A stretch of DNA of 64,000 nt, taken from assembly GCA_023244895.1 (NCBI GenBank), contig JAHFLL010000001.1, positions 489,802-553,801 on the forward strand. The letters are read 5' to 3'. Under the pieces are notes generated by a model, which saw only the letters and a list, made by a program, of their open reading frames with translations, was not told where the DNA came from and did not search any database. Below are positions 1 through 64,000 of the stretch, one piece after another. Numbering within the stretch: position 1 is the first letter of the stretch; the number at the start of each line of letters is the position of its first letter. The position numbers were made by a program, and so were the translations under genes. Origin of the DNA: Candidatus Liptonbacteria bacterium (GTDB taxonomy: Bacteria > Patescibacteriota > Minisyncoccia > UBA6257 > 2-01-FULL-56-20).

Positions 1-1036
1 AGTGTCGGTGTGCGGGATCGGGAAGTGATAAAGACTGGCCAACTCTTCGCTTGATAGAATCATGGCCTGACCCGAATCAAACTTGCGGAAAATAAAGGGG
101 TAGACAATCTTTTGGAAATTCTTGACTTTAACGAACTTGAATTCGTTGCGCCTGGGACTGGAGAATTGTTGAAATCCAGAGATTATTCCATCTAGAATAT
201 CGTTCGCCTGAAACTGAGTCGCGGCAGAAGCGAGCAAACGAACGTTTACATGGAAAAGCGGCTTAGAAATCTTTGCCTCTAAGGCTTTAACCGCGTCCTC
301 GTCTACCACCTTCTCCTTAATTTCTCCCTTGTCTTTGGTTTCGGTGCTTATTGCCTCTTTTATGTCGTCCCAATCAATATCAAAAGCATTTAAAGCCTTG
401 CGCGCGGACTCTCCCCTTTTTATGCGGTCTATTATTTTTTGGACCGATTTGTTGAGATCTTTCTTGGCAGGACTTACGGCGATTTGCATGGCCGCGCCCT
501 CTCCGAACTCATTCACCTTGGCAAAAGCTCCCAAAATAGGGGCAAAGGTGTCCGACTCCAACTCCTGGTATGTGCGAATGGGTAGATAGGCATTCTCTCT
601 TTGCTTTACGTAAGCGGTGGAGGTGGCGCCATGAGGGTTAAAGATATTGTAGTCTTCATTAGTCTGAACGACGCTCGCGCCTGGCCAAGCAGATTGGATC
701 TGTTTGCTCGTCACCTCCACCGCCTTCTTGGGCACGGATACGTAAAAATGTATTTCTTCTCCGATATGATGCACGGCTATCTCAAAAAGAAAGGGTTCGC
801 GAGCGGAAGCCAGGTTGCTAATCAATTGCTCAAACTTATTTATCTCAAATTTGAAATAGTCCTTCTCGGGCTGATTTTCTTCCTTCTTCAGTTTCGGAAC
901 CTTAACCAAGAGAAGGGCTTGATTTAGAGAACGTATAATTCCCTGACGGCGCAGCCTGCCGTAAAGAAAATATCCGCCCACGCCCAAGAGGGCGCCCAGA
1001 ATCAATATGAAGATAACCGAAAGAAATCCAAGCATC
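1..1036 (-). CDS. Hypothetical membrane-anchored protein, partial; the C-terminus runs off the window start
   Basis: A continuous minus-strand reading frame runs from an ATG at 1034-1036 to position 1 with no stop. It is absent from the ORF track because no stop falls in the window. The N-terminal hydrophobic helix reads MLGFLSVIFILILGALLGVGGYFLY, and more than 340 aa remain open after it. The plus-strand ORFs 329..589 and 601..927 are antisense to it. Confidence 0.5.
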
Positions 1037-1126
1037 GGGTAACTTAATTATACAGCAACCCGCGGTAAGTAGTAAGTAGATGGCGAAAACTATAAAGAAC
1101 GATGTGATAGACTTTCGCCTACCGAT

Positions 1127-2902
1127 TTACGCAACTTCAGCCTGATAACAGGCTTCACAATATACTATCTCTCCGCGGTCAGGGGCATAGCTGGTTTCAA
1201 ATTTATTTTGACAAGGCTCGGCTCCATGAAAATGAATGTCCGTGTTTTGATAAGTCCCATTCTGCGACCTATTCCCAGCACACCCACAGGTCCTTTTCCA
1301 TAATTTTAAAGGGTTGAGGCGAGAGAAGCGCCTTTTATGGCGACAGTCAGAACACTTGTTTGGCAGGGGTAAATCAAACCGACGCAAGAAGGCAATTTCC
1401 GCGGGGACGAAGCGATAGGCTCGAGCGCAGGACGCGCAGGCGACCACCTCTTTTAATATATCGTCTCCTACTTCATCAATGGTTGCGGGCAGCTTCTCGC
1501 CTCTAATAGTTGCGGTGTGTTCAGAAGGAGCGCCGTCACACCACCTCCATCCCGTCTCCAATGCCCGTTCCTTAGTCAGCGGGAAATACACCTGCGCGTC
1601 CGTTTCGTTGTACCCATAAAGGGAAAAGTCATACGGCATGAACTCGCCATACTTCCAAACCCTGCCCTGCGCATCAACATAAGGATTACGTTCCATGTCC
1701 GCAATAATTTGAGTTCTCAGAGAGCGAAACTCTTCGGGTGTATATTGCTTATTTAAAATGCAATATTTTTTCTTGCGCAGACCAGAACAACCGAGAAGGT
1801 CTGCTACGTCTATACACCAAACACAATATTCAGTGTTTAGCGTGTTGCCGAGAGCGCACACATAAGAAAACTTAGCATTGTGCGTACCAGCACCTACATT
1901 CATGCACTCATAAATAAGCTCTACATTGTCACCCCACATAGTATAGTCATAAGCGTCTTTGGTATGCGCGTCCTTAATAAATTGACAGAAACGAACATTC
2001 TCCAGTCCGCGCGCCTGAAAAGAATCCTTGGCGTTTTTTGATTCATATATATAGTCTCCGGACACGTTCACGTTTTGGAAGCCATGCATAAACTTGTGCG
2101 GCACTGAACGCCAGACCTCCTCCGCTCGCGCCTGGAGCTGCAAGATACCCTCTTGCGTCCTCATACTCCGGCGCAGCGATTCTAATTCTCGGACATACTC
2201 TTCTTTAGAATGAGGCTTGTTCCAGATGTAATAACTCTTATTGCGCAGATTTGCGCAACCGAAACAATCCGTACAACCCCAAAGATTTTTAGAAAAAAAG
2301 ACATTCACGCAGTCGCTGGAATCTTCCGAAAAGAAAAGTCTTGATGACTTACGACAATTCACATCCTCATAACACAGATCCGATTCTCCTACTATCAGGA
2401 GGTCCATGGAGTCTTTTATATTAGACAATCTTCCGCCGTAAAGCACATCTTCGCAATAATCCGCATCAAAAATAAGATAGCAATTCTTAGACTCGCCCGA
2501 CTCGTTCACATATTCGCTATTAATCAGGGTGGGATGATTAGTCCCTAGTGCCACTAGGGGTGTTTCGCGGAGTAAGCCTTCTAACTGCTCAAGAAATGGT
2601 TTATGGGGATCATACTCCCGCCCATAATCTAATGGACTCCACCTGTCCGACCACCAACAAGGCGGACAATAGACCACGCATTGCTTATCGGGAGAATATG
2701 TGGAAAGAGTAATTTTTCTACAAAGTGCGCACTCCCGCTTATAGAGGTGGCGTTCGTTCCGAAACATGAGCCGCCGCTGGAGCCGACAATTGGGACAAAA
2801 CGTAGGTGGCGGCACCTTTATCCTCTCGTAGAAATTGAAATCCTCCGGCTCTATCGTGAAGTCGGATTTACAATTCTGACAGCTTTTTGTTTCTGAATTC
2901 AT
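1127..2902 (-). CDS. Cysteine-rich dual zinc-ribbon paralog, family copy A1
   Basis: The track ORF is 1127..2923 from a GTG. An in-frame ATG at 2900-2902 yields MNSETKSCQNCKSDF, which matches the 7-aa lead-in seen in the other five paralogs. The N-terminal ribbon is C-x2-C-x22-C-x2-C. A repeated C-x2-C-x-DC-x-GC-x2-LRNK-x-Y motif follows. The C-terminus reads CASCARAYRF...CSDCRHKRR...ETSYAPDRGEIVYCEACYQAEVA. Confidence 0.85.
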   Translation of the reverse strand: MNSETKSCQNCKSDFTIEPEDFNFYERIKVPPPTFCPNCRLQRRLMFRNERHLYKRECALCRKITLSTYSPDKQCVVYCPPCWWSDRWSPLDYGREYDPHKPFLEQLEGLLRETPLVALGTNHPTLINSEYVNESGESKNCYLIFDADYCEDVLYGGRLSNIKDSMDLLIVGESDLCYEDVNCRKSSRLFFSEDSSDCVNVFFSKNLWGCTDCFGCANLRNKSYYIWNKPHSKEEYVRELESLRRSMRTQEGILQLQARAEEVWRSVPHKFMHGFQNVNVSGDYIYESKNAKDSFQARGLENVRFCQFIKDAHTKDAYDYTMWGDNVELIYECMNVGAGTHNAKFSYVCALGNTLNTEYCVWCIDVADLLGCSGLRKKKYCILNKQYTPEEFRSLRTQIIADMERNPYVDAQGRVWKYGEFMPYDFSLYGYNETDAQVYFPLTKERALETGWRWCDGAPSEHTATIRGEKLPATIDEVGDDILKEVVACASCARAYRFVPAEIAFLRRFDLPLPNKCSDCRHKRRFSRLNPLKLWKRTCGCAGNRSQNGTYQNTDIHFHGAEPCQNKFETSYAPDRGEIVYCEACYQAEVA

Positions 2903-2944
2903 ATTCTGCATACTACATGCCACATTCTACCTACTGCTTTTTCC

Positions 2945-4705
2945 TTATACCACCTCCGCATTGTAGCACTGCTCGCAGTAGACTATTTCTGGCCGGTCGG
3001 GGGCATACGGGGTTCTGAATTCTATCTGGCATTTTTCAGAACCATGCACGTGAACCACCTGATTCTTATATACGCTATTTAAACTGCCCACACCCGAACA
3101 CTGACATTTTCTTGGCCACAGCCCAATCGGAGTGCGGAATTTATCTCTCTCGGAGTGTCGACACTTCGGACAAAGACGCGGGATAGGTAAACCAAATCTT
3201 TTATAGAATTCCAATTCTTTTTCCAAAATGCGATAGACTCTGGCACACCCTTCACAAGATATTATCTCCTTCACTATTGCCGAGGTTGCGTCCTCTATCG
3301 AGTCCGGCAAAGCGGAAGAAGATGTGGTCGGCTCGTATTCCCGCTCTTCAATTTCTCGCCAACCAAACCCCTGGGACAGAGATTGTTCTTCGGTAAGGGG
3401 CATGTATTCAACCGCGCAAGACTCGTTATAAGCCAAGGGGGATGTCTCGGGCGGTAAAAACTCCCCGTATCTGTATGTCTTTCCCAGGGCATCTTTATAA
3501 GGAAGACTGTTCATGCTCGCGATAATTTTATCTCTTAACTTGTAATACTCTTGCTCGCTATATTGCTTATTAAAAATACAGAACTGCTTCTTCCTTAAGC
3601 TCACGCAACCGAAAAGATTGTTGGAAGAGTGACAGCCTATGCAATACTCCAAATTACTGGAGGAGGGCCAACAATCAAAGCAAAATTTAAGATTACTCAC
3701 ATTCTCACCGCAAGAAATACTTTCATAAATCAACTCGGCATTTATCCCCCAATTAGTGTAATCCATACAGTCTTTAACGCGGTCCGAAGATATTTGGGAA
3801 TATTTTACATTTTCCGCGCTGTCTATAATCAGATAGCTTTCATTTACATTCTTGCAGTTATACAAATACTCCCCCTCGGATCTTTCGTTTCTTTGAACGT
3901 GAGCGTACTTATTGGGATATTTCAGCCAAAAATCAAGAACTGTTTTTCTTATTTTCTGAAAAGCGGCATAGGAGCTGGTGTTAAATTCTTTAATTTTTTT
4001 AGCATACGACTCCTTATCGTAAGGCTGGTTAAAAATATGGTATTTTTTATGTCTTAGGCCAACACAGCCGAAGCAATCATTGCAATCTGAACAATCTTTC
4101 ATAAACCAGCAATTGCTTAGATTATAGCTATCCACCGCGAAACGGGCTTGAAAACAGTTGCCCGTATTGTAATTCTCATAACACAACTCGTTGCTCTGGA
4201 CGTCAGAAAACTCCATGCATTCCTTGAGATATCTACCCATATTACCGTACATGCAATTTTCGGAATCCCCGAAGTCAAAACACAGATAGCAGTTCTTGGC
4301 GCGGGAAGCCTGGTCGCAGTAATCGCTGTTTTCCAAAACCTGAACCGAACGGGATGCCCAGGGCACATCCCTGGAGAGGGTTTTAAATTGTTCAAAAAAA
4401 GTTTTCGAGAAATCATATTCCCGCCCATAGTCCATGGGATCCCAGGCATCCGACCACCAATAATCCCGTTCGTATATTTTTATATTCGAACTGTCCGGAA
4501 AAGAAGAAAATATTGTCTCCCCTTTTATTGCTTCTTTCTTGCGAAAAAGGTTTTTCTCGTTCCAAAAAACTAAGCGTCTTCGAAGCCGACAACTCGGACA
4601 CCAGGTCGGGGGCGGAACCTTCACGCGTTCATAAAATTGAAAGTCCTCCGGCTCGATAACGAATTCCGATTTGCAATTTTGGCAGTTTCTTTCCTCGGCG
4701 ATCAT
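2945..4705 (-). CDS. Cysteine-rich dual zinc-ribbon paralog, family copy A2
   Basis: A 586-aa ORF. It carries the same N-terminal motif, NCQNCKSEFVIEPEDFQFYERVKVPPPTWCPSCRLRRR, and the same C-terminal motif, ...YAPDRPEIVYCEQCYNAEVV. Its start overlaps the stop of A3 (4702..4705). Confidence 0.85.
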   Translation of the reverse strand: MIAEERNCQNCKSEFVIEPEDFQFYERVKVPPPTWCPSCRLRRRLVFWNEKNLFRKKEAIKGETIFSSFPDSSNIKIYERDYWWSDAWDPMDYGREYDFSKTFFEQFKTLSRDVPWASRSVQVLENSDYCDQASRAKNCYLCFDFGDSENCMYGNMGRYLKECMEFSDVQSNELCYENYNTGNCFQARFAVDSYNLSNCWFMKDCSDCNDCFGCVGLRHKKYHIFNQPYDKESYAKKIKEFNTSSYAAFQKIRKTVLDFWLKYPNKYAHVQRNERSEGEYLYNCKNVNESYLIIDSAENVKYSQISSDRVKDCMDYTNWGINAELIYESISCGENVSNLKFCFDCWPSSSNLEYCIGCHSSNNLFGCVSLRKKQFCIFNKQYSEQEYYKLRDKIIASMNSLPYKDALGKTYRYGEFLPPETSPLAYNESCAVEYMPLTEEQSLSQGFGWREIEEREYEPTTSSSALPDSIEDATSAIVKEIISCEGCARVYRILEKELEFYKRFGLPIPRLCPKCRHSERDKFRTPIGLWPRKCQCSGVGSLNSVYKNQVVHVHGSEKCQIEFRTPYAPDRPEIVYCEQCYNAEVV

Positions 4706-6459
4706 ACTACTTCGGAATTATAACAGCTCTCACAGTAAACTATTTCCGGTCGATCGGGGGCATAGGAAGTTTCAAACTGATTAGGACATCCGCCCTGGTG
4801 GCTGTGGTTAGGCTTATCGCACATGCACCCTCGGGTCCAAAGTCTGAGCGGATTCCTTTCCGCCAATCTCTCATAGTGCCTGCAATTAGGGCAAAGCCTG
4901 GGCAGAGATAGGTTCATGCGCTTATAAAACTGTAGTTCGGCGGGGATAAGTTTGAAAGCAGTCACACAGCTTGCTTCACAGTTGGCGGTATGATGGTTCT
5001 CTTGGGCATGAAGACACCCTATCACCTCCTCTAGGATGGAGTCAGGGGTGTCTTTGATATGGTCCGGCAGGTCCTGGGGTTGTTTGGTCACGGTGTATTG
5101 CTTGGTATCTGGGTCTCTCCACTTGTATCCCTGAACTAGAGCCTGCTCTTTGGTTAAGGGGAAGTACTCCTGGGCGATGGTTTCGTTGTAGGAGAAGGGA
5201 GAGAGTTCCGGGGGGAAGAACTCCCCGTATTTATATACTCTGCCTAGTTTATCTATATAGGGCATAGTATTCATATGCTCTATGATCTGGGGGACCAGAG
5301 CTTCATACTCCTCCTTGGTGTATTGCTTGTTCAAAATACAGTACTGCTTGTTGCGCAGGGCGACGCAGGCAAAGATGTTCTGACAACCGTGAGAGGCATA
5401 ACTATACTGCACGTTATGCCCGCCCCAAACGAATATATCAAAGAAGAATTTGGTTCCATTTAATCCAGTGTCAACTGATTCATATATGAGCTCGCTTGTT
5501 TCCCCTATGCCATAGCCGTCGTAAGAATCACTCAGGCGCACTCCCCCATTGATACAGAACTTACAGTCGCGAATGCCACCCCAGAAGTCGAAGCATGCTT
5601 TACAGTTGCTGGCCTCTCCCACGTTGTCGCCGGTAGTATTTTCTACCTTATACGTATTGGCATACTTCCTTATCGCCTTAAGCTTGAGCTTCTCAAATTC
5701 CTCCTTTACTCTTAAAACATTTCTATAGCTGCCCAGGTCCAATTCCAGCAATTTCCTACCGTATTCTTCCTTGGAATAGGGCTGGTTGAAGATATGATAG
5801 GATTTACCACGCAGATTAGTACAACCAAAACAATCATTGCACCCCTTGCATTGATATAAAAAGGCGGAGTTGGTGCAATTTTCTGAATTCTGTATATAGA
5901 AAGAGTGGGCTATCTTTTCTGATGAAGAGCCCTCATATACTAACTCTGAGTCAGTAACATTAAGTGAGTCCTCCGAGTCCTTCACGTTGCCGCATTTGGA
6001 AACATAGTTGGAATCTTCTATGCCCCAACATGCATGAGAAAGGTAAGAATTTTTCGCCTCGCCGGTGTGATTGCAATAGTCGCTATTAGTAGCCCGCGAC
6101 AGGAATAATGCCGGCATCGGAACCTTGTTTAGCAGCTCGCGATATTGTCCAAAGAAGGATTTTTCAAAATCATACTCGACTCCATAAGAAAGCGGGTCCC
6201 AGGCATCCGACCACCACATATCCCTATCATAGACGTTTATGCCGCTCTCCGGAGAGAAACAGGTTATGACATCCTTATCGTTCAGAGATTTACGACGATA
6301 CAGAGACCTCTCGTTGCGCCAGCTCATTCTCCTCACGCAACGGCAGTCAGGACAAAATGTCGGCGGGGGCATCTTTATACGTTCGTAGAATACAAAATCT
6401 TCCGGTTCTATCGTAAAATCCTTTTTACAATTCTGGCAATTTCTAATTTCCGGTCCCAT
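4702..6459 (-). CDS. Cysteine-rich dual zinc-ribbon paralog, family copy A3
   Basis: A 585-aa ORF with the same architecture. A GGGAGG Shine-Dalgarno lies upstream of its ATG. It contains a roughly 365-bp tract nearly identical to paralog B1. Confidence 0.85.
   Translation of the reverse strand: MGPEIRNCQNCKKDFTIEPEDFVFYERIKMPPPTFCPDCRCVRRMSWRNERSLYRRKSLNDKDVITCFSPESGINVYDRDMWWSDAWDPLSYGVEYDFEKSFFGQYRELLNKVPMPALFLSRATNSDYCNHTGEAKNSYLSHACWGIEDSNYVSKCGNVKDSEDSLNVTDSELVYEGSSSEKIAHSFYIQNSENCTNSAFLYQCKGCNDCFGCTNLRGKSYHIFNQPYSKEEYGRKLLELDLGSYRNVLRVKEEFEKLKLKAIRKYANTYKVENTTGDNVGEASNCKACFDFWGGIRDCKFCINGGVRLSDSYDGYGIGETSELIYESVDTGLNGTKFFFDIFVWGGHNVQYSYASHGCQNIFACVALRNKQYCILNKQYTKEEYEALVPQIIEHMNTMPYIDKLGRVYKYGEFFPPELSPFSYNETIAQEYFPLTKEQALVQGYKWRDPDTKQYTVTKQPQDLPDHIKDTPDSILEEVIGCLHAQENHHTANCEASCVTAFKLIPAELQFYKRMNLSLPRLCPNCRHYERLAERNPLRLWTRGCMCDKPNHSHQGGCPNQFETSYAPDRPEIVYCESCYNSEVV
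5014..5378. repeat. Near-identical DNA tract shared with 38387..38750 (paralog A3 versus B1)
   Basis: By eye the two stretches are identical apart from a handful of SNPs. Flanking paralog DNA is alignable only at the protein level. Both copies encode ACVALRNKQYCILNKQYTKEEYEALVPQIIEHMNTMPYIDKLGRVYKYGEFFPPELSPF(S/A)YNETIAQEYFPLTKEQALVQGYKWRDPDTKQYTVTKQPQDLPDHIKDTPDSILEEVIGC. Confidence 0.8.
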
Positions 6460-6508
6460 TTATTTTTTACCTCCCGTTTTCTATATTCTATCTTCCAACT
6501 TCTAGCTT

Positions 6509-6913
6509 CTATTCTACCATCCCCCTTTTCTTTAATTCTTCGTATAAATTACCGGCTAAAGCATCATGAAAAACGTCCAGAATATACGGGTTGGATTTGG
6601 CGGCCTCACTTGTCGCTTTTACTATGCCTTCTCGAAATGCCATGCCAAGAAGATTCTCTACCTCCAACTTCGTCTCCGGCGGAGCGGACTGAGCGTATTT
6701 CGGCAAGACCGAATCTTCCGACTTAGTAGGTTCTGCTGACCGGGCTACAGGAGCTACGCCCGTATAGGACTGGATAGACTGCTTGACCAGTTCGTGCCCG
6801 GAAACACCTTTCATCTCCGGATTTTCCTGATGACGCTTCAGCTCCGCGGCTACGCCGTGCAAATCTTGCTCTTGGACAGGTACTTTGATTTCTGGGGTTA
6901 GTTGATCGGGCAT
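6509..6913 (-). CDS. Hypothetical protein, 134 aa, at the head of the A paralog array
   Basis: An ORF on the same strand 50 nt upstream of A3. It has no recognisable motif. Confidence 0.45.
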   Translation of the reverse strand: MPDQLTPEIKVPVQEQDLHGVAAELKRHQENPEMKGVSGHELVKQSIQSYTGVAPVARSAEPTKSEDSVLPKYAQSAPPETKLEVENLLGMAFREGIVKATSEAAKSNPYILDVFHDALAGNLYEELKKRGMVE

Positions 6914-6972
6914 GTTGATTAGTAGTTAGAATTTAGAAGCTAGAATATAGACGAGACATCCTAGCGCGATGT

Positions 6973-6986
6973 TTTTATTGTATAAT
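6973..6986 (+). promoter_or_regulatory. Extended -10 element (TGTATAAT) 7 nt before the ATG of the downstream gene; a leaderless transcript is possible
   Basis: The TGnTATAAT sequence at 6979-6986 sits directly upstream of the ATG at 6994. There is no Shine-Dalgarno sequence. Confidence 0.3.
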
Positions 6987-6993
6987 TTAAACT

Positions 6994-8487
6994 ATGCAAA
7001 AACGCAATGTTTTATGGGGACTGTTTCTGGTCCTGATTATAGCAACCTTCCTCAGAACCTACCAACTGGATAAATTCCCACCCGGACTCTACCCGGACGA
7101 GGCCATGAACGGCAACAACGCCCTAGAGGCCATTAAAACCGGCGATTACAAAGTATATTATCCTGAAAATAATGGCCGGGAAGGTCTTTTCATAAATATA
7201 CAAGCACAGTTTTTGCGCCTGATTGGACTGAATGAACCCTGGGTTTTGCGCCTAACAAGCGCCCTAGTAGGGATACTCACCGTGTTGGGGATTTACCTTT
7301 TTGCCAAGGAACTGTTCTCGCGCAAAGTCGGGCTATTGTCCGCTTTTCTTTTGGCCACAAGTTTCTGGCACATAAACTTTTCCCGCATCGGCTTCCGAGC
7401 CATCTCCGCTTGTATGTTCGCCGTTTGGGGATTCTATTTATTGTGGTACGCTCTTCGCAAATCGAACGAACAAAAGGGCGGCTTGTGGCAAGCAATTTTA
7501 GGCGGAATAATTTTCGGGTTGGGTTTCCATACCTACATTGCCTACCGCGTTACACCTCTCCTGCTACTAATACCGCTTATTTATTTCCGGAAGAATAACG
7601 GCTTCTGGAAAATACTACTAGCGTTTCTGGTCGGCGCTTTCATAGCCGGCTTACCAATTGGTCTTTATTATCTTCAAAACCCAGGCGACTTCTTTGGGCG
7701 CACCTCCCAAATCTCTGTTTTCAGTTCAGACTCTACCCTCAAAGACCTTTCTCTCAACATAGGCAAGACTCTTTTAATGTTCTTCTACGACGGAGACTAT
7801 AACTGGCGGCACAATTACGCCGGTCGCGCGCAACTCTTCTGGCCGGTAGCCCTCATGTTTCTCGGTGGCATAATTTTAGGGCTAGGCGCCATCTTTAAGA
7901 GATATCTGGGTTCAAGGAGCCTCCACGATGAAGATAATTCCGAACTGGGAGCCCGGAAAATGCGCGCTTCTTTCTGGTTAATATTCTTGTGGTTCGGCCT
8001 GGGGCTTCTGCCGGTCATTATCTCGAACGAAGGCCTGCCCCACGCCTTGCGGGCCCTGCTTCTTATTCCCCCTGCCATAGTCCTCGCTGGAGTAGCCGGA
8101 ATATGGTTTTACGAGAAAGCCAAGGAGCGTCTACACCCTAAAATACTGGGAGGGCTGACCGTCCTATTTCTAATCCTTTTGTTTTTGGAAGCATATCAAA
8201 CCTATTTTCTACTCTGGGGACCCAATCAAAATACGCAAGGAGCCTTCGCGGCAAACTACGTGAATATCGGCGAGCAAATCAACCGGACCTCACGCCTGCA
8301 CGACAAATACGTAATAGTAGAAGGAGGCGGCACGGATGTGCGCGGACTTCCTATGCCAACGCAGACCACCATGTTTATAACCGACACCTTCCTGCCTCAA
8401 GACCAAAGGGACAAAAAAATCCACTACGTCCTCCCTGGACAAATTGAGCAAATCCCACCCGGTGCCCTGCGCTTCTATTTAAGATAG
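6994..8487 (+). CDS. GT39/GT83-type membrane glycosyltransferase (ArnT/PMT-like, 4-amino-4-deoxy-L-arabinose transferase family)
   Basis: A 497-aa polytopic protein. Its N-terminal region reads FLRTYQLDKFPPGLYPDEAMNGNNALEA...LFAKELF, which is typical of ArnT/PMT-family glycosyltransferases. Many TM helices follow. Confidence 0.7.
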   Translation: MQKRNVLWGLFLVLIIATFLRTYQLDKFPPGLYPDEAMNGNNALEAIKTGDYKVYYPENNGREGLFINIQAQFLRLIGLNEPWVLRLTSALVGILTVLGIYLFAKELFSRKVGLLSAFLLATSFWHINFSRIGFRAISACMFAVWGFYLLWYALRKSNEQKGGLWQAILGGIIFGLGFHTYIAYRVTPLLLLIPLIYFRKNNGFWKILLAFLVGAFIAGLPIGLYYLQNPGDFFGRTSQISVFSSDSTLKDLSLNIGKTLLMFFYDGDYNWRHNYAGRAQLFWPVALMFLGGIILGLGAIFKRYLGSRSLHDEDNSELGARKMRASFWLIFLWFGLGLLPVIISNEGLPHALRALLLIPPAIVLAGVAGIWFYEKAKERLHPKILGGLTVLFLILLFLEAYQTYFLLWGPNQNTQGAFAANYVNIGEQINRTSRLHDKYVIVEGGGTDVRGLPMPTQTTMFITDTFLPQDQRDKKIHYVLPGQIEQIPPGALRFYLR

Positions 8488-9560
8488 CTTACCTTCAGCT
8501 TCTTCTCCTCTCTAAATCTATCTAAAGCCAACTGGATAAGACGGTCTATCAGCTCACCGTAAGGCATACCGGAAGCCTCCCAGAGCTTGGGGTACATACT
8601 GATATTGGTAAAACCGGGCAGGGTGTTTATCTCGTTAACCAGCACTTCGCCGTTCTCTTTCAGGAAGCAGTCAACTCTGCCCAAGCCTTCGCAATTTAAC
8701 GCTTTGAAGGTTCTGATTGCTAGACCCTGCACTTTCTTTACAACATCTTCCGGCAAAATGGCGGGGATTTTCAAATCCGCTCCGTTCTCGTCCAGATATT
8801 TCGCCTCATAAGAGTAAAACTCATGTCTCGCCACAACTTCTCCCGGCACGGAAGCGATGGGGTTCTCATTGCCCAGTACGGAACACTCTATCTCGCGGCC
8901 GGGTATGAATTCTTCCAGGACTATTTTCCGATCATATTGAAAAGCATCTTTTAGCGCCGTCTCGTAACCAGGCTCATCTTTTATCTTATGCACCCCCACC
9001 GAAGAACCCATATTGGCCGGTTTCATAAAGAATGGCGAACCTATTTTTTCAACCACCTCTCCATATCTCATCTTATCTGAGCCGGGAGCTAGGGTTATAA
9101 ATTTTCCGATAGGTATGCCGGCATCACGCAAAATATGCTTCATCACGTCCTTATCCATGCCAACTGCCGAACCTAACACGCTTGGACCAACGAAAGGGAT
9201 ATCCGCCAACTTCAAAAGACCTTGGACCGTGCCATCTTCGCCAAACGGTCCATGTAAGATCGCAAAGGCCACATCTACTTTAGGGAATATATTTTCCGAA
9301 TCCCCAACCCCTCCAAATCTAAATGCAAGCGCGTCTGATTCTTTTTCTATATCCGCCAGCGAGATGGTCGGCTTATCCGCACGAAGTAGGCTCTCTGTTT
9401 TCACCTTATACCACTCTCCTGACTTAGCTATGCCTATCGCCTGCACTTCGTATTTTTCTGGATCCAAGGCGCGTACAATATTACGAGCAGACTGGATGGA
9501 AACCTCATGCTCCGCGGAGCGCCCACCAAAAATAACCGCTACTTTCAGTTTTTGAATCAT
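8475..9560 (-). CDS. ddl: D-alanine--D-alanine ligase
   Basis: The N-terminus KLKVAVIFGGRSAEHEVSIQSA and the ATP-grasp core (EVLVNEINTLPGFT) match Ddl. Its 3' end overlaps the convergent glycosyltransferase gene by 13 nt. Confidence 0.9.
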   Translation of the reverse strand: MIQKLKVAVIFGGRSAEHEVSIQSARNIVRALDPEKYEVQAIGIAKSGEWYKVKTESLLRADKPTISLADIEKESDALAFRFGGVGDSENIFPKVDVAFAILHGPFGEDGTVQGLLKLADIPFVGPSVLGSAVGMDKDVMKHILRDAGIPIGKFITLAPGSDKMRYGEVVEKIGSPFFMKPANMGSSVGVHKIKDEPGYETALKDAFQYDRKIVLEEFIPGREIECSVLGNENPIASVPGEVVARHEFYSYEAKYLDENGADLKIPAILPEDVVKKVQGLAIRTFKALNCEGLGRVDCFLKENGEVLVNEINTLPGFTNISMYPKLWEASGMPYGELIDRLIQLALDRFREEKKLKVSYLK

Positions 9561-9584
9561 AGAGATACTTTAACTAGCGTAGGG

Positions 9585-9625
9585 CTAAAAGACAAATCCC
9601 CTACGCCAGCTGGCGCAGGGGATTT
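9585..9625 (-). terminator. Rho-independent terminator-like hairpin downstream of rplU
   Basis: A 15-bp stem, aaatcccctacgcca/tggcgcaggggattt, with a 2-nt loop and one mismatch. On the minus strand it is followed by GTCTTTT. Confidence 0.45.
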
Positions 9626-9649
9626 GCTTCAAGCTGTATGTTCTAAAAT

Positions 9650-9961
9650 TTACACGCTTACCACCGTCACTTCCGTAAGCTCTTGGCGATGACCCTTCTT
9701 CCTGCGATAACGAGTCTTGGAGTGATACTTAAAAATTATCTTCTTTTTATCCCGCATTTGGCGAGCTACTGTGGTCACAACCTTGGCACCTGCGACATAG
9801 GGATCCCCGACCTCTACCTTATCCCCATCCGCTACCAGTAACACCTTATCAAAAACCAAGTCCGCCCCGGCAACACCTGCCAGTTTTTCCACTTTTATCT
9901 TATCCCCCGCGGAAACCTTGTATTGCTTCCCGCCGGTTTCTATTACAGCAAATTTAGACAT
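9650..9961 (-). CDS. rplU: 50S ribosomal protein L21
   Basis: The N-terminus MSKFAVIETGGKQYKVSAGDKIKVEKL is typical of L21. No rpmA (L27) gene follows it. Confidence 0.9.
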   Translation of the reverse strand: MSKFAVIETGGKQYKVSAGDKIKVEKLAGVAGADLVFDKVLLVADGDKVEVGDPYVAGAKVVTTVARQMRDKKKIIFKYHSKTRYRRKKGHRQELTEVTVVSV

Positions 9962-10043
9962 TGTATTTTATCGATCCGAACTGTCCCGAATGCCCCAAAT
10001 CACTTCGGATAATTCGGATGTATTCGTAGATTGGGATTACTTT

Positions 10044-10403
10044 TTAATTGACCCCTATTATAGCCGCAAAACCTATAAAAAGCAAGGCTCCTATAAAAAC
10101 ATTAACCCCGGTAACAATGCGGGCCAACATGGTGTCGCGATTCGCCAATTCTAGGGCTAATACTAGATTTAAGAAGGTTAAAATTACTCCAAAACCGCCT
10201 GCCCAGGCCAAATCACCGAAAGAACCATACTGATTTATGCCGTCCAAGTTGTTGAAGTGCACAACGAGAGTTGGTCCGGTTTCATACGAATAGAACACTA
10301 GCCACAAGTAGCCCGCTAAGGACAAAATCGGCCCCAAGAGAGAAATCAGCGTGATTAAACGATGCCTTTTTACTTTATCTAATTGCCGTCCGATAAAATT
10401 CAT
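10044..10403 (-). CDS. Small hypothetical membrane protein
   Basis: There are three predicted TM helices. The likely start is the internal Met (MNFIGRQLDK...) 1 nt after the galT-like stop. The longer track ORF would overlap galT. Confidence 0.45.
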   Translation of the reverse strand: MNFIGRQLDKVKRHRLITLISLLGPILSLAGYLWLVFYSYETGPTLVVHFNNLDGINQYGSFGDLAWAGGFGVILTFLNLVLALELANRDTMLARIVTGVNVFIGALLFIGFAAIIGVN

Positions 10404-10404
10404 A

Positions 10405-11400
10405 TTATTTTTTCCTACCACGCAAAAGCGCAGCGGCAAAGTCGGGATCTATCATGTTTATCTCCACTCCCGTGCCTAACTCGAAACCGGCCTCGGGAGG
10501 AGGTACGTTCGGCATAACCTCAATATGCCAGTGATAGTGGCTATGATCCTCCTTGTTCTTAAGAGGTGCTCCATGGATATAAAAATTAAGGTCTGGATCG
10601 TGCAAGCTCTTGCGCACCATTTTGAGAGTTTTTTGCAAAACCTCTGCAACTCCTATCAAAACCTTATCGCCCGAATCCTCAAAGTTAGGTATGTGGGTTT
10701 TAGGAAATATTCTTATCTCAAACTTCTTACGGGAAGCAAATGGGCAAATCGCAATGGCCTCTTTGTTCTGGCAAACGATTCTGCTTTTATGTCTTTTCTC
10801 GTAAGTCAGCATAGCGCAATGCGCGCATTGATTGTGTTCTTTGACATAGAGATGTGAACCGGACAAAGAGCGGCGGGCTTCGTTTGGAATAACCGGCAAG
10901 GCTAATATCTGGAAGTGGGGATGGTATAGGGATGCGCCCGCGCTCGGTCCCCAATTGTGAAAACCTATCGCATAGCTGAAACAACTATCCTCTGCGAGAG
11001 TGCGATACCGTTCCCGAATAACCCGCAGAACATCAACTGCCTTGCCCGGAGCTAAGTCAGCATAAGGACAATTATGATCCTTCAGTACGACCACGTCATG
11101 CGCGCCGATACCACTTCTGGTTTCATAGGGACCAACCACATTTCTAACCGCACATTTCATACCGTGCGTTACAGCGGGATATTTATTCGGTATAACGACC
11201 ACCTCCCACTTCGCCTCATTTGGCATTGAAATCATGGGTGGCCAGTTGCCGGTTTTCTTTAGATCTTCGAAGGGGCAACCTTCTTTGGGCACGACTACTC
11301 GTTTTGCCATGCCCTTGCGTATATCGTGAGGACGCCGTGCCCGTTCCGGCGCGTTAATTACCCAATCCCCCGTTACTAAGTCTTGTCTGTATTCAGCCAT
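10405..11400 (-). CDS. Galactose-1-phosphate uridylyltransferase-like protein (GalT/HIT superfamily)
   Basis: There are two HIT-like half domains. The active-site-like HPHFQI sits in the first and HYHWHIEV in the second. The region near the N-terminus reads EGCPFEDL. Confidence 0.65.
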   Translation of the reverse strand: MAEYRQDLVTGDWVINAPERARRPHDIRKGMAKRVVVPKEGCPFEDLKKTGNWPPMISMPNEAKWEVVVIPNKYPAVTHGMKCAVRNVVGPYETRSGIGAHDVVVLKDHNCPYADLAPGKAVDVLRVIRERYRTLAEDSCFSYAIGFHNWGPSAGASLYHPHFQILALPVIPNEARRSLSGSHLYVKEHNQCAHCAMLTYEKRHKSRIVCQNKEAIAICPFASRKKFEIRIFPKTHIPNFEDSGDKVLIGVAEVLQKTLKMVRKSLHDPDLNFYIHGAPLKNKEDHSHYHWHIEVMPNVPPPEAGFELGTGVEINMIDPDFAAALLRGRKK

Positions 11401-11446
11401 ATACCATACAGAATATATTATTTAGAAGTTAGAATCTAGTTCTGTG

Positions 11447-11518
11447 TGCGCGCACAAGGGATCGGACCTTGGACCTCTTCGATGTGAACGAAGCGCTCTA
11501 CCACTGAGCTATGCGCGC
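11447..11518 (-). tRNA. tRNA-Val(CAC)
   Basis: The reverse complement folds as a cloverleaf. The acceptor is GCGCGCA/TGCGCGC, the D arm GCTC-AGTGGTA-GAGC, the anticodon stem CTTCG/CGAAG with loop TTCACAT, and the T arm CAAGG-TTCGATC-CCTTG. CCA is not encoded. Confidence 0.85.
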
Positions 11519-11537
11519 CATTGCCTGGATAATATAA

Positions 11538-11572
11538 ACAAAACGGGCGCATTTTTCAATGCGCCCGTTTTG
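11538..11572 (-). terminator. Rho-independent terminator hairpin
   Basis: aacgggcgcatt-tttc-aatgcgcccgtt is a 12-bp perfect stem. A T-rich tract follows on the minus strand (TTTGTTTATATT), downstream of the 11595..12014 gene. Confidence 0.55.
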
Positions 11573-11594
11573 TGACAGTAATCGCCAGCACGGC

Positions 11595-12014
11595 CTATTG
11601 CGGTTCGCATCCGCCATAAACCGGACCCCAGCTGATCCCCCATATGGGCTTATCTCCCATGTTTTTGCATTCTTCTGCGGAAATTTTATCTGCATAAACA
11701 ACAAAATAACCTCCGTTATCCGGACAGACATCCCCGAAACATTGATAAATCTCATTGACCATTCTACCTTTGTACCAACCTAAAAATTTAAGATGGTTTT
11801 GCGTTTTAGACACCCAATCCGAGTCACCGTTCCTACTGGCATCCAATTGATCCACTCTATTTTTTTCTTTCTGCAGATCTGCCTGAGTCATATTTCTCAG
11901 ATAATTATGGAATCCTAACCTATAATCAACTCCAATAATCATAGCTAGAACAATGATTAAAGCTGAAATAGATACTTTTGCCTTCTTGCTCATGTTGTAA
12001 ATAATACCATACAC
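11595..12014 (-). CDS. Hypothetical membrane-anchored or secreted protein
   Basis: A 139-aa protein with an N-terminal TM helix (ISALIIVLAMIIGV). It has no recognisable domain. Confidence 0.5.
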   Translation of the reverse strand: MYGIIYNMSKKAKVSISALIIVLAMIIGVDYRLGFHNYLRNMTQADLQKEKNRVDQLDASRNGDSDWVSKTQNHLKFLGWYKGRMVNEIYQCFGDVCPDNGGYFVVYADKISAEECKNMGDKPIWGISWGPVYGGCEPQ

Positions 12015-12077
12015 ACAACCAACGCAAACTAAAACCGCCCCAGATGAGGCGGCTTTAGAACCAAGCGAAGCTAGTTG

Positions 12078-12446
12078 CTACTGAAGTTCGACAGTCGCAC
12101 CGGCACCCTCTAGTTTGGCCTTCAATTCGTCCGCCTCTTCCTTCTTCAGGCCCTCCTTTATCACCTTGGGAGCGGCGTCTACCATGTCTTTGGCCTCCTT
12201 AAGGCCCAGACCGGTCGCTTCCCGCACCACCTTGATAACATTTATCTTCTGCTCGCCCGCGGACTTCAACATAACGTTGAAGGCGGACTTCTCTTCCGCC
12301 GGAGCGGAACTAGCAGCGGCGGCGGCAACCGGAGCCGCGGCGGAGATTCCAAACTTTTCCTCCAGAGCCTTGACCAACTCGGCCAATTCCAGGGCGGTCA
12401 GTTTCTCAATCTCAGAGATTAATTTCTCAAATTTTTCGTTTGCCAT
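12078..12446 (-). CDS. rplL: 50S ribosomal protein L7/L12
   Basis: The N-terminus [33 protein letters not shown] and an Ala/Pro hinge are followed by a C-terminal domain reading [29 protein letters not shown]. Confidence 0.95.
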
Positions 12447-12476
12447 GTTTTTGTATTATTTATCGACTTTAATTAA

Positions 12477-13001
12477 TTACTTAGATGGTTCGGCAGAGCT
12501 CGCCATCTTTGACTTCTGATCTAAGACATACAAGAAAGAGCGAATGGGCGCGGCGAGCATACCCAAGAGCTGGCCCAAGAGGGCCTCTCTCGGAGGCAAC
12601 TTGCCGATGAAGACGGCCTGCTCCGCGGGAATAAACGTTCCCGCCATCACGTCGTATCCTCCCAACATTCTCATCTTGTCTATCTTTCTCTCTATTACTA
12701 GACCCTGAAAGAATTTGTAGACCGAAGCGGAAGCGGATTCCAGGTTGGAAGCGAAAACCGCTCCGACCGGCATCTTAAAATCCGCGTTTTGGAACTCAAT
12801 ATTCTTGTCCTTCAAAAGCAGTCCCAGAAGACGCTTCTTAATGATCAAAAGCGGATTACCGCTCTTCTTGAGTTCTTGGCGCAAATTGCGCAAGTCGGCA
12901 GTCCTGACTTTAGAAAAATCTATAAGCAAAACCACCTGGCTATCCTTTAGCAATTTTCTGCCTTTTTCTAATTCCTCGTTTTTTTGAGCTTTACTTTTCA
13001 T
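12477..13001 (-). CDS. rplJ: 50S ribosomal protein L10
   Basis: The L10 signature VVLLIDFSKVRTADLRNLRQELKKSGNPLLIIKKRL is present. The gene sits immediately upstream of rplL. A roughly 200-nt untranslated region at 13002-13201 precedes it, and that region contains the GGTCGCTCACGCGACC palindrome. Confidence 0.85.
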   Translation of the reverse strand: MKSKAQKNEELEKGRKLLKDSQVVLLIDFSKVRTADLRNLRQELKKSGNPLLIIKKRLLGLLLKDKNIEFQNADFKMPVGAVFASNLESASASVYKFFQGLVIERKIDKMRMLGGYDVMAGTFIPAEQAVFIGKLPPREALLGQLLGMLAAPIRSFLYVLDQKSKMASSAEPSK

Positions 13002-13201
13002 TTATTGTACAGATGTACTATTTCGACCTTGGCAGTTCCTTAAACGATAAATCGCCCGTTCCAGGGCGACAAAAGCAGACGAAATATCTGCCTCCTCGGT
13101 TGGGTTTATGGTCGCTCACGCGACCCACCAACTGTCTTTGGAACTTGGCAAGATATTAACCCAAATAGACCCAAAAGTCAACATTTAGGAACATGTCGGA
13201 A

Positions 13202-13636
13202 CTATCGAACCTGCACCGACTGCGCCGTAATACTACCGTCCGGGTTTTGGCTGCCCATAACCGTAACCTGCCCACCCGAGACCAGATCGGACATAGAACC
13301 GGCGGTTGACTTTAGAACTTGAGTAGAACTGGAAACAAATACTATTCTGGAACCGCCATCCCTCAATTTAACGGTGATACTCTTGTCGTCCAGACTGATT
13401 ATTTCTCCCCCCACGAAGCCGCCTCCTCTTAGATTTCCCATCATCCTATTCTGTCCGCTATACGCGCCGCCCATCATTCCGACCACACGACCCTGGAAGT
13501 TGCGCGCATCCTGATTCGGAAGGTTCAGAGAATTCTGTCCGCCGGACCTGAATCCCAAATAGAACGCAAACACTCCAACTACAACCGCTGTTATTATGGC
13601 TAACGGAACCCGGCCGATATCTTTTATTTTTTTCAT
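13202..13636 (-). CDS. Hypothetical secreted or membrane-anchored Gly-rich protein
   Basis: A 144-aa protein with an N-terminal TM helix. It lies directly upstream of the ABC transporter genes. Confidence 0.45.
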   Translation of the reverse strand: MKKIKDIGRVPLAIITAVVVGVFAFYLGFRSGGQNSLNLPNQDARNFQGRVVGMMGGAYSGQNRMMGNLRGGGFVGGEIISLDDKSITVKLRDGGSRIVFVSSSTQVLKSTAGSMSDLVSGGQVTVMGSQNPDGSITAQSVQVR

Positions 13637-13667
13637 TTTTTGTTTTTTATTTTTACGACTTTATTTT

Positions 13668-14891
13668 TTATTCGTATCTTAAAGCCTCAATTGGATTCAG
13701 GCTCGCGGCGCGGCGGGCGGGATAATAACCGAAAACTATTCCTATCGCCGCGGATACACCGAAAGCCAAAAGAATGGAATTGTAGGATATCTGCGTTGCT
13801 ATGCTGGCAAACTGAGAAACTGCCAGTGCCAAAAGCCAGCCTAAAATTACGCCGAACACTCCGCCCAAAAAAGTAAGCATAACCGACTCCGCCAAAAACT
13901 GAGTGCTGATATCAGATTTTTTGGCGCCAATCGCTTTACGTAAACCGATTTCCCTGGTTCTCTCGGTAACGGTCGTAAGCATCATATTCATGATTCCGAT
14001 GCCGCCCACCAGAAGAGATATGCTGGCGATAGCGCTTAGCAGAATAGTGAAAATACTTGTCACCGAAGATGCGGTAGCTACAATATCGGACTGGTTTAAT
14101 ACATTAAAATCTTTGAGCTGGGGGTCGGAGATATGGTGGCGCGACACTAGCAAGTCCGTGACCTGTTGCTGCATGTCGGTCATAGTTTCCTGGTTTTCAG
14201 CCTGGATACTTATGGTCGTAACGTACGTATCCCCCGCTAAGAAGCGCTGAGCGGTAGAGAGTGGAACGAAAATCATATCATCCTGACTGCCGAAACCGCT
14301 GCCGCCTTTGGCCTTCGTAATGCCGACTATCTTAAAATCAACCTTATTAATTCGGATAGTCTGTCCGATTGGGATAGTGTCTGACCCGAATAAATCGTCT
14401 CGCACGGTCGGCCCGATCACGGCCACCTTCGCGATACTGCGGACGTTCTGATCGGAGATAAAGGATCCTTGATCCACTTCTACGTTCCTGACCCCGGGAT
14501 ACGCGGACACGGTTCCCACAACCTGGGTGTTGGTATTCTTGCCGGGAGAAGTCACCTGGTATCTCCTGGATATTTCCGGAGCAACCGCTTTGGCACTCGT
14601 AATGTCTTTTATGATGGCGTCCGCATCTTCCTGGGTTAAAGTTTGAGCCGAACCTCTTCCGGCGCTCACCTGTACTCCCGGCCCGCGTTGCGCGCCAGGC
14701 ATAACTAGAAGCAGATTAGAGCCTATTGACTGGATACTGGTCTCAATCGAGCTCTGCGCGCCCTGGCCGATGGAAACCATGGCGATAACTGAACCAATCC
14801 CGATTACAATACCTAAGATAGTCAGCCCGGATCGAACCTTGTTTACCGTGAGCGAGGAGTATGTTTCTTTAAACAGATCAGAAATGGTCAT
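13668..14891 (-). CDS. ABC transporter permease, MacB/FtsX family
   Basis: It has an N-terminal TM helix, a large periplasmic MacB-like core, and a C-terminal FtsX 3-TM bundle reading TREIGLRKAIGAKKSDISTQFLAESVMLTFLGGVFGVILG. Confidence 0.9.
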   Translation of the reverse strand: MTISDLFKETYSSLTVNKVRSGLTILGIVIGIGSVIAMVSIGQGAQSSIETSIQSIGSNLLLVMPGAQRGPGVQVSAGRGSAQTLTQEDADAIIKDITSAKAVAPEISRRYQVTSPGKNTNTQVVGTVSAYPGVRNVEVDQGSFISDQNVRSIAKVAVIGPTVRDDLFGSDTIPIGQTIRINKVDFKIVGITKAKGGSGFGSQDDMIFVPLSTAQRFLAGDTYVTTISIQAENQETMTDMQQQVTDLLVSRHHISDPQLKDFNVLNQSDIVATASSVTSIFTILLSAIASISLLVGGIGIMNMMLTTVTERTREIGLRKAIGAKKSDISTQFLAESVMLTFLGGVFGVILGWLLALAVSQFASIATQISYNSILLAFGVSAAIGIVFGYYPARRAASLNPIEALRYE

Positions 14892-15601
14892 GCCTTGTGA
14901 TTGTGAACTATTAGCTTACGAACGTTCTTCTTGTCTTCCAATATCATTCCGTCCTGGATGTGGATTATCCTATCGGCATGCTCCGCAACATATAGCTCAT
15001 GAGTGATTAAAACAATGGTATGCTTGTGTTCTGAGTTGAGTTCTTGGAATGTTCCCAGCACAACCTCGCCGGTCTTGGTATCTAAGTTTCCGGTTGGCTC
15101 GTCCGCTAAGATTAAGGCGGGGTTGTTGACCAGCGCCCGAGCTATCGCAACCCGCTGCATCTGGCCCCCGGAGAGCTGGTTGGATAAATGGTTCCAGCGG
15201 TCTTCCGGCAGCCCGGCTGAGGTTAACGCAGCAGCAGCACGCTCCTCTCGCTGTATAGGCGGAACTCCGGCATAAATCAAAGGTAGGGAAACGTTGCGTA
15301 AAACTGTAGAGCGAGACAGAAGATTAAAAGACTGAAATACGAAACCTATTTTGTTGCGGCGGATTTCTGCCAGCTCGTCATCGCTTAATTTAGAAATATC
15401 GTGTCCATCCAGGTGATACGAACCAGAAGTAGGCGTATCGAGCGCGCCCAAAATGTGCATCAGGGTTGACTTGCCCGAACCGGACGGACCCATTATCGCA
15501 ACAAATTCACCGCTCTTGATGCTGAAAGTTATGCCTTTCAAGACTACGGTTTCTACGTCTCCGTTTACATAAGACTTGCCGATATTTTTGCAATCAATCA
15601 T
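14888..15601 (-). CDS. ABC transporter ATP-binding protein (MacB/LolD-like)
   Basis: The Walker A box is [10 protein letters not shown], the ABC signature [15 protein letters not shown], and the Walker [12 protein letters not shown]. Confidence 0.95.
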
Positions 15602-15604
15602 GTT

Positions 15605-17404
15605 TTATCTTCCGCCTAAGCCAGGCAGCCTAATACCACCTGCAGCGGATTGGGTCGTTTGAGCCGCAGTAGAGGAAGAAATGGTTCTTACCACTACCAG
15701 GTCTCCCTCGTTCAAACCGCTCAGAATTTCGGTTGCAGATTCGTTAGATAGTCCGATTTCTATGGTCTTGCGTGTAGGCGGAACTTTAGATGCAATCCCC
15801 TGGCTGGAAGTAGATAATCCGAGCGAACTGTCTAGAATTTCCACATACTGAGATCCATTGCTGATTTTAATCGCGGAGTTAGCCACCGTTAGAATATCCT
15901 GTTTCGAGTCGGTGATTATGGAAGCAGATACGCTCATGCCTGGTTTAATTTGATCGTCGTCGGTATCAAAAGAAATCTTCACCCCATACGACACCACGCC
16001 CTGACTCACCGTGCCGATAGAATCTACCTGGGCTACTTGCCCGGTGATAGCAAGGTCCGGGAATGCATCAAAAGTCAGAGTCGCCTTTTGGCCAACTTTT
16101 ATTTTAGCGACATCCACCTCATTTAAAGAAACTTCCGCTATCTTCTTGTCGGTTATAACCGTAGCTATCACGGTCGCAGGAGAAGCAGGATCTCGCAACT
16201 CAACATTCATTTTCCCGACCACTCCGTCGAACGGAGCTCGGACATAATAGTCGGATAGATTCTCCTGCGCATCCAAAAGACTATTCTGCTTTTGCTTCAA
16301 AGATAACTGCTGGGATTGGATATCTAAAACATCCGCGCCAGCTTTAAGCTTAGCTAAAGATTCTGTTTTTTCTTTAATCGACATATCGGCGTTCGTAATA
16401 GAATCTTTGTCATTCTGGATGCTGTTCTGAATATTGAGCAGATTACCCAGATGGGTATTAGCCGTACCAGTATAGGTTTGCAAACTTGATTCATGGGAAG
16501 CAAGAAGCGCGGGCGGATGAGCGGATTGGGAATTAGTCGTTAGGGTGTCGTTCACCAAATCTAAGAATGTTTTAGTGTTTTTTATTGCCTCAGAAATCTG
16601 TTTAGTCGTTTCGTAAGTCTCCTTAATTAAGGATTCTATCGTCGCCTTGGCCGAATAGCGGCTTACATTTTTATAGTCCTGCAGATTTTTATCATAAGAT
16701 GTCCTGGCTTTTTGATAACTGGCTATCGCAAGATCCCGAAACTGATCCGCATCCGGCCGATATCCTTTTATTAAACTGTAATAAGCATCCGCGTTGCTTT
16801 GAGAATTGTTTAGAGCGCTGCCGTTCAGAATCGTGTTTAAGCCAGTAATCAAGCCCGGAATATCTATAAAAGCATTAGAAACGGTGTTAAAACCATCATC
16901 ATAGACTTTCGCCAGATCAGACAAGGCATTCTGTTTGGCCTGGTTAGCAGAAGCCAAGCTGTTCTCAGCCTGGGTCATAGAAAGAGCATCCGCCGGTTGA
17001 ACCAGTTTTTGCAAAGCCAGCTGGGCGGACTCTAAGGCAGACTGTGCGTCTCGAACCGATTTCTCGGCCGCGGTGGCATCAAGCTTTACGAGCAATTGAC
17101 CGGATTTTACAGAGTCTCCCTGCTTCACTCCTATAAACACGATGTCTCCAGAAGCTTTAGGCTTTACGTCTACCTGGCTCTCTGCGGAAACCTGACCCGT
17201 GCCGGACACAGAAGCAATCAGTGTTCCCTTCTGGACGGAGGTAAGCACATAACGAGTCTCGCTACCCGCGGCAAACATTTTTCCATATCCATAATATGCC
17301 ACCCAAACCAAAACTATAGCTATTAGTACCGATGCTATCTTATGGCTGATAGCCCACGCCCAACATTTCTTAAAATAATGCCTTATGCCCGATATTTTAT
17401 TCAT
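15605..17404 (-). CDS. Periplasmic adaptor subunit, HlyD/MacA membrane-fusion family
   Basis: It has an N-terminal TM helix, a biotinyl/lipoyl-like beta hairpin (SGDIVFIGVKQGDSVKSGQLL), and a long coiled coil. It is co-oriented with the ABC pair. Confidence 0.8.
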   Translation of the reverse strand: MNKISGIRHYFKKCWAWAISHKIASVLIAIVLVWVAYYGYGKMFAAGSETRYVLTSVQKGTLIASVSGTGQVSAESQVDVKPKASGDIVFIGVKQGDSVKSGQLLVKLDATAAEKSVRDAQSALESAQLALQKLVQPADALSMTQAENSLASANQAKQNALSDLAKVYDDGFNTVSNAFIDIPGLITGLNTILNGSALNNSQSNADAYYSLIKGYRPDADQFRDLAIASYQKARTSYDKNLQDYKNVSRYSAKATIESLIKETYETTKQISEAIKNTKTFLDLVNDTLTTNSQSAHPPALLASHESSLQTYTGTANTHLGNLLNIQNSIQNDKDSITNADMSIKEKTESLAKLKAGADVLDIQSQQLSLKQKQNSLLDAQENLSDYYVRAPFDGVVGKMNVELRDPASPATVIATVITDKKIAEVSLNEVDVAKIKVGQKATLTFDAFPDLAITGQVAQVDSIGTVSQGVVSYGVKISFDTDDDQIKPGMSVSASIITDSKQDILTVANSAIKISNGSQYVEILDSSLGLSTSSQGIASKVPPTRKTIEIGLSNESATEILSGLNEGDLVVVRTISSSTAAQTTQSAAGGIRLPGLGGR

Positions 17405-17479
17405 GAAATAAATTTATGCCCACATACCCGAAAACGTTCCCGCTTCTTGTTTGAAGCGGGAACGTCATTCGAGAGAAGA

Positions 17480-17923
17480 CTAGGATCCGAAACCCATATG
17501 TCTGCCCATCATACCGCGTCCGGCCTTTTTTACTTTGCCCGCATTACTTTCCATGAACTTCAGCCTCTGGTCCGCCTGAGTTTGAGTTATCACGCCTTTA
17601 TCTACCAGAATCTGCAAACTTTCCTTCATTTGTTTCAGACGAACCGCTTTCATTTTGGCCTGAAGCTGTTCTTGGGTTACACCCTTCTCCTTAGCGACTT
17701 CCAGAAGAGTCTTACCATTCGCCCAGGCGTTCTTCACCTCATCTACGCCTACTCCCAGAATATCCGCTTCGGACTGAAACTTAGACTGCTGATTAGACAC
17801 GAGCTGCTCCGGGTCCATATTGCCCATACCCCAGCCAGCGGCGGAAGCGGTGCCGTATCCCAGAATACCCAGTCCGATAATTGGCAAAGCCGCGTACATT
17901 AATATTTTTGTTTTGCTTTTCAT
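17480..17923 (-). CDS. Hypothetical secreted protein
   Basis: A signal-peptide-like N-terminus (MKSKTKILMYAALPIIGLGILGYGTASA) and a Gly/Met-rich C-terminus. Confidence 0.5.
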   Translation of the reverse strand: MKSKTKILMYAALPIIGLGILGYGTASAAGWGMGNMDPEQLVSNQQSKFQSEADILGVGVDEVKNAWANGKTLLEVAKEKGVTQEQLQAKMKAVRLKQMKESLQILVDKGVITQTQADQRLKFMESNAGKVKKAGRGMMGRHMGFGS

Positions 17924-18046
17924 ATTCTTTTTTTATCTATTATTTTTTAATTTTACTTAACCTTTAAGTTGGCACGACCAGATTGATTTGCGCAGAACCC
18001 TTCTATTCGCACGCAACTACTTATTACTACAGACCTCGAGGTCTAT

Positions 18047-18802
18047 TTATTTCATTACCGGAAACATCTTGCCCGAACGGCGGAAACCAGAGTCTAAGTC
18101 AAAATCGCCTATCTCTCTTATGCCGAATGCACGAATAGTGCCAGATTCATCCTTTTGCCCAAACACAACAATGGTGTCTCCCGTTTCAAAATCGGCTCCA
18201 TATGGCAAACGTGTTTCCGGATAGATAACAACCGTGGAGGTGCCTCCAAAAACATCCTGCATTTGGAGTCCGTCCGAGTTTCTGCCAATCACCTCTCCGC
18301 GGTGCACTTCCCCGGGTCGTTGAGGCGGACCGAAATTCTTATAGAATAAACCCATCATGGGTAATTTATTTTCCTGAGCTGATCTGAAAAAACCGCGGTG
18401 CATAGGCGCCATAAAAGCACCTCCCAGTAAAACCAGTAGCAATACCGCGGAGGCGGAATATAAAAGCGGCTTGCGATAAGCAAAAGAATACTTTTTTACC
18501 AGCACTTCCAAAACAACTATAAATATGCCGGAGAGGCAGATAAGTAATAATGGCAACGAGCGCAAGAACACCAGCCAACCGCGCGGACCAAACACCGGCA
18601 CAAACCAGTTGCCAGCTTGTTGCATAGTGAAGAAAATAAAACTTATAAGATAAAACAGAAATAGAAACATTAAAGCTATGCCGGTTATAAGCAAAACTGC
18701 CCTCAACACAAAGTGCCAGCGCGGACGCATCCTAATTTTGCCACGCTTTATGGCCTCTAAAACACCGCCGCCGATATTCTTCCTGTCTTGTTCTTCGTTC
18801 AT
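18047..18802 (-). CDS. Membrane protein, putative anti-sigma factor
   Basis: A 251-aa protein with about 4 TM helices. It starts 2 nt after the ECF sigma stop. The anti-sigma role rests only on this adjacency and is inference. Confidence 0.4.
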   Translation of the reverse strand: MNEEQDRKNIGGGVLEAIKRGKIRMRPRWHFVLRAVLLITGIALMFLFLFYLISFIFFTMQQAGNWFVPVFGPRGWLVFLRSLPLLLICLSGIFIVVLEVLVKKYSFAYRKPLLYSASAVLLLVLLGGAFMAPMHRGFFRSAQENKLPMMGLFYKNFGPPQRPGEVHRGEVIGRNSDGLQMQDVFGGTSTVVIYPETRLPYGADFETGDTIVVFGQKDESGTIRAFGIREIGDFDLDSGFRRSGKMFPVMK

Positions 18803-18803
18803 T

Positions 18804-19364
18804 TTATTTATCCGGCCTAATGTTTTTCTTGAGCAACGCTCGCCCGCGACCCAAACGCACGCCCACCGTAGAAACAGGAATCTGTAGAATATCCGCGATT
18901 TCCTGATAATTCATCTCCTCAAAATAGTAAAGGACCAGGGGCTCGCGATATTTGGCATCTAAAGAATTTAAAGACTTTTCCATCCAATCCTTGATCTCTC
19001 GTGAATTAGCTCTTTCATCTGCCGTCTCTCTGGCTATGGGATGAGGGAAAAGCACATCTATATCAAAAAGAGAAAAAGTCTCCTTGCCCTTTTTGCTCTT
19101 AATTACGTTCAAAAACTCATTGTGCGCTACCCGGTAAAGCCAGGGCGAGAACCTTCTTTTCGCGTCAAAGCTTTGCAGATTAGAATAGGCCCTAATAAAA
19201 ACATCCTGCACTAAGTCTTTAGCGTCATCCTGACCGAATAGGAATTTGCGGGCGTAACGCAATAATTTCTGCTCGTAGCGTTCCACAACTACGCCAAAAG
19301 CGTCCACGTCCCCGCCCTGCACCATAGCGACAACTTCCTCATCGGTCCGATCCGCCAGGCTCAT
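18804..19364 (-). CDS. RNA polymerase sigma factor, ECF (sigma-70 group 4)
   Basis: Region 2 reads DLVQDVFIRAYSNLQSFDAKRRFSPWLYRVAHNEF. Region 4 HTH reads NYQEIADILQIPVSTVGVRLGRGRALLKK. Confidence 0.9.
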   Translation of the reverse strand: MSLADRTDEEVVAMVQGGDVDAFGVVVERYEQKLLRYARKFLFGQDDAKDLVQDVFIRAYSNLQSFDAKRRFSPWLYRVAHNEFLNVIKSKKGKETFSLFDIDVLFPHPIARETADERANSREIKDWMEKSLNSLDAKYREPLVLYYFEEMNYQEIADILQIPVSTVGVRLGRGRALLKKNIRPDK

Positions 19365-19401
19365 AGTATTAATACAAGATCTAATAGATGTTTATTTCAA
19401 G

Positions 19402-19734
19402 CTAGGAACCCACCTCATCCATTTCGTCCATTATTCGCATCACTTCATCATAGATATCCGTCTCTCCTGCGCTATATAACTGAACGCGCATAGTTTCTAA
19501 AATATCCCAAGCCTCCCTGGTAAACCCGGCCGCACGATAGAGCTTAGCTCTTTTGACGTCAAACTCATTGTTGGCGCGGGGAGAGTTAATCTCGTTGGCG
19601 CGCACTTCTTCTGCTTGCACCCAAGCCACCAAAGACTCTCTCGCTTCCTGGTTATCCGGACCAAGGCTTTTAAGCCTGTCTATCAGTTCAAGTTCCGCTC
19701 CGGAAAATTCCAATGTTTCAATTCTTTCTGACAT
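19402..19734 (-). CDS. Hypothetical acidic protein
   Basis: A 110-aa ORF with no known motif. Confidence 0.45.
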   Translation of the reverse strand: MSERIETLEFSGAELELIDRLKSLGPDNQEARESLVAWVQAEEVRANEINSPRANNEFDVKRAKLYRAAGFTREAWDILETMRVQLYSAGETDIYDEVMRIMDEMDEVGS

Positions 19735-19739
19735 ATAAA

Positions 19740-20402
19740 CTACTTAAGCGTGATGGACTCTATTACTACTGGACTAATTGGTCGGTCGTTCTGATCGGTC
19801 GGGACGGAATTGATGGCCATAACCACGTCCAGACCCGCGGTTACCCTGCCGAAAACGGTGTGTTTCTGGTCTAAGAAGTTGTTAGCGGAAACATTAATGA
19901 AGAACTGACTACCATTGGTGTCTGGCCCCGCATTTGCCATAGCAATCGTACCCACGTCATTTCTATTGCTCGCAGTTATTTCGTCCTCAAAAGTATAGCC
20001 TGGTCCGCCGGTCCCCCATCTCGCCATCTGAGAATCGTCCTTACTTAGGGGGTCGCCACCCTGATTCATAAAACCCTTTATAACCCGATGGAATTTAGTT
20101 CCGTTATAAAAACCCTCTCCCGCCAGCTTGACGAAGTTCGCCACAGTCTTGGGTGTGGTCTCTGGGGTAAACTCAACACTGAAATCTCCCTTATTGGTGT
20201 GTATGGTTGCGTTCATAATTTTATTGTCTGTGTTTATTGGATTAACGACTGGTTTGTTATCTTCTGAAACCGCCCCGCCCAAGTCGCCCGGCACCACCCC
20301 CGGTCCCGTTACTTTAGTTCTATTATTATCCGAAATCCAATATATCCCAAAACCGATTATGAGCGCGCATATTATTAGTAAAACAATTTTATTGGTCGTC
20401 AT
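19740..20402 (-). CDS. Peptidyl-prolyl cis-trans isomerase, cyclophilin type, membrane-anchored
   Basis: The cyclophilin core reads FHRVIKGFMNQGGDP...GTGGPGYTFEDE...SQFFIN. An N-terminal TM helix is present. Confidence 0.9.
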   Translation of the reverse strand: MTTNKIVLLIICALIIGFGIYWISDNNRTKVTGPGVVPGDLGGAVSEDNKPVVNPINTDNKIMNATIHTNKGDFSVEFTPETTPKTVANFVKLAGEGFYNGTKFHRVIKGFMNQGGDPLSKDDSQMARWGTGGPGYTFEDEITASNRNDVGTIAMANAGPDTNGSQFFINVSANNFLDQKHTVFGRVTAGLDVVMAINSVPTDQNDRPISPVVIESITLK

Positions 20403-20622
20403 TGGAACATTCTAACACTTTCGGTTGGAGCTGTCTCAAAGGATTACAAAATCAGAGCATATTACAGGTTCTTATAAACTTTGATAATTACCCGAAATAG
20501 ACCCGAGAAACTGGGCCCGTTTAAAGCTTCTTGAGCTCTTGTAATATCTGGGGGGACGTCTCGGCTCTATATCATATGGCAAAGGTCGAACCATCCACAT
20601 CAACAATCAAAAAATAAAAACA

Positions 20623-21243
20623 ATGAAAACAACGAAAAAGTATCTGCTCTTATCTTTAGTGACCGTCCTTACGGTTACGGGCATGAGCATCGGTTCTTTG
20701 GGCTTCGCGCAAACAGTCACGCCTTTGGTCTGTACTTTAGGAGTGTCTTCCGTAAGGGCAAATCAGGCGGAGATTTTAACTGCGACGGGCGGCAACGGAA
20801 CCTATTTCTGGTCTGGTCCGAATCTGAACATTACCAATACAGCTGGCAATCAGTTCGCGGTCAGCTATCCGGATCCCGGTACCTATTTGGTAACAGTTGC
20901 GAGCGCTGGTCAAACAGCAACCTGTAGCGTAATCGTTACGGCGGCGGCATCTACTGGCAGCATCGCCTGTTCCCCGGCAGTGCAAAGCGTCACATTGGGA
21001 CAAACCGTTTCTGTTTCGGCAACGGGAGGTAATAGCGTATATGTCTGGTCTTCTCCGGATTTGACCATCATCAATCCGAATGGCTCGGGCTTTAGCGCTA
21101 ATTACGCGTCCAGCGGACTTAAAACCTTGACCGTCACAAGCGCGGGACTAATGGATACCTGCGCGGTGAATGTCTTGAGCGGTGTCGTTACTCCTCCGGT
21201 TACTCCTGGCTTACCGAGCACGGGCGGTGGTTTCGGTCAATAA
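20623..21243 (+). CDS. Secreted tandem-Ig-like repeat protein ending in LPSTG, with no membrane anchor
   Basis: It has a signal peptide and two roughly 70-aa repeats (ATGGNGTYFWSGPNLNITN... and ATGGNSVYVWSSPDLTIIN...). The C-terminus reads ...PGLPSTGGGFGQ followed by a stop. Confidence 0.7.
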   Translation: MKTTKKYLLLSLVTVLTVTGMSIGSLGFAQTVTPLVCTLGVSSVRANQAEILTATGGNGTYFWSGPNLNITNTAGNQFAVSYPDPGTYLVTVASAGQTATCSVIVTAAASTGSIACSPAVQSVTLGQTVSVSATGGNSVYVWSSPDLTIINPNGSGFSANYASSGLKTLTVTSAGLMDTCAVNVLSGVVTPPVTPGLPSTGGGFGQ

Positions 21244-21275
21244 AGAAATAAGCAGGCCGAACGCCTTTAAGTGAT

Positions 21276-21971
21276 ATGAGCGCTAATTCTACAAAAACAT
21301 TTTCCTGGAAAGCGGCGATTCTCTTATCTTTGGGCGTAGGCCTGCTCGTAGCAGGCCTTTCCATTTTCCTGCAAACCAGAAGTCAGACCCGGCAAATCTT
21401 CCCTATAGGAGCAGAAAGCCCCGGGTCTATCGCAGAGGTTGTGGAACCAGTGGCAGAAGATCCAAAGCCCATGGCCGCGATTCCCGCGGCAGTGAGTCTT
21501 GGATCTTCTTTTGATGTCCCTAGTCAGCCGACACGATTACTCATTCCCGCTATCGGGGTGGATGCCAATATTCAGAGCGTAGGACTTTCTTGGAGGAATG
21601 ATGGAACCATGGGCATCCCCACCAACTTCACGGATGTCGCCTGGTATAATTTGGGACCCAGGCCCGGTATGCCGGGTAGCGCCGTGATTGACGGTCACTT
21701 GGATGGCAAGAAAGTTAAAGAGGCCGTCTTTTATAATCTCGGCAATTTGAAACCAGGCGATTCCGTAGGGGTGGTGGATCGGGCGGGTAAGACGGCGCAG
21801 TTCCGGGTTGTGGAAACTAAAATCTACGAACACGATGCCGTAACTACTGATATTTTTTCTAATGATTCCGGGAAGACTAGGCTCAATCTAATAACTTGCA
21901 CAGGAGATTGGATCAAAGACCAAAAAATGTATGACCGAAGAATCGTGGTGTTCACCGAACTTATTAACTAG
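21276..21971 (+). CDS. Sortase family transpeptidase
   Basis: It has an N-terminal TM helix. A catalytic His region reads AVIDGHLD. The catalytic Cys motif reads TRLNLITCTGDW, a TLxTC sortase signature. Confidence 0.85.
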   Translation: MSANSTKTFSWKAAILLSLGVGLLVAGLSIFLQTRSQTRQIFPIGAESPGSIAEVVEPVAEDPKPMAAIPAAVSLGSSFDVPSQPTRLLIPAIGVDANIQSVGLSWRNDGTMGIPTNFTDVAWYNLGPRPGMPGSAVIDGHLDGKKVKEAVFYNLGNLKPGDSVGVVDRAGKTAQFRVVETKIYEHDAVTTDIFSNDSGKTRLNLITCTGDWIKDQKMYDRRIVVFTELIN

Positions 21972-22043
21972 ACGCCTAGCGAATTCAGGTCACGTAAACT
22001 CCCTCAAATATTCAAGGGTAAATATTTTTCCTCTCTACCTCGG

Positions 22044-23891
22044 CTAAACCGTACGCTCTTTTGAAATTACCGCCAGCGCGGTCAAGACGAATAGGAGGAG
22101 ACCCGAGATTACGATAATGTCTCCCGAGAATGTACTATCTTCTGGAAGGAATCCTGCGTCAGGAAGACTGGGGGTGGTCACTAGAACATCAGCGAAGGCG
22201 TAGCCCAGCGCGGTCAAACCATTAGCCTTACCTTCTGCAGTAGCGATATTCCTGGTTGAAGCTGGAACGTTTGTCCGGCAGGTATACGCCCAGATTTCAC
22301 TCGGCTCAAGCAGATTATTACTGTTCAGATCTCCAGAGATACGAGAGACTGGAGCGCACTTGTCGTCCGTTACGACCACATCGTGCAACGCAACTACGCC
22401 CGGATTTATTACGGTATAAGCATAGGTAACATCACCTCCTCCGAATGGGAACGGGGTCAGGCGATCGGGCACCTTTATGATATTAATGAGCGGGGGCGTG
22501 AGTGGTGCGCCGACGACCACCGTTGCGATTGCGGTGGCGATCGTGGCTTGGTTGGCGCCGTCGTCGCTATGCCCAATCGCAATCGCGGTATTGGTGGTAG
22601 TGTTCGCGAGCGTTGCGGCGCAACTGTATTTCCAGTATTCGCCTGGATCAAGCTTGGCGTTGTTGTTAAGGTCGCCGGAAACAAAATTTACCGGAGCGCA
22701 CTTGTCGTCCGTTAGTGTAACATTAGTCAGAGACTGCTGACCTCCAACATTCCAAGCCGTATAGTTGTAAATGACCGAGCCGGGACCCGCAGGCAAGGCT
22801 AATGGCGTAGGAACTTTGACTATCCCAATCAGGGGTATAATCCTGCCGCCTCCGGCACCGATAAGAACTGGCGCCGCCAGAGGAACGAAGGTGTTAACAA
22901 TAGTACAGGTCCTGTTTTCGCCCGCGGCGAGCGTCACGTTCCCGCTTGAGTTACAAGCCCCGCTGAAACTTCGCACATAGGAAGTATTCGCATCTTCGCT
23001 AACCGCGTACGTGCCCGCGGCGAGAGAATAAGAAATTCCAGGCGCCGCGACTCCCGCTGCCGGGCTTCCCGACACCTCCGTACTGGAAGAATTTTTCACG
23101 TGCACGCTGAAACTTGAAGAAATCGCCGCACCGCCACCGCCGTTAACAACCAGCTTAACCACATTAAGAGTAGCGGGTAGTGACCCGCAGGTCGGTACGG
23201 TGATAGTGTTCGTATCAGTAGTGATGGTTCCACCAAACGCCAAAGACCTCCCTGTCCAAGTAGTGTTGGCGCCTACGGTTACCCCCGCGTTACTGATAAC
23301 GGTACCCGCTAATGTGGTGTTGGCGGCAAATGTTGCGGCTTGCGTTGGCGTCCAGAAAACGTCGCAAGCAGACGCTCCCGTGAGAGTAACGGTCGCACCC
23401 GCTGTGGAAGTAAGCGCACCAACTGGCCTGAAGATGTATGTTCCACTCCCGTTTAACGTAAGCGGACCTCCTATGTCCATCGCTCCCGAGCTACAATACA
23501 CTCCGGGCACGTACACGCCAGCAGTGCCATGGGTTATGTCGGTGGAGAGATTAATCGCTCCTCCCCCGAAAGTAAAAGTACATAATTGAGAAGCCAGAGC
23601 AGATAGAGCGCTCCCCTGGTCCGCGCCCGCGATAGCGTACGGAGCACCGGAGCCATAGTTTATATGTGTGCCCAAAGGAGCAACTGCTGGTCCGGTAGTG
23701 AACCCTACTCCTCCATTAATCGTGGTCCCTGCGGTAGTGTTGGTATAGGTACTACCCAGCACGCCATAAGCTGCCGCCGCTCCCAGAGATGGGGTTGTGG
23801 CCGCCAGCGCGGCAATTGGCCCAGCAAAGCCGAGCACGAATACCACGGTTAATATGGCTACTATTATTGTATTTCTACTAGGCTTTTTCAT
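22044..23891 (-). CDS. Large surface protein with a C-terminal LPDAG-type cell-wall sorting signal
   Basis: A 615-aa protein with a signal peptide. It has Thr/Gly/Ala-rich beta-rich repeats and two copies of a DUF11-like module (DDKCAPV...SGDLN.N..L(D/E)P.E.W.Y.C). The C-terminus reads SLPDAG, then 11 aa, then a hydrophobic stretch IIVISGLLLFVLTALAVIS, then KERTV. Confidence 0.7.
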   Translation of the reverse strand: MKKPSRNTIIVAILTVVFVLGFAGPIAALAATTPSLGAAAAYGVLGSTYTNTTAGTTINGGVGFTTGPAVAPLGTHINYGSGAPYAIAGADQGSALSALASQLCTFTFGGGAINLSTDITHGTAGVYVPGVYCSSGAMDIGGPLTLNGSGTYIFRPVGALTSTAGATVTLTGASACDVFWTPTQAATFAANTTLAGTVISNAGVTVGANTTWTGRSLAFGGTITTDTNTITVPTCGSLPATLNVVKLVVNGGGGAAISSSFSVHVKNSSSTEVSGSPAAGVAAPGISYSLAAGTYAVSEDANTSYVRSFSGACNSSGNVTLAAGENRTCTIVNTFVPLAAPVLIGAGGGRIIPLIGIVKVPTPLALPAGPGSVIYNYTAWNVGGQQSLTNVTLTDDKCAPVNFVSGDLNNNAKLDPGEYWKYSCAATLANTTTNTAIAIGHSDDGANQATIATAIATVVVGAPLTPPLINIIKVPDRLTPFPFGGGDVTYAYTVINPGVVALHDVVVTDDKCAPVSRISGDLNSNNLLEPSEIWAYTCRTNVPASTRNIATAEGKANGLTALGYAFADVLVTTPSLPDAGFLPEDSTFSGDIIVISGLLLFVLTALAVISKERTV

Positions 23892-24013
23892 GTGTTTTTA
23901 CCGGCAAGTTAGCTTTAGTTAATTATTTGTAACTAGCCTTTATACAAACGCCGTCTCGGCAGGCGCCTTATTACAACATGTCTAAGCCTGGAGTATTATC
24001 GCCTACCCTGCTT

Positions 24014-24364
24014 TTATTTTTCGTCAAGTTTTGCCGCCGCCTCCGGAGTTGACACTGTTTTGCTCATAAGAAACAGCCGGACAATCGCGAGGGCAATCAT
24101 CCAATAGACCAGCATCGCAAGCAGGGTGGTCCACTCAAAGATACTGCCCTGCACGACGGTCCTCGGAAACACCGCGAGAAATGGAGCGGTAAAGGGCCAG
24201 GTTAGGGCGTATATGAAGCTGCTAAACCCAGCCGTGGGGTTTGCCCCCGTCAGCTTGAGCACAAAACGGAATACGAGCAATACTTCCAAAAGAGAAACAA
24301 GATACCATACGATCTGAGTGCCTTTAAACAACGGCTTAGTAGTGGGAGAGTTATATGAGTCCAT
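24014..24364 (-). CDS. YggT-family membrane protein
   Basis: The motif LVFRFVLKLTGANP and a second TM segment fit the YggT/Ycf19 pattern. Confidence 0.55.
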   Translation of the reverse strand: MDSYNSPTTKPLFKGTQIVWYLVSLLEVLLVFRFVLKLTGANPTAGFSSFIYALTWPFTAPFLAVFPRTVVQGSIFEWTTLLAMLVYWMIALAIVRLFLMSKTVSTPEAAAKLDEK

Positions 24365-24408
24365 AGTTTTTAATGTTAATTAGTGTGTTTCCAGAACGAC
24401 TATTTATT

Positions 24409-24657
24409 TTAGCGACGCAATATCCGCAGAATAAAGATGAACACGCACGCTCCTAGGAGTGCGACTAGAAAACTGTAGATATTAAATCCTCCCACCCCGC
24501 TTTCTCCGATGATACTCATCAGCCACCCGCCGATGAAGGCGCCGGCTATACCGACCAGAATATTAAGCAACGCTCCCTGCTCGGCATCCGTCTTCATTAT
24601 TAGAGAGGCTACCCAACCAACTAGAGCACCAAACACTATCCATATAACAATTCCCAT
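24409..24657 (-). CDS. GlsB/YeaQ/YmgE family small membrane protein
   Basis: MGIVIWIVFGALVGWVASLIMK...ILVGIAGAFIGGWL matches the transglycosylase-associated (GlsB/YeaQ/YmgE) family. Confidence 0.8.
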   Translation of the reverse strand: MGIVIWIVFGALVGWVASLIMKTDAEQGALLNILVGIAGAFIGGWLMSIIGESGVGGFNIYSFLVALLGACVFIFILRILRR

Positions 24658-24674
24658 ATTTTTGTAATTAAGTG

Positions 24675-25784
24675 TTATTTTGTTTTGAAGACCATCGGTT
24701 CTCCGCGCACAAGTCCAAGACTATTCTGCGCCACCCCGCGAAAATAGTAGTTAGTTCTCGGAATCAACTCGGACGCTCTTGCATCAACCGATATTACACT
24801 TGATCCTGCCCCAACCGACTTCTGCTCGGTTGAGCGCAATAAGGCAGAACTAAAGATGGAGTCCGGACTGTACTCATACCAGTATCTGGTTTCCGCGCCA
24901 TTTGGATTAACCGTACCCCGCAAGGTAACGGAAGAAGTGCTTATATTAATAGCGCTCCTCGTAATGACGGAGGGTGCAGCTGCCGAGACTGGGCCAGTGG
25001 TTTTGAAGTTAAGTATCATGCCATTCACGGTGCCAAATTGATTTTGGGCGTTGAGGCGAAAATAATACGTGGTATTGGGGTCCAGACTAGCAAGAGATGC
25101 GGACACCGACACCCTGTCCATACCGTTTCCAGCGGAAATAATTGCCGTGGTATTCCCCAGGTCAGCGGTTTTGCCATACTCAAACCAATATTGCGTAGAT
25201 ACTTTATTGGGGGTTACTTCTCCGTTCAGATTGGCAGTAATTCTTGATATTTGATTTGCCGCTAAGGTTTTTACTACCGGAACACTGCCCACTATCGGAG
25301 GATTGCTGGGACTAGTCTGGAAGGAATACTGCGTGCCAACCGTTTGGCCATATTGATTTAGAGCCACCAGGCGGAAATAGTAGGTTGTGTTTTTAGCTAA
25401 TTCCGTAATATAGCCAGGCGCAGAGATTGAGACGAATCCAGACCCAACCGTTTGGCTTTTACCCGATATTTTATTGTTCAGATCAGAAGAAGTACTGTAC
25501 TCATACCAGTAGCTGGTCAAGGCACCATTTGGAGTTACAACGCCACCTAAAACCGCGGCTATGTCAGAAGCGGCAACATTGGCGCTGGTCGTCACTAAGG
25601 GCCTTCCGGGTTGGCGCGCCTGGACTGGAGGTGTGCTGGTTGGACTTACGTCCACCACCACTTCAGTAGTTGATGTGGTGTTGGCGCCAGGAGAAAACCA
25701 GGTCGTATTCTGACTGGCATATACGATAATCCCGCCGATTACCAATAGAACAACTACTCCGACCGCGACCGTAACTTTGTTCAT
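24675..25784 (-). CDS. Secreted protein with three tandem roughly 100-aa repeats
   Basis: An N-terminal TM helix is present. Three repeats each read (S/Q/R)YW(Y/F)EY...NTTYYFR(L/G)(V/N)AQN..G...G....F(Q/K)T. Confidence 0.6.
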   Translation of the reverse strand: MNKVTVAVGVVVLLVIGGIIVYASQNTTWFSPGANTTSTTEVVVDVSPTSTPPVQARQPGRPLVTTSANVAASDIAAVLGGVVTPNGALTSYWYEYSTSSDLNNKISGKSQTVGSGFVSISAPGYITELAKNTTYYFRLVALNQYGQTVGTQYSFQTSPSNPPIVGSVPVVKTLAANQISRITANLNGEVTPNKVSTQYWFEYGKTADLGNTTAIISAGNGMDRVSVSASLASLDPNTTYYFRLNAQNQFGTVNGMILNFKTTGPVSAAAPSVITRSAINISTSSVTLRGTVNPNGAETRYWYEYSPDSIFSSALLRSTEQKSVGAGSSVISVDARASELIPRTNYYFRGVAQNSLGLVRGEPMVFKTK

Positions 25785-25971
25785 AATATTTGTATTAGTT
25801 GGTTAATAAATTTACGCGAACTTTCCAGAAGACGCTGCCGTCTCCGCGACAAAGACATTACGACTATTCTTCGTTTTTGCCGTATTCGCTCTCCGGCAAG
25901 GCGCTGAGAGCACGACGCAGGATTTGCTGTAGGAATCGTAGTATCGTGATCTTAGCTCTGGCCATTTGGGG

Positions 25972-26553
25972 TTATGGCTTTCCTTTTAGTGCATTAATCT
26001 CCTGTTCTAATTTCCCAATGTGGGCTTCCAGCTTCTGGGTCCGCTCCATAAGCTTGGCTTCCAGTTGATTGGTGTGGCTGGCCAGCGTTTCCGCCACCGC
26101 CATCATTTCCGTAACGTCTTCCATGGCTAAAAGTATGATGGGCGGGAATATTCCGGAGACAATATCGTCTTCGTTATGGATCTGCCGCGCGTTCAAAATC
26201 ATTATTTTGCGTCCAATCAGAGGGAATTCGTGGTCAACTTCAAAACCTTTAAAAAAGGTGTTTTTGGGCAAAATACTCTCCAGTAGCTTGCGTAGGGCAG
26301 GGATATTCCACTGACCGTCTCCGAGTTCATAAACAATCTTGCCCTCGGTATCTTTCGGCCCAACCTGAAACATCTTATAGAAAGACTCATTGCCCGCCAT
26401 CACGCGAAGGTCCTTATCTAAAATCAAAATCGGCTCTCGTACCACGTCCACCACGGTCTTAATATATGTCCAGCTCTTCTCCCAAAGAGGACCCAAAAAA
26501 TCGGCTCCGGTTGTCTTAGTTTTTTGCACAATATCTTCTTTGTTTGTTTCCAT
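25972..26553 (-). CDS. PAS-domain protein with a C-terminal coiled coil
   Basis: A PAS-like core reads ILILDKDLRVMAGNESFYKMFQV...GRKIMILNARQI. It is followed by a heptad-rich tail. Confidence 0.6.
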   Translation of the reverse strand: METNKEDIVQKTKTTGADFLGPLWEKSWTYIKTVVDVVREPILILDKDLRVMAGNESFYKMFQVGPKDTEGKIVYELGDGQWNIPALRKLLESILPKNTFFKGFEVDHEFPLIGRKIMILNARQIHNEDDIVSGIFPPIILLAMEDVTEMMAVAETLASHTNQLEAKLMERTQKLEAHIGKLEQEINALKGKP

Positions 26554-26640
26554 AATAATTACGCCGTTATAGGACTTAAATTGTTACATAATACATCTCA
26601 TAAATAGGTTCTCTCCTTGGGGTTACCCGCCCTGCTCCCA

Positions 26641-27276
26641 TTACCAGTATTTCCTCATAAATTGCGCGACGATAACTGGTTCTACCCCGCCCTGAACCAA
26701 ATCCCCCGTAATGGTGACTATATCGCCCGCCCGGACGTCTTCTAGGGCCTCTTTCTCGCCCCGGGAGGTTATGAATTCCGTAAACGATTTAGTCTGTATT
26801 CCCCAGGTAAAAGAAATAGAATCCCAAGCCGTAACTACACGCACGATGCCGTTGGAAGAGGACACGACCCGTGCCCCGCGCAAAATGATCAAGCCGTTAT
26901 TCGCAATATTAACACCCAGCGTTGGTTGCTTTGAGAGCGGGGTTACGGGAAGAGTTGCTGCTCGAGTGGTGGAAAAATACGTCGCGCCCGAAGGGAGAGC
27001 TCCCAACGGGGACTCCGTGGAATTACGGACTGAAAATTGAGCGTAGACCTGGTATAGATAAGGACCAAACCAGAAAAGTGCCGTGACCACAACGGCCGTG
27101 ACCAAGAAAACTATTTGCAAATTAACACTTTTCCGTAAAACTTTTTTATCCTTTCGCATATAACCATAGCCGCCCCAGACCCGGAATTGTTTCATTGGTC
27201 TGAAATAGAGGCCCAAAGCTATGAAAGTTCTAGGACGCTCAAACGGGCTATTAAACGCGTAACGTGCTACACTCAA
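26641..27276 (-). CDS. Hypothetical membrane-anchored protein
   Basis: An ORF with one TM helix (IVFLVTAVVVTALFWF). It is divergent from the ECF sigma gene. Its start is uncertain. Confidence 0.4.
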   Translation of the reverse strand: MSVARYAFNSPFERPRTFIALGLYFRPMKQFRVWGGYGYMRKDKKVLRKSVNLQIVFLVTAVVVTALFWFGPYLYQVYAQFSVRNSTESPLGALPSGATYFSTTRAATLPVTPLSKQPTLGVNIANNGLIILRGARVVSSSNGIVRVVTAWDSISFTWGIQTKSFTEFITSRGEKEALEDVRAGDIVTITGDLVQGGVEPVIVAQFMRKYW

Positions 27277-27461
27277 GAACCAATTACCTACTCCTTAGCG
27301 CGCGACTCTGTAATCTCGGTGCGCTGAAGCACCCCATATCCGGTCGGTCACAAACGCAGGAGAGCCTATATATATCCTCGTTTTTACCGCGCCGTTGTAA
27401 TGCCCGTGTAATATTGCACGCAAACGGGCGGCTTAGATACCGAGGACCTTTAAAACTCAAT

Positions 27462-27977
27462 ATGATAACCCCCGAGGAAGAAAAACAACAAAAAGAGGTT
27501 TTGGCCACGGCCTACCAAAGCTACAGCAAGGGGCTTAATTCATACGCCTTTTTCAAAGTTAACAACCAGGGAGTTAGTCAGGAGTTGGTGCAAGATGTTT
27601 TTATGAAAACATGGAGATACCTCCTTAAGGGTGGCAAGGTGGATATAATGAAGGCGTTTCTGTATCACGTCCTCAATGATCTGGTAATAGATGAATATCG
27701 CAAACACAAAACAACTTCGCTCGACCTCCTTTTAGAGAAAGGATTTGAGCCGGGCACGGATGATTCTGGGCGTCTTTTCAAAATTCTAGACGGCAAGGCG
27801 GCACTTTTCTTAATCCAGCGCCTCCCGGAAACATATCAAAAGGTAATGCGCATGAAGTATGTGCAAGATCTTTCGCTTCAGGAGATGTCCCTCATTACCG
27901 GACAATCCAAAAACACCATCGCCGTACAAACGCACCGCGGACTTGAGAAGCTCAAACGGCTATACAAAACTACATAA
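27462..27977 (+). CDS. RNA polymerase sigma factor, ECF family
   Basis: Region 2 reads ELVQDVFMKTWRYL. Region 4 reads MKYVQDLSLQEMSLITGQSKNTIAVQTHRGLEKLKRLY. The start is placed at the internal ATG (MITPEEE...), because the N-terminal extension of the track ORF looks noncoding. Confidence 0.75.
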   Translation: MITPEEEKQQKEVLATAYQSYSKGLNSYAFFKVNNQGVSQELVQDVFMKTWRYLLKGGKVDIMKAFLYHVLNDLVIDEYRKHKTTSLDLLLEKGFEPGTDDSGRLFKILDGKAALFLIQRLPETYQKVMRMKYVQDLSLQEMSLITGQSKNTIAVQTHRGLEKLKRLYKTT

Positions 27978-27999
27978 ATGATGGCAGGCTACCACCAAG

Positions 28000-28455
28000 G
28001 TGAATTTTCCAAACCAAGAAGATAGAGGTAGCGAATTTGAAGAAGTTATAGAAAAACTCTCTTCTTTTTCCAGCGCTCGCAAAGAGCTGGTCATAGAATA
28101 TCTCAAAAAGATGCTCTCGGACGATAAGCCCGCCGGGGCAACTCGTCGTAGAACAGCTTCAACCATATCTAGCCTGGAACAATTAGTAACGCGCTATCCC
28201 AACATAGATTTCGCGGGGTTTATCTCCCGAGAAAACGACAAGGAACAATACCAGCTATGGAAATTGATTGACGCGTTTGAAGAAACGTCTAAACAACTTG
28301 GGCCGGGCGCTTTCGAGAAGCTGCGCATTACCCTGATCGTATTTGGCGAGAAAATTACCTATGTAAGCGACGGCACCATTGCCATAAACTACGAGCGGTT
28401 TTCCAAGGGAAACCTGGTAAAACAGCTGGTCGCGATGGCGCAACAGCAGGGCTGA
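28000..28455 (+). CDS. Hypothetical protein downstream of the ECF sigma gene
   Basis: A 151-aa ORF from a GTG start. It has no TM helix and no motif. Confidence 0.4.
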   Translation: MNFPNQEDRGSEFEEVIEKLSSFSSARKELVIEYLKKMLSDDKPAGATRRRTASTISSLEQLVTRYPNIDFAGFISRENDKEQYQLWKLIDAFEETSKQLGPGAFEKLRITLIVFGEKITYVSDGTIAINYERFSKGNLVKQLVAMAQQQG

Positions 28456-28479
28456 TATCCGCCCTAAAACAGAAACAAC

Positions 28480-29451
28480 CTAGCCGGAATAAAGCCGAAC
28501 CATATTCATTAGTTGGATTACGAGGAACGCGGCGTAGAAGCTAAGCAATATTAGGCCTTCTTTTCTGGTGACAACCCATTTGGACGAGGCAAAAAAATAG
28601 AAACAGATAAGACCGGCCATGGTTAGAATGACCGTAAGAATAAACTCACTCGCCTCCACCACAAAACTTCCGTTTACCAGAACCAAAACCCCGAATATCA
28701 GGGTATTGGTCGCGGCCGAACCGATATAGTCCCCAAAGGCTATATCTTTGCGTTTCTTCAGGATTGACTGGGCAGCAACCACCAACTCCGGCACATTGGT
28801 CCCGATAGATAAAAGTATCAAACCGATAATGGAATTTGGCACATGGAGAGCGTTCGCGAAGTACACGGCCTGTTCCACTAAGAAGTGCCCGGCTATAAAA
28901 ATAAAGATCCCGCCCAACAATATTTTTGCTCCATCTCTCCAACCGATATTATTCCCAAGAAGGTCCTTTTCAATTATTTGCACATCCGCCCTAACGGAGT
29001 CTTTTTGGTTTTCAATCAGAAAGAGTAGAACCGCAAATGCCAATATGGAAGACAACCCTTCCAGTCTGGTGACTCTTCCATCAATTACAAATAGGGCAGG
29101 CAGAAGAATGGCCAAGAGAGACAGCTGCAAATTGCGGTGAGATAAGGTGTGACGCAACTGGACGCCTTTTCCGGTTACAGCTAAGAAAGGAATAATAAAA
29201 AGCAGAATCACGAAAGAGGCACCGATTAAGTTACCTACCGAGACCTGAGGCACACCCTCAATCCAGGAGTTGGTCGCAACCGATATCTCGCTGATGGACG
29301 TCAAGAAACCCAATATAAAGAAGGCTATCGCAAAACCACTTTTGTGAAAGTGTTTCGCGACCCGGTCCACGGATTCAATAAGCATGCCCGCGAAAAACCA
29401 GATGACCGCGGAGGAGAATAAAAAAAGAAGAATATGGGCGAGCGTATTCAT
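28480..29451 (-). CDS. Na+/Ca2+ exchanger family (CaCA, YrbG-like) membrane protein
   Basis: Two alpha-repeat motifs are present, GNLIGASFVIL and GTNVPELVVA...GDYIGSAATN. The protein has about 10 TM helices. Confidence 0.75.
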   Translation of the reverse strand: MNTLAHILLFLFSSAVIWFFAGMLIESVDRVAKHFHKSGFAIAFFILGFLTSISEISVATNSWIEGVPQVSVGNLIGASFVILLFIIPFLAVTGKGVQLRHTLSHRNLQLSLLAILLPALFVIDGRVTRLEGLSSILAFAVLLFLIENQKDSVRADVQIIEKDLLGNNIGWRDGAKILLGGIFIFIAGHFLVEQAVYFANALHVPNSIIGLILLSIGTNVPELVVAAQSILKKRKDIAFGDYIGSAATNTLIFGVLVLVNGSFVVEASEFILTVILTMAGLICFYFFASSKWVVTRKEGLILLSFYAAFLVIQLMNMVRLYSG

Positions 29452-29481
29452 GCTTTGATTATACCAGGAAACATGGAAGGG

Positions 29482-30318
29482 TTAGGCCTTGCTCTTGAGC
29501 ACCTCAACCACATCCCAAGACTTCTCCCGGCTCATATCCTCTCTGCCCAGGCGGTATAACCCTGCCTCGTTCGGCAAACGAGAATATAGGGGAGAAAAAT
29601 GCGGATAGTAGGGCGGTTGAGATACGGCGTGAAAAACCTCGCGCGGGTTCTCATACGCAAGCTTTTTCTCTAAAAGATGATTGTTGTCCATCTCGCGCAA
29701 TAGAACCAGAACTGCTTGTGTTCCAATGATAATCAAGCTAACGATTAAGCTCATAAGCATACTCCCGTCTCGGATAGCTAAAATAGTTGTTATCATCAAA
29801 ACCGCAAGCGTTATAAGAACAATCCAGTGACCAGTGGTCAGATTGTTTTTCGCGGCCAGTGATATCTCTTGCCGACAAGAAATAATTTTATCTTTCATGT
29901 CTAGGATGCGTTCCAGATATTCTTTTTCTTCAGGACCGACTGCGAGAGCGTTGATGGCCGTCTCTATTCGGTCTACTTCTTTCTCTGTTTGAAAAACATG
30001 ACCGAGCGTTCCAAGGTTTAACTGAGCAATCATATATTGATCAATGGCCTGATGCACGCTCTCCGATTTGTTGTCGCCTATCTTCCTCGCGGTGTCCGCT
30101 ATGGAAATAAGCGAGGCGTTTTCTTCCGCTATCAGGGTCTGTAGACGCAAGTAGTTAGACATGGCGTCCGCAATAAAAAATCCGGCAACAATCGCGAAAA
30201 CCGTGGAAGTTGCGCTCACTAACGTACCCAATTCGTTACCAATCTTAAAAAGTGGCAACAAAAAAGAGACTAAAACAAGACATATCCCGAGCGCGATATC
30301 TTTTTTAAACACACGCAT
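29482..30318 (-). CDS. Hypothetical polytopic membrane protein
   Basis: A 278-aa ORF with at least 4 TM helices. Confidence 0.5.
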   Translation of the reverse strand: MRVFKKDIALGICLVLVSFLLPLFKIGNELGTLVSATSTVFAIVAGFFIADAMSNYLRLQTLIAEENASLISIADTARKIGDNKSESVHQAIDQYMIAQLNLGTLGHVFQTEKEVDRIETAINALAVGPEEKEYLERILDMKDKIISCRQEISLAAKNNLTTGHWIVLITLAVLMITTILAIRDGSMLMSLIVSLIIIGTQAVLVLLREMDNNHLLEKKLAYENPREVFHAVSQPPYYPHFSPLYSRLPNEAGLYRLGREDMSREKSWDVVEVLKSKA

Positions 30319-30337
30319 ACTCTTATTGGAATAGTCC

Positions 30338-30451
30338 CTATACGCGCTTCTTTCTAGCCGCGAGCATCTGCCTCTTTATCTCCAAGCGCTTCTTGGTCTT
30401 ATGGGAATGCGATTTCTGAGGAGTACCTACTGTCGTGAATCTTTTTGCCAT
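30338..30451 (-). CDS. Possible small basic protein, 37 aa
   Basis: MAKRFTTVGTPQKSHSHKTKKRLEIKRQMLAARKKRV runs from ATG to TAG. It is below the ORF-track size cutoff. Its composition is Lys/Arg-rich like a ribosomal protein. Confidence 0.25.
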   Translation of the reverse strand: MAKRFTTVGTPQKSHSHKTKKRLEIKRQMLAARKKRV

Positions 30452-30527
30452 ATGTGTATTTGTTGATTAGTTGATTACTTGGTAAGTGTAGCAGGAATAC
30501 CGTTAAAAGAAAATATTTGAGCGGAAG

Positions 30528-30986
30528 CTAGATCTCTAAGACGGCTTGGAAATTGCCCCGGAAAGCCGGGTTCTCGGCGTCTCCCTCGCCCAGCTCTCCG
30601 ACCTTAACCACCACTCTCCCGCCCTCCTTAAAAACACCAATTTCATTTCCCCCGCCCGCAAACCAGCACTGCACGCGCGAAACCTCGTTCGGGTCGGCGG
30701 ACTCGCTTAGTATGCCGGTCTGACCAGCCTCCACCTCGTGACAACTACCGGTATATTTACCCACTGCGCGAGTATTTCCATTTGTAGTGATACTAATGGT
30801 TGTATAGGGAACGCTCTGTTCGTCCGGTTCGGATTCCACAAAACTCCATTTGTAGGACTGGGCAGGAGCTGCTAGCACTTCAGCCCTATTCGTTCCCGCC
30901 TGCTCCCCTGTCTTCTGCATATAGAAATACACGGCCGAAATAGCTACCACCAGAACAACAACCGCGATAATTATTTTTTTACTCAT
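30528..30986 (-). CDS. Hypothetical secreted protein
   Basis: An N-terminal TM or signal sequence is present (KIIIAVVVLVVAISAVYFY). Confidence 0.5.
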   Translation of the reverse strand: MSKKIIIAVVVLVVAISAVYFYMQKTGEQAGTNRAEVLAAPAQSYKWSFVESEPDEQSVPYTTISITTNGNTRAVGKYTGSCHEVEAGQTGILSESADPNEVSRVQCWFAGGGNEIGVFKEGGRVVVKVGELGEGDAENPAFRGNFQAVLEI

Positions 30987-31076
30987 AAGGTTAATATTTT
31001 ATCATCCTATCCGAAGAAGAGAATGGAAACAAAAAGCTAGGCGTGAACACTCAACCTTTTTGTTTGTCCGAAATTA

Positions 31077-31895
31077 TTATTCGATCTCGTAACGAAGCGT
31101 GACATTAACCGTAATCTCCTGACTCCCTGGCTCAACCGTAGGCGCAGGCGGAGCCTTTACGGACGAAGCGGATTCGGTAGCGGCATAATCAAGCGCGGAG
31201 TTATACACTCGATACGGGGCATAGCCCTCGTCCACGGAGAGCAATCTTCCCAATCTGAATCCAGCGGCGGTGGCAACTTTTTCCGCCCTAGCTTTTGCTT
31301 TCTGTATCGCCTGTTCGCGCGCCTGCTCCTGAATAGTGCTCGGATCATCAATCTGGAAGGACAATTGCGAAACATCGTTCACGCCCCGCGAGACAACACC
31401 GCTCAGAATATCACCAACCCTAGCGAAGTCACGCGCCTTTACCTGTACGGTTTGGGTAATCGTATATCCGACTATCTCGGCAGGCGGACAAACCTTAGAA
31501 ATCACATTCTCCGCCCCCGGTATTAACGGAGCTGGCATAATCTCGCGGCAGGTCGCATACTGATAGCGCGGAGAAAGGCTGTATCCCTGTGTCTTGATAT
31601 CTTTCGCATCCACACCGCTCGATTTCACAAATTCGATTGCCTGGTTAACTTTTTCCGTGTTTTTAGCCTGCAAAGACGCGATATCTTTCCCACCCTCACT
31701 TATCACACTGAAGGTAAATACCGCAACGTCTGGAATAGCAACAATCTTCCCTTCCCCGACAGCCGAAAAACTGCGGAACGAAGACGGCTGAATCGATTTA
31801 TCGTAAGAGCTGACATAGGAAAGAGCGGAATAACCAAACACTAGAACCCCGACAACGATAGCCCCACCTAGAACATTTTTAATTTTTTGATTCAT
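31077..31895 (-). CDS. SIMPL-domain (DUF541) periplasmic protein
   Basis: It has a signal peptide and the SIMPL-like pattern VVAIPDVAVFTFSV...LQAKNTEKVNQAIEFVKSSGVDAKDIKTQGYSLSPRYQY. Confidence 0.6.
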   Translation of the reverse strand: MNQKIKNVLGGAIVVGVLVFGYSALSYVSSYDKSIQPSSFRSFSAVGEGKIVAIPDVAVFTFSVISEGGKDIASLQAKNTEKVNQAIEFVKSSGVDAKDIKTQGYSLSPRYQYATCREIMPAPLIPGAENVISKVCPPAEIVGYTITQTVQVKARDFARVGDILSGVVSRGVNDVSQLSFQIDDPSTIQEQAREQAIQKAKARAEKVATAAGFRLGRLLSVDEGYAPYRVYNSALDYAATESASSVKAPPAPTVEPGSQEITVNVTLRYEIE

Positions 31896-32155
31896 TTTTG
31901 TAAGTTATTTTTAGCCTTTCTATTAGTTTACAGCATATCCGAGAGAAGACAAAGCAACTATTTGTTTGGGTGTTAATCGCCAATAGTGAGAGGAGTCTCA
32001 CACGCTCCCCTTCGACAAGCTCAGGGTCGTTTTTGAGACCCTCCTGTTCCAATACCTCCGCCCTTGGAAAACTCCCGTTTTCCAACTCCTTTCCCTATTC
32101 GATTCCTACCGCCAAAAATGTTTCAACCCGCCACAAGGGCGGGGCAAAACATTTG

Positions 32156-32226
32156 CGGGGGCACTAGGAATCGAACCCAGATCTCTTCTTTTGGAGAGAA
32201 GCATTCTACCACTGAACTATGCCCCC
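32156..32226 (-). tRNA. tRNA-Trp(CCA)
   Basis: The reverse complement reads GGGGGCA-TA-GTTC-AGTGGTA-GAAT-G-CTTCT-CTCCAAA-AGAAG-AGAT-CTGGG-TTCGATT-CCTAG-TGCCCCC-G, with anticodon CCA. It lies immediately downstream of rpmG, as in many bacteria. Confidence 0.85.
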
Positions 32227-32294
32227 AATGGTAACGGTTAAATTTAACAGGATAACTTAAAACCCCGCAAGTGCGGGGCTTTAAGGTTGAAAAT

Positions 32295-32474
32295 CTATTT
32301 CGCGGTTATCTTGGCTTCCTTGTGGACGGTGTGCTTTCTGCACCAGGCGCAAAATTTCTTGTAAGCGATTTTACGCTCCACGGTCTTCTTATTCTTGGAA
32401 ATATAATAATTCCGCCTCTTGCAGGTTTCGCACTTCAATCCGATAAGCTTGTCGGAACGCTTTACTTTGGCCAT
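32295..32474 (-). CDS. rpmG: 50S ribosomal protein L33
   Basis: MAKVKRSDKLIGLKCETCKRRNYYISKNKKTVERKIAYKKFCAWCRKHTVHKEAKI is the C4 zinc-ribbon form of L33. The start is placed at the internal ATG of track ORF 32295..32543. Confidence 0.85.
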   Translation of the reverse strand: MAKVKRSDKLIGLKCETCKRRNYYISKNKKTVERKIAYKKFCAWCRKHTVHKEAKITAK

Positions 32475-32567
32475 TTTATTAGTAAGTAGTGAGTAGAAAG
32501 TAGTAAGTAGGATACTACTTAGAACTGGGATATGGTACCCCAAAAGAACGTTTTAGTCAATTATAAT

Positions 32568-32584
32568 CTGAGCCGTTGGCCGGA
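32568..32584. repeat. 16-nt exact direct repeat of the tRNA-Thr(GGU) 3' acceptor end
   Basis: tgagccgttggccgga at 32569-32584 is identical to 32706-32721, which is the 3' end of the split tRNA. The roughly 120-nt spacer carries two strong hairpins (CGGAGGGAA...TTCCCTCCG and TTCGGAACC-GTGG-GTTCCGAA). Confidence 0.6.
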
Positions 32585-32707
32585 ATTTCACTACTCGCCT
32601 CTCGGTAACCTCGGAGCTGCGCTTTCGGAACCCACGGTTCCGAATAACCTCCTTCTTCGGAGGGAACCCGGTAGCTTTCCCTCCGACACCTCCTTTCGTT
32701 CAAATTG

Positions 32708-32965
32708 AGCCGTTGGCCGGATTTGAACCGGCGACCTACTCCTTCGCTTACACCCCTATTTTCTAGACACTATTAGGGGACTAGACTGTATCTTATCCCG
32801 CGGAGCGGGACCCCTTGTCAGTCGTTCGAGCCGCTAAGCGGCTACGGTCTTAACCTGTGCAGGTCTTTAACCGTTATTCGGGATTCATCCGCGATGTTGC
32901 CATCGGGATGGGCAGGAGACTTGCGTCCCACCATGGAGTTGCTCTACCAACTGAGCTACAACGGC
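32708..32965 (-). tRNA. tRNA-Thr(GGU) interrupted by a 185-nt intervening sequence in the anticodon loop
   Basis: The 5' half reads GCCGTTG-TA-GCTC-AGTTGGTA-GAGC-A-ACTCC-ATGGT. The 3' half reads AA-GGAGT-AGGTC-GCCGG-TTCAAAT-CCGGC-CAACGGC-T. Together they give perfect acceptor, D, anticodon and T stems. G1-C72 and C2-G71 are ThrRS identity pairs in E. coli. The D arm is identical to that of the intact tRNA-Thr(UGU) at 33702..33774. The exact splice site is ambiguous, and k-mer alternatives would give Pro(GGG) or Arg(GCG). Confidence 0.55.
32745..32929 (-). other. Intervening sequence within the tRNA-Thr anticodon loop (candidate self-splicing intron)
   Basis: The boundaries are consistent with a group I intron: U precedes the 5' splice site and the insert ends in G. 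At 185 nt it is shorter than the smallest group I introns I know of (about 205 nt). I did not do a core P3-P7 assignment. Confidence 0.35.
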
Positions 32966-33576
32966 TTATCTACCTTATCAATAAGCCCGACCATTATATC
33001 CCTTAACTTTGTATTTGAAAAGTGGACAGTTATTACCCCGTACCTACTCTTCTTTCGGTAGGTTCCCAGCTTACCAGACCTGGTTACTGTTGGTTTATAA
33101 AACTGGCTCACTCCAACTCCCAGCTCTTTTTTCCAAAAATCCATAGCCTCTTTGGTATCTATGTCCGAGAACGTATGCAAATGGAATTTGAAATTGTTTT
33201 TATCTATCCCGAAAAATCTTTTAAGAAACTTCATAAACGCCAAGATTAGCTTGGGGTCAGAATTGCCCAACCGAACCTGATTTTTATCTGCCTTGGTGCC
33301 CTCGCCCCAATAGAGCCCTACGCCCAGCCCAAATAATCTGAAATCCTCTGGGGTTATGGGCGCGAAAAACTTGAATGGGTCTCCGTTCGGGTTGCATCTA
33401 GCGTAAACCGCATCACTAATGCTCCGTTTTTCTATCGCATATTTCAAAAGCCAATAATTAACTTTATTTTCGGAACAATTCAATATTTCAGAAATCTCTT
33501 TAGCGGATCTCTTCTTCGTTAGGTACAAATCTACAAGCATCTGCTCTGCAATTATCCCTCTATTACCCTTATTCAT
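32956..33576 (-). CDS. HTH-domain protein with a LAGLIDADG-like motif (putative homing-endonuclease-like)
   Basis: A 206-aa protein with an N-terminal HTH-like region (SAKEISEILNCSENKVNYWLLKYAI). The motif FGLGVGLYWGEGTK resembles the single LAGLIDADG motif seen in I-CeuI/I-CreI-type enzymes. It sits between two tRNA-Thr genes and overlaps the 5' end of the split tRNA by about 10 nt. Confidence 0.4.
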   Translation of the reverse strand: MNKGNRGIIAEQMLVDLYLTKKRSAKEISEILNCSENKVNYWLLKYAIEKRSISDAVYARCNPNGDPFKFFAPITPEDFRLFGLGVGLYWGEGTKADKNQVRLGNSDPKLILAFMKFLKRFFGIDKNNFKFHLHTFSDIDTKEAMDFWKKELGVGVSQFYKPTVTRSGKLGTYRKKSRYGVITVHFSNTKLRDIMVGLIDKVDKPL

Positions 33577-33701
33577 GGCATTTATTTAAATATCGGTTGA
33601 CCTCTTTATTATATACAATTATATCAAACAATATAAGTAAAACAAACTAATGAGATGAAAACTCACGATCCATCTCCCCCCTCTCCTCTGCCCCATAGCT
33701 G

Positions 33702-33774
33702 AGCCACCTCCCGGACTCGAACCGGGGACCTTCACTTTACAAAAGTGTTGCTCTACCAACTGAGCTAAGGTGGC
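33702..33774 (-). tRNA. tRNA-Thr(UGU)
   Basis: GCCACCT-TA-GCTC-AGTTGGTA-GAGC-A-ACACT-TTTGTAA-AGTGA-AGGTC-CCCGG-TTCGAGT-CCGGG-AGGTGGC-T, with anticodon TGT. Confidence 0.85.
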
Positions 33775-33923
33775 GCTACGAGCCCAATAATAAGGAAAAG
33801 CGGGGTTTTTGTAAAACGGCTAATTGTTAAATTTGGGTAATTTTTGTACAATGAACCCGGTTGGAAAACCAGCCGAATCTCCCTAAAATCCCGCCCTGCG
33901 GGATGGTGGGCAAAACAATATTT

Positions 33924-36900
33924 ATGGCTAAATTTACTCACTTACACACCCACAGCCACTACTCCCTCTTAGACGGCCTGACCCAGATAGACGCTATGGT
34001 AGGTAGGGTCAAAGAGCTGGGGATGGATTCAATTGCTCTTACCGATCACGGCGTACTCTATGGCGCGGTGGAGTTTTACAAGAAAGCTAAGAAGGCTGGC
34101 ATTAAGCCTATTTTAGGCGTAGAGACATATGTCGCTCCCAAAGACCGCTTCAGCAAGGAGGCGGGTGAAAGATACTACCACCTCATTCTACTCGCCAAAG
34201 ACAAGCAGGGCTGGAAAAACCTTATTAAACTAGTCACCGCCGCTCATCTGGAAGGATTCTATTACAAGCCCCGGGTAGACAAGGAACTCTTGCGCCAAAA
34301 TCACGAGGGGCTAATCGCCTCTTCCGCTTGTCTGGGCGGAGAGATAGACCAGGCACTACTGGCCGACAAATTTGATGAGGCGGTAAAAATAGCGAAAGAA
34401 TACGAAGAAATCTTCGGCAAGGGAAATTATTATTTGGAAATTCAAAAGCATCCCCACATACCGGAAGCGGAAAAAGTTTGGCCGCTTAAAATTAAATTAT
34501 CCAAAGAAACCGGAATCCCCCTTATCGCCACCCAGGACAGCCACTACACCTACCCGGAACAGGCGGAATATCATGATATTTTGCTTGCGGTTCAAACCGG
34601 CAATAAACTTTCGGACGACGACCGCCTATCGCTTAAGGAAGACGACTTCTCTATCGCTGGCCCGGACACAATGGCGGAGAGATTCGCGGAGGTGCCGGAG
34701 GCGATCTCCAACACTCAAGTTGTCGCGGACATGTGCAATGTGGAGCTAGAGTTGGGCAAGGTGCTACTGCCGGATTTTCAGAAACCGGACGGCAAGACTG
34801 CCAATCAGTATTTGCGAGAACTGGTTGAAAAAAGAATTGGCAATCGCTTCAAGCCGGAAGAACAGACCAAAGAGGTGCACGACCGCGTGGAATACGAATT
34901 AGGCGTGGTAGAAAAAACTGGTTTCGCGGACTACTTCTTAATAGTGCAAGATCTCATTAACTGGGCCAAAGACCATGGCATAGCGGTCGGTCCCGGCAGA
35001 GGCTCGGCGGCGGGCAGTTTGGTTTCTTATATTCTGAATATTACCGACGTTAATCCCCTGCCCTATGACCTATTGTTTGAACGCTTCCTAAATCCGGAAC
35101 GTATTCAAATGCCAGATATTGATATTGACTTCGCGGACAAGCGCCGGGACGAGGTTTTAGCCTACGCGCGCGACACCTACGGCGAAGATCGAGTGGCCCA
35201 AATTATTACTTTTGGAACCATGGCGGCGCGCGCCGCTATCAGAGACGCGGGCAGAGCCATGGGCATGACTTACGGCTTTTGCGACCAGATTGCCAAGCTA
35301 ATACCTCTCAACGAAAAATTGGCGGTGGCCATTAAAAAAGTGCCGGAGCTCAGTGAATTTTACAATACCAACCCGGATGCCAAAAAACTACTTGATGCGG
35401 CGGCGCACCTGGAGGGAGTCGCCCGCCACGCCTCCGTGCACGCTTGCGGAACAGTGATATCTAAGGAGCCATTGGTAAATGTGGTGCCGCTTCAATTCGC
35501 TCCGCAGGAAAGGAGTAATGTCATCACCCAGTTTGAAATGCACTCCGTAGAAGACCTGGGATTGCTCAAAATTGACTTCTTGGGGTTGCGGAATCTGACT
35601 ATTATTGAGAATACGGTGCGTCTCATAAAAGATTTGCACGGCGTGGATTTGGATATATCCAAACTGCCGCTTAACGACCAAAAAACTTTTGAGCTGCTGC
35701 AGGTCGGCAATACCACCGGAGTATTCCAGTTTGAGTCCAGCGGTATGCGCCGTTATATGAAAGAGATTGTGCCAACCGAATTTGAAGACCTGGTGGCGCT
35801 GGTGGCGCTATTCCGCCCCGGCCCAATGGAACTTATCCCCTCCTATATTAAGCGCAAACACGGCAAGGAGAAGATTACCTATCTACACCCCAAGCTGGAG
35901 CCAATTCTAAAAAACACCTACGGCATAGGTGTCTACCAGGAACAGATGATGCGTATCGCGCGCGACTTGGCCGGCTACTCTCTGGCGGAAGCGGATACTC
36001 TACGCAAAGCTATCGGCAAGAAGATTAAGGAGCTGCTGGACGAACAGGAAAGCAAGCTAGTGAACGGTATGATAAAAAATGGCATAGACAAAAAAATCGC
36101 CAAGGCCATTTGGGAGTTGTTCCCGCCCTTCGCGCGTTATGGCTTCAATAAAAGCCACGCGGTCTGCTATGCTCTAATCGGTTACCGCACTGCCTATCTT
36201 AAAGCGCACTATCCGGAAGAGTTCATGGCGAGCTTATTAAACGCGGAGGTAAATGATATTGAGCGGATTTCTTTGCTTATTAACGAGGCACGCCAGAATA
36301 AGGTAGATATACTGCCTCCCGATGTGAACAAAAGCTTTGTGGACTTCACCCCAGAAGGAGAAAAGATAAGATTCGGCTTACAAGCCATTAAAAACGTGGG
36401 CGAGGCTATCACGCAGGCCATTATTGAAGAAAGAGTAATGCGCGGACCGTTTACTTCTTTTAGTGAATTTTTAACTCGCACCCAACACAAGGATTTAAAT
36501 AAAAAATCTTTGGAGAGCATGATCAAGGCGGGTGTATTTGACTCGCTCGGGCTGGAACGCAATCAGGGACTTTTCAACTCGGATGAAATAGTTAAATTCG
36601 CCTCTAATTTCCGCAAGTCCCAAGAACAAGCCAGTAGCTCTCTCTTCGGAGCAGGCACCATGCCAACGCCAACCCTGATTCTCAAGGAGTGCCCACCCGC
36701 TACCTCCGCCCAAAAATTATCCTGGGAAAAAGAATTGGTAGGCTTCTACCTTTCCGACCACCCACTTAACAGCTATTTAGATGTTATAAAAAGAGTTAAC
36801 GCCAAACCCATCGCCGAAGTGCGCCAAATGCAAGACAGCGATGAAAAAGTGATTATCGCGGGCTGCGTTTCCAGTCTGAAAAAGATCACCACCAAGAGCG

Positions 36901-37094
36901 GACGCGCTATGATATTTGCCAGCGTAGAAGATTTTTCCCCTCAACCCATAGAAGTCGTAGTCTTTAACAGCACTCTCACTAAAACTCTCCCGGTCTGGGA
37001 AGTGGGAAACGTGGTTTTGGTGGAGGGTCATATGTCTTCTCGCAACGACGAGCCCAAGCTGGTCTGCGACAGAGCGCAGAAGATTAATAAATAA
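33924..37094 (+). CDS. dnaE: DNA polymerase III alpha subunit
   Basis: The PHP domain starts at MAKFTHLHTHSHYSLLDG. The polymerase core reads GLLKIDFLGLRNLT. A C-terminal OB fold is present. The start is set to the internal ATG at 33924, because the track ORF begins 21 codons earlier. Confidence 0.95.
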   Translation: MAKFTHLHTHSHYSLLDGLTQIDAMVGRVKELGMDSIALTDHGVLYGAVEFYKKAKKAGIKPILGVETYVAPKDRFSKEAGERYYHLILLAKDKQGWKNLIKLVTAAHLEGFYYKPRVDKELLRQNHEGLIASSACLGGEIDQALLADKFDEAVKIAKEYEEIFGKGNYYLEIQKHPHIPEAEKVWPLKIKLSKETGIPLIATQDSHYTYPEQAEYHDILLAVQTGNKLSDDDRLSLKEDDFSIAGPDTMAERFAEVPEAISNTQVVADMCNVELELGKVLLPDFQKPDGKTANQYLRELVEKRIGNRFKPEEQTKEVHDRVEYELGVVEKTGFADYFLIVQDLINWAKDHGIAVGPGRGSAAGSLVSYILNITDVNPLPYDLLFERFLNPERIQMPDIDIDFADKRRDEVLAYARDTYGEDRVAQIITFGTMAARAAIRDAGRAMGMTYGFCDQIAKLIPLNEKLAVAIKKVPELSEFYNTNPDAKKLLDAAAHLEGVARHASVHACGTVISKEPLVNVVPLQFAPQERSNVITQFEMHSVEDLGLLKIDFLGLRNLTIIENTVRLIKDLHGVDLDISKLPLNDQKTFELLQVGNTTGVFQFESSGMRRYMKEIVPTEFEDLVALVALFRPGPMELIPSYIKRKHGKEKITYLHPKLEPILKNTYGIGVYQEQMMRIARDLAGYSLAEADTLRKAIGKKIKELLDEQESKLVNGMIKNGIDKKIAKAIWELFPPFARYGFNKSHAVCYALIGYRTAYLKAHYPEEFMASLLNAEVNDIERISLLINEARQNKVDILPPDVNKSFVDFTPEGEKIRFGLQAIKNVGEAITQAIIEERVMRGPFTSFSEFLTRTQHKDLNKKSLESMIKAGVFDSLGLERNQGLFNSDEIVKFASNFRKSQEQASSSLFGAGTMPTPTLILKECPPATSAQKLSWEKELVGFYLSDHPLNSYLDVIKRVNAKPIAEVRQMQDSDEKVIIAGCVSSLKKITTKSGRAMIFASVEDFSPQPIEVVVFNSTLTKTLPVWEVGNVVLVEGHMSSRNDEPKLVCDRAQKINK

Positions 37095-37158
37095 GATTTA
37101 GAACTTAGTCATTAGGACCTAGCGGGAGATATACTTCAAACGGAAAATTTGCCCGATT

Positions 37159-37563
37159 CTATCTTTTAAGTAGGCTGGAATGATAAACGTTCGGTTCAAA
37201 AGATTTCATAACCTTCACCTCCGGATGCCAATCAAACTCATCTAAGTGGGATCGAAGAGAATCTGCCAGCTGGACTTGGTCGTAGCCCAAAGCGATAACT
37301 TCCGGACGATGCTGCCTCACCACTCCCCAAGTTTCTATTTCCGCGTCCCCTATCACCACCTGGTCCACCTCGTCTTCGTCCAACAAGTGCTGGAACCTTT
37401 CTTCTAGATTCATTTCCGGTAAATGACCCTTTAAATGTTCAATCACATGGTCCTGCGCCACAACGGCGATCAAGTACTGACCCTGATTTTTAGCTTCTTT
37501 TAAAAACTCGCGATGCCCGCGATGTATACCGTCAAATGTTCCAAACACCATTACCTTACGCAT
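37159..37563 (-). CDS. Cytidylyltransferase-like HxGH nucleotidyltransferase (RibL/TagD/NMNAT-like small nucleotidyltransferase)
   Basis: VFGTFDGIHRGHREFLKEAK carries the (T/H)xGH motif of the nucleotidylyltransferase alpha/beta fold. At 134 aa its length is typical of archaeal-type FAD synthase or glycerol-3-phosphate cytidylyltransferase. Confidence 0.65.
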   Translation of the reverse strand: MRKVMVFGTFDGIHRGHREFLKEAKNQGQYLIAVVAQDHVIEHLKGHLPEMNLEERFQHLLDEDEVDQVVIGDAEIETWGVVRQHRPEVIALGYDQVQLADSLRSHLDEFDWHPEVKVMKSFEPNVYHSSLLKR

Positions 37564-37595
37564 TGCAGAATGAATTATGAATTAAGAATTGGGAA

Positions 37596-38039
37596 TTAGG
37601 GATAGTGGATGAGGATGCCCGCGGACTTGCTAAATTCGTGTTCGTCTTTAGCGCCTTCTGAATCTTCCCAGCGCGGACCCATAAAAATATCCGTGACGTA
37701 GCCCGAACCCAAAACATCTCTCCAGAATATTTTAAAATCAGCGTCTGGCAGTGATTCCAAGTTTATGGCGCCGTACACGTCTTCGCTAAATACATCTACC
37801 GCCGAAAAAATAGGAAAGTCATTAGCCTTCCTAAGCTGCTCCGCGAAATCATCTAGGGCGCGAATATTCTCCCATATTTTATCCCGCCCATCCGAAGCAA
37901 TCATTCCAGCTACATATCCTAGCTTCTCTTGATTACCTCTAAACTCCTTAATCGTTGAAAGCAGGGTGGCCTTTAGACTATCCAAGTCTTTTATGGAGTC
38001 TATCTCGGATTGTATTTTATCTCTTATTTTTTTGTGCAT
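37596..38039 (-). CDS. DUF4406-like protein (nucleoside 2-deoxyribosyltransferase-like fold)
   Basis: LGYVAGMIASDG and DIFMGPRWEDSEGAKDEHEFSKSAGILI recall the YxAGP...W..S.G...E pattern of that family. This rests on my memory of the family and is tentative. Confidence 0.35.
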   Translation of the reverse strand: MHKKIRDKIQSEIDSIKDLDSLKATLLSTIKEFRGNQEKLGYVAGMIASDGRDKIWENIRALDDFAEQLRKANDFPIFSAVDVFSEDVYGAINLESLPDADFKIFWRDVLGSGYVTDIFMGPRWEDSEGAKDEHEFSKSAGILIHYP

Positions 38040-38116
38040 GTTAAATAGTTGGAATTAGGATTTATTTAGAAATTAGAGCAATTAGAAATTTACTTTCTAC
38101 GCTCTACTCTGTGTCT

Positions 38117-39835
38117 TCAAGCCACTTCCGCATTATAACACTGCTCGCAGTAAACCATCTCTGGCCGGTCGGGCGCGTAACTGGTTTCAAACTCATTGGA
38201 GCAACCCGGCTTCATACACTTGCGATGCCAGAGCTTATAGGGATTTTTAAGCTTGAGGCGTTCGTAGTGCCTACAATTAGGACATAATCTAGGAATAGGT
38301 AATCCTATCTTCTTGTAAAACCCCAGCTCTTGGGGTATCAGCTTGAAAGCCGACGTGCATTGATGATTGCATCTTGCCCCATGCCCACACCCTATCACCT
38401 CCTCTAGAATAGAGTCGGGGGTGTCTTTGATGTGGTCCGGCAGGTCCTGGGGTTGTTTGGTCACTGTGTATTGCTTGGTATCTGGGTCTCTCCACTTGTA
38501 TCCCTGAACTAGAGCCTGCTCTTTGGTTAAGGGGAAGTACTCCTGGGCGATGGTTTCATTGTAGGCGAAGGGAGAGAGTTCCGGGGGGAAGAACTCCCCG
38601 TATTTATATACTCTGCCTAGTTTATCTATATAGGGCATAGTATTCATATGCTCTATGATCTGGGGGACCAGAGCTTCATACTCCTCCTTGGTGTATTGCT
38701 TGTTCAAAATACAGTACTGCTTGTTGCGCAGGGCGACGCAGGCAAAAACGTTTGAAGAGGCGTTGCAAAAGTCGGTAAATTCAACATTGGCCAGGTTGCC
38801 AATAGAGTTGGTGGAAAATTTTATGCCAGTGCTTTCTCTTCCTCCGGTCGCATATTCGTAGGATAAATCAGAATAAATGAGTCCGCTTATATCCATACTA
38901 TCTTTTAGATAGTATACGCGCATGGCGTTCTTGACGTTTTCAAGCTCCCAGCCCTCAAAACAGTTATGGCAATTTTTGGCGTTAGAAATAGCATCTCCAT
39001 CGGAATTAGCGCACTTTATGACGTCCGCCCAACGATGTAGACAGTTTTCCATCATCACCCTAAATTCAGTTTTAAATTTATCTAGATTAGAATGGCTTCC
39101 AAAATCGAATTCTTCCGACACTTTTTTACGATATTCTTCCTTGGTATATTGCTTATTGCGTATCACATACCTCTTATTCCTTAGGTTGTGAGACATTACG
39201 CAGTCCTGGCAATTCACGCAGTCAAACAGAAACCAGGAATCCACACAGTCAGTAGCGCGAAAAATAAAATGGCAGTTATTACATCTACCCGAATATGCGT
39301 CCCCGTAACACATATTGAGGCTCTCTGCATTTAAACAATCATAAGCATGAACAGAATTATCTACTGCCCGAGAATAATAAACATCTTCACAGTTAACGAC
39401 CGAGTACCCTAAGTAAACATTCTTAGATTCTCCGGTCATGTTGGAATAGCTGACGTTCTCGGAGTTATGGCGTTGCCACAGAGCCATGTGCGGTACCGCT
39501 CTGCGCAATTCCACAAACTGCTCAAAAAATGTCTTGGAAAAATCATACTCCCGACCATACTCTATCGCTTCCCACCCATCCGACCACCAGCAATCATTGC
39601 AATACACGACCAACTCCTTGTCTGGGGAACAGAAGGTAATAGTGCTCTTCCCACAAAGCGCGCATGCCCCCTTATACAGAGAGCGCTCATTGCGAAAGCA
39701 GATCCTTCTCTGTAGTCGGCAATCCGGACACCAGGTTGGAGGCGGAACCTTAATACGCTCATAGAAACCAAAATCATCCGGCTCTATTACAAATGCGCTG
39801 TGACAACTTTGGCATGTCTTGGTTTCCGGTTCCAT
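38117..39835 (-). CDS. Cysteine-rich dual zinc-ribbon paralog, family copy B1
   Basis: A 572-aa ORF reading MEPETKTCQSCHSAFVIEPDDFGFYERIKVPPPTWCPDCRLQRR...YAPDRPEMVYCEQCYNAEVA. It contains the near-identical tract shared with A3. Confidence 0.85.
   Translation of the reverse strand: MEPETKTCQSCHSAFVIEPDDFGFYERIKVPPPTWCPDCRLQRRICFRNERSLYKGACALCGKSTITFCSPDKELVVYCNDCWWSDGWEAIEYGREYDFSKTFFEQFVELRRAVPHMALWQRHNSENVSYSNMTGESKNVYLGYSVVNCEDVYYSRAVDNSVHAYDCLNAESLNMCYGDAYSGRCNNCHFIFRATDCVDSWFLFDCVNCQDCVMSHNLRNKRYVIRNKQYTKEEYRKKVSEEFDFGSHSNLDKFKTEFRVMMENCLHRWADVIKCANSDGDAISNAKNCHNCFEGWELENVKNAMRVYYLKDSMDISGLIYSDLSYEYATGGRESTGIKFSTNSIGNLANVEFTDFCNASSNVFACVALRNKQYCILNKQYTKEEYEALVPQIIEHMNTMPYIDKLGRVYKYGEFFPPELSPFAYNETIAQEYFPLTKEQALVQGYKWRDPDTKQYTVTKQPQDLPDHIKDTPDSILEEVIGCGHGARCNHQCTSAFKLIPQELGFYKKIGLPIPRLCPNCRHYERLKLKNPYKLWHRKCMKPGCSNEFETSYAPDRPEMVYCEQCYNAEVA
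38387..38750. repeat. Near-identical DNA tract shared with 5014..5378 (paralog B1 versus A3)
   Basis: See 5014..5378. Confidence 0.8.
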
Positions 39836-39873
39836 TTTTTTACTTTTTACATTCTACCTACCACCTTCCATCT

Positions 39874-41598
39874 TCACGCTACTTCCGCATTGTAGCATTG
39901 CTCGCAGTAGACGACCTCTGTCCCGTCGGGACGGTAGCTGGACCTAAACATATTGGGGCACCTGCCCTCGGGATGGTTGGTATGGCTCGCGGTATTTTGA
40001 TACACCTTATAGTCACATCTGCATTGCTGAGGGGCGGAAAGGCGATTCGGACCGCGGGCGGTCATGCGTCGGTCGTGACGACAATCGGGACACATCCTGG
40101 GAATTGGAATATTCAAACGCTTATAGAATTGCAACTCTGGCGGAATAATACGATAGTTTTTATCGCATTTTACGCAAGAAAATATCTCCCTACTCACATC
40201 CGCCACGTTAAGGTCTCCTATGGCGTCCGGAACGTTATCCCATTTCAAAGTTTCTTTGCCATAGGTACCGCGGGGATATTCTTCCCAGCCGAATCCCAGC
40301 GCCTCCGCCCTCTCTTTCGTAAGCGGAAACTGTTCTTGAGCAACAGTTTCGTTATATCCGAAGGGACCGAGTGAAGATGGGAAAAATTCTCCATATTCTC
40401 CGCTCACCTTCATGTCCCCCACTATCTTATCTCGCAAAGATTCATATTCATCTTTGGAATATTGCTTATTCAAAATGCAATAATCCTTTTTGCGCAAACC
40501 GGCGGAACCCAGGCAGTGGTTGGAATTAAAACAATTAAGGGCATACTCCATAAAGGTAGAACTCCAGGCCTGCGCGCAGGACACACAGTTAGACACGTCT
40601 ATGCCGGTATTAATGGAATTATAGATTGTGCTTGCGTTTCTGCCCGCGGTGCTCACGTCCACGCAATCCTTAGCGTTGCGCCAAACATGCTCTCCGTAAG
40701 CGCAATCTTCCGCTTCATAAGAATGGAAACACTCTCGGCAGTTTTTCGCGTCGGATATGTAGTTCCCGGATGAGCCCGGCGCGTTTACAATCTCCGCGTA
40801 TTTTCTGGGCTGGGTTTTAATAAATTCTAAAAACTTGGCGCGCATAGCCTCTACCCCGCTTGCGGTATCAAGCCGTGCCTCCGTTATAAACCCTTCATAT
40901 TCTTCTTTGCTTAAGGGCTTATTGAAGACATAGTATTGGCGATTACGCAGATTGACGCATCCAATACAGTCACTGCAACCCCTACAGTCGTACAGAAAAT
41001 AGGAGTTTCTGCTGTCATAACAAACTTTACTATAGACAAGCTGATAACAGTTGTAGCAATCGTCACTTTCATAAGAAAGTTCGGTCTGGTGCGAGAAAGA
41101 AAGGTCCAGCGAGTCCCGACATTGCTGTACCCAATAGGAATGAATACAACCTTCATTGTTGGAGGACTCTACCAGCATATAGCAATCCTTATTATCCGCG
41201 GAAATATTCACGTACTCCGAGTTCACGCTACGCACGTAAATCAGCGCCACCTTGGGCACTTTTTTATAAATCTCATTAACCTGCTCTAGAAATGGCCGGC
41301 TTGGGTCATAATCCTGACCGTATTCTGTCGCGTCCCAGTCATCTTTAAACCAGCACTCATAGCACCAAACCGGATATGGTTTATTGGGACTATACATGGA
41401 AACCACCTCCCGCTTGCACTTATCGCAGGCGCGCTTATAGAAGACACGCTCGTTACGAAAAGCTAGTCTGCGCTGGGCGCGACACAAGGGACACATTTTC
41501 GGCAAAGATACGCCGATTTTTTCGTAAAACGTAAAATCATCCGGCTCTATCGTAAAGTCCTTTTTGCAGCTCTGGCAGGTTTTAGCTTCCGGTCCCAT
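39874..41598 (-). CDS. Cysteine-rich dual zinc-ribbon paralog, family copy B2
   Basis: A 574-aa ORF reading MGPEAKTCQSCKKDFTIEPDDFTFYEKIGVSLPKMCPLCRAQRR...YRPDGTEVVYCEQCYNAEVA. Confidence 0.85.
   Translation of the reverse strand: MGPEAKTCQSCKKDFTIEPDDFTFYEKIGVSLPKMCPLCRAQRRLAFRNERVFYKRACDKCKREVVSMYSPNKPYPVWCYECWFKDDWDATEYGQDYDPSRPFLEQVNEIYKKVPKVALIYVRSVNSEYVNISADNKDCYMLVESSNNEGCIHSYWVQQCRDSLDLSFSHQTELSYESDDCYNCYQLVYSKVCYDSRNSYFLYDCRGCSDCIGCVNLRNRQYYVFNKPLSKEEYEGFITEARLDTASGVEAMRAKFLEFIKTQPRKYAEIVNAPGSSGNYISDAKNCRECFHSYEAEDCAYGEHVWRNAKDCVDVSTAGRNASTIYNSINTGIDVSNCVSCAQAWSSTFMEYALNCFNSNHCLGSAGLRKKDYCILNKQYSKDEYESLRDKIVGDMKVSGEYGEFFPSSLGPFGYNETVAQEQFPLTKERAEALGFGWEEYPRGTYGKETLKWDNVPDAIGDLNVADVSREIFSCVKCDKNYRIIPPELQFYKRLNIPIPRMCPDCRHDRRMTARGPNRLSAPQQCRCDYKVYQNTASHTNHPEGRCPNMFRSSYRPDGTEVVYCEQCYNAEVA
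41526..41583. repeat. 58-nt identical tract shared with about 43271..43328 (N-terminal coding ends of B2 and B3)
   Basis: aaaacgtaaaatcatccggctctatcgtaaagtcctttttgcagctctggcaggtttt is identical in both. It encodes KTCQSCKKDFTIEPDDFTFY. Confidence 0.7.
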
Positions 41599-41641
41599 TT
41601 CTTTTTTTTACTTCCTACGTTTTGCCTACCACTTTTTATCT

Positions 41642-43345
41642 TTACGCCACTTCTTGATTATAACAACTCTCGCAATACACTATTTCCGGTCGGCCGGGGG
41701 CATAGCTGGTTTCAAACTCATTGGGGCAGTCCGACTTCATGCATTTGCGGTGCCAGAGCCTGCGGGGATTGCGCATTTTAAAACGCTCTGTTCTGCGACA
41801 GGGATAACAATATTCCGGAACCGGGATACCCATTTTGCGATAGATCATAAGTTCCGTAGGGTGTAAACGGAAAGCACCCACGCAAAGCGGGTTCCTTGTT
41901 TTTGCTTCTTCATCTTCTTGTGTTCGACAACCGATAGTTTGGCTTAGGATATCATCCGAAGCCTCAGCTACGGTGGACGGCAATTGGTCTGGAGTCATAG
42001 TGACTTTATGGTTGGTAGCCGGCTTGTCGTACCAACTATAACCCTTTTGAATTGCCTCTTCTCTAGTCAACGGAAAGTAGTCCTGCGCCATAGATTCGTT
42101 ATAGGCGAACGGGGAGACATCCGGAGGATAGTATTCGCCCCACTCCCCGGTTTTTCTCATATGCTCTACGATCTTCTTTTTTAAATCCAAATACTCCTCC
42201 TTGGAATATTGTTTATTCAAAATGCAATACTGTTTTTGTTTCAATCCAAAACAGCCGAAACAATTATTAGCACCAAAACACATGTCGCAATAACAGGAAT
42301 CAGTTATGGTGCTAAAGCAACTGCGAGCGACGATGGTGCGATGCGGGGTATCCACCCCTTGCGTCTCGTAGGATAGTTCGGCATTTATTATTTCCGTGCA
42401 ATCCCTACAGTCCTCAGTGTTTCGCCAAGCATCCTGCATATAGGCCACATCCTTATTGTCGCGACAGTTAAAACAATAATTCGCTCTTTGAGTGTTCTCC
42501 AGGTAGTCTCCGGAAGATTCCTGAGCCTGGGTACCGTGATAGTTTTTTACCGGCTTAGTTAATCTAAAGCCAGCGAATTTTTTAAGTTGCTCCCGGATAG
42601 ACAATCTTGTCCGGGTAAACTCTTTCTTTCTTTGCTCGTATTCCTCTTTAGAAAGCTGTTCGTTAAACCAACAATATTGCTTATTTCTTAATCCCCAACA
42701 GCCGAGACAATCGACGCAACCTCGACAGTCATCCGAAAAATAGATGTTTACACAGTCGGCGCAATTGCTTATCCAGGCGCAATTGGAACATTTTGCCAAG
42801 TTAATGCTCTCGTAGCAGAGTTCGGAGCTCTCTATCATGTAGCAATCAGAACACATAAAGCACTTGCGCTGGTTCCAACTGCCATACATGCACTTTTCGC
42901 TGGTATCGCTCGTGACCAGCATGTAGCAGTCCTTGTTATCTTGGGACTGATTTGTGTATTCACTATTTACGCTATTCGCATTAACCAAAGCAAGATGAGG
43001 AACTACTCGGCGCAATTCTTCGTATTGCTCAAAAAACGGGCGGTTGAAATCAAAGTTCCGCCCATAAACGGATGCGTCAAAAGCGTCCGATTTCCAATAG
43101 TCCTGCTTGTAGACCGGAAATGAGACGTCTGGTCGGTAAATGGAGATTATGTCCTCCCCGGTAGCATCGCACTTGCGCTTATAAAAGTTGTACTCGTTTC
43201 TATCCGAAAGCCGCCTAATATATCTGCACTCCGGGCAAAGAGTCGGAGGCGGCACATCTATTTTTTGATAAAACGTAAAATCATCCGGCTCTATCGTAAA
43301 GTCCTTTTTGCAGCTCTGGCAGGTTTTTACTTGAGATTCGGTCAT
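41642..43345 (-). CDS. Cysteine-rich dual zinc-ribbon paralog, family copy B3
   Basis: A 567-aa ORF reading MTESQVKTCQSCKKDFTIEPDDFTFYQKIDVPPPTLCPECRYIRR...YAPGRPEIVYCESCYNQEVA. Its start overlaps the NUDIX stop (ATGA). Confidence 0.85.
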   Translation of the reverse strand: MTESQVKTCQSCKKDFTIEPDDFTFYQKIDVPPPTLCPECRYIRRLSDRNEYNFYKRKCDATGEDIISIYRPDVSFPVYKQDYWKSDAFDASVYGRNFDFNRPFFEQYEELRRVVPHLALVNANSVNSEYTNQSQDNKDCYMLVTSDTSEKCMYGSWNQRKCFMCSDCYMIESSELCYESINLAKCSNCAWISNCADCVNIYFSDDCRGCVDCLGCWGLRNKQYCWFNEQLSKEEYEQRKKEFTRTRLSIREQLKKFAGFRLTKPVKNYHGTQAQESSGDYLENTQRANYCFNCRDNKDVAYMQDAWRNTEDCRDCTEIINAELSYETQGVDTPHRTIVARSCFSTITDSCYCDMCFGANNCFGCFGLKQKQYCILNKQYSKEEYLDLKKKIVEHMRKTGEWGEYYPPDVSPFAYNESMAQDYFPLTREEAIQKGYSWYDKPATNHKVTMTPDQLPSTVAEASDDILSQTIGCRTQEDEEAKTRNPLCVGAFRLHPTELMIYRKMGIPVPEYCYPCRRTERFKMRNPRRLWHRKCMKSDCPNEFETSYAPGRPEIVYCESCYNQEVA

Positions 43346-43788
43346 TTTGCTAAACGGAGATATTCTTTTACGCCCCTGAGCCAGCCACCCTTAAACTTTT
43401 CCTCCGGGCGGAAAGTTCTAACATCTTCCCAGCTCATTTCCGTATGACGTTTTGATAATTTAATTTCTCCTCCAGTCAACTTTGCTTCATAGCCGATTGC
43501 GAAAATCTGGACCTTCAACTTTCCCCCACTCACGCTCTCCTGTCTTTCGTGGCGCATAAAAACAACCGGCTGACCGAGTTTATACTTCACGCCTCCCAGC
43601 TCCTCTTTGATTTTCCGAGCGATAATCTTCTCTATCGGTCTGCCGAACTCTTCCGGCAACATTCTGCCACCCGGCAAGTCCCAGCACCCAAAAGAATCCT
43701 TTAAAATCAACAGCTTGTCTGCCTTGCGTAAAAAGACCTTAAAAGCCACAAAATACAGGCCTTTACCGTTTAAGCTGTCCGATTTCAT
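43342..43788 (-). CDS. NUDIX hydrolase
   Basis: The Nudix box reads GGRMLPEEFGRPIEKIIARKIKEELGG, matching GX5EX7REUXEEXGU. The gene is translationally coupled to B3. Confidence 0.8.
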   Translation of the reverse strand: MKSDSLNGKGLYFVAFKVFLRKADKLLILKDSFGCWDLPGGRMLPEEFGRPIEKIIARKIKEELGGVKYKLGQPVVFMRHERQESVSGGKLKVQIFAIGYEAKLTGGEIKLSKRHTEMSWEDVRTFRPEEKFKGGWLRGVKEYLRLAK

Positions 43789-44076
43789 TGCTTAATATTA
43801 CCACCCACCAGCTAAAAGATGCCAGAAAAATAAAGGTCATCACCTTGACCTCAAATGTATGTTTTAGCCTCTACCTCTGTAGCAGAAGTGGGGGCAAACA
43901 TATTGTTGCTGTCCATATAATCTGTCGCAGGAAATAGGTTTTTATATAAATTTATTGCCTATTTTATAAAGTGTGTTGCTGTTAGTGATTTTGGGGATAA
44001 GTGCCCTATTCTTGCAATATATTATTTTGAGTAAAATGAAATTGCCACAGAGTATGTGGTTTTTTAATTAGAACAG

Positions 44077-44198
44077 CTCTTTTGCACGGGATAAGATAGC
44101 TCAATAAGACTGGCTCCGACAGAAAACCTTAACCTCCCAAAATCGTCTTATCTGACTGATCAATCTCTTATCCCGTACAAAGGAGCCGTTGATAAAGT
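44077..44198. repeat. Long imperfect palindrome in the AT-rich lysS-NUDIX intergenic region
   Basis: The arms gctcttttgcacgggataaga (44077-44097) and tcttatcccgtacaaaggagc (44178-44198) are reverse complements at 19 of 21 positions. Nested ataagac/gtcttat repeats lie between them. Confidence 0.4.
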
Positions 44199-44267
44199 AT
44201 CCTAATGTGATTATAGCACTCCGTAAATAGGAGGTCTGTTGATAACCCCATTTTAGCCTTATAAAGC

Positions 44268-45719
44268 CTACTTTCCCTGCGGACGCATTAGAGGAAAAAA
44301 GACGGTCTCCCGCACGGGCTTGTCCATTAGGACCGCAAAGAGTCGCTCGGAAGTGCCAAAACCCGCCGCGGGTGGCATGCCGTACTCCAACGCCTCCAGA
44401 AAGTCTTCGTCCAGCATTTGAGCCTCCTTGTCCCCTGCCTCACGCAATTTCATCTGGTCCTCAAAGCGCGCGCGCTGGTCAATCGGGTCATTGAGTTCCG
44501 AAAAGCCCTTGCCAAGCTCCGTGCCCGCGGCCAAAATCTGGAACCTCTCTACCTGACCGGGTTTTTTATCACTACGCTTGGCCAATGGCTCAATCTCTAC
44601 TGGCGGGTCTATCAAAAAGCAGGGCTGAAGCAATTTCGGCCGAACGGTCTTTTTATATATCAAATCTATGAGCCGTCCCTTGCCTAAATTTTCTTCCAAA
44701 TCAATCTTCAAAGATTTGGCCTTCTTCTTCAACTCTTCCACGCTCGCATTCACGGGATTCAAGCCATTTTCTTTTTCAAATATTTCTACATAGTCCACAG
44801 AGGGCCACTTGCCCGACCAATCTATTTCCTGCCCACCATAAGTGGTTTTTAGACTACCCGTAACGTTTTTAATGGCCTTTTGATACACATCCCGCATTAG
44901 ATCCATCGCGTCGTGATAGTCGCGATACGCCCAATAAAACTCCATCTGAGTGTAGTCCTGTAAGTGCTCCTTATCTATGCCTTCGTTGCGAAAGATGCGT
45001 CCGATCTCAAACACCGCGTCAAATCCGCCCACTAAAAGCTTCTTAAGAGGAAGCTCCAGGGAAATGCGTAGATAAAAATCCGTATCCAGCGCGTTGTGGT
45101 GGGTCACGAACGGCTCCGCTTCCGCTCCACCAGGAATCGCTTCCAGAACCGGAAGCTCTACTTCCGTAAATCCATTTTTAGTAAGCTCGGTACGAAATGT
45201 TTGCCAGAAAATATTTTTCTTTTCAAAAGTCTTACGCAGGTCCTGGTCCATTACTAAATCAAGATAACGTTTGCGCAAGCGGGTCTCCGCGTCTTCCAGA
45301 CCGAAATGTTCGGTCGGTAATGGCCTTAGACTCTTTGAAAGCATAACCACCTTCTTGGCGGACACACTCTTGGTGCCACGATTAGTGACCATCAGTTCTC
45401 CGCTAACGGAAATAAAGTCGCCCCGGTCCAGATTAGCCTGCCAGAAATCAAAATCACCCAAATCCTGCTTGCGCAAGACCGCCTGGATTTCGCCGGTAGA
45501 ATCCCTTAGGTCGGCGAAGATCACGCCCCCCTGATCGCGCAAGGTGATAGCGCGGCCCGCCAAAGATACGGTCTCGGCGCCAGCCATTAGAGCGTCAAAG
45601 CCAGCCAACGCCTCGCCTATACTGTGGGTACGCTCGGTTTTTATGGGATAGGCCGATACCCCCGAGGCGTTTATCCGGTCCAGCTTTTTCTTACGTTCCT
45701 GTATTATTTCGTCTAACAT
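44268..45719 (-). CDS. lysS: Lysine--tRNA ligase, class II
   Basis: An N-terminal OB anticodon-binding domain is followed by class II motifs (FRNEGIDKEHLQDYTQMEFYWAY; GFGTSERL). Confidence 0.9.
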   Translation of the reverse strand: MLDEIIQERKKKLDRINASGVSAYPIKTERTHSIGEALAGFDALMAGAETVSLAGRAITLRDQGGVIFADLRDSTGEIQAVLRKQDLGDFDFWQANLDRGDFISVSGELMVTNRGTKSVSAKKVVMLSKSLRPLPTEHFGLEDAETRLRKRYLDLVMDQDLRKTFEKKNIFWQTFRTELTKNGFTEVELPVLEAIPGGAEAEPFVTHHNALDTDFYLRISLELPLKKLLVGGFDAVFEIGRIFRNEGIDKEHLQDYTQMEFYWAYRDYHDAMDLMRDVYQKAIKNVTGSLKTTYGGQEIDWSGKWPSVDYVEIFEKENGLNPVNASVEELKKKAKSLKIDLEENLGKGRLIDLIYKKTVRPKLLQPCFLIDPPVEIEPLAKRSDKKPGQVERFQILAAGTELGKGFSELNDPIDQRARFEDQMKLREAGDKEAQMLDEDFLEALEYGMPPAAGFGTSERLFAVLMDKPVRETVFFPLMRPQGK

Positions 45720-45786
45720 GTTAGTTTATGCACCTAATAATACCCTATTTTGTAGGAAAAACGCCATAATCCAATGGCTTAGCGGG

Positions 45787-46245
45787 TTAGTCTATTTTGA
45801 GAACCTTGTAGACAGATTTACCGGAAGGCGTAACTATGGTCACCTCTTCACCCACGCGCCTATCTATCAATGCCCTGCCAATCGGAGATTCATTAGAGAT
45901 CTTACCCTCTTCCGGCTTGGATTCACTGGAGCCAACAATATTATAAGTAAACGAATCCTTGTCTTTTTTTAGAACAACCACCGAACCAACCTGGACCCGA
46001 TCGCCTATACCGGTCTTTTCAATCACCACCGCTTTTTTCAAAAAGTCCTCCAGTTCCGCGATGCGCGACTCCAGCTTAGCCTGCTCGTCTTTAGCCTCGC
46101 TATACTCCGCATTTTCGGACAAGTCGCCGTACTCCTTGGCGCGCTTAAGGTGATCCGCGACTTCCATTCTCTTATTGGTGCGCAAATCTTCCAGCTCCCT
46201 ATTCAATTCTTCCAGTTTTTCTGAACTGACGTAATACTGATTCAT
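45787..46245 (-). CDS. greA: Transcription elongation factor GreA
   Basis: An N-terminal coiled coil reads YGDLSENAEYSEAKDEQAKLESRIAELE. A C-terminal FKBP-like domain reads VVLKKDKDSFTYNIVG. Confidence 0.85.
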   Translation of the reverse strand: MNQYYVSSEKLEELNRELEDLRTNKRMEVADHLKRAKEYGDLSENAEYSEAKDEQAKLESRIAELEDFLKKAVVIEKTGIGDRVQVGSVVVLKKDKDSFTYNIVGSSESKPEEGKISNESPIGRALIDRRVGEEVTIVTPSGKSVYKVLKID

Positions 46246-46258
46246 TTGTTTATTATTT

Positions 46259-47011
46259 TTACGACGTTTGCGCCTCCTTCTTTTCTTTATAAACCCCCGT
46301 CCACAACCACCAGCGAATACGAACCGTGTCCCAAAGAGTGGTAATGTAGGCAGACATACCTACGGTTGAATTAATATCATTTACCCAATGGACCGGAACT
46401 TCTTTAATCCTGAAACCGAACTTCTTGGCCAGAGCTAGAATCTCTACGTCAAACCCCCAACCTGCGATACGTGATAGCTTAAAAATCTTTTCCGCGGCTT
46501 CCGCCGAGAATGCCTTGAAACCGCACTGCGAATCCCAAACGCCGGGCAAAACCAGTATCTGAATAATCAGATTGCCTATCTTGCCGGGAATTTGGCGATA
46601 GATCGGCTGAGGCGGATCCAACTTACTCTCTTTATGCGCCCTGGAACAAATTACCACTCCATAACCCTCGTCGAAAAACGGGCGCATCTTTTCAAAGTGA
46701 TCAACCGTAGTGGCATTATCCGCATCCATGAAGAGGCGGTATTTGCCCTGCGCGACCAGCATACCCTGACGCACGGCGTTACCCTTGCTACCGATCTGCA
46801 ACTCCATCAAACGCAAGCCTTTTATAGTCGGCATCATTTTGCGGACTATCTCAGCGGTATTATCTTTAGAACCATTCTCCACCACTAAAATCTCATAATC
46901 GTAATCCACTCCCGACATACGCTTATCAATGTCAAGTAAAGTTATAGGCAGGCGCTTGGATTCGTTATGCGCCGGTATAATGACGGACAGAAAGGGCTGG
47001 CTAGGGCTCAT
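46259..47011 (-). CDS. Family 2 glycosyltransferase (dolichyl/polyprenyl-phosphate glycosyltransferase-like)
   Basis: The motifs SVIIPAHNESKRL, DADNAT (a DxD motif) and a GT-A fold pattern are present. Confidence 0.75.
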   Translation of the reverse strand: MSPSQPFLSVIIPAHNESKRLPITLLDIDKRMSGVDYDYEILVVENGSKDNTAEIVRKMMPTIKGLRLMELQIGSKGNAVRQGMLVAQGKYRLFMDADNATTVDHFEKMRPFFDEGYGVVICSRAHKESKLDPPQPIYRQIPGKIGNLIIQILVLPGVWDSQCGFKAFSAEAAEKIFKLSRIAGWGFDVEILALAKKFGFRIKEVPVHWVNDINSTVGMSAYITTLWDTVRIRWWLWTGVYKEKKEAQTS

Positions 47012-47179
47012 GCTGTTAATAATTTAGCCCGCAGAGCAGGCCTTTTTTAATACTTCGTCTGTCTTATTGTATCATGCCTAAAATATCAGAGCAACCTCCA
47101 GGAGGCCTTATTTTATAAGGCTAAAAATGGGTCGTCCCAGAAGACCCATCCGGGGGCGCAAGCATGGTTCGTAACGTTA

Positions 47180-47950
47180 TTACAAGGTCAACACCCTTGG
47201 GCCAGTCTTAGTTATGGCTATAGTATGTTCGAAATGCGCAGACAGAGAACCGTCCGCGGTGCGCACCGGCCACTCGCCCGGACGAGAACGGAGTTTGTAG
47301 CTTCCTGCTGTAATCATTGGCTCTATCGCCAAAACCATTCCTTCCGCCAATTCCAATCCTGTCCCCGGCCTGCCGAAACAAGGAACCGCCGGTTCCTCGT
47401 GAACAGCGTAACCAACTCCATGTCCTATCAGGTCGCGCACCACCGCGAAACCCGCCTCTTCGGATGTCTTCTGAATAGCATGACTTATGTCCCCTATACG
47501 ATTACCGACCCGCGCGACCGCAATGGCGGCTTCTAGCGCGCGTTTGGCAGTTTTGGTTAAACGTTCCGCTTCTTCGGAAACCTTGCCTATCATCACTGTA
47601 ACCGCCCCGTCCGAGTAGAATCCATCCAAGTTTACGCCCAAATCCAAACCCACAATATCCCCTTCCTGCAAAATAATATTGGGCAAGGGCACGCCGTGCA
47701 CCACCACGTCATTTACGGAAGTACACAAAGATGCCGGAAACTCATCTTCATCGTGGCCGGTATAACCTTTAAAACTAGGCTTCCCGCCAGAACGCAAAAT
47801 TTCCTGCTCCGCTATTTTATCCAGTTCCGCCGTAGAAACACCCGCCCGGGCTTCTTTTACCGCTAAAGCCAAAGCGCGCGCTAAAATATTACCGGAAGCG
47901 GCAATCTTTTCCACGTCTTCCCTGGACTTAAGCTTAAACGGTGGCTTCAT
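47180..47950 (-). CDS. map: Methionine aminopeptidase type I
   Basis: A pita-bread fold with metal ligands in DIVGLDLGVNLDGFYSDGAVTV and HGVGYAVHEEP. It is in the usual post-adk position. Confidence 0.9.
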   Translation of the reverse strand: MKPPFKLKSREDVEKIAASGNILARALALAVKEARAGVSTAELDKIAEQEILRSGGKPSFKGYTGHDEDEFPASLCTSVNDVVVHGVPLPNIILQEGDIVGLDLGVNLDGFYSDGAVTVMIGKVSEEAERLTKTAKRALEAAIAVARVGNRIGDISHAIQKTSEEAGFAVVRDLIGHGVGYAVHEEPAVPCFGRPGTGLELAEGMVLAIEPMITAGSYKLRSRPGEWPVRTADGSLSAHFEHTIAITKTGPRVLTL

Positions 47951-48543
47951 AAAACTTTGGATAAATAATCGGCTATACGTTTCTTGACCTCTTGGCGAGA
48001 GCCTAAGCCTGATATCTTCTTATGCTTATATTGAGAGTTGAAAAATTTTACCACCCGTGCGATATCCGTGCGATAGTACTTCATTCTATTTTTCATAGCT
48101 TCCGGGCTGTCATCCGGACGTCTAGTCAATTTACCATTAACCTTCTCTACTCTCAATTTCGCACGCCTAACTATTTCAACAAAGGGAATGAAAAGATAAA
48201 TAAAAAGCGGTTCGGAACGATTAGTTTTTTTAAGCAAGCCAGCCACCAGCTTAGCCTCGCTTATTTTCTTGGGTGTACCATTAAAAAGAATGCCTCGGTT
48301 GGTCGGTATTTTATTCAGTAAAAAATCACGGAATATGCCCCGCACAACCTCAGCCCTAGCGAGAATACCCTTGCCAGAACGATTAGCATAATCATATTTC
48401 TTGATTGAAATCGGCTTGCGTAGCTCGGCGCCCATATCAAGATTAAAAAGCTTGTATTTCTTTATCAAAAAACCAGCCTGGGTGGCTTTGCCCGCGTTCG
48501 GGTCCCCGAGCAGTATTATGTTTATCAGCTTGTTTTTACTCAT
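47947..48543 (-). CDS. Adenylate kinase-like nucleoside monophosphate kinase, divergent second paralog
   Basis: A P-loop reads GDPNAGKATQ, an NMP-binding-like region ILFNGTPKK, and a LID-like region RRPDDSPEAMKNRMKYY. It sits directly downstream of canonical adk. Confidence 0.6.
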   Translation of the reverse strand: MSKNKLINIILLGDPNAGKATQAGFLIKKYKLFNLDMGAELRKPISIKKYDYANRSGKGILARAEVVRGIFRDFLLNKIPTNRGILFNGTPKKISEAKLVAGLLKKTNRSEPLFIYLFIPFVEIVRRAKLRVEKVNGKLTRRPDDSPEAMKNRMKYYRTDIARVVKFFNSQYKHKKISGLGSRQEVKKRIADYLSKVL

Positions 48544-49117
48544 GTATATCCAAAACCCTAAAGATCTCCTCGGTTACCTCTTCTATGGAGGGAGTTCCGT
48601 CTATCTCAACAAATTGAGTCTTTGTCTTCATGTAATCCAAAATCGGTAGGGTGGCAGTTTCGTGTTCTTTAAGGCGGGACTCTATAGACTCACGGGTGTC
48701 GTCCGCCCGATGCTCTATTTCCGCACGCAAGAGCAAGCGCTTAATAGATTCCTCTCGAGGCAGGTCAATATATAAGGTCATAAGATTTTTGTACTCCCGA
48801 CCGGCAAGATAATTGAATAAATATTCCGCCTGGCCCATTCGGCGTGGGATGCCGTCAAAAATTATTCCCTGTGCCGAAGGCAATGTTTTAAGCCTGGGTT
48901 CAATCACTTCAATTAATTGCTTGTCGCTGAGGTAATTTCCAGCATCCATAATTTCTCCCGGGGTTAGCCCGTCGGATAACTTAAACTCCTTGGAAGCACG
49001 CAAAATGCCACCCATTTCCCAATAATACATATTTAGTTTTTCAGCCAAAATACGGGCCTGGGTGCCCTTACCACAGCCCTGCGGACCCATAATGAAGATA
49101 ATCTCGGGGGTTTGCAT
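48536..49117 (-). CDS. adk: Adenylate kinase
   Basis: IFIMGPQGCGKGTQ, GIIFDGIPRRMGQAE and RADDTRESIESRL are all present. It is in the standard position after secY. Confidence 0.9.
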   Translation of the reverse strand: MQTPEIIFIMGPQGCGKGTQARILAEKLNMYYWEMGGILRASKEFKLSDGLTPGEIMDAGNYLSDKQLIEVIEPRLKTLPSAQGIIFDGIPRRMGQAEYLFNYLAGREYKNLMTLYIDLPREESIKRLLLRAEIEHRADDTRESIESRLKEHETATLPILDYMKTKTQFVEIDGTPSIEEVTEEIFRVLDIHE

Positions 49118-49155
49118 GGAGCTAATAATAACCCGAAACTGGCCCCAAAATAAAG

Positions 49156-50430
49156 CTATTCAATACCCTCGTATTCACGCACCGTGAGCTGAGAACTGAT
49201 CTGGCGCATAGATTCCAAGGCTACAGCAACAACGATTAAAAGCGCTGTGCCGCTTACATTCAAGACGGAAACCTTGGTTATATATTGAACGATGATAGGC
49301 AGAATAGCTATCAATCCCAAGAAGCCAGCACCGAAGAAGGTCACCTTGTTAACGATGGAAGAGAAGAATTTAGATGTGGCCTCGCCGGGTCTAATGCCGG
49401 GCACGAATCCACCGCCCCTTTGCAAATTCTTCGCGATTTCTTCAGGGTTAAAGGTAATGGCGGTGTAGAAATAGGTGAAAGCAAAGACCAGCGCGAAATA
49501 AACTATTCCATACAAAATCTGGTTGGCCATAAATTTAGACACCCAGCCGTTTAGGGTTAAAGCCAAAGCGGGAGAAAAAACAGAAGAGATTTGGGCGATA
49601 AATTGCGGGAAGAGTAAAACGGAGATGGCGAAGATAAGCGGTATCATGCCAGCCTGGTTTACCTTTAAAGGTAAGTAGCTGGAAACTCCGCCGAACATCT
49701 TTATGCCACGCACACGTCTAGCATAAGTCACGGGGATCTTACGCTCGCCTTCATTCAGATAAACCACGCCCGCTATGACCAGCACCAAAACTATCACAAA
49801 TCCGATGTAGGCCGGCAAAAGGGAGGGCTGATAGCCGTTCCAAGCCTGTTGGATACTCCGAGGCAAGCCACTTACGATACCCGCCAAGATAATTAAGGAA
49901 ACACCGTTGCCGATTTTCTGTTCGGAGATAAGCTCACCCAGCCAAAGAGTCAACATTGACCCCGCGGTTACGGCCAAAACGTTTGCGACCAGACCCCAGG
50001 CAGTGTCGGGACGAGTTATCGCGCCTTGCGAAACTAAAATATTTAAGAAACCGTAAGACTGAAGTAGGGCCAAAGGTACCGTTAAAATTCTGGAATACTG
50101 ATTGAACTTCGCCTGCCCGCGCGCGCCATCTTCGTAGTACATCTCCTTGAACTTCGGAAAGATGATGGTGAGAAGCTGCATAATGATGGTGGCGGTAATA
50201 TAAGGACCGACACCGAGCATCGCTAGAGATAAATTGGAAAGACCGCCACCCGAGAAAAGATTTAAGAAACCCAATAGCTGGTTGGATTGGAACAGATCCC
50301 GCAAACGCATAATATCTACCCCGGGAATAGGGATGTTGGCCAGTAGTCTAAAAGCTACTAAAAGACCCAAGACAATTAGCACCTTGCGGCGCAGGTCCGG
50401 TATTTTGAATATTTGGATTAGTTTATTCAT
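49156..50430 (-). CDS. secY: Preprotein translocase subunit SecY
   Basis: A 424-aa protein with 10 TM helices and the SecY N-terminus FKIPDLRRKVLIVLGLL. Confidence 0.95.
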   Translation of the reverse strand: MNKLIQIFKIPDLRRKVLIVLGLLVAFRLLANIPIPGVDIMRLRDLFQSNQLLGFLNLFSGGGLSNLSLAMLGVGPYITATIIMQLLTIIFPKFKEMYYEDGARGQAKFNQYSRILTVPLALLQSYGFLNILVSQGAITRPDTAWGLVANVLAVTAGSMLTLWLGELISEQKIGNGVSLIILAGIVSGLPRSIQQAWNGYQPSLLPAYIGFVIVLVLVIAGVVYLNEGERKIPVTYARRVRGIKMFGGVSSYLPLKVNQAGMIPLIFAISVLLFPQFIAQISSVFSPALALTLNGWVSKFMANQILYGIVYFALVFAFTYFYTAITFNPEEIAKNLQRGGGFVPGIRPGEATSKFFSSIVNKVTFFGAGFLGLIAILPIIVQYITKVSVLNVSGTALLIVVAVALESMRQISSQLTVREYEGIE

Positions 50431-50511
50431 ATTGGTTGGAAGATAGAAGCTAGTAGCTAGAAGTTAGTGCCCGGACCATGCTTCATATTACCAAATTCTA
50501 ATTCCTCATCC

Positions 50512-50949
50512 CTAGTTTACAACCTTACCGCCCGCCTTCTCAATCTTAAGCTTAGCGCTCGCGGAAACTTTCAAGCCCTTCAGAGTAATCGGAAAATCTA
50601 TATTGCCATCACCCAGTATCTTGATTGGACCATTAAAGCGCATGGGCACAACCTTGAGGGCGCGCAGGGTTGCTAAGTCTAGTAATACCGACTTATCCCC
50701 CACCTTGCTCTTAAGGGAAGCTAAATTGGATAAATTAATAACGAAGGACTTCTCGGTAGTCGGTTTATTGCGAAAACCACGTTTCTTAGGCAGGCGGATG
50801 ATAAGATCCCGCAAGGCCGGACGAATCTTGTGCCCAGCGCGAGACTTTTGACCCTTAATACCGCGACCGGAGTAAGAACCTCTCTTGCCGCTACGGCCAA
50901 TACGAGGCTTGGGAGATTTAGTTGTTTTTGTAAGGTTGTGGAGTTGCAT
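50512..50949 (-). CDS. rplO: 50S ribosomal protein L15
   Basis: MQLHNLTKTTKSPKPRIGRSGKRGSYSGRGIKGQKSRAGHKIRP is typical L15. It directly follows rpsE with no rpmD between them. Confidence 0.9.
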   Translation of the reverse strand: MQLHNLTKTTKSPKPRIGRSGKRGSYSGRGIKGQKSRAGHKIRPALRDLIIRLPKKRGFRNKPTTEKSFVINLSNLASLKSKVGDKSVLLDLATLRALKVVPMRFNGPIKILGDGNIDFPITLKGLKVSASAKLKIEKAGGKVVN

Positions 50950-50957
50950 GTCGGTAT

Positions 50958-51425
50958 TTATTTGGCGGACGGTTTAATCTGGCGCAAGGCTTCCAGCGCA
51001 GCCAAAGCATTGGTTAGCTTATTGGGGGTCCTGCCTAAACATTTCGCGGTGGCATCCTTTATGCCGGCCAAGCTCAAAACGAAACGAACCGCGCCACCCG
51101 CCTTAAGACCATGACCGGAACCAGCTGGCTTAATGACCACCTTGGCAGCACTATACTTAGCATGAACTTCATGAGGAATGGTGCGACCATCTCGCAAGAC
51201 AACCGTAACCATACTTTTCTTGCCCTCCAGCTTGGCCTTGTTGACGGAGCTAGCTACGTCTAAGCCCTTGGCCACACCCACACCCACTCTGCCTTTCTCA
51301 TCGCCAATCACCACGGTGGCACGGAAGCGAAATCTTTTTCCGCCCGCAACCACGCGCGTTACACGGCGTAAGTCCAAAACCTTTTCTTTGAATTCGTCTT
51401 TTTTAGCGTATCTGTCGCGTACCAT
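50958..51425 (-). CDS. rpsE: 30S ribosomal protein S5
   Basis: Core S5 dsRBD-like and C-terminal domains are present (GRVGVGVAKGLDVASSV...GSGHGLKAGGAVRFVL). Confidence 0.9.
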   Translation of the reverse strand: MVRDRYAKKDEFKEKVLDLRRVTRVVAGGKRFRFRATVVIGDEKGRVGVGVAKGLDVASSVNKAKLEGKKSMVTVVLRDGRTIPHEVHAKYSAAKVVIKPAGSGHGLKAGGAVRFVLSLAGIKDATAKCLGRTPNKLTNALAALEALRQIKPSAK

Positions 51426-51429
51426 ATTT

Positions 51430-51792
51430 TTACATTTTTATTCCTCCCTTACGTACCGTCTCCGCCAATGCCTTTATCCGACCATGATAAGCATAACCGC
51501 GGCGATCAAAAACAACACTTGAGACCTTGGCGGCTTGCGCCTTTTTAACGATAATTTCTCCCAGCATTACCGCTTGCTCGGTCTTATTTTTCTTTAAAGA
51601 CGCCTTCTCTAGCTCGCGGGAAGTAACGGCAAACAACGTCACGCCCTTCACATCGTCAATCGCCTGGGCGATCATCCCCTTATTGCTGCGAAAAACCGTA
51701 AGGCGGGGACGCTCCGCGCTACCGGATATGCGCGCGCGAGTGCGCCCGATGCGGCGAGTGCGTATTTGATTTAGTTTCTTAGAAGAGTTCAT
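51430..51792 (-). CDS. rplR: 50S ribosomal protein L18
   Basis: RPRLTVFRSNKGMIAQAIDD...FDRRGYAYHGRIKALAETVRKGG. Confidence 0.9.
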   Translation of the reverse strand: MNSSKKLNQIRTRRIGRTRARISGSAERPRLTVFRSNKGMIAQAIDDVKGVTLFAVTSRELEKASLKKNKTEQAVMLGEIIVKKAQAAKVSSVVFDRRGYAYHGRIKALAETVRKGGIKM

Positions 51793-51810
51793 ATTGATTC
51801 AATTTATTCT

Positions 51811-52356
51811 CTAGCCTCCGGAAGTGGTAGCTTTCTTGCCGGCCTTACGACGGATTACCTCGCCCCGATAATGGATACCCTTGCCCTTATACGGCTCCGG
51901 CTTCTTGAGCTTACGAATCTCCGCGGCAACCTGACCGACTTGTTCCTTATTGTTGCCAGAAATGGAAATGGCATTTTTCTCTACCGTAATGGTTATGCCC
52001 TGAGGGATCGGGAACCTAACCGGATGAACATAGCCCAGAGAGATAACGAGAGCCTGACCTTCCAGCGCCGCCTTATAGCCTACGCCTTCTATCTCTAGAA
52101 CCTTGCCATAACCTTCTGTTACGCCCAAGATGGAGTTTCTGGCCAAAGACCAAACCGTCCCCACATTAGCACGATTCTGCTTTGCGGTCTTCTCGGTGCT
52201 AACGGATATTTCATTGCCATTCACGGCAACGTTTATCCCATATGGGATGTTTACCGTGAGCTCCCCCTTGGGGCCTTTAACACTCAAGACAGAACCATCC
52301 GAAGACACGGTTACGCCGGAAGGAATTATTAGTGGTTTTTTAGCTAATCTAGACAT
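51811..52356 (-). CDS. rplF: 50S ribosomal protein L6
   Basis: Two L6 alpha/beta domains are present. The N-terminus reads SRLAKKPLIIPSGVTV. Confidence 0.9.
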   Translation of the reverse strand: MSRLAKKPLIIPSGVTVSSDGSVLSVKGPKGELTVNIPYGINVAVNGNEISVSTEKTAKQNRANVGTVWSLARNSILGVTEGYGKVLEIEGVGYKAALEGQALVISLGYVHPVRFPIPQGITITVEKNAISISGNNKEQVGQVAAEIRKLKKPEPYKGKGIHYRGEVIRRKAGKKATTSGG

Positions 52357-52359
52357 GGT

Positions 52360-52740
52360 TTACCAAACTTCACACAAATATTCTCCTCCGACCTTATCTT
52401 GCTTTGCCTTCTTGCCGGAAACAACTCCCTGAGGGGTAGAAAGAATAGCGTTGCCATAGCCCTGACGAACCGGTTTAAGAGAGCGATAATCCGAATAGAT
52501 ATGACGGCTAGGCTTGCTTATTATTCTAAAATCGGTCATGCCCGGACGGCCGGCGCGATATTTCAATTTTATCTCTAACAAAGATTTCTTGGCCGAGCCG
52601 CGCTTTTCCGCTTCCTTTATATATCCTGTTTCAACCAAAACCTTCCCGACCGCCAAATCAAAATTAGAAAAAGGCATCTGGAAAGATTCCTGGCGGGCAG
52701 CTTGAGCATTTTTTATTCTGGCCAATAAATCGTAAAACAT
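52360..52740 (-). CDS. rpsH: 30S ribosomal protein S8
   Basis: MFYDLLARIKNAQAARQES is an S8 N-terminus. The start is placed at the internal ATG 32 nt after the S14 stop. The track ORF 52360..52890 would overlap rpsZ. Confidence 0.85.
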   Translation of the reverse strand: MFYDLLARIKNAQAARQESFQMPFSNFDLAVGKVLVETGYIKEAEKRGSAKKSLLEIKLKYRAGRPGMTDFRIISKPSRHIYSDYRSLKPVRQGYGNAILSTPQGVVSGKKAKQDKVGGEYLCEVW

Positions 52741-52772
52741 TTTTTTGATTAATTCGGATATTTCTTTCGTGA

Positions 52773-52958
52773 TTACCAAGACGACTTTCTTACTCCTGGA
52801 ATTTCGCCTTTGGTAGCCATCTCTCGGAAGCAAATACGGCAAATCCCGAAGGTGCGCATGAAGCCACGCTTGCGTCCGCAACGAAAACAACGCCGGACCT
52901 CTCGGGTGGAAAACTTGGGCTTCTTTTTACTGCGCGCGATTACGGATTGTTTAGCCAT
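52773..52958 (-). CDS. rpsZ: 30S ribosomal protein S14, type Z (zinc-binding)
   Basis: A 61-aa protein with a [24 protein letters not shown]4 motif. Confidence 0.9.
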
Positions 52959-52959
52959 A

Positions 52960-53469
52960 TTATTTCTTAAATGGTACCCCGAGTTCCTTATACGACTCCA
53001 GACTCTCTGCGCGCTTATGCTTACGTGGTACCAGGTTCACGCCTAGAGAAAAAGCGAATCCGGATTCCTCCGGGTTTATCTCCGGGAAAACATACTGGTC
53101 CCGAAAACCAATATTAAGCACACCTCCCTTATCTACCGAGTCCTGACTTATACCGCTAAAGTCGCGCACGCGAGGCAGGACTATTGTAAGCAACCTGGTC
53201 AAAAAATCAATCATTTTCTGGCGACGCAAAGTCACCCGCAGACCAACCACCTGTCCCTCGCGAATCTTGAAACCCGCGATGGACTTACGCGCCCGACGAA
53301 TCTGAGGTTTTTGGCCAACGACAACAGATAAATCCCGGATGATCTGGGGCAGAACCTTGTCTTCAAAATTGGGTTGCTGGCTGGCGCGCCCAACACCCGC
53401 GTTTATTATTATTTTTTCAAACGCGTTGCGGGGACTTATAGAAGATTTGTGGGCTGGCTTAGTAGTCAT
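52960..53469 (-). CDS. rplE: 50S ribosomal protein L5
   Basis: L5 core ([12 protein letters not shown]...GFAFSLGV). The internal ATG (MTTKPAHK) is chosen so that the gene abuts rplX rather than overlapping it by 28 nt. Confidence 0.85.
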
Positions 53470-53471
53470 AT

Positions 53472-53777
53472 TTATGTGGAGGATTGGCACTTGCGGCAAA
53501 ATCTGACCTTTTGATTGCCCTCTTTGCGCATACCTAAACGCGTCGGCTCCTTACAATTGCTGCAAATCAGAAGAACGTTGGAAGCATTAAGCGGACGAAC
53601 CACGGTCACGGTTTCTCCTTTCTGGCCCTGCTTTTTAGGACGCATTCTCTTTTTATAGGAGTTGATGCCTTCTATTGAAATCCTATTCGCCTCAGAAAGA
53701 ACCTTAAGCACGGTCCCGGTCTTACCCCGATCCTTGCCTGCGATTATTTTTACCTGATCTCCCTTTTTAATACGCAT
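53472..53777 (-). CDS. rplX: 50S ribosomal protein L24 with a C-terminal Cys4 extension
   Basis: The KOW motif reads MRIKKGDQVKIIAGKDRGKTGTV. The C-terminal tail reads CSNCKEPTRLGMRKEGNQKVRFCRKC. Confidence 0.85.
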   Translation of the reverse strand: MRIKKGDQVKIIAGKDRGKTGTVLKVLSEANRISIEGINSYKKRMRPKKQGQKGETVTVVRPLNASNVLLICSNCKEPTRLGMRKEGNQKVRFCRKCQSST

Positions 53778-53779
53778 GA

Positions 53780-54148
53780 TTATACTATTTCTTCCGCCAT
53801 GGTCATCAGTTTTTCGTAACCTTTGGCTTTAAGCTCGCGCGGCATTGGACCGAAAACGCGGGTCGCGACTGGTTCCTTCTTGGCATCCACTAATACCACT
53901 GCGTTCTCGTCAAAACGAATGTAGGAACCATCCTGGCGGCGCAAGGCTTTCTTCTGGCGGACGATAACAGCCTTAACAATATCTTTCTTCTTCACGCTCT
54001 TGCGGGGCTCGGCGGACTGAACGGAGGCAACAATTATATCCCCTACTTGGGCATAGCGGCGACGAGTACCACCCAGAATTCGGAAACAGCGCACCATTTT
54101 CGCGCCACTGTTGTCCGCTGCTTTTAATATCGCTCTTTCTTGTATCAT
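53780..54148 (-). CDS. rplN: 50S ribosomal protein L14
   Basis: MIQERAILKAADNSGAKMVRCF... Confidence 0.95.
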   Translation of the reverse strand: MIQERAILKAADNSGAKMVRCFRILGGTRRRYAQVGDIIVASVQSAEPRKSVKKKDIVKAVIVRQKKALRRQDGSYIRFDENAVVLVDAKKEPVATRVFGPMPRELKAKGYEKLMTMAEEIV

Positions 54149-54149
54149 G

Positions 54150-54410
54150 TTAGTCCTTGATTATTTCCCAGCGCTTATCGCGAGAAAGCGGCCTGGTTTC
54201 ACGGATAGTTACCTCTTCGCCCTTTTTGGTCGCATTCATTTCGTCGTGCACCTTGAATCTCTTGGTTACCTTGTAATAGCGCAAATACTTGGGGTGCTTA
54301 CGCAGTCTAGTAATAGCTACCACGCGGGTTTTATTCATCTTATCCGAAACCACCACTCCCACGAGGGTGCGACGGATAACCTTTTTGTCTGTTGGAGTAA
54401 TTACGGCCAT
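54150..54410 (-). CDS. rpsQ: 30S ribosomal protein S17
   Basis: An OB-fold S17 (RTLVGVVVSDKMNKTRVV...). Confidence 0.9.
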   Translation of the reverse strand: MAVITPTDKKVIRRTLVGVVVSDKMNKTRVVAITRLRKHPKYLRYYKVTKRFKVHDEMNATKKGEEVTIRETRPLSRDKRWEIIKD

Positions 54411-54412
54411 GA

Positions 54413-54616
54413 TTATTTAGATTCTGGTTTTTGATGAATAAAAGTAAGCAAGCGCGCGATGGTTTTGCGCACGTGTCGCAACTCACTCACATTCTTAACC
54501 TTTCCAGCAACCAAGTCAAACCGAAGCGTGCGCAGTTTCTCATGCTGTTCTTTGAGCATCTTCTCCTGCTCTGCCAAAGGCTTGCTCTTCAATTCTTGAA
54601 CTTCTTTGAGTTTCAT
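54413..54616 (-). CDS. rpmC: 50S ribosomal protein L29
   Basis: MKLKEVQELKSKPLAEQEKMLKEQHEKLRTLRFDLVAGKV. Confidence 0.9.
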   Translation of the reverse strand: MKLKEVQELKSKPLAEQEKMLKEQHEKLRTLRFDLVAGKVKNVSELRHVRKTIARLLTFIHQKPESK

Positions 54617-54617
54617 A

Positions 54618-55028
54618 TTAGCGGGATATTATTCTGGTTTTAAAAGGCAGCTTGTAACCGGCCAAACGCAAAGCTTCGTGGGCCTTTGCGGCGCTCGGCG
54701 CATCCATCTCAAAAATGACTCTACCGGGTCGAACAATGTAGACATAATATTCTACCGCGCCCTTTCCGCCACCCATGGTGGTCTCGGGCGGACGCTTGGT
54801 AATCGGCTTATCCGGGAAAACTCTTATCCAAAGACGTCCCTCACGCTTCATAAAGTTGGTAATCGTGCGCCGGGCGGATTCAATTTGGCGAGAATTAAGG
54901 CGGGCGGACTCCAGAGCCTTGATACCGTAGTGGCCGTAGCTCAATTCCAAACCACGCGTCTCAATCTGACGATCCTTGTTGCGGCCCTTGTGCCACTTTC
55001 TGTGTTTTACCTTCTTGGGAATAAGCAT
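54618..55028 (-). CDS. rplP: 50S ribosomal protein L16
   Basis: MLIPKKVKHRKWHKGR...GKGAVEYYVYIVRPGRVIFEM. Confidence 0.95.
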   Translation of the reverse strand: MLIPKKVKHRKWHKGRNKDRQIETRGLELSYGHYGIKALESARLNSRQIESARRTITNFMKREGRLWIRVFPDKPITKRPPETTMGGGKGAVEYYVYIVRPGRVIFEMDAPSAAKAHEALRLAGYKLPFKTRIISR

Positions 55029-55062
55029 GTTAACTAAATAAAATTAAAATATGGGAACGGAA

Positions 55063-55821
55063 TTATCTGTATCTGTTATTTCTGCGTTCGTTGCGGCTAT
55101 TTTGTTCCTTCTCTTTGTCCGCCTGTTTGTCTTCAAAAACCTCTCCCTTATAAACCCATATCTTGACTCCAATAGTACCGTAAGTAGTAGTCGCGGTCGC
55201 GGTACCGTAGTCAATATTCGCGCGCAAGGTCTGAAGCGGGAGTGGACCCTGCTTCATGCTCTCGGTGCGGGCTATTTCCGCTCCGTCTAACCGGCCGGAA
55301 ACCATAATCTTGGCGCCCTTCACGTCCCGGCTCTGCATCATCTGTTCCAAATACTTTCGGATAGTCCGGCGGAAGGTCATTCTGCGCTCCAGGTCCCATG
55401 CAATTTGTTGAGCGACATAGGCGGCAGAAACATCTGTGCGCTTCAACTCCTCCACATTAACAGACAGAGAAGAGCTGGACTTGGTTTTATATCCCAAGCG
55501 CACGCTTCGCAATGCTTTCTCTATTGCCTTGCTTAGATCCTCTATGCCCTTACCGCCCTGCCCGATTACAAAACCAGGACGGGCCGCGCGGATTAAGACG
55601 CGCAAGTTGTTGGTAGTACGCTCAATCTCTATGGCAGCTATTCCGGCCTGGCCTATTTTTTCACGGATTATATTGCGGATAGCTTCGTCCTCCGCCAGGT
55701 AGCGATGATAGAAATATCTGCCGGTGTGCGAACCCTCCCCTTTCCCGGCGAAAAACCAGCGGGCTGGCCACTTTTTGTTTACCTGCAGACGATACGAAGT
55801 TGGATTAATCTTGTGACCCAT
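55063..55821 (-). CDS. rpsC: 30S ribosomal protein S3
   Basis: MGHKINPTSYRLQVNKKWPARWF..., with KH and S3-C domains. Confidence 0.95.
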   Translation of the reverse strand: MGHKINPTSYRLQVNKKWPARWFFAGKGEGSHTGRYFYHRYLAEDEAIRNIIREKIGQAGIAAIEIERTTNNLRVLIRAARPGFVIGQGGKGIEDLSKAIEKALRSVRLGYKTKSSSSLSVNVEELKRTDVSAAYVAQQIAWDLERRMTFRRTIRKYLEQMMQSRDVKGAKIMVSGRLDGAEIARTESMKQGPLPLQTLRANIDYGTATATTTYGTIGVKIWVYKGEVFEDKQADKEKEQNSRNERRNNRYR

Positions 55822-55870
55822 AGTTGTTTAGCTTGCCTATTCTACTTAAAAATTTATTATCCGTAAACCT

Positions 55871-56380
55871 TTAGACCGCCTTACGGTTGAAGTTACGACG
55901 GAAGAAGCCGGGCTTGGACGAAGCCGCCTTTTCCGAACTTTGTTCCGACTCTTTGGCTTCTTTCTTGCGGCGGGACTTGGACTTATCTTCGCTGGACTTC
56001 TTTTTCTTCTGCGCCATTATCTTGAAGCGGGAGTCTTTCTTCTCCGGCATATCCGCCAAGGTTAAAGTGATATGGCTCATCTTTTTCTGAATAGGGCTGG
56101 CCACGCCGCGGGCGCGAGGCAAGTGACGCTTCAACATTGGACCCTGGTCAACCTGAATGGATTCCACTTTTAAAGATTCCGGGTTGAGATGCTTTGTAGT
56201 CTGAGCCGCGCTAACTGCGGAACGCAAAAGCTTCAATATGGGTAAGGTAGCGCGACGACGCATCATTAAAAGTTGCGCTTCGGCTTCGTTTACCGAAAGA
56301 CCGCGGATAAGGTCCGCAATCGCGCGCACCTTGCGGGGCGCCATTCTCAAATATCTCAGTTTTACGGTTTGAGTGGTCAT
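55871..56380 (-). CDS. rplV: 50S ribosomal protein L22 with a Lys-rich C-terminal extension
   Basis: L22 core (RMAPRKVRAIADLIRG...). A roughly 50-aa K/S/E-rich tail follows. Confidence 0.9.
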   Translation of the reverse strand: MTTQTVKLRYLRMAPRKVRAIADLIRGLSVNEAEAQLLMMRRRATLPILKLLRSAVSAAQTTKHLNPESLKVESIQVDQGPMLKRHLPRARGVASPIQKKMSHITLTLADMPEKKDSRFKIMAQKKKKSSEDKSKSRRKKEAKESEQSSEKAASSKPGFFRRNFNRKAV

Positions 56381-56386
56381 GTCAGT

Positions 56387-56719
56387 TTATTTCTTGGCTG
56401 CGGGCGCGGCGGCAGCTGCGGGCGCGGCGGCAGCGGCTTGAGATTTTTGCTCCTGCTCCTTTTGCATTTTACCGCCATGTTTTATGAACTTGCGGGTTAA
56501 AGAAAACTCTCCCAAACGATGCCCCACCATGTCCTCCGTCACGCGAACCTCAATAAAGTCTTTGCCGTTATGAACAGCGAAAAGATAGCCAACCATTTCC
56601 GGAGAAATTTCGGAAGCGCGAGACCAAGTCTTGATAGCTCCACCGTCTGGCTTTTGCTTGGAAACTTTTTTGAGAATGTTCGGATCCACGAACGGACCCT
56701 TTTTGGAACTTCTGCTCAT
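56387..56719 (-). CDS. rpsS: 30S ribosomal protein S19 with an Ala/Pro-rich C-terminal tail
   Basis: [18 protein letters not shown]...[13 protein letters not shown], followed by ...[17 protein letters not shown]. The tail is encoded by a tandem 18-nt repeat at about 56399-56436. Confidence 0.9.
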
Positions 56720-56724
56720 GATTT

Positions 56725-57555
56725 TTAGCGTTTGGGACGACGTTTGGTAATAAACTTACTCGACCGGCGCTTGGGATCACGGGTCCTGTGGCCCCCGGTA
56801 ATCTTGCCCCAAAGCGTTTTGGGCTTGCGGGTACCACGCTGAGTGCGGCCTTCGCCACCACCATATGGATGATCCACCGGATTCATAACCGAACCGCGCA
56901 CGGTCGGGCGAACGCCCAGCCAACGCGAGCGACCGGCTTTTCCAAGATTAACCAGATTGTGCTCCGGATTGGAAACCTGACCAAGCGAAGCATAGCCCTC
57001 GGAAGAAACCCGGCGCAATTCGCCGGAAGACATTTTTATATCAGTGTAACCCTGCGCGTTACCCAAGACTTCCGCGTAGGAACCGGCGGAACGAGCCATC
57101 TGTCCGCCTTTGCCGACGTTCAATTCTATATTGTGAATCTGATAACCGATTGGAATATTTTTGAGTTGCATGCGATTACCGGGCTTGAAAGGCGCGGCAG
57201 GAGCTATTGCCAAAACATCTCCCTGTTTTACGCCGTGCGGAGCCAGGATGTAAGCCCGAGAGCCGTCACTGTAAACAATTTTCGCGATAAAAGCGGTGCG
57301 ATATGGATCGTATTCTAGAGTCTCCACGCGCGCGGACTGGTTAATCTTATTCTGTTTGAAATCAATCACGCGATAACGTCTCTTATTACCACCTCCCTGA
57401 TGACGCATGGTTATACGACCAGCGGAGTTGCGTCCGGCATGCTCTTTTAACTTGCGCAGAAGCGGCTTGTGGGGCTTAACCTTGCTTAACTCACCGTAAT
57501 GAATATTGGTTAAGTGGCGACGGGAAGGAGATGTGGGAGAATAAGACTTAATCAT
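56725..57555 (-). CDS. rplB: 50S ribosomal protein L2
   Basis: L2 core ([26 protein letters not shown]...[14 protein letters not shown]). Confidence 0.95.
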
Positions 57556-57559
57556 TTTT

Positions 57560-57838
57560 TTATCTGGCTAGGTCTATTTTTTGACCGGCCTTGAGCGTAA
57601 CGATTGCTTTCTTGTAGCCCGGCTTTTCGGACCTCATGCCACGATAGCGGCGGGACTTAGCGGGAATGTTTACGATATTAACCTCCGTAGCGTCTACCTG
57701 GTAAAGCTCTTTGACCATCTTTTTCATTTCGTTCTTGGTGGCGTTGTCCTTAACTAAAAACACGTACTTACCCTCTTCGTTCAAGCGAGTAGACTTTTCG
57801 GTTATCCAAGGCTTTTTAACTAAAAATGAGTCTTTCAT
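57560..57838 (-). CDS. rplW: 50S ribosomal protein L23
   Basis: YVFLVKDNATKNEMKKMVKELYQVDATEVNI. Confidence 0.9.
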   Translation of the reverse strand: MKDSFLVKKPWITEKSTRLNEEGKYVFLVKDNATKNEMKKMVKELYQVDATEVNIVNIPAKSRRYRGMRSEKPGYKKAIVTLKAGQKIDLAR

Positions 57839-57839
57839 G

Positions 57840-58481
57840 TTAGAAGGAGTAGTGCTTGGTTATAACCTCTACCGCCTTTTGGTCTACAAAAATATTCTTG
57901 TGATTCAAAATGTCATATACATTTAAGGAAGTCGCACCCAAAACTTTAGCCTTGGGCAAGTTGCGCGCGGCGCGAGAGATATTCTTGTTTTCCGTTTCCG
58001 GCACGAACAGTAAATCATATTTCAAAACTTTCTTGGCGGTGAAGAATGGCTTTAGATTTTTAGTCACAATCTTAGTTTTTGGCTCGGCAATGTTTAGAGT
58101 ATCAAAAAACTTAATCTCCCCATCCTTGAATTTGCGGGAAAGAACGGCCGCGAGCGCAGCCTTTTTCATTTTAGCGTTAACTTTCTGGCTATAGTCGCGT
58201 TCGTTGCGCGGACCATGCGCCTTGCCACCACCTACCCAAATAGGAGAACGGGTGGAGCCATGACGAGCGCGCCCAGTACCCTTCTGACGCCAAGGCTTCT
58301 TACCGCCACCGCGCACTTCGCTGCGGTCGCGCGCGTGCGCCCAGGGGCGACGCTTATTAGCCAACTGCGCCATAACAACCTGATTAACCAGAGCCTCATT
58401 CCAACGCTTGCCGAAAATACTGTCCGGCAACTCGATCGTGCCAACTTTACTATTTTCCCAGTTATACAAATCCGTCTTCAT
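57840..58481 (-). CDS. rplD: 50S ribosomal protein L4
   Basis: RRPWAHARDRSEVRGGGKKPWRQKGTGRARHGS. Confidence 0.9.
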   Translation of the reverse strand: MKTDLYNWENSKVGTIELPDSIFGKRWNEALVNQVVMAQLANKRRPWAHARDRSEVRGGGKKPWRQKGTGRARHGSTRSPIWVGGGKAHGPRNERDYSQKVNAKMKKAALAAVLSRKFKDGEIKFFDTLNIAEPKTKIVTKNLKPFFTAKKVLKYDLLFVPETENKNISRAARNLPKAKVLGATSLNVYDILNHKNIFVDQKAVEVITKHYSF

Positions 58482-58496
58482 ATCTAGAGTATAAAA

Positions 58497-59066
58497 TTAC
58501 TTAGACTTCTTGCTTCTGATTTTGACTATTTCTAAAAGTCCTCCGCGCGCGCCCGGCACCGCGCCACGCAACATAAGCAAACCCTTCTCCGCATCCACTT
58601 CCGCAACCATTAAATTACCAACCGTAACCCGTTCCGTGCCCATGTGGCCGGCCATGCGCCTGCCCGGGACAACTCTCTGAAAAGCGGTGCTTCCGATAGA
58701 ACCCGGCGCGCGGTGCCGATTCTTCTGACCATGAGTCTTGGGGCCTCCCGCGAAACCATGGCGCTTTACCACGCCCTGGAATCCGCGACCCTTGGTTAGA
58801 CCGGCGACGCGCACAATGTCTCCCGCCGAAAAAATATCAACCTTAACCTCGTCTCCAACTTTAAACTCACCCAGAGCCTCCACTCCGCGCGGGCGGAATT
58901 CTTTAGCTGTTTTGCCTAATTTGATTTGAACCGCCGCGTAGCCGTCTTTTTCTTTGGTACGCAAAATCGCCACCTTGTTGGCGGGTACAGAAATGATCGT
59001 GACCGGCAGGATTTTTTCACCTTGCCAGAGCTGATCCATCTTTACTTTTCTACCCAAGATCATCAT
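58497..59066 (-). CDS. rplC: 50S ribosomal protein L3
   Basis: LGRKVKMDQLWQGEKILPVTII...TKGRGFQGVVKRHGF. Confidence 0.9.
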   Translation of the reverse strand: MMILGRKVKMDQLWQGEKILPVTIISVPANKVAILRTKEKDGYAAVQIKLGKTAKEFRPRGVEALGEFKVGDEVKVDIFSAGDIVRVAGLTKGRGFQGVVKRHGFAGGPKTHGQKNRHRAPGSIGSTAFQRVVPGRRMAGHMGTERVTVGNLMVAEVDAEKGLLMLRGAVPGARGGLLEIVKIRSKKSK

Positions 59067-59381
59067 ATTTTTACTATTAAAAAATCGCCTAAGGCGCAGC
59101 CCGGCGATTCCGGTCCGTCCTTGTGAAGCGCCCCCTTATGTTTCGTCTCTCTGGGCACCCATTAAAGCGACCGGGATATGATAGTTTAAAAATAGGTTTG
59201 TGTCAACCCCGTAGCGACCCGTGCAGTTTTTTCTGTTTTGACATCTTGAATATAAAAATTTATGCGGTAGATAATAATGTAAATAACGAACATAGACCTA
59301 CTGCCGGGTCTAGTACGGGGTCAATATTTAACTGGGAATAAACGACGAGCGGCTCCGGGGATGACCCACGGAGCCGCTGAC

Positions 59382-59693
59382 TCATGCCGCTCGCTGAAGA
59401 CGTGTCCGCAGAAGCCTATACGCGTCCAGCTCCTTGTAGTACGGACTGTCCTCTTCTCCTGGCCGGGTTGCTCTCTCCCCTTTCACTTGGCAAATCGGGA
59501 TGCCACACAGGACATCCTTGGGAGCACCGTCCACCACGACCGTTATCGTGGCTTCGACGGCTCCAACCAAACACGCCATAGCTTCCAGATCGCTATCGCT
59601 AGCTACCTGGACAAGCTCGTTCCGTCGCTGGACGAACTCCGCTTCCGAGATCTTGCCTTGCCCACGCGAGAGCAGTAGGTCAAACCAGTTCAT
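59382..59693 (-). CDS. Hypothetical small protein inserted between rpsJ and rplC
   Basis: The ORF is preceded by AGGAGG 5 nt before MNWFDLLLSRGQGK... It encodes about 104 aa. The track lists a longer form, 59382..59738. The sequence looks more GC-rich than its flanks by eye. Confidence 0.35.
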   Translation of the reverse strand: MNWFDLLLSRGQGKISEAEFVQRRNELVQVASDSDLEAMACLVGAVEATITVVVDGAPKDVLCGIPICQVKGERATRPGEEDSPYYKELDAYRLLRTRLQRAA

Positions 59694-59751
59694 GGGACCT
59701 CCTACCGGGCAGATTAGCACCCGGGAACTTTTTTGCAAATCAGAAAAACTT

Positions 59752-59773
59752 AAAACCCCCTTACGGGGGCTTT
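59752..59773 (-). terminator. Terminator-like GC hairpin immediately downstream of rpsJ
   Basis: aaaaccccc-ttac-gggggcttt. On the minus strand it reads GCCCCCGTAAGGGGGTTTTAAGTTTTT. Confidence 0.4.
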
Positions 59774-59805
59774 AAGCGTCTAACTTCTAGATTCTATCTT
59801 CTGCC

Positions 59806-60138
59806 CTATACTATCTTTATTTCAATATCCACCCCTGCTGGCAGATTCAGATTAGACAGAGACTCAATGATTTTCTGATTGGGATTCAGGATATCTATCA
59901 GGCGCTTGTGCACCCTAAGCTCAAACTGTTCCCTGGAATTCTTGTCAATAAAAGTAGAGCGGTTGACCGTGTACTTTTTGACTTCGGTCGGCAAGGGAAT
60001 CGGACCCACAACCTTGGCATCGTTTCTTTCCGCGGTTTCAATAATCTGACGCGCGGAATTATCGATGAGCTTATGGTCGTAAGCGCGAATCCTTAGCCTT
60101 ATCTTTTGAGGAACTTCCTGATCCTTCTTCTTAACCAT
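59806..60138 (-). CDS. rpsJ: 30S ribosomal protein S10
   Basis: [26 protein letters not shown]...[20 protein letters not shown]. Confidence 0.9.
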
Positions 60139-61338
60139 TTACTTGTTGATTTTAGTGACTACGCCCGCGCCTACAGTCTTGCCACCTTCACGGATGGCGA
60201 AGCGCTGCTTCTCTTCCAGCGCGACCGGAGTGATGAGCTTGACGCCCAACTTCACGGTATCACCCGGCATAACCATCTCGGTGCCTTCCGGTAGGAAGAC
60301 CTCGCCGGTCACGTCCGTGGTGCGGATGTAGAATTGCGGCTTATAGCCTTTAAAGAACGGGGTATGTCGACCGCCTTCCTCCTTGGAAAGGACGTATACT
60401 TCACAGTCAAACTCGGCGTGAGGCGTAACGGATCCCGGCTTAGCCAAGACCTGACCGCGCTCCACATCTTCTTTCTTCAAGCCACGCAGAAGGGCGCCGA
60501 CGTTGTCGCCAGCCTGACCTTCGTCCAAAAGCTTGTTGAACATTTCAATACCGGTTACGACGGTTTTCGCAGTTGGGCGCAAACCTACGATTTCAATTTC
60601 CTCGTTAACCTTAACTCTGCCGCGCTCCACGCGACCAGTCACAACGGTGCCACGTCCTTCAATCGAGAAGATATCTTCAATCGGCATCAGGAACGGCTTC
60701 TCTAGTTCGCGAACCGGGTCCGGGATGTAGGTGTCCAAAGCGGTCATCAAATCAATGATGCACTTTGCATCCGGATCATCCGCAGACTTGGCATTTAAGG
60801 CCTTGAGCGCGGAACCACGGATAACCGGGGCGTTGTCGCCGTCAAACTCATATTTCTTAAGCAACTCACGAACCTCGGTCTCTACTAAGTCAATCAGTTC
60901 CGGGTCGTCCACCATATCGCACTTATTAAGGAACACAATCATATTCGGAACACCTACCTGGTGAGCCAAGAGCACGTGCTCGCGAGTCTGAGGCATAGGA
61001 CCATCCGTCGCGGCAACCACCAAAATCGCACCGTCCATCTGAGCGGCGCCAGTAATCATGTTCTTGATGTAGTCCGCGTGTCCTGGAGCATCGATGTGCG
61101 CATAGTGGCGCTTGTCGGACTCATACTCGGAGTGATGCAAAGCAATCGTGATTCCACGTGCTTTTTCTTCCGGCGCATTGTCAATCTGGTCTACGCCTTC
61201 CGACTTCTTGGCTAAACCCCTCATGAATTGAACGCTCGTAATAGCCGCAGTCAAAGTCGTTTTGCCATGGTCAACGTGACCGATAGTACCAACATTTACG
61301 TGCGGCTTGCTTCTGCTAAACTTTTCTTTTTCTGCCAT
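60139..61338 (-). CDS. tuf: Elongation factor Tu
   Basis: [18 protein letters not shown] and NKCD G-motifs are present. It is 399 aa. Confidence 0.95.
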
Positions 61339-61401
61339 TTTAGAAATTAAAAAACTGCTTCGACGTTTTGTTTATTTTTTATATACCAACGATACCGATA
61401 A

Positions 61402-61429
61402 ATTGTAGCGAAAACCTGCACAAAGTCAA
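61402..61429 (-). promoter_or_regulatory. Near-consensus sigma-70 promoter upstream of tuf
   Basis: On the minus strand the element reads TTGACT, then 16 nt, then TACAAT. It lies about 65-90 nt upstream of the tuf ATG. Confidence 0.4.
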
Positions 61430-61507
61430 CCCCCATGCTAAATAAGCCGTAAGATACGCTCACCCTCTTTGATGCGAGGGTCGCAATCTTAAGCTCCAAA
61501 ATCTGTT

Positions 61508-61906
61508 TTAGGAGTTCGTCATCCGAGCACGAATCAACTTTTCAACCGCGTACGGGTCCTTAATGCCCCGGAAAATTATTTCCGCTTCGGGCGAACCGGC
61601 GGAGCTCACATAAATTGTGCCTAAGCCCAAGACGCGCTCTATCACGCCTTGACTCACTTTCAGATCTTGTATTTTTAGGTACTCGATAAAGGCCTGACCC
61701 GTAGAGATAAAGCGCAAGCTCTTTTCCACTCCCTTCTCCCCTAGCGTCATAGTTTCCGCTCTACGGGAAAGCTCGCTAATAGCAAGCATAATTATACCCA
61801 ACAATGGATACCAATAGTTATAAGCGAATCCCAGACAGAAAACCAAAAAACTCAGGGCGTAGTAGCCAAGATAAGAGAGCGGATGAGGATGCCAAGACTG
61901 CGGCAT
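61508..61906 (-). CDS. Membrane protein with a bacterial PH (bPH_2/YdbS-like) domain
   Basis: Two TM helices are followed by ...TLGEKGVEKSLRFISTGQAFIEYLKIQDL...IYVSSAGSPEAEIIFRGIKDP, which resembles DUF304/bPH_2. Confidence 0.5.
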   Translation of the reverse strand: MPQSWHPHPLSYLGYYALSFLVFCLGFAYNYWYPLLGIIMLAISELSRRAETMTLGEKGVEKSLRFISTGQAFIEYLKIQDLKVSQGVIERVLGLGTIYVSSAGSPEAEIIFRGIKDPYAVEKLIRARMTNS

Positions 61907-61929
61907 GTCTCTATTTTAGCACACGAGTA

Positions 61930-64000
61930 TTATTTCTTCTTACCCTCTATAATCTGCTGTTCCACATTCCTGGGGGCAGGAGTGTATTCGCTAAACTCCA
62001 TCGTAAAGCTTCCCCGGCCCTGAGTCATAGAGCGTAATTGGGTCGCATAACCGAACATTTCTGAAAGCGGAACCTGTGCGTCAATAACTTTGATGTTGGT
62101 GCGGTCGGAGATGTTCTCAATCTTACCGCGGCGGGAATTCAAATCGCCCGTGACCGTACCCTGAAACTCGGTTGGAATCAAAACCTGCACCTTCATAATT
62201 GGCTCCAAAACTACCGGCTTGGCCTGACGAGCGGCTTCTTGAAAAGCCATTGAGCCCGCGATTTTGAAAGCCGCTTCGGAAGAGTCTACTTCGTGATAGG
62301 AACCGTCAAAAAGAGCAACTTCTATGTCTACCATGGGGTAACCGGCCACCACGCCTTTATCCATCGCTTCTTTAACACCCTTACCGGTCGGAGCAATAAA
62401 TTCCTTGGGGACCGAGCCTCCCTTAATTTCATCCAAAAATTCATAACCAGACCCACGTTCCCGCGGTTTAATTCTCAACCAAACGTGCCCGTACTGACCA
62501 CGTCCGCCAGACTGACGGATGTACTTACCCTCCGCTTCCGCACCGATAGTAATAGTTTCTTTATAGGCAACCTGCGGGCGGCCAACATTCGCGTCCACGC
62601 TAAATTCGCGCTTCATACGGTCCACGATAATATCCAAATGCAACTCACCCATACCTTCAATAATGGTTTCACCTGTATCTATATCTCCCCTCACCCGGAA
62701 GGTTGGGTCCTCGTCCGCCAAACGATGCAAAGCCACGCCCATTTTTTCCTGGTCGGCTTTGGTTTTAGGCTCAATGCGAATTCCAATAACTGGCTCCGGA
62801 AAAGTAATCTGCTCCAAAACTATCGGTTTGTCTATGTCGCACAAAGTGTCTCCGGTTGTGGTGTCTTTCAGACCTACAATGGCGGCGATTTCTCCCGCGT
62901 ATATCTCCTCCACTTCTTCTCTCTGGTTAGCATGCATACGCACTAAACGGCCGATTCTTTCCTGCTCGCCCTTGATGGAGTTGTAGACATAAGAACCACG
63001 CTTTAACGTGCCGGCGTAAACCCGGTAGAAAGTTAAAGCACCGACATAGGGGTCGGTTGCAACCTTAAAGGCCAAACCGGTCAAAGGTTCGCTGTCTTCC
63101 GGCTTGCGGGTTATTTCCTCTCCAGTCTTGGGATCGGTGCCCTTGGTGGGTGGTATATCTAAGGGCGAGGGTAAATAATCCACCACCGCGTCCAACATGT
63201 ATTGCACGCCCTTGTTTTTTAAGGCGGAACCGCACATAACCGGAACGATTTTGTTGTCTATAACACCTTTACGCAAAACGCGCTTCAAATCTTCCAGGCC
63301 AATTTCCTGTCCTTCTAGATACTTGGACATGAGCGCGTCATCGTTCTCCACAATTTTCTCCACTAATTCATGACGATGCTTTTTCACGTCTTCCATCATG
63401 GAGTCCGGTATTGGAATCTCCACTATTTTTTCGCCATGCTCGCCCTGAAACTCAAAGGCCTGCATGCGCAGTAAATCTATAATCGCCTTAAAGTCCGCCT
63501 CCGCTCCGATTGGTAACTGTATCGCGACCGCGTTCGGGGTCAGGCGCTCCCGAATGGAACCGAAAGACTTTTCAAAATTCGCACCCATGCGATCCAATTT
63601 ATTAATAAAACAAACCCGCGGTACGTGATATTCGTCCGCGTAGTGCCAGTTGGTCTCGGACTGCGGCTCCACGCCTGCCACACCGTCGAAAACAACCACC
63701 GCGCCGTCCAAGACACGCAAGGAGCGCTTAACCTCCACCGTAAAGTCAATGTGTCCCGGGGTATCAATCAGGTTAATACGGATCTCCTTACTTTTATCTC
63801 CTTTCGCGTAGGTTGGAATCCAAAAAGCGGTCGTGGCGGCAGAGGTAATAGTAATACCGCGTTCGCGTTCCTGTTCCATCCAATCCATAACGGTGTCTCC
63901 GGTGTGCACTTCTCCAATCTTATGAGAAACGCCCGTATAGAAAAGCACGCGCTCCGAGACGGTTGTCTTACCCGCGTCAATATGGGCAATAATTCCGATG
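61930..64000 (-). CDS. fusA: Elongation factor G, N-terminus beyond the window end
   Basis: The frame stays open to the window end (…[32 protein letters not shown]). The EF-G domains II-V follow. Confidence 0.95.

Follow-up and report, generated by a model that had tools for sequence, protein, structure and literature searches.

Type IV coupling proteins (T4CPs; VirD4/TrwB/TraD) adjoin their substrates, which include relaxases and the Xanthomonas X-Tfe effectors that are recognised via a conserved C-terminal domain. Patescibacteria (CPR) account for a large share of bacterial diversity, have genomes smaller than 1 Mb and live on other cells. The polymorphic membrane proteins (Pmp) of chlamydiae exemplify paralogous β-helix families in reduced genomes; they bear signal peptides and are secreted as autotransporters. 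Also among the closest known systems to the proteins described here are the left-handed β-helix and ice-binding β-solenoids (PDB 3ULT, LpxA/LpxD/GlmU, γ-carbonic anhydrase). A survey of 2,918 Patescibacteria genomes counted 5,713 T4CP homologs, or about two VirD4-like coupling proteins for each genome, and hardly ever placed them beside a T4SS (148 lie near virB4); it raised exaptation "for other functions", as a suggestion only (PMC12102498). Zinc binding of CxxC-x17-CxxC domains has been shown by ICP-MS for small proteins of Methanosarcina mazei (PMC12704099).

Our analysis concerns a family of cysteine-rich proteins which is named in no database and whose tandem arrays are linked to VirD4/TrwB-like ATPases, a linkage that is new. 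The position of the arrays beside orphan T4SS-style motor ATPases suggests an undescribed molecular machine, and the original prediction of a candidate undescribed system, made from the DNA letters, is upheld as a good one.

The six genes and their modules

The window, i.e. the whole stretch of DNA analysed (64,000 nucleotides), contains six family genes in two triplets:

1127..2902, minus strand: paralog 1, 591 aa from the ATG at 2902 (598 aa from an alternative GTG start at 2923)
2945..4705, minus strand: paralog 2, 586 aa, N2 finger without its cysteines
4702..6459, minus strand: paralog 3, 585 aa, 4-bp overlap with paralog 2, N2 finger degenerate
38117..39835, minus strand: paralog 4, 572 aa, intact N2 finger, sub-threshold zf_Tbcl_2/TIGR04272 match at residues 51-83
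39874..41598, minus strand: paralog 5, 574 aa, orthogroup in L005, L007, L008 and L034 (63-66% identity)
41642..43345, minus strand: paralog 6, 567 aa, the copy diverging most, core repeat A matching phrog_15341 (E = 1.6e-9)

The six minus-strand open reading frames (ORFs) were confirmed at their predicted positions, and pseudogenes are ruled out, as none of the six has an internal stop. The predicted size range of 567-598 aa is correct at its lower end, while the upper end is 591 aa from the ATG at 2902 and reaches 598 aa only with the GTG at 2923, where the public annotation (P0001) starts paralog 1; the ATG is the better fit to the family N-terminus. The genes are as tightly packed as had been claimed (paralog 3 shares a 4-bp overlap with paralog 2, and the remaining gaps are 38-43 bp), with no ORF between family genes in either triplet, and no further family copy was found in the 64-kb window. 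The six copies take up approximately 10.5 kb, which amounts to approximately 1.2% of the genome provided that the chromosome consists of the 840-kb contig alone. The family profile matches these paralogs and their relatives at E values of approximately 1e-240 to 1e-284, far beyond chance.

Each protein is made up, in order, of an N1 treble-clef finger (zf_Tbcl-like), an N2 CxxC-x17-CxxC finger, solenoid repeats A and B, a linker, and the C1 and C2 fingers, which in paralog 1 are encoded as follows:

2753-2902, minus strand: N1 finger
2606-2752, minus strand: N2 finger, 4/4 cysteines kept
2168-2605, minus strand: solenoid repeat A
1703-2167, minus strand: solenoid repeat B
1451-1702, minus strand: conserved linker
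1298-1450, minus strand: C1 finger
1130-1297, minus strand: C2 finger

C1 and C2 are a second copy of both N-terminal finger types, with the N1 module recurring near residues 485-535 (hhalign 98.7%). Repeats A and B are homologous and each ends in a cysteine cluster, that of repeat A being a CxxCxxCxxC cluster with cysteine frequencies of 0.75-0.98. Three Cys4 fingers are invariant and a fourth is optional: both CxxC pairs of the zf_Tbcl-like N1 finger are present in 123/123 family members, and all four N2 cysteines are retained in just 29/123 (lost in 76%), N2 being degenerate in paralogs 2, 3 and 6 and having the exact CxxC-x17-CxxC spacing in paralogs 1, 4 and 5. The "dual zinc ribbon" originally proposed therefore gives way to four finger modules and two solenoid-end cysteine clusters, and the "about 30" cysteines, supposedly all in CxxC spacings, in fact number 31-39 in each protein and form no more than 9-15 CxxC pairs. 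The conserved ends and variable core that had been described are real (the N- and C-terminal motifs are present, and mean pairwise identity is 31% in the core vs 65% in the first 50 and 65% in the last 52 alignment columns), but the internal duplications, the β-solenoid and the VirD4-like ATPase linkage had been missed. Scored module by module, N1, C1, C2 and the highly conserved linker, which is 80 aa long, come out as best conserved (0.70-0.79) and the solenoids as least conserved (0.52-0.55). In line with the claimed lack of signal peptides, the six proteins contain no hydrophobic or TM-like segment, and the best explanation is that the six genes encode cytoplasmic multi-zinc proteins. Their overall pI is 5.6-6.0, which is not strongly acidic and rules out a DNA mimic, and the C1 region is basic throughout (+3 to +9).

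Two nearly identical tracts occur between paralogs, the longer one spanning the conserved linker together with the last part of repeat B:

5014..5379, no strand: conversion tract, paralog 3 copy, 97.5% nucleotide identity to 38387-38752
38387..38752, no strand: conversion tract, paralog 4 copy, partner of 5014..5379
41516..41583, no strand: 68-bp tract, 97% identical to 43260-43327, within the sequences that encode the N1 fingers of paralogs 5 and 6

Recent gene conversion between the two loci (366 bp, 97.5%) thus occurs. The triplets had been taken for a duplicated locus, yet neither triplet is a copy of the other; the one pair with conspicuous similarity, paralogs 3 and 4 (56% identity), owes it to the 366-bp tract.

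The inability to name the family was borne out by Pfam, NCBIfam, PADLOC and PHROGs, none of which gave a full-length curated match, the sole curated match being phrog_15341 over approximately 100 aa of repeat A. Below the Pfam gathering threshold of 24, zf_Tbcl (PF13451) scored 14.6-17.3 bits against residues 5-44 of paralogs 2, 4 and 5, and zf_Tbcl_2 (PF23477) and TIGR04272 scored 19.3 and 18.9 bits against residues 51-83 of paralog 4 (cutoffs 27 and 36). Searched by sequence against solved structures, the full-length profile gave 0 matches at E <= 10 and the C-terminal module just noise, and the proteins do not combine the hexapeptide signature with the close structural similarity that mark a hexapeptide-repeat left-handed β-helix. 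The fold combination, treble-clef pairs flanking a duplicated Cys-capped β-solenoid, is without a solved relative. No paper was found on the family, on the function of PF13451/PF23477, or on DUF8128.

Spread and age of the family

The family comprises approximately 5,300 clusters at 50% identity, every named member belongs to Patescibacteria, and it is old, spanning the Paceibacteria-type Patescibacteria. A phage or mobile origin was rejected, as searches of 50,697 phage genomes and of IMG/VR gave no family member. The tandem amplification noticed in the window is a family-wide habit, with same-strand arrays of up to 9 copies being common. Rapid diversification, which had also been proposed, did not survive comparison: 95% of array genes have their nearest relative in another genome (medians 58% vs 44%), and paralogs 1, 2, 3 and 5 have relatives elsewhere at 54-78% identity vs 37-43% for in-genome paralogs. 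As the nearest relatives are external, the duplications are old, with purifying selection acting on each lineage, and a recent lineage-specific expansion is ruled out. Orthologous subunits forming a constant set in a conserved order are also ruled out, since 176 sequences fall into 65 clusters and the order varies.

These data bear on two alternative explanations. The first, that the proteins are structural or metal-handling (an end-to-end filament joined through the fingers, cytoskeletal or conduit-like; a zinc buffer or store; or an Fe-S protein at CxxCxxCxxC), draws on the β-solenoid, whose two ends bear pseudo-symmetric finger pairs, on the conserved CxxCxxCxxC closing repeat A, and on CutA1, which neighbours family genes in 8 loci. 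We consider it very improbable: a defined heteropolymer is hard to reconcile with dozens of subfamilies that keep to neither a fixed set nor a fixed order, no bactofilin similarity or Fe-S family match was found for the family proteins, and simple synteny may account for the CutA1 and DnaJ/K neighbours. The second follows the original prediction in placing the family among diversifying recognition, effector or immunity proteins, either as anti-phage sensors whose solenoids detect and whose ends signal to a HerA/FtsK-type ATPase, or as polymorphic effectors. A variable core between conserved ends, common tandem arrays and segments shuffled between loci by gene conversion would fit, as would the HEPN-like small TM protein adjoining one type of linked ATPase (the S-type, see below) in three loci and the ATPases' resemblance to mad8/HerA, although in PADLOC-DB 2.0 this is a generic, weak P-loop similarity and the family proteins are unmatched. 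The layout is nevertheless not that of polymorphic effector or immunity loci, where a variable and usually C-terminal toxin domain precedes a small cognate immunity gene, as there is no toxin-like or enzyme domain and no immunity-sized ORF between the genes, the variable part is the central solenoid and the C-terminus is the most conserved. The paralogs are old, with orthologs kept at 54-78%, and the family is near-ubiquitous in one clade in a core-genome context, among housekeeping genes and beside ATPases that are 70-90% identical, rather than patchy like defence islands, making this explanation quite unlikely.

VirD4/TrwB-like ATPases and other neighbours

Three neighbouring features of the triplets are relevant:

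1..1035, minus strand: 5' part of a DUF8128-ATPase gene, the first 345 codons of a 794-aa TM-DUF8128-VirD4/TrwB-like ATPase
6509..6913, minus strand: 134-aa ORF directly upstream of triplet 1, without family match
37159..37563, minus strand: cytidylyltransferase-like gene downstream of triplet 2, with homologs inside ATPase-bracketed cassettes at six other loci

The gene for the membrane-anchored TM-DUF8128-ATPase lies 91 bp downstream of triplet 1, next to paralog 1, and continues past the left edge of the window (full gene, L001:4889-7273), and the same unit occurs in the syntenic locus L082. Triplet 1, and not triplet 2, is thus encoded beside a coupling-protein ATPase. The position of the 134-aa ORF is kept in L069 (46% identity) and in L082 (a 131-aa gene), and the operon may begin with it; the promoter-like site ranked best is at 7065-7036, the promoter and terminator scans having been uninformative.

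Elsewhere, the typical array is flanked by a pair of soluble, highly conserved VirD4/TrwB-like ATPases, an S-type and an L-type, in recurrent gene orders such as S-Fn-L and L-Fn-S-Fm (F, family gene). VirD4/TrwB-like ATPase genes were present in the fetched stretch of 31/79 loci, where approximately 7% would be expected if position were random (binomial P = 6e-16), 52/53 of the linked ATPase genes are co-oriented with the family genes (median gap 148 bp), and linkage climbs with array size, from 4/27 loci with one copy to 10/23 with two and 17/29 with three or more. The linked ATPases bear the TraG-D_C plus all-alpha domain signature and are 70-90% identical across the same taxa. A genuine zf_Tbcl_2 finger, scoring 43-54 bits against a cutoff of 27, is present in the L-type and is homologous to the N2 finger of the family (hhalign 93.7%, E = 2e-7); family-specific finger HMMs did not retrieve the ATPase finger at E = 1e-3, so the shared finger reflects a distant relationship. 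No other protein with the family's fingers was found in 84 loci. Searches for Rosetta-stone fusions gave a single GNAT fusion, probably a one-off, and a small ORF upstream of the S ATPase was rejected as a cassette member because it is heterogeneous (related in only 3/11). The linkage is not universal, approximately half of the long loci and triplet 2 having no ATPase, and part of it may be inherited synteny rather than selection. No T4SS channel genes were found in the 64-kb window, and no relaxase or immunity genes near family loci.

The remaining neighbours raise a further explanation, namely stand-alone nucleic-acid-binding factors (in DNA uptake, repair or recombination, or in RNA metabolism or regulation) whose fingers bind and whose solenoid is a scaffold, proximity to the ATPases reflecting a shared pathway and not a complex. 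Triplet 2 adjoins dnaE and nucleotide-salvage-type genes (NUDIX, DUF4406-like, cytidylyltransferase-like), single-copy family genes adjoin RecA/FtsK (L083) and RuvB/PolA/Fpg/RuvC (L084), VirD4/TrwB and CedD-like motors are DNA translocases, and each protein has four finger modules and a basic C1. Yet DNA-metabolism neighbours are common by chance in sub-1-Mb genomes, the overall pI is slightly acidic at the values given above, the family proteins matched no known DNA- or RNA-binding domain or fold, and the retention of 6-9 diverged copies would be left unexplained; we regard this explanation as unlikely.

A proposed role and comparison with known systems

We propose, with a probability of roughly 0.4, that exapted coupling-protein ATPases have in the family a set of clients or adaptors. 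From the demonstrated architecture, family size, paralog age, gene linkage and finger homology, we infer a physical interaction between the family and the ATPases, its direction of action and the identity of the ligand. The family would work together with "orphan" VirD4/TrwB-type hexameric ATPases, the invariant finger-bearing ends and the 80-aa linker docking onto conserved machinery, which may be the ATPase itself or a ligand shared with the L-type ATPase finger, possibly nucleic acid. The variable double solenoid would give each paralog its specificity, so that the paralogs would be interchangeable clients or adaptors of the exapted motor, either as translocon cargo (e.g. delivered to the host cell) or as factors selecting the motor's substrate. 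Against such a client role, neither the S nor the L ATPase is anchored in the membrane, and proteins packed with Cys4 fingers are awkward translocation substrates. A bolder and rather unlikely extension is that the family, the two soluble VirD4-like ATPases and the DUF8128 membrane module form an undescribed Paceibacteria-wide machine whose motors load the solenoid proteins, most interestingly as host-delivered cargo. If this were true, the family would be the main effector set of episymbiotic Parcubacteria. The linkage offers the orphan VirD4-like motors a candidate partner family, and turns the exaptation question into testable predictions on interaction, co-expression, zinc and nucleic-acid binding, and translocation.

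Compared with known systems, the fingers resemble zf_Tbcl (PF13451) in cysteine spacing and flanking motif (C..C…F.I…D..FY…P..C..CR) and zf_Tbcl_2 (PF23477, TIGR04272) in the C..C-x17-C..C spacing with VYC..C, with weak sub-cutoff matches to the Pfam and NCBIfam models, and unlike the zinc-binding small proteins of M. mazei they are terminal modules of a 590-aa protein. As with Pmp, many diverged, partly tandem β-solenoid paralogs are retained in the minimal genome of a host-dependent bacterium, but the family has no signal peptide or TM segment, has cytoplasm-type Cys4 fingers, and shows no sequence relationship to Pmp. T4CP systems differ in that here the S and L ATPases are soluble, the L-type has a zinc finger, neither relaxase, T4SS channel nor immunity genes lie nearby, and the putative clients, whose translocation is hypothetical, have no enzymatic domain. 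What the loci share with T4CP systems is a VirD4/TrwB-type NTPase beside genes for proteins with conserved terminal modules and variable bodies.

Six paralogs and their wider family

The ORF listing of the window places six minus-strand reading frames of 567-591 aa exactly where the original prediction had put them, and none is a pseudogene, internal stops being absent from all six. With their neighbours they are as follows:

1035 to 1, minus strand: TM-DUF8128-ATPase, 794 aa, cut by the window edge (full gene at public locus L001:4889-7273), 91 bp downstream of paralog 1
1127-2902, minus strand: paralog 1, triplet 1
2945-4705, minus strand: paralog 2, triplet 1
4702-6459, minus strand: paralog 3, triplet 1
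6509-6913: 134-aa ORF, no family match, directly upstream of triplet 1
37159-37563: cytidylyltransferase-like homolog, just downstream of triplet 2, past a DUF4406-like gene
38117-39835, minus strand: paralog 4, triplet 2
39874-41598, minus strand: paralog 5, triplet 2
41642-43345, minus strand: paralog 6, triplet 2
43342-43788: NUDIX gene, overlapping the start of triplet 2

Paralogs 3 and 2 share 4 bp and the remaining junctions measure 38-43 bp. A mechanical ORF from GTG 2923 extends paralog 1 to the 598 aa of the publicly annotated protein P0001, and ATG 2902 yields the family N-terminus M-x6-C. Paralog pairs are 38-45% identical, except paralogs 3 and 4 (56%); by region, identity across the six falls from 65% at either end to 31% in the core, with 54% in columns 371-470. 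Each has 31-39 Cys with only 9-15 CxxC pairs, so the earlier description of all Cys as lying in CxxC spacings was overstated. Hydrophobic segments were absent from the paralogs, and tblastn found no seventh copy in the window.

A full-length profile match to a characterised family, which would have told against novelty, was found in none of Pfam, NCBIfam, PADLOC, PHROGs and PDB. In Pfam and NCBIfam the family finger stayed below threshold, at 14.6-17.3 bits against PF13451 (cutoff 24) and ~19 bits against PF23477/TIGR04272 (27 and 36 required), and these were the only matches in either database; PADLOC and PDB sequence profiles gave no match. The single partial match in PHROGs was phrog_15341 (no function annotated) to repeat A of the core (paralog 6 residues 126-223, E = 1.6e-9), which repeat A of paralog 5 (39874-41598) also resembles (E = 6.5e-3); despite this match, phage genomes and IMG/VR contained zero family members. 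Our literature search found no paper on the family, nor on the function of PF13451/PF23477/TIGR04272-type fingers. Neither a curated family nor a solved structure nor a published study covers the protein.

At least 4,477 relatives came out of a word-indexed search. The best 120 are all full-length (572-635 aa), come where named from Liptonbacteria, Sungbacteria, Jorgensenbacteria and 'Patescibacteria group', and are called 'hypothetical protein' save one, 'Zn ribbon nucleic-acid-binding protein'. An exhaustive search of 1.84 billion cluster representatives gave 5,303 clusters at E ≤ 1e-3, of which 2,320 also pass E ≤ 1e-30. Scanning one genome per species gave at least 579 loci, among which 79 were retained for the neighbourhood and copy-number counts. 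Those of the 79 with curated names belong to groups of Parcubacteria/Paceibacteria type; the labels 'Saccharibacteria' (many) and 'Gammaproteobacteria' (one) all come from third-party assemblies (TPA_asm MAGs) and may not be exact. One copy occurs in 27 loci, two in 26, three in 13 and four to nine in 15, and copies within a locus are invariably co-oriented.

The family was originally thought to be rapidly diversifying, which is not borne out: in 95% of 131 array genes the best match lies outside the array (median identity 58% vs 44% for the best within-array match). Likewise, for paralogs 1, 2, 3 and 5 the relatives found elsewhere reach 54-78% identity, vs 37-43% within the genome. Gene order inside arrays is not conserved, and 176 sequences fall into 65 clusters at 50% identity. 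What emerges is an old and bushy family of genes, evolving under purifying selection and occasionally altered by gene conversion. Recombination between copies continues, though the paralogs are old: the two loci share a 366-bp tract (5014-5379 vs 38387-38752) at 97.5% identity, and paralogs 5 and 6 have a 68-bp tract in common at their 5' ends. The strongest terminator-like hairpin of both scans, CGGGGGGAAGAACTCCCCG (5209-5227 and 38582-38600, + strand), lies within the 366-bp tract, antisense to the coding strand, and is probably a by-product of conserved 'GEFFPP' codons.

The layout of conserved ends and variable core had been likened to that of polymorphic effector or immunity proteins. This analogy fails its defining tests, since toxin domains and immunity genes are absent and the paralogs are old, and a defence or effector recognition family is quite improbable.

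Protein anatomy

Profile-profile comparison of family sub-alignments revealed that the N-terminal finger (residues 1-50) is repeated at ~485-535 (probability 98.7%) and that the core is a tandemly duplicated module of ~145-155 aa (99.9%, 136 aligned columns), both copies ending in '...GC.(N/G)LRNK.Y.I.NK.YSKEEY'. The module order is N1 (zf_Tbcl-like finger), N2 (CxxC-x17-CxxC finger), repeat A, repeat B, an 80-aa linker (YGEFFPPELSPFAYNET..QEYFPLT), and the fingers C1 and C2. Among 123 diverse members the full Cys set of N1, C1 and C2 is retained in 122-123, and that of N2 in only 29 (in the window, paralogs 1, 4 and 5); a CxxCxxCxxC cluster closes repeat A (Cys frequencies 0.75-0.98) and three conserved Cys close repeat B. 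Family-wide, conservation peaks in N1, linker, C1 and C2 (0.70-0.79), whereas the two repeats have the lowest values (0.52-0.55). Modelled with AlphaFold2 on the 123-sequence alignment, paralog 1 gave a confident structure (pLDDT 87.7, pTM 0.89), least so at the Cys-rich repeat ends, and Foldseek found no match at E < 0.001. One public protein, P0264 (731 aa), has a GNAT acetyltransferase domain at its N-terminus and lacks several finger Cys; it is a lone fusion or else an artefact of gene calling.

Experiments on small Methanosarcina proteins have established that CxxC-x17-CxxC domains bind zinc (PMC12704099), and the family fingers would do likewise. A structural or metal role for the proteins is very unlikely, and stand-alone nucleic-acid binding is unlikely.

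ATPases and other neighbours of the arrays

The product of the 794-aa gene combines a single N-terminal TM helix with DUF8128 and an NTPase of the VirD4/TrwB/TraD type (T4SS-DNA_transf, TrwB_AAD_bind, TraG-D_C, DUF87). It aligns nearly end to end with phrog_5156 (E = 1.7e-83), and Bacillus phages G (gp156), CP-51, Shanette and JL encode full-length homologs at 21-24% identity, with no function annotated.

Neighbour clustering showed that a VirD4/TrwB-like ATPase is by far the commonest array neighbour (42 genes in 27/79 loci, 41 of them on the array strand). Overall, 31/79 loci have an ATPase (chance expectation ~7%, P = 6e-16), rising from 4/27 single-copy to 10/23 two-copy and 17/29 larger arrays (≥3 copies), with 52/53 ATPase genes co-oriented at a median gap of 148 bp. 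Two soluble classes, S (~500 aa) and L (~700-790 aa), typically bracket runs of family genes (Fn, Fm) as S-Fn-L or L-Fn-S-Fm, and a majority of positions in either consensus show ≥70% identity. The L class is 70-90% identical across Paceibacterota and Nomurabacteria. It has a low-complexity tail and a bona fide zf_Tbcl_2 finger (43-54 bits) that is homologous to the family N2 finger (hhalign 93.7%, E = 2e-7); its only annotations are 'CxxC-x17-CxxC domain-containing protein' and 'type IV secretion system DNA-binding domain-containing protein'.

Several ATPase-bracketed cassettes have a separate DUF8128-like membrane protein nearby, and six (L013, L024, L043, L047, L049, L079) contain a cytidylyltransferase/FAD-synthetase-like gene of ~134 aa. 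A related genome (L082) repeats the window unit of small ORF, three family genes and DUF8128-ATPase. The 6509-6913 ORF, whose position immediately upstream of a triplet is kept in L069 (46% identity) and the syntenic L082 (131-aa gene), may be the operon's first gene. Single copies are surrounded by housekeeping and DNA-metabolism genes.

In three loci (L005:2392-2943, L062:11712-12302, L068:220-735) the gene directly upstream of the S ATPase encodes a single-TM protein, ~172-191 aa long, whose motif 'AHRxRNxLVHxPGF' is of the HEPN-like R-x4-H type. A census of L030-L081 found DnaJ (9 loci), CutA1 (8), DnaK (7), RluA-type pseudouridine synthase (6), ribosomal protein L19 (5) and a PaaX-like regulator (4) as recurrent neighbours, through either a functional link or plain synteny. 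Elsewhere the window holds an exporter operon (13668-17404: MacB/FtsX permease, ABC ATPase, HlyD-like protein) and a 615-aa, probably surface, protein with Ice_binding-like and DUF7507 domains (22044-23891).

A possible partner set for orphan motors

T4SS channel genes are absent from the window. A survey of 2,918 Patescibacteria genomes counted 5,713 VirD4-like T4CPs, only 148 of them near virB4, for which it could offer only exaptation as a suggestion (PMC12102498). The best reading, to which we give a probability of roughly 40%, is inferred from gene linkage and domain sharing only: the family would be the partner set of these orphan motors of coupling-protein type. The conserved finger ends and linker would then dock, or bind a common ligand, and the variable double solenoid would confer specificity; the proteins could be cargo (possibly host-delivered), adaptors, or DNA/RNA-handling factors. 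The original intuition that the system is undescribed holds, and more strongly than before. Zinc-finger β-solenoid arrays bracketed by two soluble VirD4-like ATPases correspond to no described system.

Follow-up and report, generated by a model that had tools for sequence, protein, structure and literature searches.

The window analysed here, a 64,000-nt stretch of a Candidatus Liptonbacteria contig, carries two clusters of paralogous genes, all on the minus strand. The first cluster contains A1 (1127..2923), for which the ORF list gives 598 residues from a GTG at 2923. Translation from the ATG at 2902, which corresponds to Met8 and to the upper coordinate in the first-pass annotation, would give 591 residues. 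When paralogs and homologues are aligned, the consensus start falls on this ATG, making it the likely true start. A2 (2945..4705, 586 residues) lies next to A1, followed by A3 (4702..6459, 585 residues), which overlaps A2 by 4 nt at the adjoining start and stop. The second cluster comprises B1 (38117..39835, 572 residues), B2 (39874..41598, 574 residues) and B3 (41642..43345, 567 residues). The six proteins contain 31–39 cysteines each, and A3 and B1 have a gene-conversion tract in common. A protein identical to A1 is encoded on an 840-kb contig, and the six gene copies total about 10.5 kb, or about 1.2% of that contig. This is a large outlay for the tiny genome of a member of the CPR/Patescibacteria, and related genomes have nine-gene arrays. 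On the same strand, 92 bp downstream of A1, lies a gene for a VirD4/TraG-like ATPase of the FtsK-HerA superfamily (1..1035), which is cut by the window edge and represented by its N-terminal 345 of 794 residues. A scan for promoters and terminators between positions 900 and 7100 gave no excess over shuffled expectation.

From the sequence of A1, the first-pass annotation had proposed that an N-terminal Cys4 ribbon recurs near the C-terminus and that a Cys-rich unit is repeated in the central region. The motif strings that it quoted are all present, CQNC...KREC at residues 15–65 and CASC...KRTC at 496–546 for the ribbon, and GCTDCFGC...KEEY at 216–243 and GCSGLRKKKYCILNKQYTPEEF at 378–399 for the central repeat. 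We found that the N-terminal module of A1 (residues 7–92) is homologous to its C-terminal module (488–595). Profiles of 56 family members aligned by hhalign gave E 3.9e-22 over 86 columns for the two terminal modules, bearing out the recurrence of the ribbon, and E 8.1e-29 over 140 columns for the two core repeats, M1 and M2. The C-terminal copy starts about 100 residues before the end of A1, rather than the roughly 70 given originally. The claim that all six copies show the duplication held up for both repeats: single-sequence BLASTP inside each paralog gave E 2e-16 to 5e-9 between N- and C-terminal modules and E 5e-14 to 3e-7 between M1 and M2. In addition, an HMM built from the six N-terminal modules matched the C-terminal module of each paralog shown (31–49 bits). 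Clear internal similarity was also evident in a profile dot plot of 312 sequences, in which off-diagonal signals appeared at offsets 156, 481 and 503 only. Consensus identity in the profiles is 30% for the terminal modules and 24% for the core repeats.

CxxC knuckles arise repeatedly by convergence in many zinc fingers, and the likeness might therefore reflect nothing beyond convergent cysteine spacing and the composition of a Cys-rich protein. When all cysteines were replaced by X, however, hhalign still returned E 6.9e-12 for the N-terminal against the C-terminal module and E 1.9e-26 for M1 against M2, while ribbon-versus-core controls were non-significant (E ≥ 0.1). The two terminal modules also have numerous non-Cys positions in common, among them F-x-I-P, FY-x-R, P-x-P, CR-x-x-R, SY-x-PD and VYC-x-x-CY. 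The masked comparison refutes an explanation by convergence, to which we give practically no credence. Both duplications were seen in the six paralogs and in about 200 complete homologues from 83 loci. Of 224 genes searched with the N-module HMM, 193 had two domains, as did 204 of 220 with the core HMM; those single-domain cases that we looked into proved to be split genes (for example, L024, L030 and L038) or ORFs truncated at the end of a locus. These sequence comparisons confirm that the internal duplication is real and ancient, which taken alone is an ordinary evolutionary feature.

The terminal repeat had been described as one ribbon. The repeat stands, and each copy turned out to be a pair of Cys4 fingers spanning about 86–108 residues. 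In A1, N-terminal finger 1 (residues 8–62; 2738..2902, minus strand) has the ligands C15, C18, C43 and C46, each conserved in 98–99% of 312 sequences, and is homologous to residues 488–545; this finger is zf_Tbcl-like and basic, with a median pI of 8.8. N-terminal finger 2 (residues 63–100; 2624..2737, minus) has C65, C68, C86 and C89, is homologous to residues 546–595, is acidic and resembles zf_Tbcl_2. Its site is all-or-none, with four cysteines in 225 sequences and none or one in 87, a loss of about 28%; A2, A3 and B3 lack the four cysteines jointly. At the other end, C-terminal finger 1 (residues 488–545; 1289..1462, minus) has C496, C499, C524 and C527 and is strongly basic (median pI 9.6). 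C-terminal finger 2 (residues 546–598; 1130..1288, minus) uses C546, C571, C589 and C592, conserved at 99–100%, and the spacer from C546 to C571 is variable, with anything from 2 to about 30 residues in different family members. The second finger reads CALCRK...VVYCPPCWW in the N-terminal module and C...CQNKFETSYAPDRGEIVYCEACY in the C-terminal one, and the protein ends in VYCExCYxxEV[AV]. Conservation of the four Cys4 sets at 72–100% across the family suggests that the protein binds four structural zinc ions, or three in paralogs without N-terminal finger 2.

The first fingers have C-x2-C, F-x-I...FY-x-K/R...P-x-P and C-x2-C-R-x-x-R in common with zf_Tbcl (PF13451, 'probable treble clef domain'). 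Matches to this profile at E ≤ 0.01 were obtained for 10 of 56 family members (best 3.5e-6). The scores of A2 (17.3 bits), B1 (14.6) and B2 (16.4) fall below the gathering cut-off of 24 bits, these weak alignments spanning profile positions 4–44 of 48, and A1 had no match at E ≤ 1. The ligand layout of PF13451 is nevertheless present at both ends of A1, at C15/C18/C43/C46 and C496/C499/C524/C527 (94–99% conserved), accompanied by F22, F31, Y32, P38, P40 and R47. The first finger is thus likely related to PF13451 at the superfamily level only, and it differs in being invariably joined to a second finger and in occurring at both ends of a 590-residue protein. We know of no established function for PF13451 itself.

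The second fingers resemble PF23477 (zf_Tbcl_2) and TIGR04272 ('CxxC-x17-CxxC domain') in C-x2-C ... S/T-Y-x-P-D-x-x-E-x-VYC-x-x-CY. At E ≤ 0.01, 28 of 56 members matched PF23477 (best 1.8e-9), and several homologues carry a precomputed PF23477 label. B1 scored 19.3 and 18.9 bits, under the cut-offs of 27 bits (Pfam) and 36 bits (NCBIfam), as did the isolated A1 modules at 15.3 and 16.1 bits. The CxxC-~17-CxxC signature itself is found as C65-x2-C68-x17-C86-x2-C89 in the N-terminal module and as C571-x17-C589-x2-C592 with SYAPDRxEIVYCExCY in the C-terminal module. Unlike PF23477, the C-terminal copy has the variable C546–C571 stretch, and the N-terminal copy lacks all four ligand cysteines in about 28% of the family. 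Proteins labelled 'zinc-ribbon domain' in BFVD superpose locally at 0.6 Å over 40 columns. LIM domains are likewise built of two contiguous treble-clef-type zinc fingers and serve as protein–protein interaction modules. The second finger aligned marginally with the second finger of CRP1/CRP2 (C..C.k.l......d.e.YC..CY, E 0.0098), but the whole module was not significant and its ligands are Cys4 plus Cys4 with other spacing. Against the Pfam LIM family, defined by C2HC and C4/C3H/C3D ligands, only 1 of 56 members matched (E 0.004). We regard the LIM relation as an analogy, not membership.

Between the finger pairs lie the two core repeats and a linker. The first-pass annotation was right that the central region repeats, but the 28-residue unit that it described belongs to a whole domain of about 140 residues present in exactly two copies; the quoted LRNK-Y-I-N-K-Y-KEEY motif is the best-conserved, C-terminal end of this domain. 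M1 (residues 112–254; 2162..2590, minus) was delimited by hhalign to M2, secondary structure and cysteine conservation. It consists of a helix, a long beta-hairpin, short beta-solenoid-like coils with a cysteine cluster, the LRNK-Y-I-N-K-Y strand and the KEEY helix. The cluster comprises C205 and C217-x2-C220-x2-C223, with positions 217, 220 and 223 conserved at 91–97%. The family pattern here is CxxC-x8-CxxCxxCxxC, of which most members keep five or six of the six cysteines and A1 four, and an additional metal ion might be bound by the CxxCxxC cluster. M2 (residues 265–410; 1694..2131, minus) is homologous to M1 and lacks most of the M1-type cysteines, its only conserved ones being C379 and C388. 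The linker domain (residues 411–487; 1463..1693, minus) has conserved YGEF-P, YNE, PLT and GW-W, and the profile dot plot gave no off-diagonal signal that would point to an internal counterpart. A coil-level repeat of about 23 residues, suspected from the spacing of conserved Tyr and Phe, was not significant in the dot plot (best period 12 residues, z 2.8). For the core domain, no relative was found in Pfam, NCBIfam or the PDB; a PDB search with the full-length profile returned nothing at E ≤ 1, and a profile of 12 modules returned marginal LIM fingers only.

The order of the modules bears on how the gene was assembled. If one ribbon and one Cys-rich repeat had formed an ancestral unit that duplicated in tandem, as was originally suggested, the order would be A-B-A'-B'. 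The observed order in A1 is A (7–92), B (112–254), B' (265–410), linker (411–487) and A' (488–595); A2 and A3 have the same A-B-B'-linker-A' arrangement, and A-B-A'-B' was found in none of about 200 complete family members. This order indicates that the gene underwent two or more separate duplications or fusions, and not one composite tandem duplication. A single event would agree with the presence of both element types exactly twice per protein and with their similar divergence (30% versus 24% consensus identity). It does not explain an order that is constant in the family genes examined, nor the conserved 77-residue unique domain between B' and A', which has no counterpart between A and B, and we consider it improbable. 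A tandem duplication of B together with a second A at the far end accounts more simply for the order, which would likewise result if an A-B protein had fused with a B-x-A protein. Both duplications are older than the radiation of the family. There were no natural half-length relatives among the matches listed, and the shorter entries in a representative search are compatible with contig-truncated fragments.

AlphaFold2 modelled the full-length protein with pLDDT 90.3 and pTM 0.89, and the prediction suggests a single compact body. The protein is probably cytoplasmic, as neither a signal peptide nor a transmembrane segment is visible in the sequence. Foldseek gave faint beta-helix-like matches only. 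Left-handed beta-helix or hexapeptide-repeat proteins (LpxA, LpxD, GlmU and gamma-carbonic anhydrase) dominated its top PDB matches, and M2 is predicted as runs of 4–5-residue strands about 6 residues apart. However, these matches had E ≥ 1.4e-3, probability ≤ 0.38 and TM 0.05–0.22, without a global fold match, and each half of the family core also has a long hairpin and flanking helices. No Hexapep match was found among 56 members, and the dot plot had no short-period signal. Across the family, the terminal modules are highly conserved and the surface of the core is variable.

The family is large: clustering at 90% identity gives at least 5,904 clusters, and clustering of the core alone at 50% identity gives at least 3,687. 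Its range is essentially confined to Patescibacteria, since all source-given names that specify a lineage are Patescibacteria or Parcubacteria. Nearly all sources label the proteins 'hypothetical protein', and a literature search found no papers on the family, DUF8128, zf_Tbcl/PF13451 or PF23477/TIGR04272. PADLOC models for anti-phage defence gave no match to A1 or B1 at E ≤ 0.01. The genes occur in arrays of one to nine per locus on one strand. For A1, 231 of 401 external sequences outscored its best paralog from the same genome. By this comparison of sequences the paralogs are ancient and form orthologous subfamilies, not fast lineage-specific expansions. A1 and its five paralogs thus belong to a very large uncharacterised family of the fixed architecture [treble-clef finger pair]-M1-M2-[linker]-[treble-clef finger pair]. 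On balance, this account, with the history proposed above and a putative cytoplasmic zinc-binding fold, is somewhat more likely than not, and a role as an ATPase adaptor, considered below, is more tentative. The domain grammar is now defined as two homologous zinc-finger pairs around a duplicated core.

VirD4/TraG-like genes were the only specific recurrent neighbour of the family, with 52 genes in 28 of 83 loci, all but one of them (51/52) sharing the strand of the family genes. Immediate adjacency to a family gene was found for 28 of 51 ATPases, versus 18.7 ± 2.7 expected from within-locus permutation, and an ATPase was present in 12 of 30 full 20-kb loci. A full-length version of the window's ATPase gene lies on a contig of the same organism (L005), matches the window ORF with phmmer E 5e-227 and carries DUF8128 and T4SS-DNA_transf/TrwB_AAD_bind/TraG-D_C. 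BLASTP of the partial ORF in the window against the ATPase of another locus (L001) found nothing, because the part inside the window is N-terminal and lies outside the ATPase region. The L001 ATPase exceeds the Pfam cut-offs for TrwB_AAD_bind (53.8 bits against 20.5) and T4SS-DNA_transf (36.5 against 20.1), and the partner ATPase of the window is annotated with the same coupling-protein P-loop domains. Three long ATPases that we tested contain a zf_Tbcl_2 finger at 54–57 bits, above the Pfam cut-off. The ATPases score far below the NCBIfam equivalog cut-offs for TraD/VirD4, and in PADLOC they match generic HerA/mad8 P-loop models only. No ATPase lies within reach of the B cluster or of many other loci. 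Since MreB, DnaJ and SecDF also turn up repeatedly in these gene blocks, some of the linkage may be synteny passed down among related Paceibacteria. We saw neither a relaxase nor VirB4 or channel genes in the family loci.

Conjugative coupling ATPases work with small DNA-binding accessory proteins. The family resembles the partners of type IV coupling proteins (VirD4/TraG/TrwB) in its genomic coupling to VirD4/TraG-like ATPases, and differs in that it resembles no known relaxosome or adaptor protein. As the most likely of the mechanisms considered, we tentatively propose that the family protein could act as an adaptor or scaffold together with the orphan hexameric ATPases of VirD4/TraG type encoded next to it. 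The conserved, basic first fingers at its two ends would bind either a polyanionic ligand or the ATPase, which has a zf_Tbcl_2 finger of its own, and each ancient paralog would owe its specificity to the core, a beta-rich pseudo-dimer whose surfaces are poorly conserved. A wider version of this idea, also possible although we hold it with some doubt, is that the family and two or three interleaved classes of orphan VirD4/TraG-like ATPases form an unrecognised Patescibacteria-specific machine for handling nucleic acid or protein, perhaps exapted from conjugation coupling proteins, in which the ancient paralogs, pseudo-symmetric bodies bearing finger pairs at both ends, would be interchangeable substrate or target adaptors. 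The domain grammar and the link to VirD4-like ATPases both offer experimental work an easier entry into one of the larger protein families specific to CPR.

The same linkage might instead mean that the paralogs are translocated cargo, such as effectors delivered into the host of a presumed episymbiont, the ATPases recognising the conserved termini and the variable core acting on host targets. Besides the close linkage, the contrast between highly conserved termini and a variable core surface fits this explanation, as do the multi-copy arrays with gene conversion and the apparent specialisation of patescibacterial T4SS for non-conjugation roles. Most patescibacterial VirD4-like genes lie away from virB4, however: in one study, only 148 of 5,713 VirD4-like genes in 2,918 Patescibacteria genomes were near virB4, and the role of these ATPases was described as explicitly open (PMC12102498). 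Moreover, four putative zinc-stabilised fingers in a compact predicted fold appear ill-suited to unfolding-dependent export, the subfamilies are ancient and orthologous instead of rapidly expanding, and the loci sit among housekeeping genes. We therefore judge export as cargo to be unlikely. A role in metal buffering or chaperoning, or as an Fe-S protein via the M1 CxxCxxC cluster, seems very unlikely. The abundance of cysteines and the retention of the six-Cys M1 pattern in most members would suit such a role, and CutA1 (9 loci), an HMA-containing P-type ATPase (7) and Nramp (4) are recurrent neighbours. Yet these metal genes may reflect synteny only, the density of metal sites is low compared with real metal-storage proteins, neither Pfam nor NCBIfam gave a match to an Fe-S or redox family, and A1 itself has lost two of the six M1 cysteines.

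The six paralogs of the window, A1-A3 and B1-B3, lie in two trios on the minus strand. A3 (4702-6459), A2 (2945-4705) and A1 (1127-2923) run head to tail in that order, and B3 (41642-43345), B2 (39874-41598) and B1 (38117-39835) form the second trio, at a distance of 31 kb. The six proteins share 38-57% pairwise identity and carry 31-39 cysteines each. A1 is a 598-codon ORF when read mechanically from GTG 2923, which is also where the gene call in the database starts (window 2900-2923, minus strand). The first-pass annotation had bounded the gene at 2902, which is the ATG of Met8; because the alignment with paralogs and homologues begins there, Met8 is probably the true start, giving a protein of 591 aa.

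That annotation had described a C4 ribbon at both ends of A1 and a repeated Cys-rich unit between them. All the strings it quoted were found in A1 at the places given, and the internal repeat of the family was real in every test applied. An HMM built from the six N-terminal modules matched the C-terminal module at 31-49 bits in every paralog among the matches listed. In profile-profile comparison of a 56-sequence family alignment, residues 7-92 aligned with 488-595 (probability 99.5%, E 3.9e-22) and residues 112-254 with 265-410 (probability 99.8%, E 8.1e-29). Since E-values survived the masking of every cysteine as X (6.9e-12 for the terminal modules and 1.9e-26 for the core repeats) and ribbon-versus-core control comparisons gave no match (E >=0.1), the similarity is more than cysteine spacing. 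Furthermore, half matched half inside each single paralog (BLASTP, E 2e-16 to 3e-7). A profile dot plot of 312 family sequences contained exactly three off-diagonal signals, at offsets 156 (core repeats M1 and M2, z ~9), 481 (first fingers, z ~8) and 503 (second fingers, z ~4.5), and no significant short-period repeat. No intragenic similarity was found at the DNA level, and the duplications are therefore old.

Internal duplication by itself is an ordinary feature; how the modules are ordered bears on its history. With A and A' as the terminal finger pairs, B and B' as M1 and M2, and L as a linker domain, the order along the protein is A-B-B'-L-A', and of the 225 genes of the family sampled at 83 loci, nearly all that are complete carry two A and two B modules in this order. 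The start of the core falls without exception near residue 100, in proteins of ~550-600 residues (best 150 of at least 3,687 representatives). The A-B-A'-B' order predicted by one tandem duplication of A+B was not seen among family genes from the 83 loci. Thus the earlier interpretation, a ribbon plus repeat unit duplicated in tandem, is only partly supported: the internal duplication stands, the single tandem event is disfavoured. Judged from module order, at least two events would be needed: either B was duplicated in tandem and a second copy of A was gained, or an A-B protein was fused with a B-L-A protein.

The terminal repeat, taken before as a single C4 ribbon, is present at both ends as a pair of Cys4 fingers. 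The ligands of finger 1 are C15/C18/C43/C46 at the N-terminal end and C496/C499/C524/C527 at the C-terminal end, and those of finger 2 are C65/C68/C86/C89 and C546/C571/C589/C592, respectively; they are 72-100% conserved across the family. The two fingers differ in charge, with a median pI of 8.8 and 9.6 for finger 1 (basic) and of 4.9 for finger 2 (acidic). Both C-terminal fingers are retained in essentially every sequence. The N-terminal finger 2 is all-or-none, with four cysteines in 225/312 sequences and none or one in 87/312; in A2, A3 and B3 all four are gone (residues equivalent to A1 63-90). A genuine metal site would be expected to be lost in this way. Among 56 members, the fingers were the sole part seen by Pfam, 28 matching zf_Tbcl_2 (PF23477, equivalent to TIGR04272) and 10 matching zf_Tbcl (PF13451); the window paralogs score under the gathering cut-offs for both. 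The module profile met LIM second fingers marginally in a PDB profile search (E 0.0098), and BFVD gave local superpositions only, in which the fingers overlay 'zinc-ribbon domain' proteins.

The Cys-rich unit does occur twice, as a whole domain of ~140 residues, and the short motif first described (GC-x-x-LRNK-x-Y-x-I-x-NK-x-Y-x-KEEY) is its best-conserved C-terminal end. M1 carries a conserved cluster, CxxC-x8-CxxCxxCxxC (A1 residues 203-224, window 2252-2317, minus strand, with an equivalent in the other paralogs), in which C217, C220 and C223 are 91-97% conserved. This cluster, largely lost in M2, is a possible fifth site for a metal or Fe-S centre. Between M2 and the C-terminal fingers lies a conserved, unique linker domain of 77 residues (411-487). 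AlphaFold2 on the 56-sequence alignment gave a mean pLDDT of 90.3 and a pTM of 0.89, which indicates that A1 folds as a single compact unit and not as a chain of separate domains; pLDDT was reduced (68-74) only at the M1 cluster. Each core half is predicted to consist of a helix, a long hairpin, runs of 4-5-residue strands, a conserved strand and a helix. The core had no match in Pfam, NCBIfam, PADLOC or PDB sequences, and Foldseek against the PDB returned none at E<=1e-3. Most of its faint top matches were left-handed beta-helix proteins, at a TM of only 0.05-0.22, so that 'beta-solenoid-like' is an inference and not a structural match.

The family comprises at least 5,904 clusters at 90% identity, and the core alone at least 3,687 at 50% identity. 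Among the matches listed, lengths were mostly 565-600 residues, nearly all were labelled 'hypothetical protein', and source names that specified a lineage were all Patescibacteria or Parcubacteria. A literature search found no paper on the family, DUF8128, zf_Tbcl or zf_Tbcl_2. The initial observation is thus confirmed and extended to a family that is large, undescribed, CPR-specific and unmatched in its core domain. Its genes form arrays of 1-9 per locus on one strand. By sequence comparison the paralogs are ancient: 231/401 sequences from other sources outscore the best own-genome paralog of A1, and B2 shares 65% identity with a gene of the related locus L009 versus only 42% with its own paralogs. 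A3 (5014-5379) and B1 (38387-38752), which lie 33 kb apart and encode proteins ~57% identical overall, share a 366-bp tract at 97.5% identity, and a 68-bp tract at the 5' ends of B2 (41516-41583) and B3 (43260-43327) is 97% identical; both look like recent gene conversion or recombination between paralogs. In some arrays a family gene is broken into two neighbouring ORFs (L024 6602-7698, L030 19635-21323, L038 1790-3535), apparently by a frameshift or as a pseudogene, which suggests turnover inside arrays.

When flanking ORFs of all 83 loci were clustered, the only specific recurrent neighbours were VirD4/TraG-like ATPases of the FtsK-HerA superfamily (52 genes in 28 loci), in length classes of ~460, 500 and 690-870 residues. 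All but one (51/52) share the strand of the family genes, and many are <100 bp away. One rival explanation is that this proximity is pure synteny and family function unrelated. Immediate adjacency was found for 28/51 ATPases against 18.7 +/- 2.7 expected by within-locus permutation. An ATPase was present in 12/30 full 20-kb loci; from the published figure of ~2 VirD4-like genes per Patescibacteria genome (PMC12102498), we estimate that ~5% of random 20-kb windows would hold one. Three long ATPases tested (L001 11787-13628, L043 12097-14163, L070 15743-18343) have, after the P-loop domain, a zf_Tbcl_2 finger (54-57 bits, over the Pfam cut-off), the type of second finger found in the family's terminal modules. 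In the window, the N-terminus of a 794-residue DUF8128 plus VirD4/TraG-like ATPase lies 92 bp downstream of A1 (1-1035, edge-cut, minus strand). This linkage to orphan coupling-protein-like ATPases is previously unreported and, with the undescribed CPR-specific family and its unmatched core, of moderate interest.

A cytoplasmic location is most likely, since the proteins are zinc-rich and neither a signal peptide nor a transmembrane segment was apparent by inspection. The mechanism with most support, proposed tentatively, has them work alongside the neighbouring ATPases as adaptors or scaffolds stabilised by zinc. At either end, the conserved basic first finger could plausibly be a surface for polyanion or ATPase binding, and the variable core surface would set the ancient paralogs apart. 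Rival readings make them exported cargo of these ATPases or give them a metal/redox role. Some of the other genes that recur around the arrays are metal-related (CutA1 at 9 loci, HMA-containing P-type ATPase at 7, Nramp at 4; L009, L019, L021, L030, L036, L063, L070, L081 and other related loci), and others are the housekeeping genes MreB, L19, RluA, MetRS, DnaJ and SecDF. Both recurrences may be synteny only, or for the metal-related genes perhaps a functional link.

Small nucleotide-related genes flank the B trio (window 37159-38039 and 43342-43788, minus strand). The stop of a NUDIX gene overlaps the B3 start. Also in these flanks are a gene with weak resemblance to DUF4406 and a cytidylyltransferase-like gene of 134 aa, the latter belonging to a cluster (c13) that adjoins family genes in five other loci.

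What the first reader, a model, noticed from the sequence alone, without database searches (positions are those of the whole stretch)
5014..5378. A recent gene-conversion or recombination tract links paralogs 33 kb apart
About 365 bp of A3 (5014-5378) is nearly identical to B1 (38387-38750), with only a few SNPs by eye. The rest of the two genes is recognisably homologous only at the protein level. A sharp island of near-identity inside otherwise diverged paralogs is the hallmark of recent non-reciprocal recombination. It implies the two arrays actively exchange sequence and so generate mosaics.
Basis: seen in the sequence. Interest (0 to 1): 0.7.

Follow-up and report, generated by a model that had tools for sequence, protein, structure and literature searches.

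The report
Gene-conversion tract between two distant paralogs
A 366-base stretch was copied between two otherwise very different copies of a multi-copy gene in a tiny uncultured (CPR/Patescibacteria) bacterium, a real but ordinary case of gene conversion, and a near-identical strain hints at a second, smaller copying event at the same spot.

Summary
Window 5014-5379 (gene A3) and 38387-38752 (gene B1) match at 357 of 366 bases with no gaps. This includes a 180-bp perfect run, against a maximum of 28 bp in 2000 permutations. Outside the tract the two genes are about 48% identical in DNA and synonymous sites are saturated. Inside it dS is 0.10, so protein-level selection cannot explain the identity. 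Independent assemblies rule out an artefact. An ENA megahit contig spans the A3 tract, and a Logan contig joins B1's unique flank to B1-specific tract alleles. The best explanation is ectopic homologous recombination (gene conversion) that replaced one compact, conserved domain (aa 361-482). The host gene is a roughly 580-aa zinc-ribbon/beta-solenoid protein of unknown function, very common and multi-copy in Patescibacteria. The donor was probably the A3 lineage, but this is only weakly supported. A near-identical strain differs from the window at 3 bases in 16.5 kb, and all three lie in the tract where window-A3 equals B1. That suggests a second short B1-to-A3 patch. "Recent" is relative, and broad array-wide exchange is not shown. 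Among 197 co-resident paralog pairs from other genomes, none had a comparable tract. This is a new example of a known process and is of moderate interest.

The parts
5014..5379 (-). The conversion tract in gene A3 (codons 361-482). The solid part is 5014-5373.
   Evidence: 357/366 identical to 38387-38752. dS is 0.10 inside and saturated outside.
38387..38752 (-). The matching tract in gene B1 (codons 362-483 of B1).
   Evidence: An independent Logan contig, L052, is 100% identical to window 33747-38462. It carries the B1-specific alleles at 38408, 38411, 38417 and 38432, and it ends inside the tract.
5194..5373 (-). The 180-bp perfectly identical core of the tract. Its B1 counterpart is 38567-38746.
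5289..5335 (-). The strain-variable patch. It holds the only 3 differences (5289 G/T, 5305 A/G, 5335 A/G) between the window and the near-identical ENA strain (L001) over 16,459 bp. At all three sites window-A3 equals B1. This is the candidate nested second conversion, B1 to A3.
4702..6459 (-). Gene A3 (585 aa). It is the third gene of array A and its stop/start overlaps A2 (ATGA).
   Evidence: AF2 model: pLDDT 84.7.
38117..39835 (-). Gene B1 (572 aa), the last gene of array B.
   Evidence: identical to P0121.
1127..2923 (-). Paralog A1 (598 aa). It takes no part in the tract.
2945..4705 (-). Paralog A2 (586 aa). It takes no part in the tract.
39874..41598 (-). Paralog B2 (574 aa).
41642..43345 (-). 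Paralog B3 (567 aa).
41516..41583 (-). A second, short near-identity tract in the N-terminal zinc-ribbon codons of B2. It is 68 bp and 97% identical to 43260-43327 in B3, with a 59-bp perfect run.
   Evidence: a 59-bp run against a permutation maximum of 21. One search shows the alignment.
43260..43327 (-). The partner of the B2 mini-tract, in B3.

Best explanation
The tract is the footprint of ectopic homologous recombination (gene conversion, or an equivalent double crossover) between two members of a multi-copy gene family that lie 33 kb apart in direct orientation on the chromosome of a Patescibacteria (CPR) bacterium.

One copy's version of a single compact, conserved domain (aa 361-482) overwrote the other's. 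The diverged N-terminal zinc-ribbon/beta-solenoid part (aa 1-360) and the C-terminal zinc-ribbon part (aa 483 to the end) were left untouched. The exchange was confined to the family's most conserved stretch. It stops upstream where the beta-solenoid becomes unalignable at the DNA level, and downstream at a variable, indel-containing loop. That is the pattern expected if heteroduplex formation needs local homology (inferred).

The main event is old enough for about 10% synonymous divergence to have built up. The donor was probably the A3 lineage (weak inference). A later short patch of at least 47 and at most 180 bp was probably copied back from B1 into A3 in the strain the window comes from. 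This would explain why the only 3 differences from a sister strain lie inside the tract and make A3 identical to B1 there.

Shown: the tract, the homogenised synonymous sites, two physically distinct copies in independent assemblies, and the clustered strain differences.

Inferred: the RecA-type mechanism, the direction, non-reciprocity, and the nested second event.
For: - Identity: 357/366 identical with a 180-bp perfect run, against a permutation maximum of 28.
- Synonymous sites: dS is 0.10 and dN 0.007 in codons 361-482. In both flanks pS is 0.85-0.88, as it is in every other paralog pair.
- Edges: both boundaries are sharp. The 3' boundary falls exactly before an indel loop, which is also the only segment with pLDDT below 50 (residues 490-492).
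- Domain: the tract coincides with the best-modelled domain, pLDDT 96-98.
- Family baseline: different-genome family members reach at most 0.89 DNA identity in any 40-codon window. Co-resident pairs in other genomes reach at most 0.90, and then only at gene termini. The tract is therefore far outside what constraint alone produces. Third-position identity at identical residues in this region is no higher than in the rest of the gene (0.45 against 0.46).
- Not an artefact: L001 matches the window over 16,459 bp including the A3 tract. L052 links B1's flank to B1-specific tract alleles.
- Direction: the L004 A3 ortholog is the best DNA match to the tract among about 120 family genes from other genomes (0.77). 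The tract's dN to L004 (0.13) matches that of A3's N region (0.15), whereas B1's N region gives 0.67.
- Nested patch: the 3 differences from L001 in 16,459 bp all fall within 47 bp of the tract. The chance that all three hit the 366-bp tract is (366/16459)^3, about 1e-5 (my arithmetic). Window-A3 equals B1 at all three sites. The ENA allele is ancestral-like at two sites and derived at one, so the window allele looks like an overwrite rather than point mutations.
Against: - Direction is weakly resolved. Across 234 homologs, the tract's protein identity does not separate A3-like from B1-like subfamilies (67% in both, p = 0.67). The closest tracts outside this genome (P0051 84%, P0015 83%) belong to proteins whose N regions are only 46-51% identical to A3.
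- Non-reciprocity cannot be shown from one genome.
- I could not retrieve the B1 locus of the ENA strain. B1, B2 and B3 are not in the gene-position index. The nested-patch argument therefore rests on P0121 (B1, with Q at the variable codon) being recorded from ENA as well as NCBI.
- Before the event the two tracts were probably only about 70% identical in DNA, judging by cross-genome comparisons. That is low for RecA-mediated exchange.
- No recombination genes were examined.
Confidence: 0.85

Rival explanations
1. Assembly artefact. A chimeric contig or a mis-threaded repeat placed one gene's sequence into the other locus.
For: The window's 180-bp perfect run is longer than typical short-read k-mers. 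Logan (k=31) contigs do break inside the tract. The three differences from L001 lie inside the repeat, where assembler cross-talk is conceivable.
Against: - The two copies differ at 9 sites, so they were assembled as separate sequences.
- L001, an independent megahit assembly, reads through the whole A3 tract into both unique flanks.
- L052 carries B1's unique flank joined to the four B1-specific tract alleles, 100% identical to the window.
- If bubble-popping had merged the alleles at 5289-5335 (shared flanks of 95 and 38 bp), it should have merged 5185/5193 first (flanks of 92 and 95 bp). Those two sites remain distinct (inference).
Confidence: 0.03
2. Sequence constraint rather than exchange. 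The stretch might hold a nucleotide-level functional element, or be under extreme codon and amino-acid constraint that keeps the two copies alike.
For: The region is the most conserved part of the family. Pairs from different genomes reach 0.84-0.89 DNA identity in 40-codon windows here.
Against: - The other four paralogs in the same genome are only 39-71% identical over these codons, with saturated synonymous sites.
- Third-position identity at identical residues in this region is no higher than elsewhere in the gene.
- Rfam finds nothing there.
- No pair from another genome exceeds 0.90.
Confidence: 0.02
3. Recombination with imported DNA. An A3-type fragment from a related strain, taken up from outside, recombined ectopically into B1 (or a B1-type fragment into A3). 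On this reading the donor was not the resident paralog.
For: The 2.5% divergence between the two tracts could be donor-strain divergence rather than mutation after the event. Patescibacteria are generally thought to take up DNA (my background knowledge, not tested here).
Against: This needs an unseen donor, while a suitable donor sits 33 kb away. The sampled strains are nearly identical everywhere else compared: no differences outside the tract in the 16.5 kb (L001), 11.7 kb (L002) and 4.7 kb (L052) stretches. The strain-variable patch makes A3 exactly equal to the resident B1.
Confidence: 0.07
4. Programmed variation. The arrays might act as a cassette system that deliberately generates mosaic proteins by segmental conversion, as in pilE/pilS, vlsE or MgPar, or by a diversity-generating retroelement.
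For: The family is multi-copy: at least 8 copies in this genome and up to 9 per 21 kb elsewhere. There are probably two events at one site, and a second short tract between B2 and B3.
Against: - All six copies are full-length ORFs with their own starts. None is a truncated silent cassette.
- The proteins have zinc ribbons and no signal peptide or membrane segment, read from the sequence, so they are likely cytoplasmic.
- Only 1 of 15 pairs has a long tract, and none of 197 co-resident pairs elsewhere does.
- The mismatch spectrum is mostly transitions in both directions, not changes at adenines only.
- No reverse transcriptase was found among the window ORFs scanned, and there was no PADLOC hit.
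Confidence: 0.03

Closest known systems
Partial gene conversion between dispersed bacterial paralogs. Classic examples are tufA/tufB in Salmonella and concerted evolution of rRNA operons (my background knowledge; rRNA review PMC6002687, listed).
   Same: Homology-dependent copying between direct-orientation copies on one chromosome, tens of kb apart. Synonymous sites are homogenised and the flanking genes are left undisturbed.
   Different: tuf and rrn copies are near-identical along their whole length and are kept so. Here the partners are saturated paralogs (about 40% protein identity in the N region), and only one 122-codon domain was exchanged. The result is a mosaic rather than concerted evolution of whole genes.
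Mosaic evolution in tandem paralog clusters, such as the Staphylococcus aureus tandem lipoprotein (lpl) cluster. There the evolving unit spans the 3' end of one ORF, the spacer and the 5' end of the next (PMC2568036; abstract as listed, not read in full).
   Same: A multi-copy tandem family in which sub-genic segments, not whole ORFs, are the units exchanged. In this family, elevated identity at gene termini between neighbours is also seen.
   Different: The main tract here is internal to the gene and links two different arrays 33 kb apart. The comparison with that paper rests on its abstract only.
Segmental conversion between PE_PGRS duplicated genes in mycobacteria (PMC1762029; abstract as listed).
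   Same: Gene conversion within members of a lineage-specific, expanded gene family of unclear function.
   Different: PE_PGRS genes are GC-rich, repetitive and surface-associated. The present family is non-repetitive at the DNA level, zinc-ribbon-bearing and probably cytoplasmic.

Membership tests
Ectopic gene-conversion tract between paralogs | A sharply bounded island of near-identity inside otherwise diverged homologous genes, beyond chance | tested here: met
   357/366 identical. The 180-bp perfect run compares with a permutation maximum of 28. One search shows the edges.
Ectopic gene-conversion tract between paralogs | Synonymous sites homogenised inside the tract but not outside it | tested here: met
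   dS is 0.10 inside. pS is 0.85-0.88 in both flanks.
Ectopic gene-conversion tract between paralogs | Phylogenetic incongruence: flanks group with orthologs while the tract groups with the co-resident paralog | tested here: met
   A3's N region is 77-82% identical to L004 and P0002. B1's N region is 38% identical to them. B1's tract is 98% identical to A3 and 81% to L004.
Ectopic gene-conversion tract between paralogs | Both copies physically present, each with its own unique flanks (not a collapsed or chimeric assembly) | tested here: met
   L001 spans A3. L052 joins the B1 flank to B1-specific tract alleles. B1's 5' junction was not covered independently.
Ectopic gene-conversion tract between paralogs | Non-reciprocal transfer: the donor is unchanged and the recipient overwritten | not testable with these tools
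   This needs the pre-event state of both copies or a close outgroup carrying both orthologs. The nearest B1-type relative is only 53% identical in the N region.
Programmed cassette-based variation (pilE/pilS, vlsE, MgPar type) | One expressed locus plus truncated or promoterless silent donor cassettes | tested here: not met
   All six copies are intact ORFs of 567-598 aa with start codons.
Programmed cassette-based variation (pilE/pilS, vlsE, MgPar type) | Many alternative mosaic alleles in the population | tested here: inconclusive
   Only two A3 alleles were seen, differing at 3 sites. No read-level data were available, and the JGI scans were empty.
Diversity-generating retroelement (TR/VR pair) | Differences between the two repeats confined to adenines of the template repeat, with a reverse transcriptase nearby | tested here: not met
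   The 9 differences are mostly C/T transitions in both directions. No RT domain was found in the window ORFs scanned. Both repeats lie inside full-length paralogs.
CxxC-x17-CxxC / treble-clef zinc-finger proteins (TIGR04272, PF23477) | A score above the curated cut-off of the family model | tested here: not met
   Only B1 hits, at 19 bits against cut-offs of 27 and 36. The motif resembles that of the family, but the protein is not a curated member.

The most novel reading that the evidence does not exclude
The roughly 580-aa zinc-ribbon/beta-solenoid family has thousands of members in Patescibacteria, is multi-copy in many genomes, and matches no known fold or function. It might use its conserved aa 361-482 domain as an exchangeable module that is repeatedly swapped among paralogs. 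That would make the arrays a standing source of mosaic proteins that vary between closely related strains. The three tract-restricted strain differences would then be a first glimpse of ongoing, selected exchange rather than an isolated accident.
Probability: 0.07. Interest if true: 0.65.

Novelty: new member of a known kind. Interest (0 to 1): 0.35.

Why it matters
Gene conversion between bacterial paralogs is well known, so the process is not new. The case still has value for three reasons.

1. It is clean, sequence-level evidence that homologous recombination acts within the small, streamlined genome of an uncultured CPR bacterium, and between partners that are otherwise saturated.
2. It shows that a highly abundant, uncharacterised, multi-copy CPR protein family can evolve by domain-level mosaicism. 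This matters for building trees or defining orthologs in that family.
3. The only differences between two near-identical strains fall inside the tract. Paralog-templated patches can therefore pass for point-mutation SNP clusters in strain-resolved metagenomics.

Tried and rejected
- **ENA-strain B1 locus.** I tried to fetch it to test the nested-patch idea. Exact-protein look-ups of B1, P0121, B2, B3, P0239, the DnaE ORF and a 206-aa neighbour all returned nothing. Only Logan fragments (L002, L003, L052) came back.
- **JGI metagenome scans.** Two exact-pattern scans for the tract found nothing. The genome-contig scan did not contain the window's own species; the best hit was the 75% ortholog L004.
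- **Direction from protein identity.** This is uninformative, because A3-like and B1-like homologs are equally similar to the tract.
- **Module decoupling.** In the 240 search hits, N-module and C-module distances looked uncorrelated (rho about 0.05). That suggested family-wide module shuffling at codon 360. The effect vanished in the less biased set of 123 genes taken from whole loci (rho 0.36-0.56 for N1 and N3, 0.18-0.21 for N2). I treat it as a selection artefact and make no claim from it.
- **Alternative mechanisms.** DGR, a defence system and an embedded RNA element were each considered and rejected.
- **Literature.** Searches for gene conversion in CPR or for this family returned nothing specific.

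Full report
**What is there**

The window holds six paralogous genes on the minus strand, in two arrays.
- Array A: A1 1127-2923, A2 2945-4705, A3 4702-6459.
- Array B: B1 38117-39835, B2 39874-41598, B3 41642-43345.

The surrounding genes are ordinary core genes. They include the ribosomal-protein operon, SecY, EF-Tu, EF-G, DnaE, Ddl, an aminoacyl-tRNA synthetase and three tRNAs. The named homologs of the six proteins are overwhelmingly from Patescibacteria/CPR, such as Liptonbacteria, Paceibacterota, Staskawiczbacteria and Jorgensenbacteria. All are annotated as hypothetical. The host is therefore a CPR bacterium.

**Checking the observation**

Self-BLASTN gives 5014-5379 against 38387-38752: 366 bp, 97.5% identical, 9 mismatches, no gaps. 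The tract covers codons 361-482 of A3.

In a codon alignment of all six genes, A3/B1 runs at 94-100% through the tract. All other pairs are at 39-71% over the same codons. A3/B1 falls to roughly 33-69% outside it, mostly 40-60%.

The longest perfect run is 180 bp, against a maximum of 28 in 2000 permutations.

Nei-Gojobori counts for the tract give 7 synonymous and 2 non-synonymous differences, so dS is 0.10 and dN 0.007. In both flanks, and in every other pair, the proportion of synonymous differences is 0.78-1.0, which is saturated. Homogenised synonymous sites mean DNA exchange, not protein-level selection.

Both edges are abrupt. At the gene's 5' side, identity jumps from random to perfect at A3 nucleotide 1087 (window 5373). 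At the 3' side it ends with codon 482 (window 5014), directly before an indel-containing loop.

**Ruling out an artefact**

- L001 is a 158-kb megahit contig from a different assembly (ENA ERZ27279977). It matches window 1-16459 with 3 mismatches and reads through the A3 tract into both flanks.
- L052 is a Logan contig from SRR14366791. It is 100% identical to window 33747-38462. It joins B1's unique downstream flank to 76 bp of tract that carry the four B1-specific alleles. It stops 30 nt after the last of them, which is the behaviour expected of a k=31 assembler entering a true repeat.
- The two copies differ at 9 sites, so they are physically distinct.

**Ruling out constraint**

The region is the most conserved part of the family. 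Pairs from different genomes reach 0.84-0.89 DNA identity in 40-codon windows there. None of the 7306 different-genome pairs exceeds 0.89, and none of the other co-resident pairs among the 197 scanned in 45 loci exceeds 0.90. The high co-resident values lie at gene termini. Third-position identity at identical residues is no higher in this region than elsewhere in the gene. Rfam finds nothing there.

**The protein**

No curated family matches above threshold.

An AlphaFold2 model of A3 built on 98 homologs is confident (pLDDT 84.7, pTM 0.86). It shows these parts:
- an N-terminal zinc-ribbon region;
- a compact alpha/beta domain at aa 361-482, which has the highest confidence (96-98);
- a disordered loop at 490-492;
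- C-terminal zinc ribbons.

The tract therefore equals one structural domain, bounded downstream by the variable loop. The function is unknown. The absence of a signal peptide and the presence of zinc ribbons suggest a cytoplasmic protein (read from the sequences).

The family is multi-copy. L001 shows two more copies beyond the window's start, so this genome has at least 8. Other genomes carry up to 9 in 21 kb.

**Direction of the main event**

Protein identity of the tract does not separate A3-like from B1-like homologs.

At the DNA level, the best match to the tract among about 120 family genes from other genomes is L004, the A3 ortholog, at 0.77. The tract's dN to L004 is 0.13, which matches A3's N region at 0.15. 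B1's N region gives 0.67. A3, P0002 and P0005 are mutually 78-80% identical in the tract, much like their 79-85% in the N region.

I therefore lean towards the tract being native to A3 and copied into B1, but only weakly.

**A second event**

The window's A3 protein is P0239 (NCBI, 840,672-bp contig). The ENA contigs carry P0001, which differs by Q391K.

The only 3 differences between the window and L001 in 16,459 bp are at 5289, 5305 and 5335. All lie inside the tract and within 47 bp. The chance that three random differences all land in the 366-bp tract is about 1e-5 (my arithmetic).

At all three sites window-A3 equals B1. Compared with L004 and other relatives, the ENA alleles are ancestral-like at codons 375 and 391 (K/R is the usual residue at that position among the relatives compared) and derived at 385. 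The window allele therefore looks like a block overwrite from B1 rather than three point mutations. None of the other four paralogs in the window has the ENA combination.

B1 (P0121, with Q) is recorded from both NCBI and ENA. I could not retrieve the ENA-strain B1 DNA, so this nested B1-to-A3 patch (at least 47 bp, at most 180 bp) is probable rather than proven. I put it at about 0.6.

**How general is exchange?**

Within the window, one further short tract exists: the N-terminal zinc-ribbon codons of B2 and B3. It is 68 bp at 97%, with a 59-bp perfect run against a permutation maximum of 21.

In other genomes, tandem neighbours often share 80-90% identical N- or C-terminal windows, somewhat more than different-genome pairs do (95th percentile 0.83 against 0.76). 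No long internal tract was seen.

An apparent family-wide decoupling of the N and C modules was not reproduced in an unbiased gene set, and I do not claim it.

**Comparison with what is known, and verdict**

This is a textbook-type partial gene conversion. Known parallels are tufA/tufB and rRNA operons (background knowledge; PMC6002687), sub-genic exchange units in tandem paralog clusters (PMC2568036, abstract) and PE_PGRS conversion (PMC1762029, abstract).

It differs in that the partners are saturated paralogs and only one domain was exchanged.

It fails the defining features of cassette-based programmed variation, because all copies are intact ORFs. It also fails those of DGRs, because of the wrong mismatch spectrum and the absence of an RT among the ORFs scanned.

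"Recent" and "arrays actively exchange" need tempering. The finding is a new member of a known kind, of moderate interest.

Noticed in passing
window 41516-41583 and 43260-43327: A second, short near-identity tract (68 bp, 97%, 59-bp perfect run) joins the N-terminal zinc-ribbon codons of the adjacent genes B2 and B3. It is probably a small conversion between tandem neighbours. In other genomes, tandem neighbours also show 80-90% identical termini.
   Followed up: partly
window 5289, 5305, 5335 (compare L001 11125-11171): The only three differences between the window and a near-identical strain over 16.5 kb lie within 47 bp inside the tract. One of them changes residue 391 (Q in the window, K in the ENA strain). 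Paralog-templated patches like this could be mistaken for SNP clusters.
   Followed up: partly
L001 19144-20886 and 20883-21758 (beyond the window's left end): Two more full-length paralogs of the same family follow a VirD4/TraG-like ATPase gene and pgk. The genome therefore has at least 8 copies in three clusters.
   Followed up: no
[not shown]
   Followed up: partly
window 43985; window 38462: Both Logan contigs that cover the ribosomal-protein side (L002, L003) end at exactly 43985, in the 480-bp spacer upstream of array B, with no repeat visible there. The exact B1, B2 and B3 proteins are also missing from the gene-position index, although their neighbours are present. The B array may be variable or hard to assemble in other samples.
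   Followed up: no
window 44072-44190: An inverted repeat with 25-nt arms (88% complementary, 69 nt apart) lies in the long spacer between the aminoacyl-tRNA synthetase gene and a NUDIX-like ORF. There is no Rfam match.
   Followed up: no
window 2922-3007 vs 38092-38179; 38106-38245 vs 41631-41770: Similarity of 77-79% between the 3' ends of family genes extends 11-25 nt past the stop codon into the downstream spacer. This holds even for B1, which is followed by an unrelated gene. It suggests that the duplicated or exchanged unit includes the spacer, as described for tandem lipoprotein clusters in S. aureus (PMC2568036, abstract).
   Followed up: no
window 41642-43345 (B3, aa 126-223): The beta-solenoid part of B3 matches PHROG 15341 (unknown function) at E = 1.6e-9. 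B1 and B2 match the same family weakly, so a related repeat domain occurs in phage proteins.
   Followed up: no
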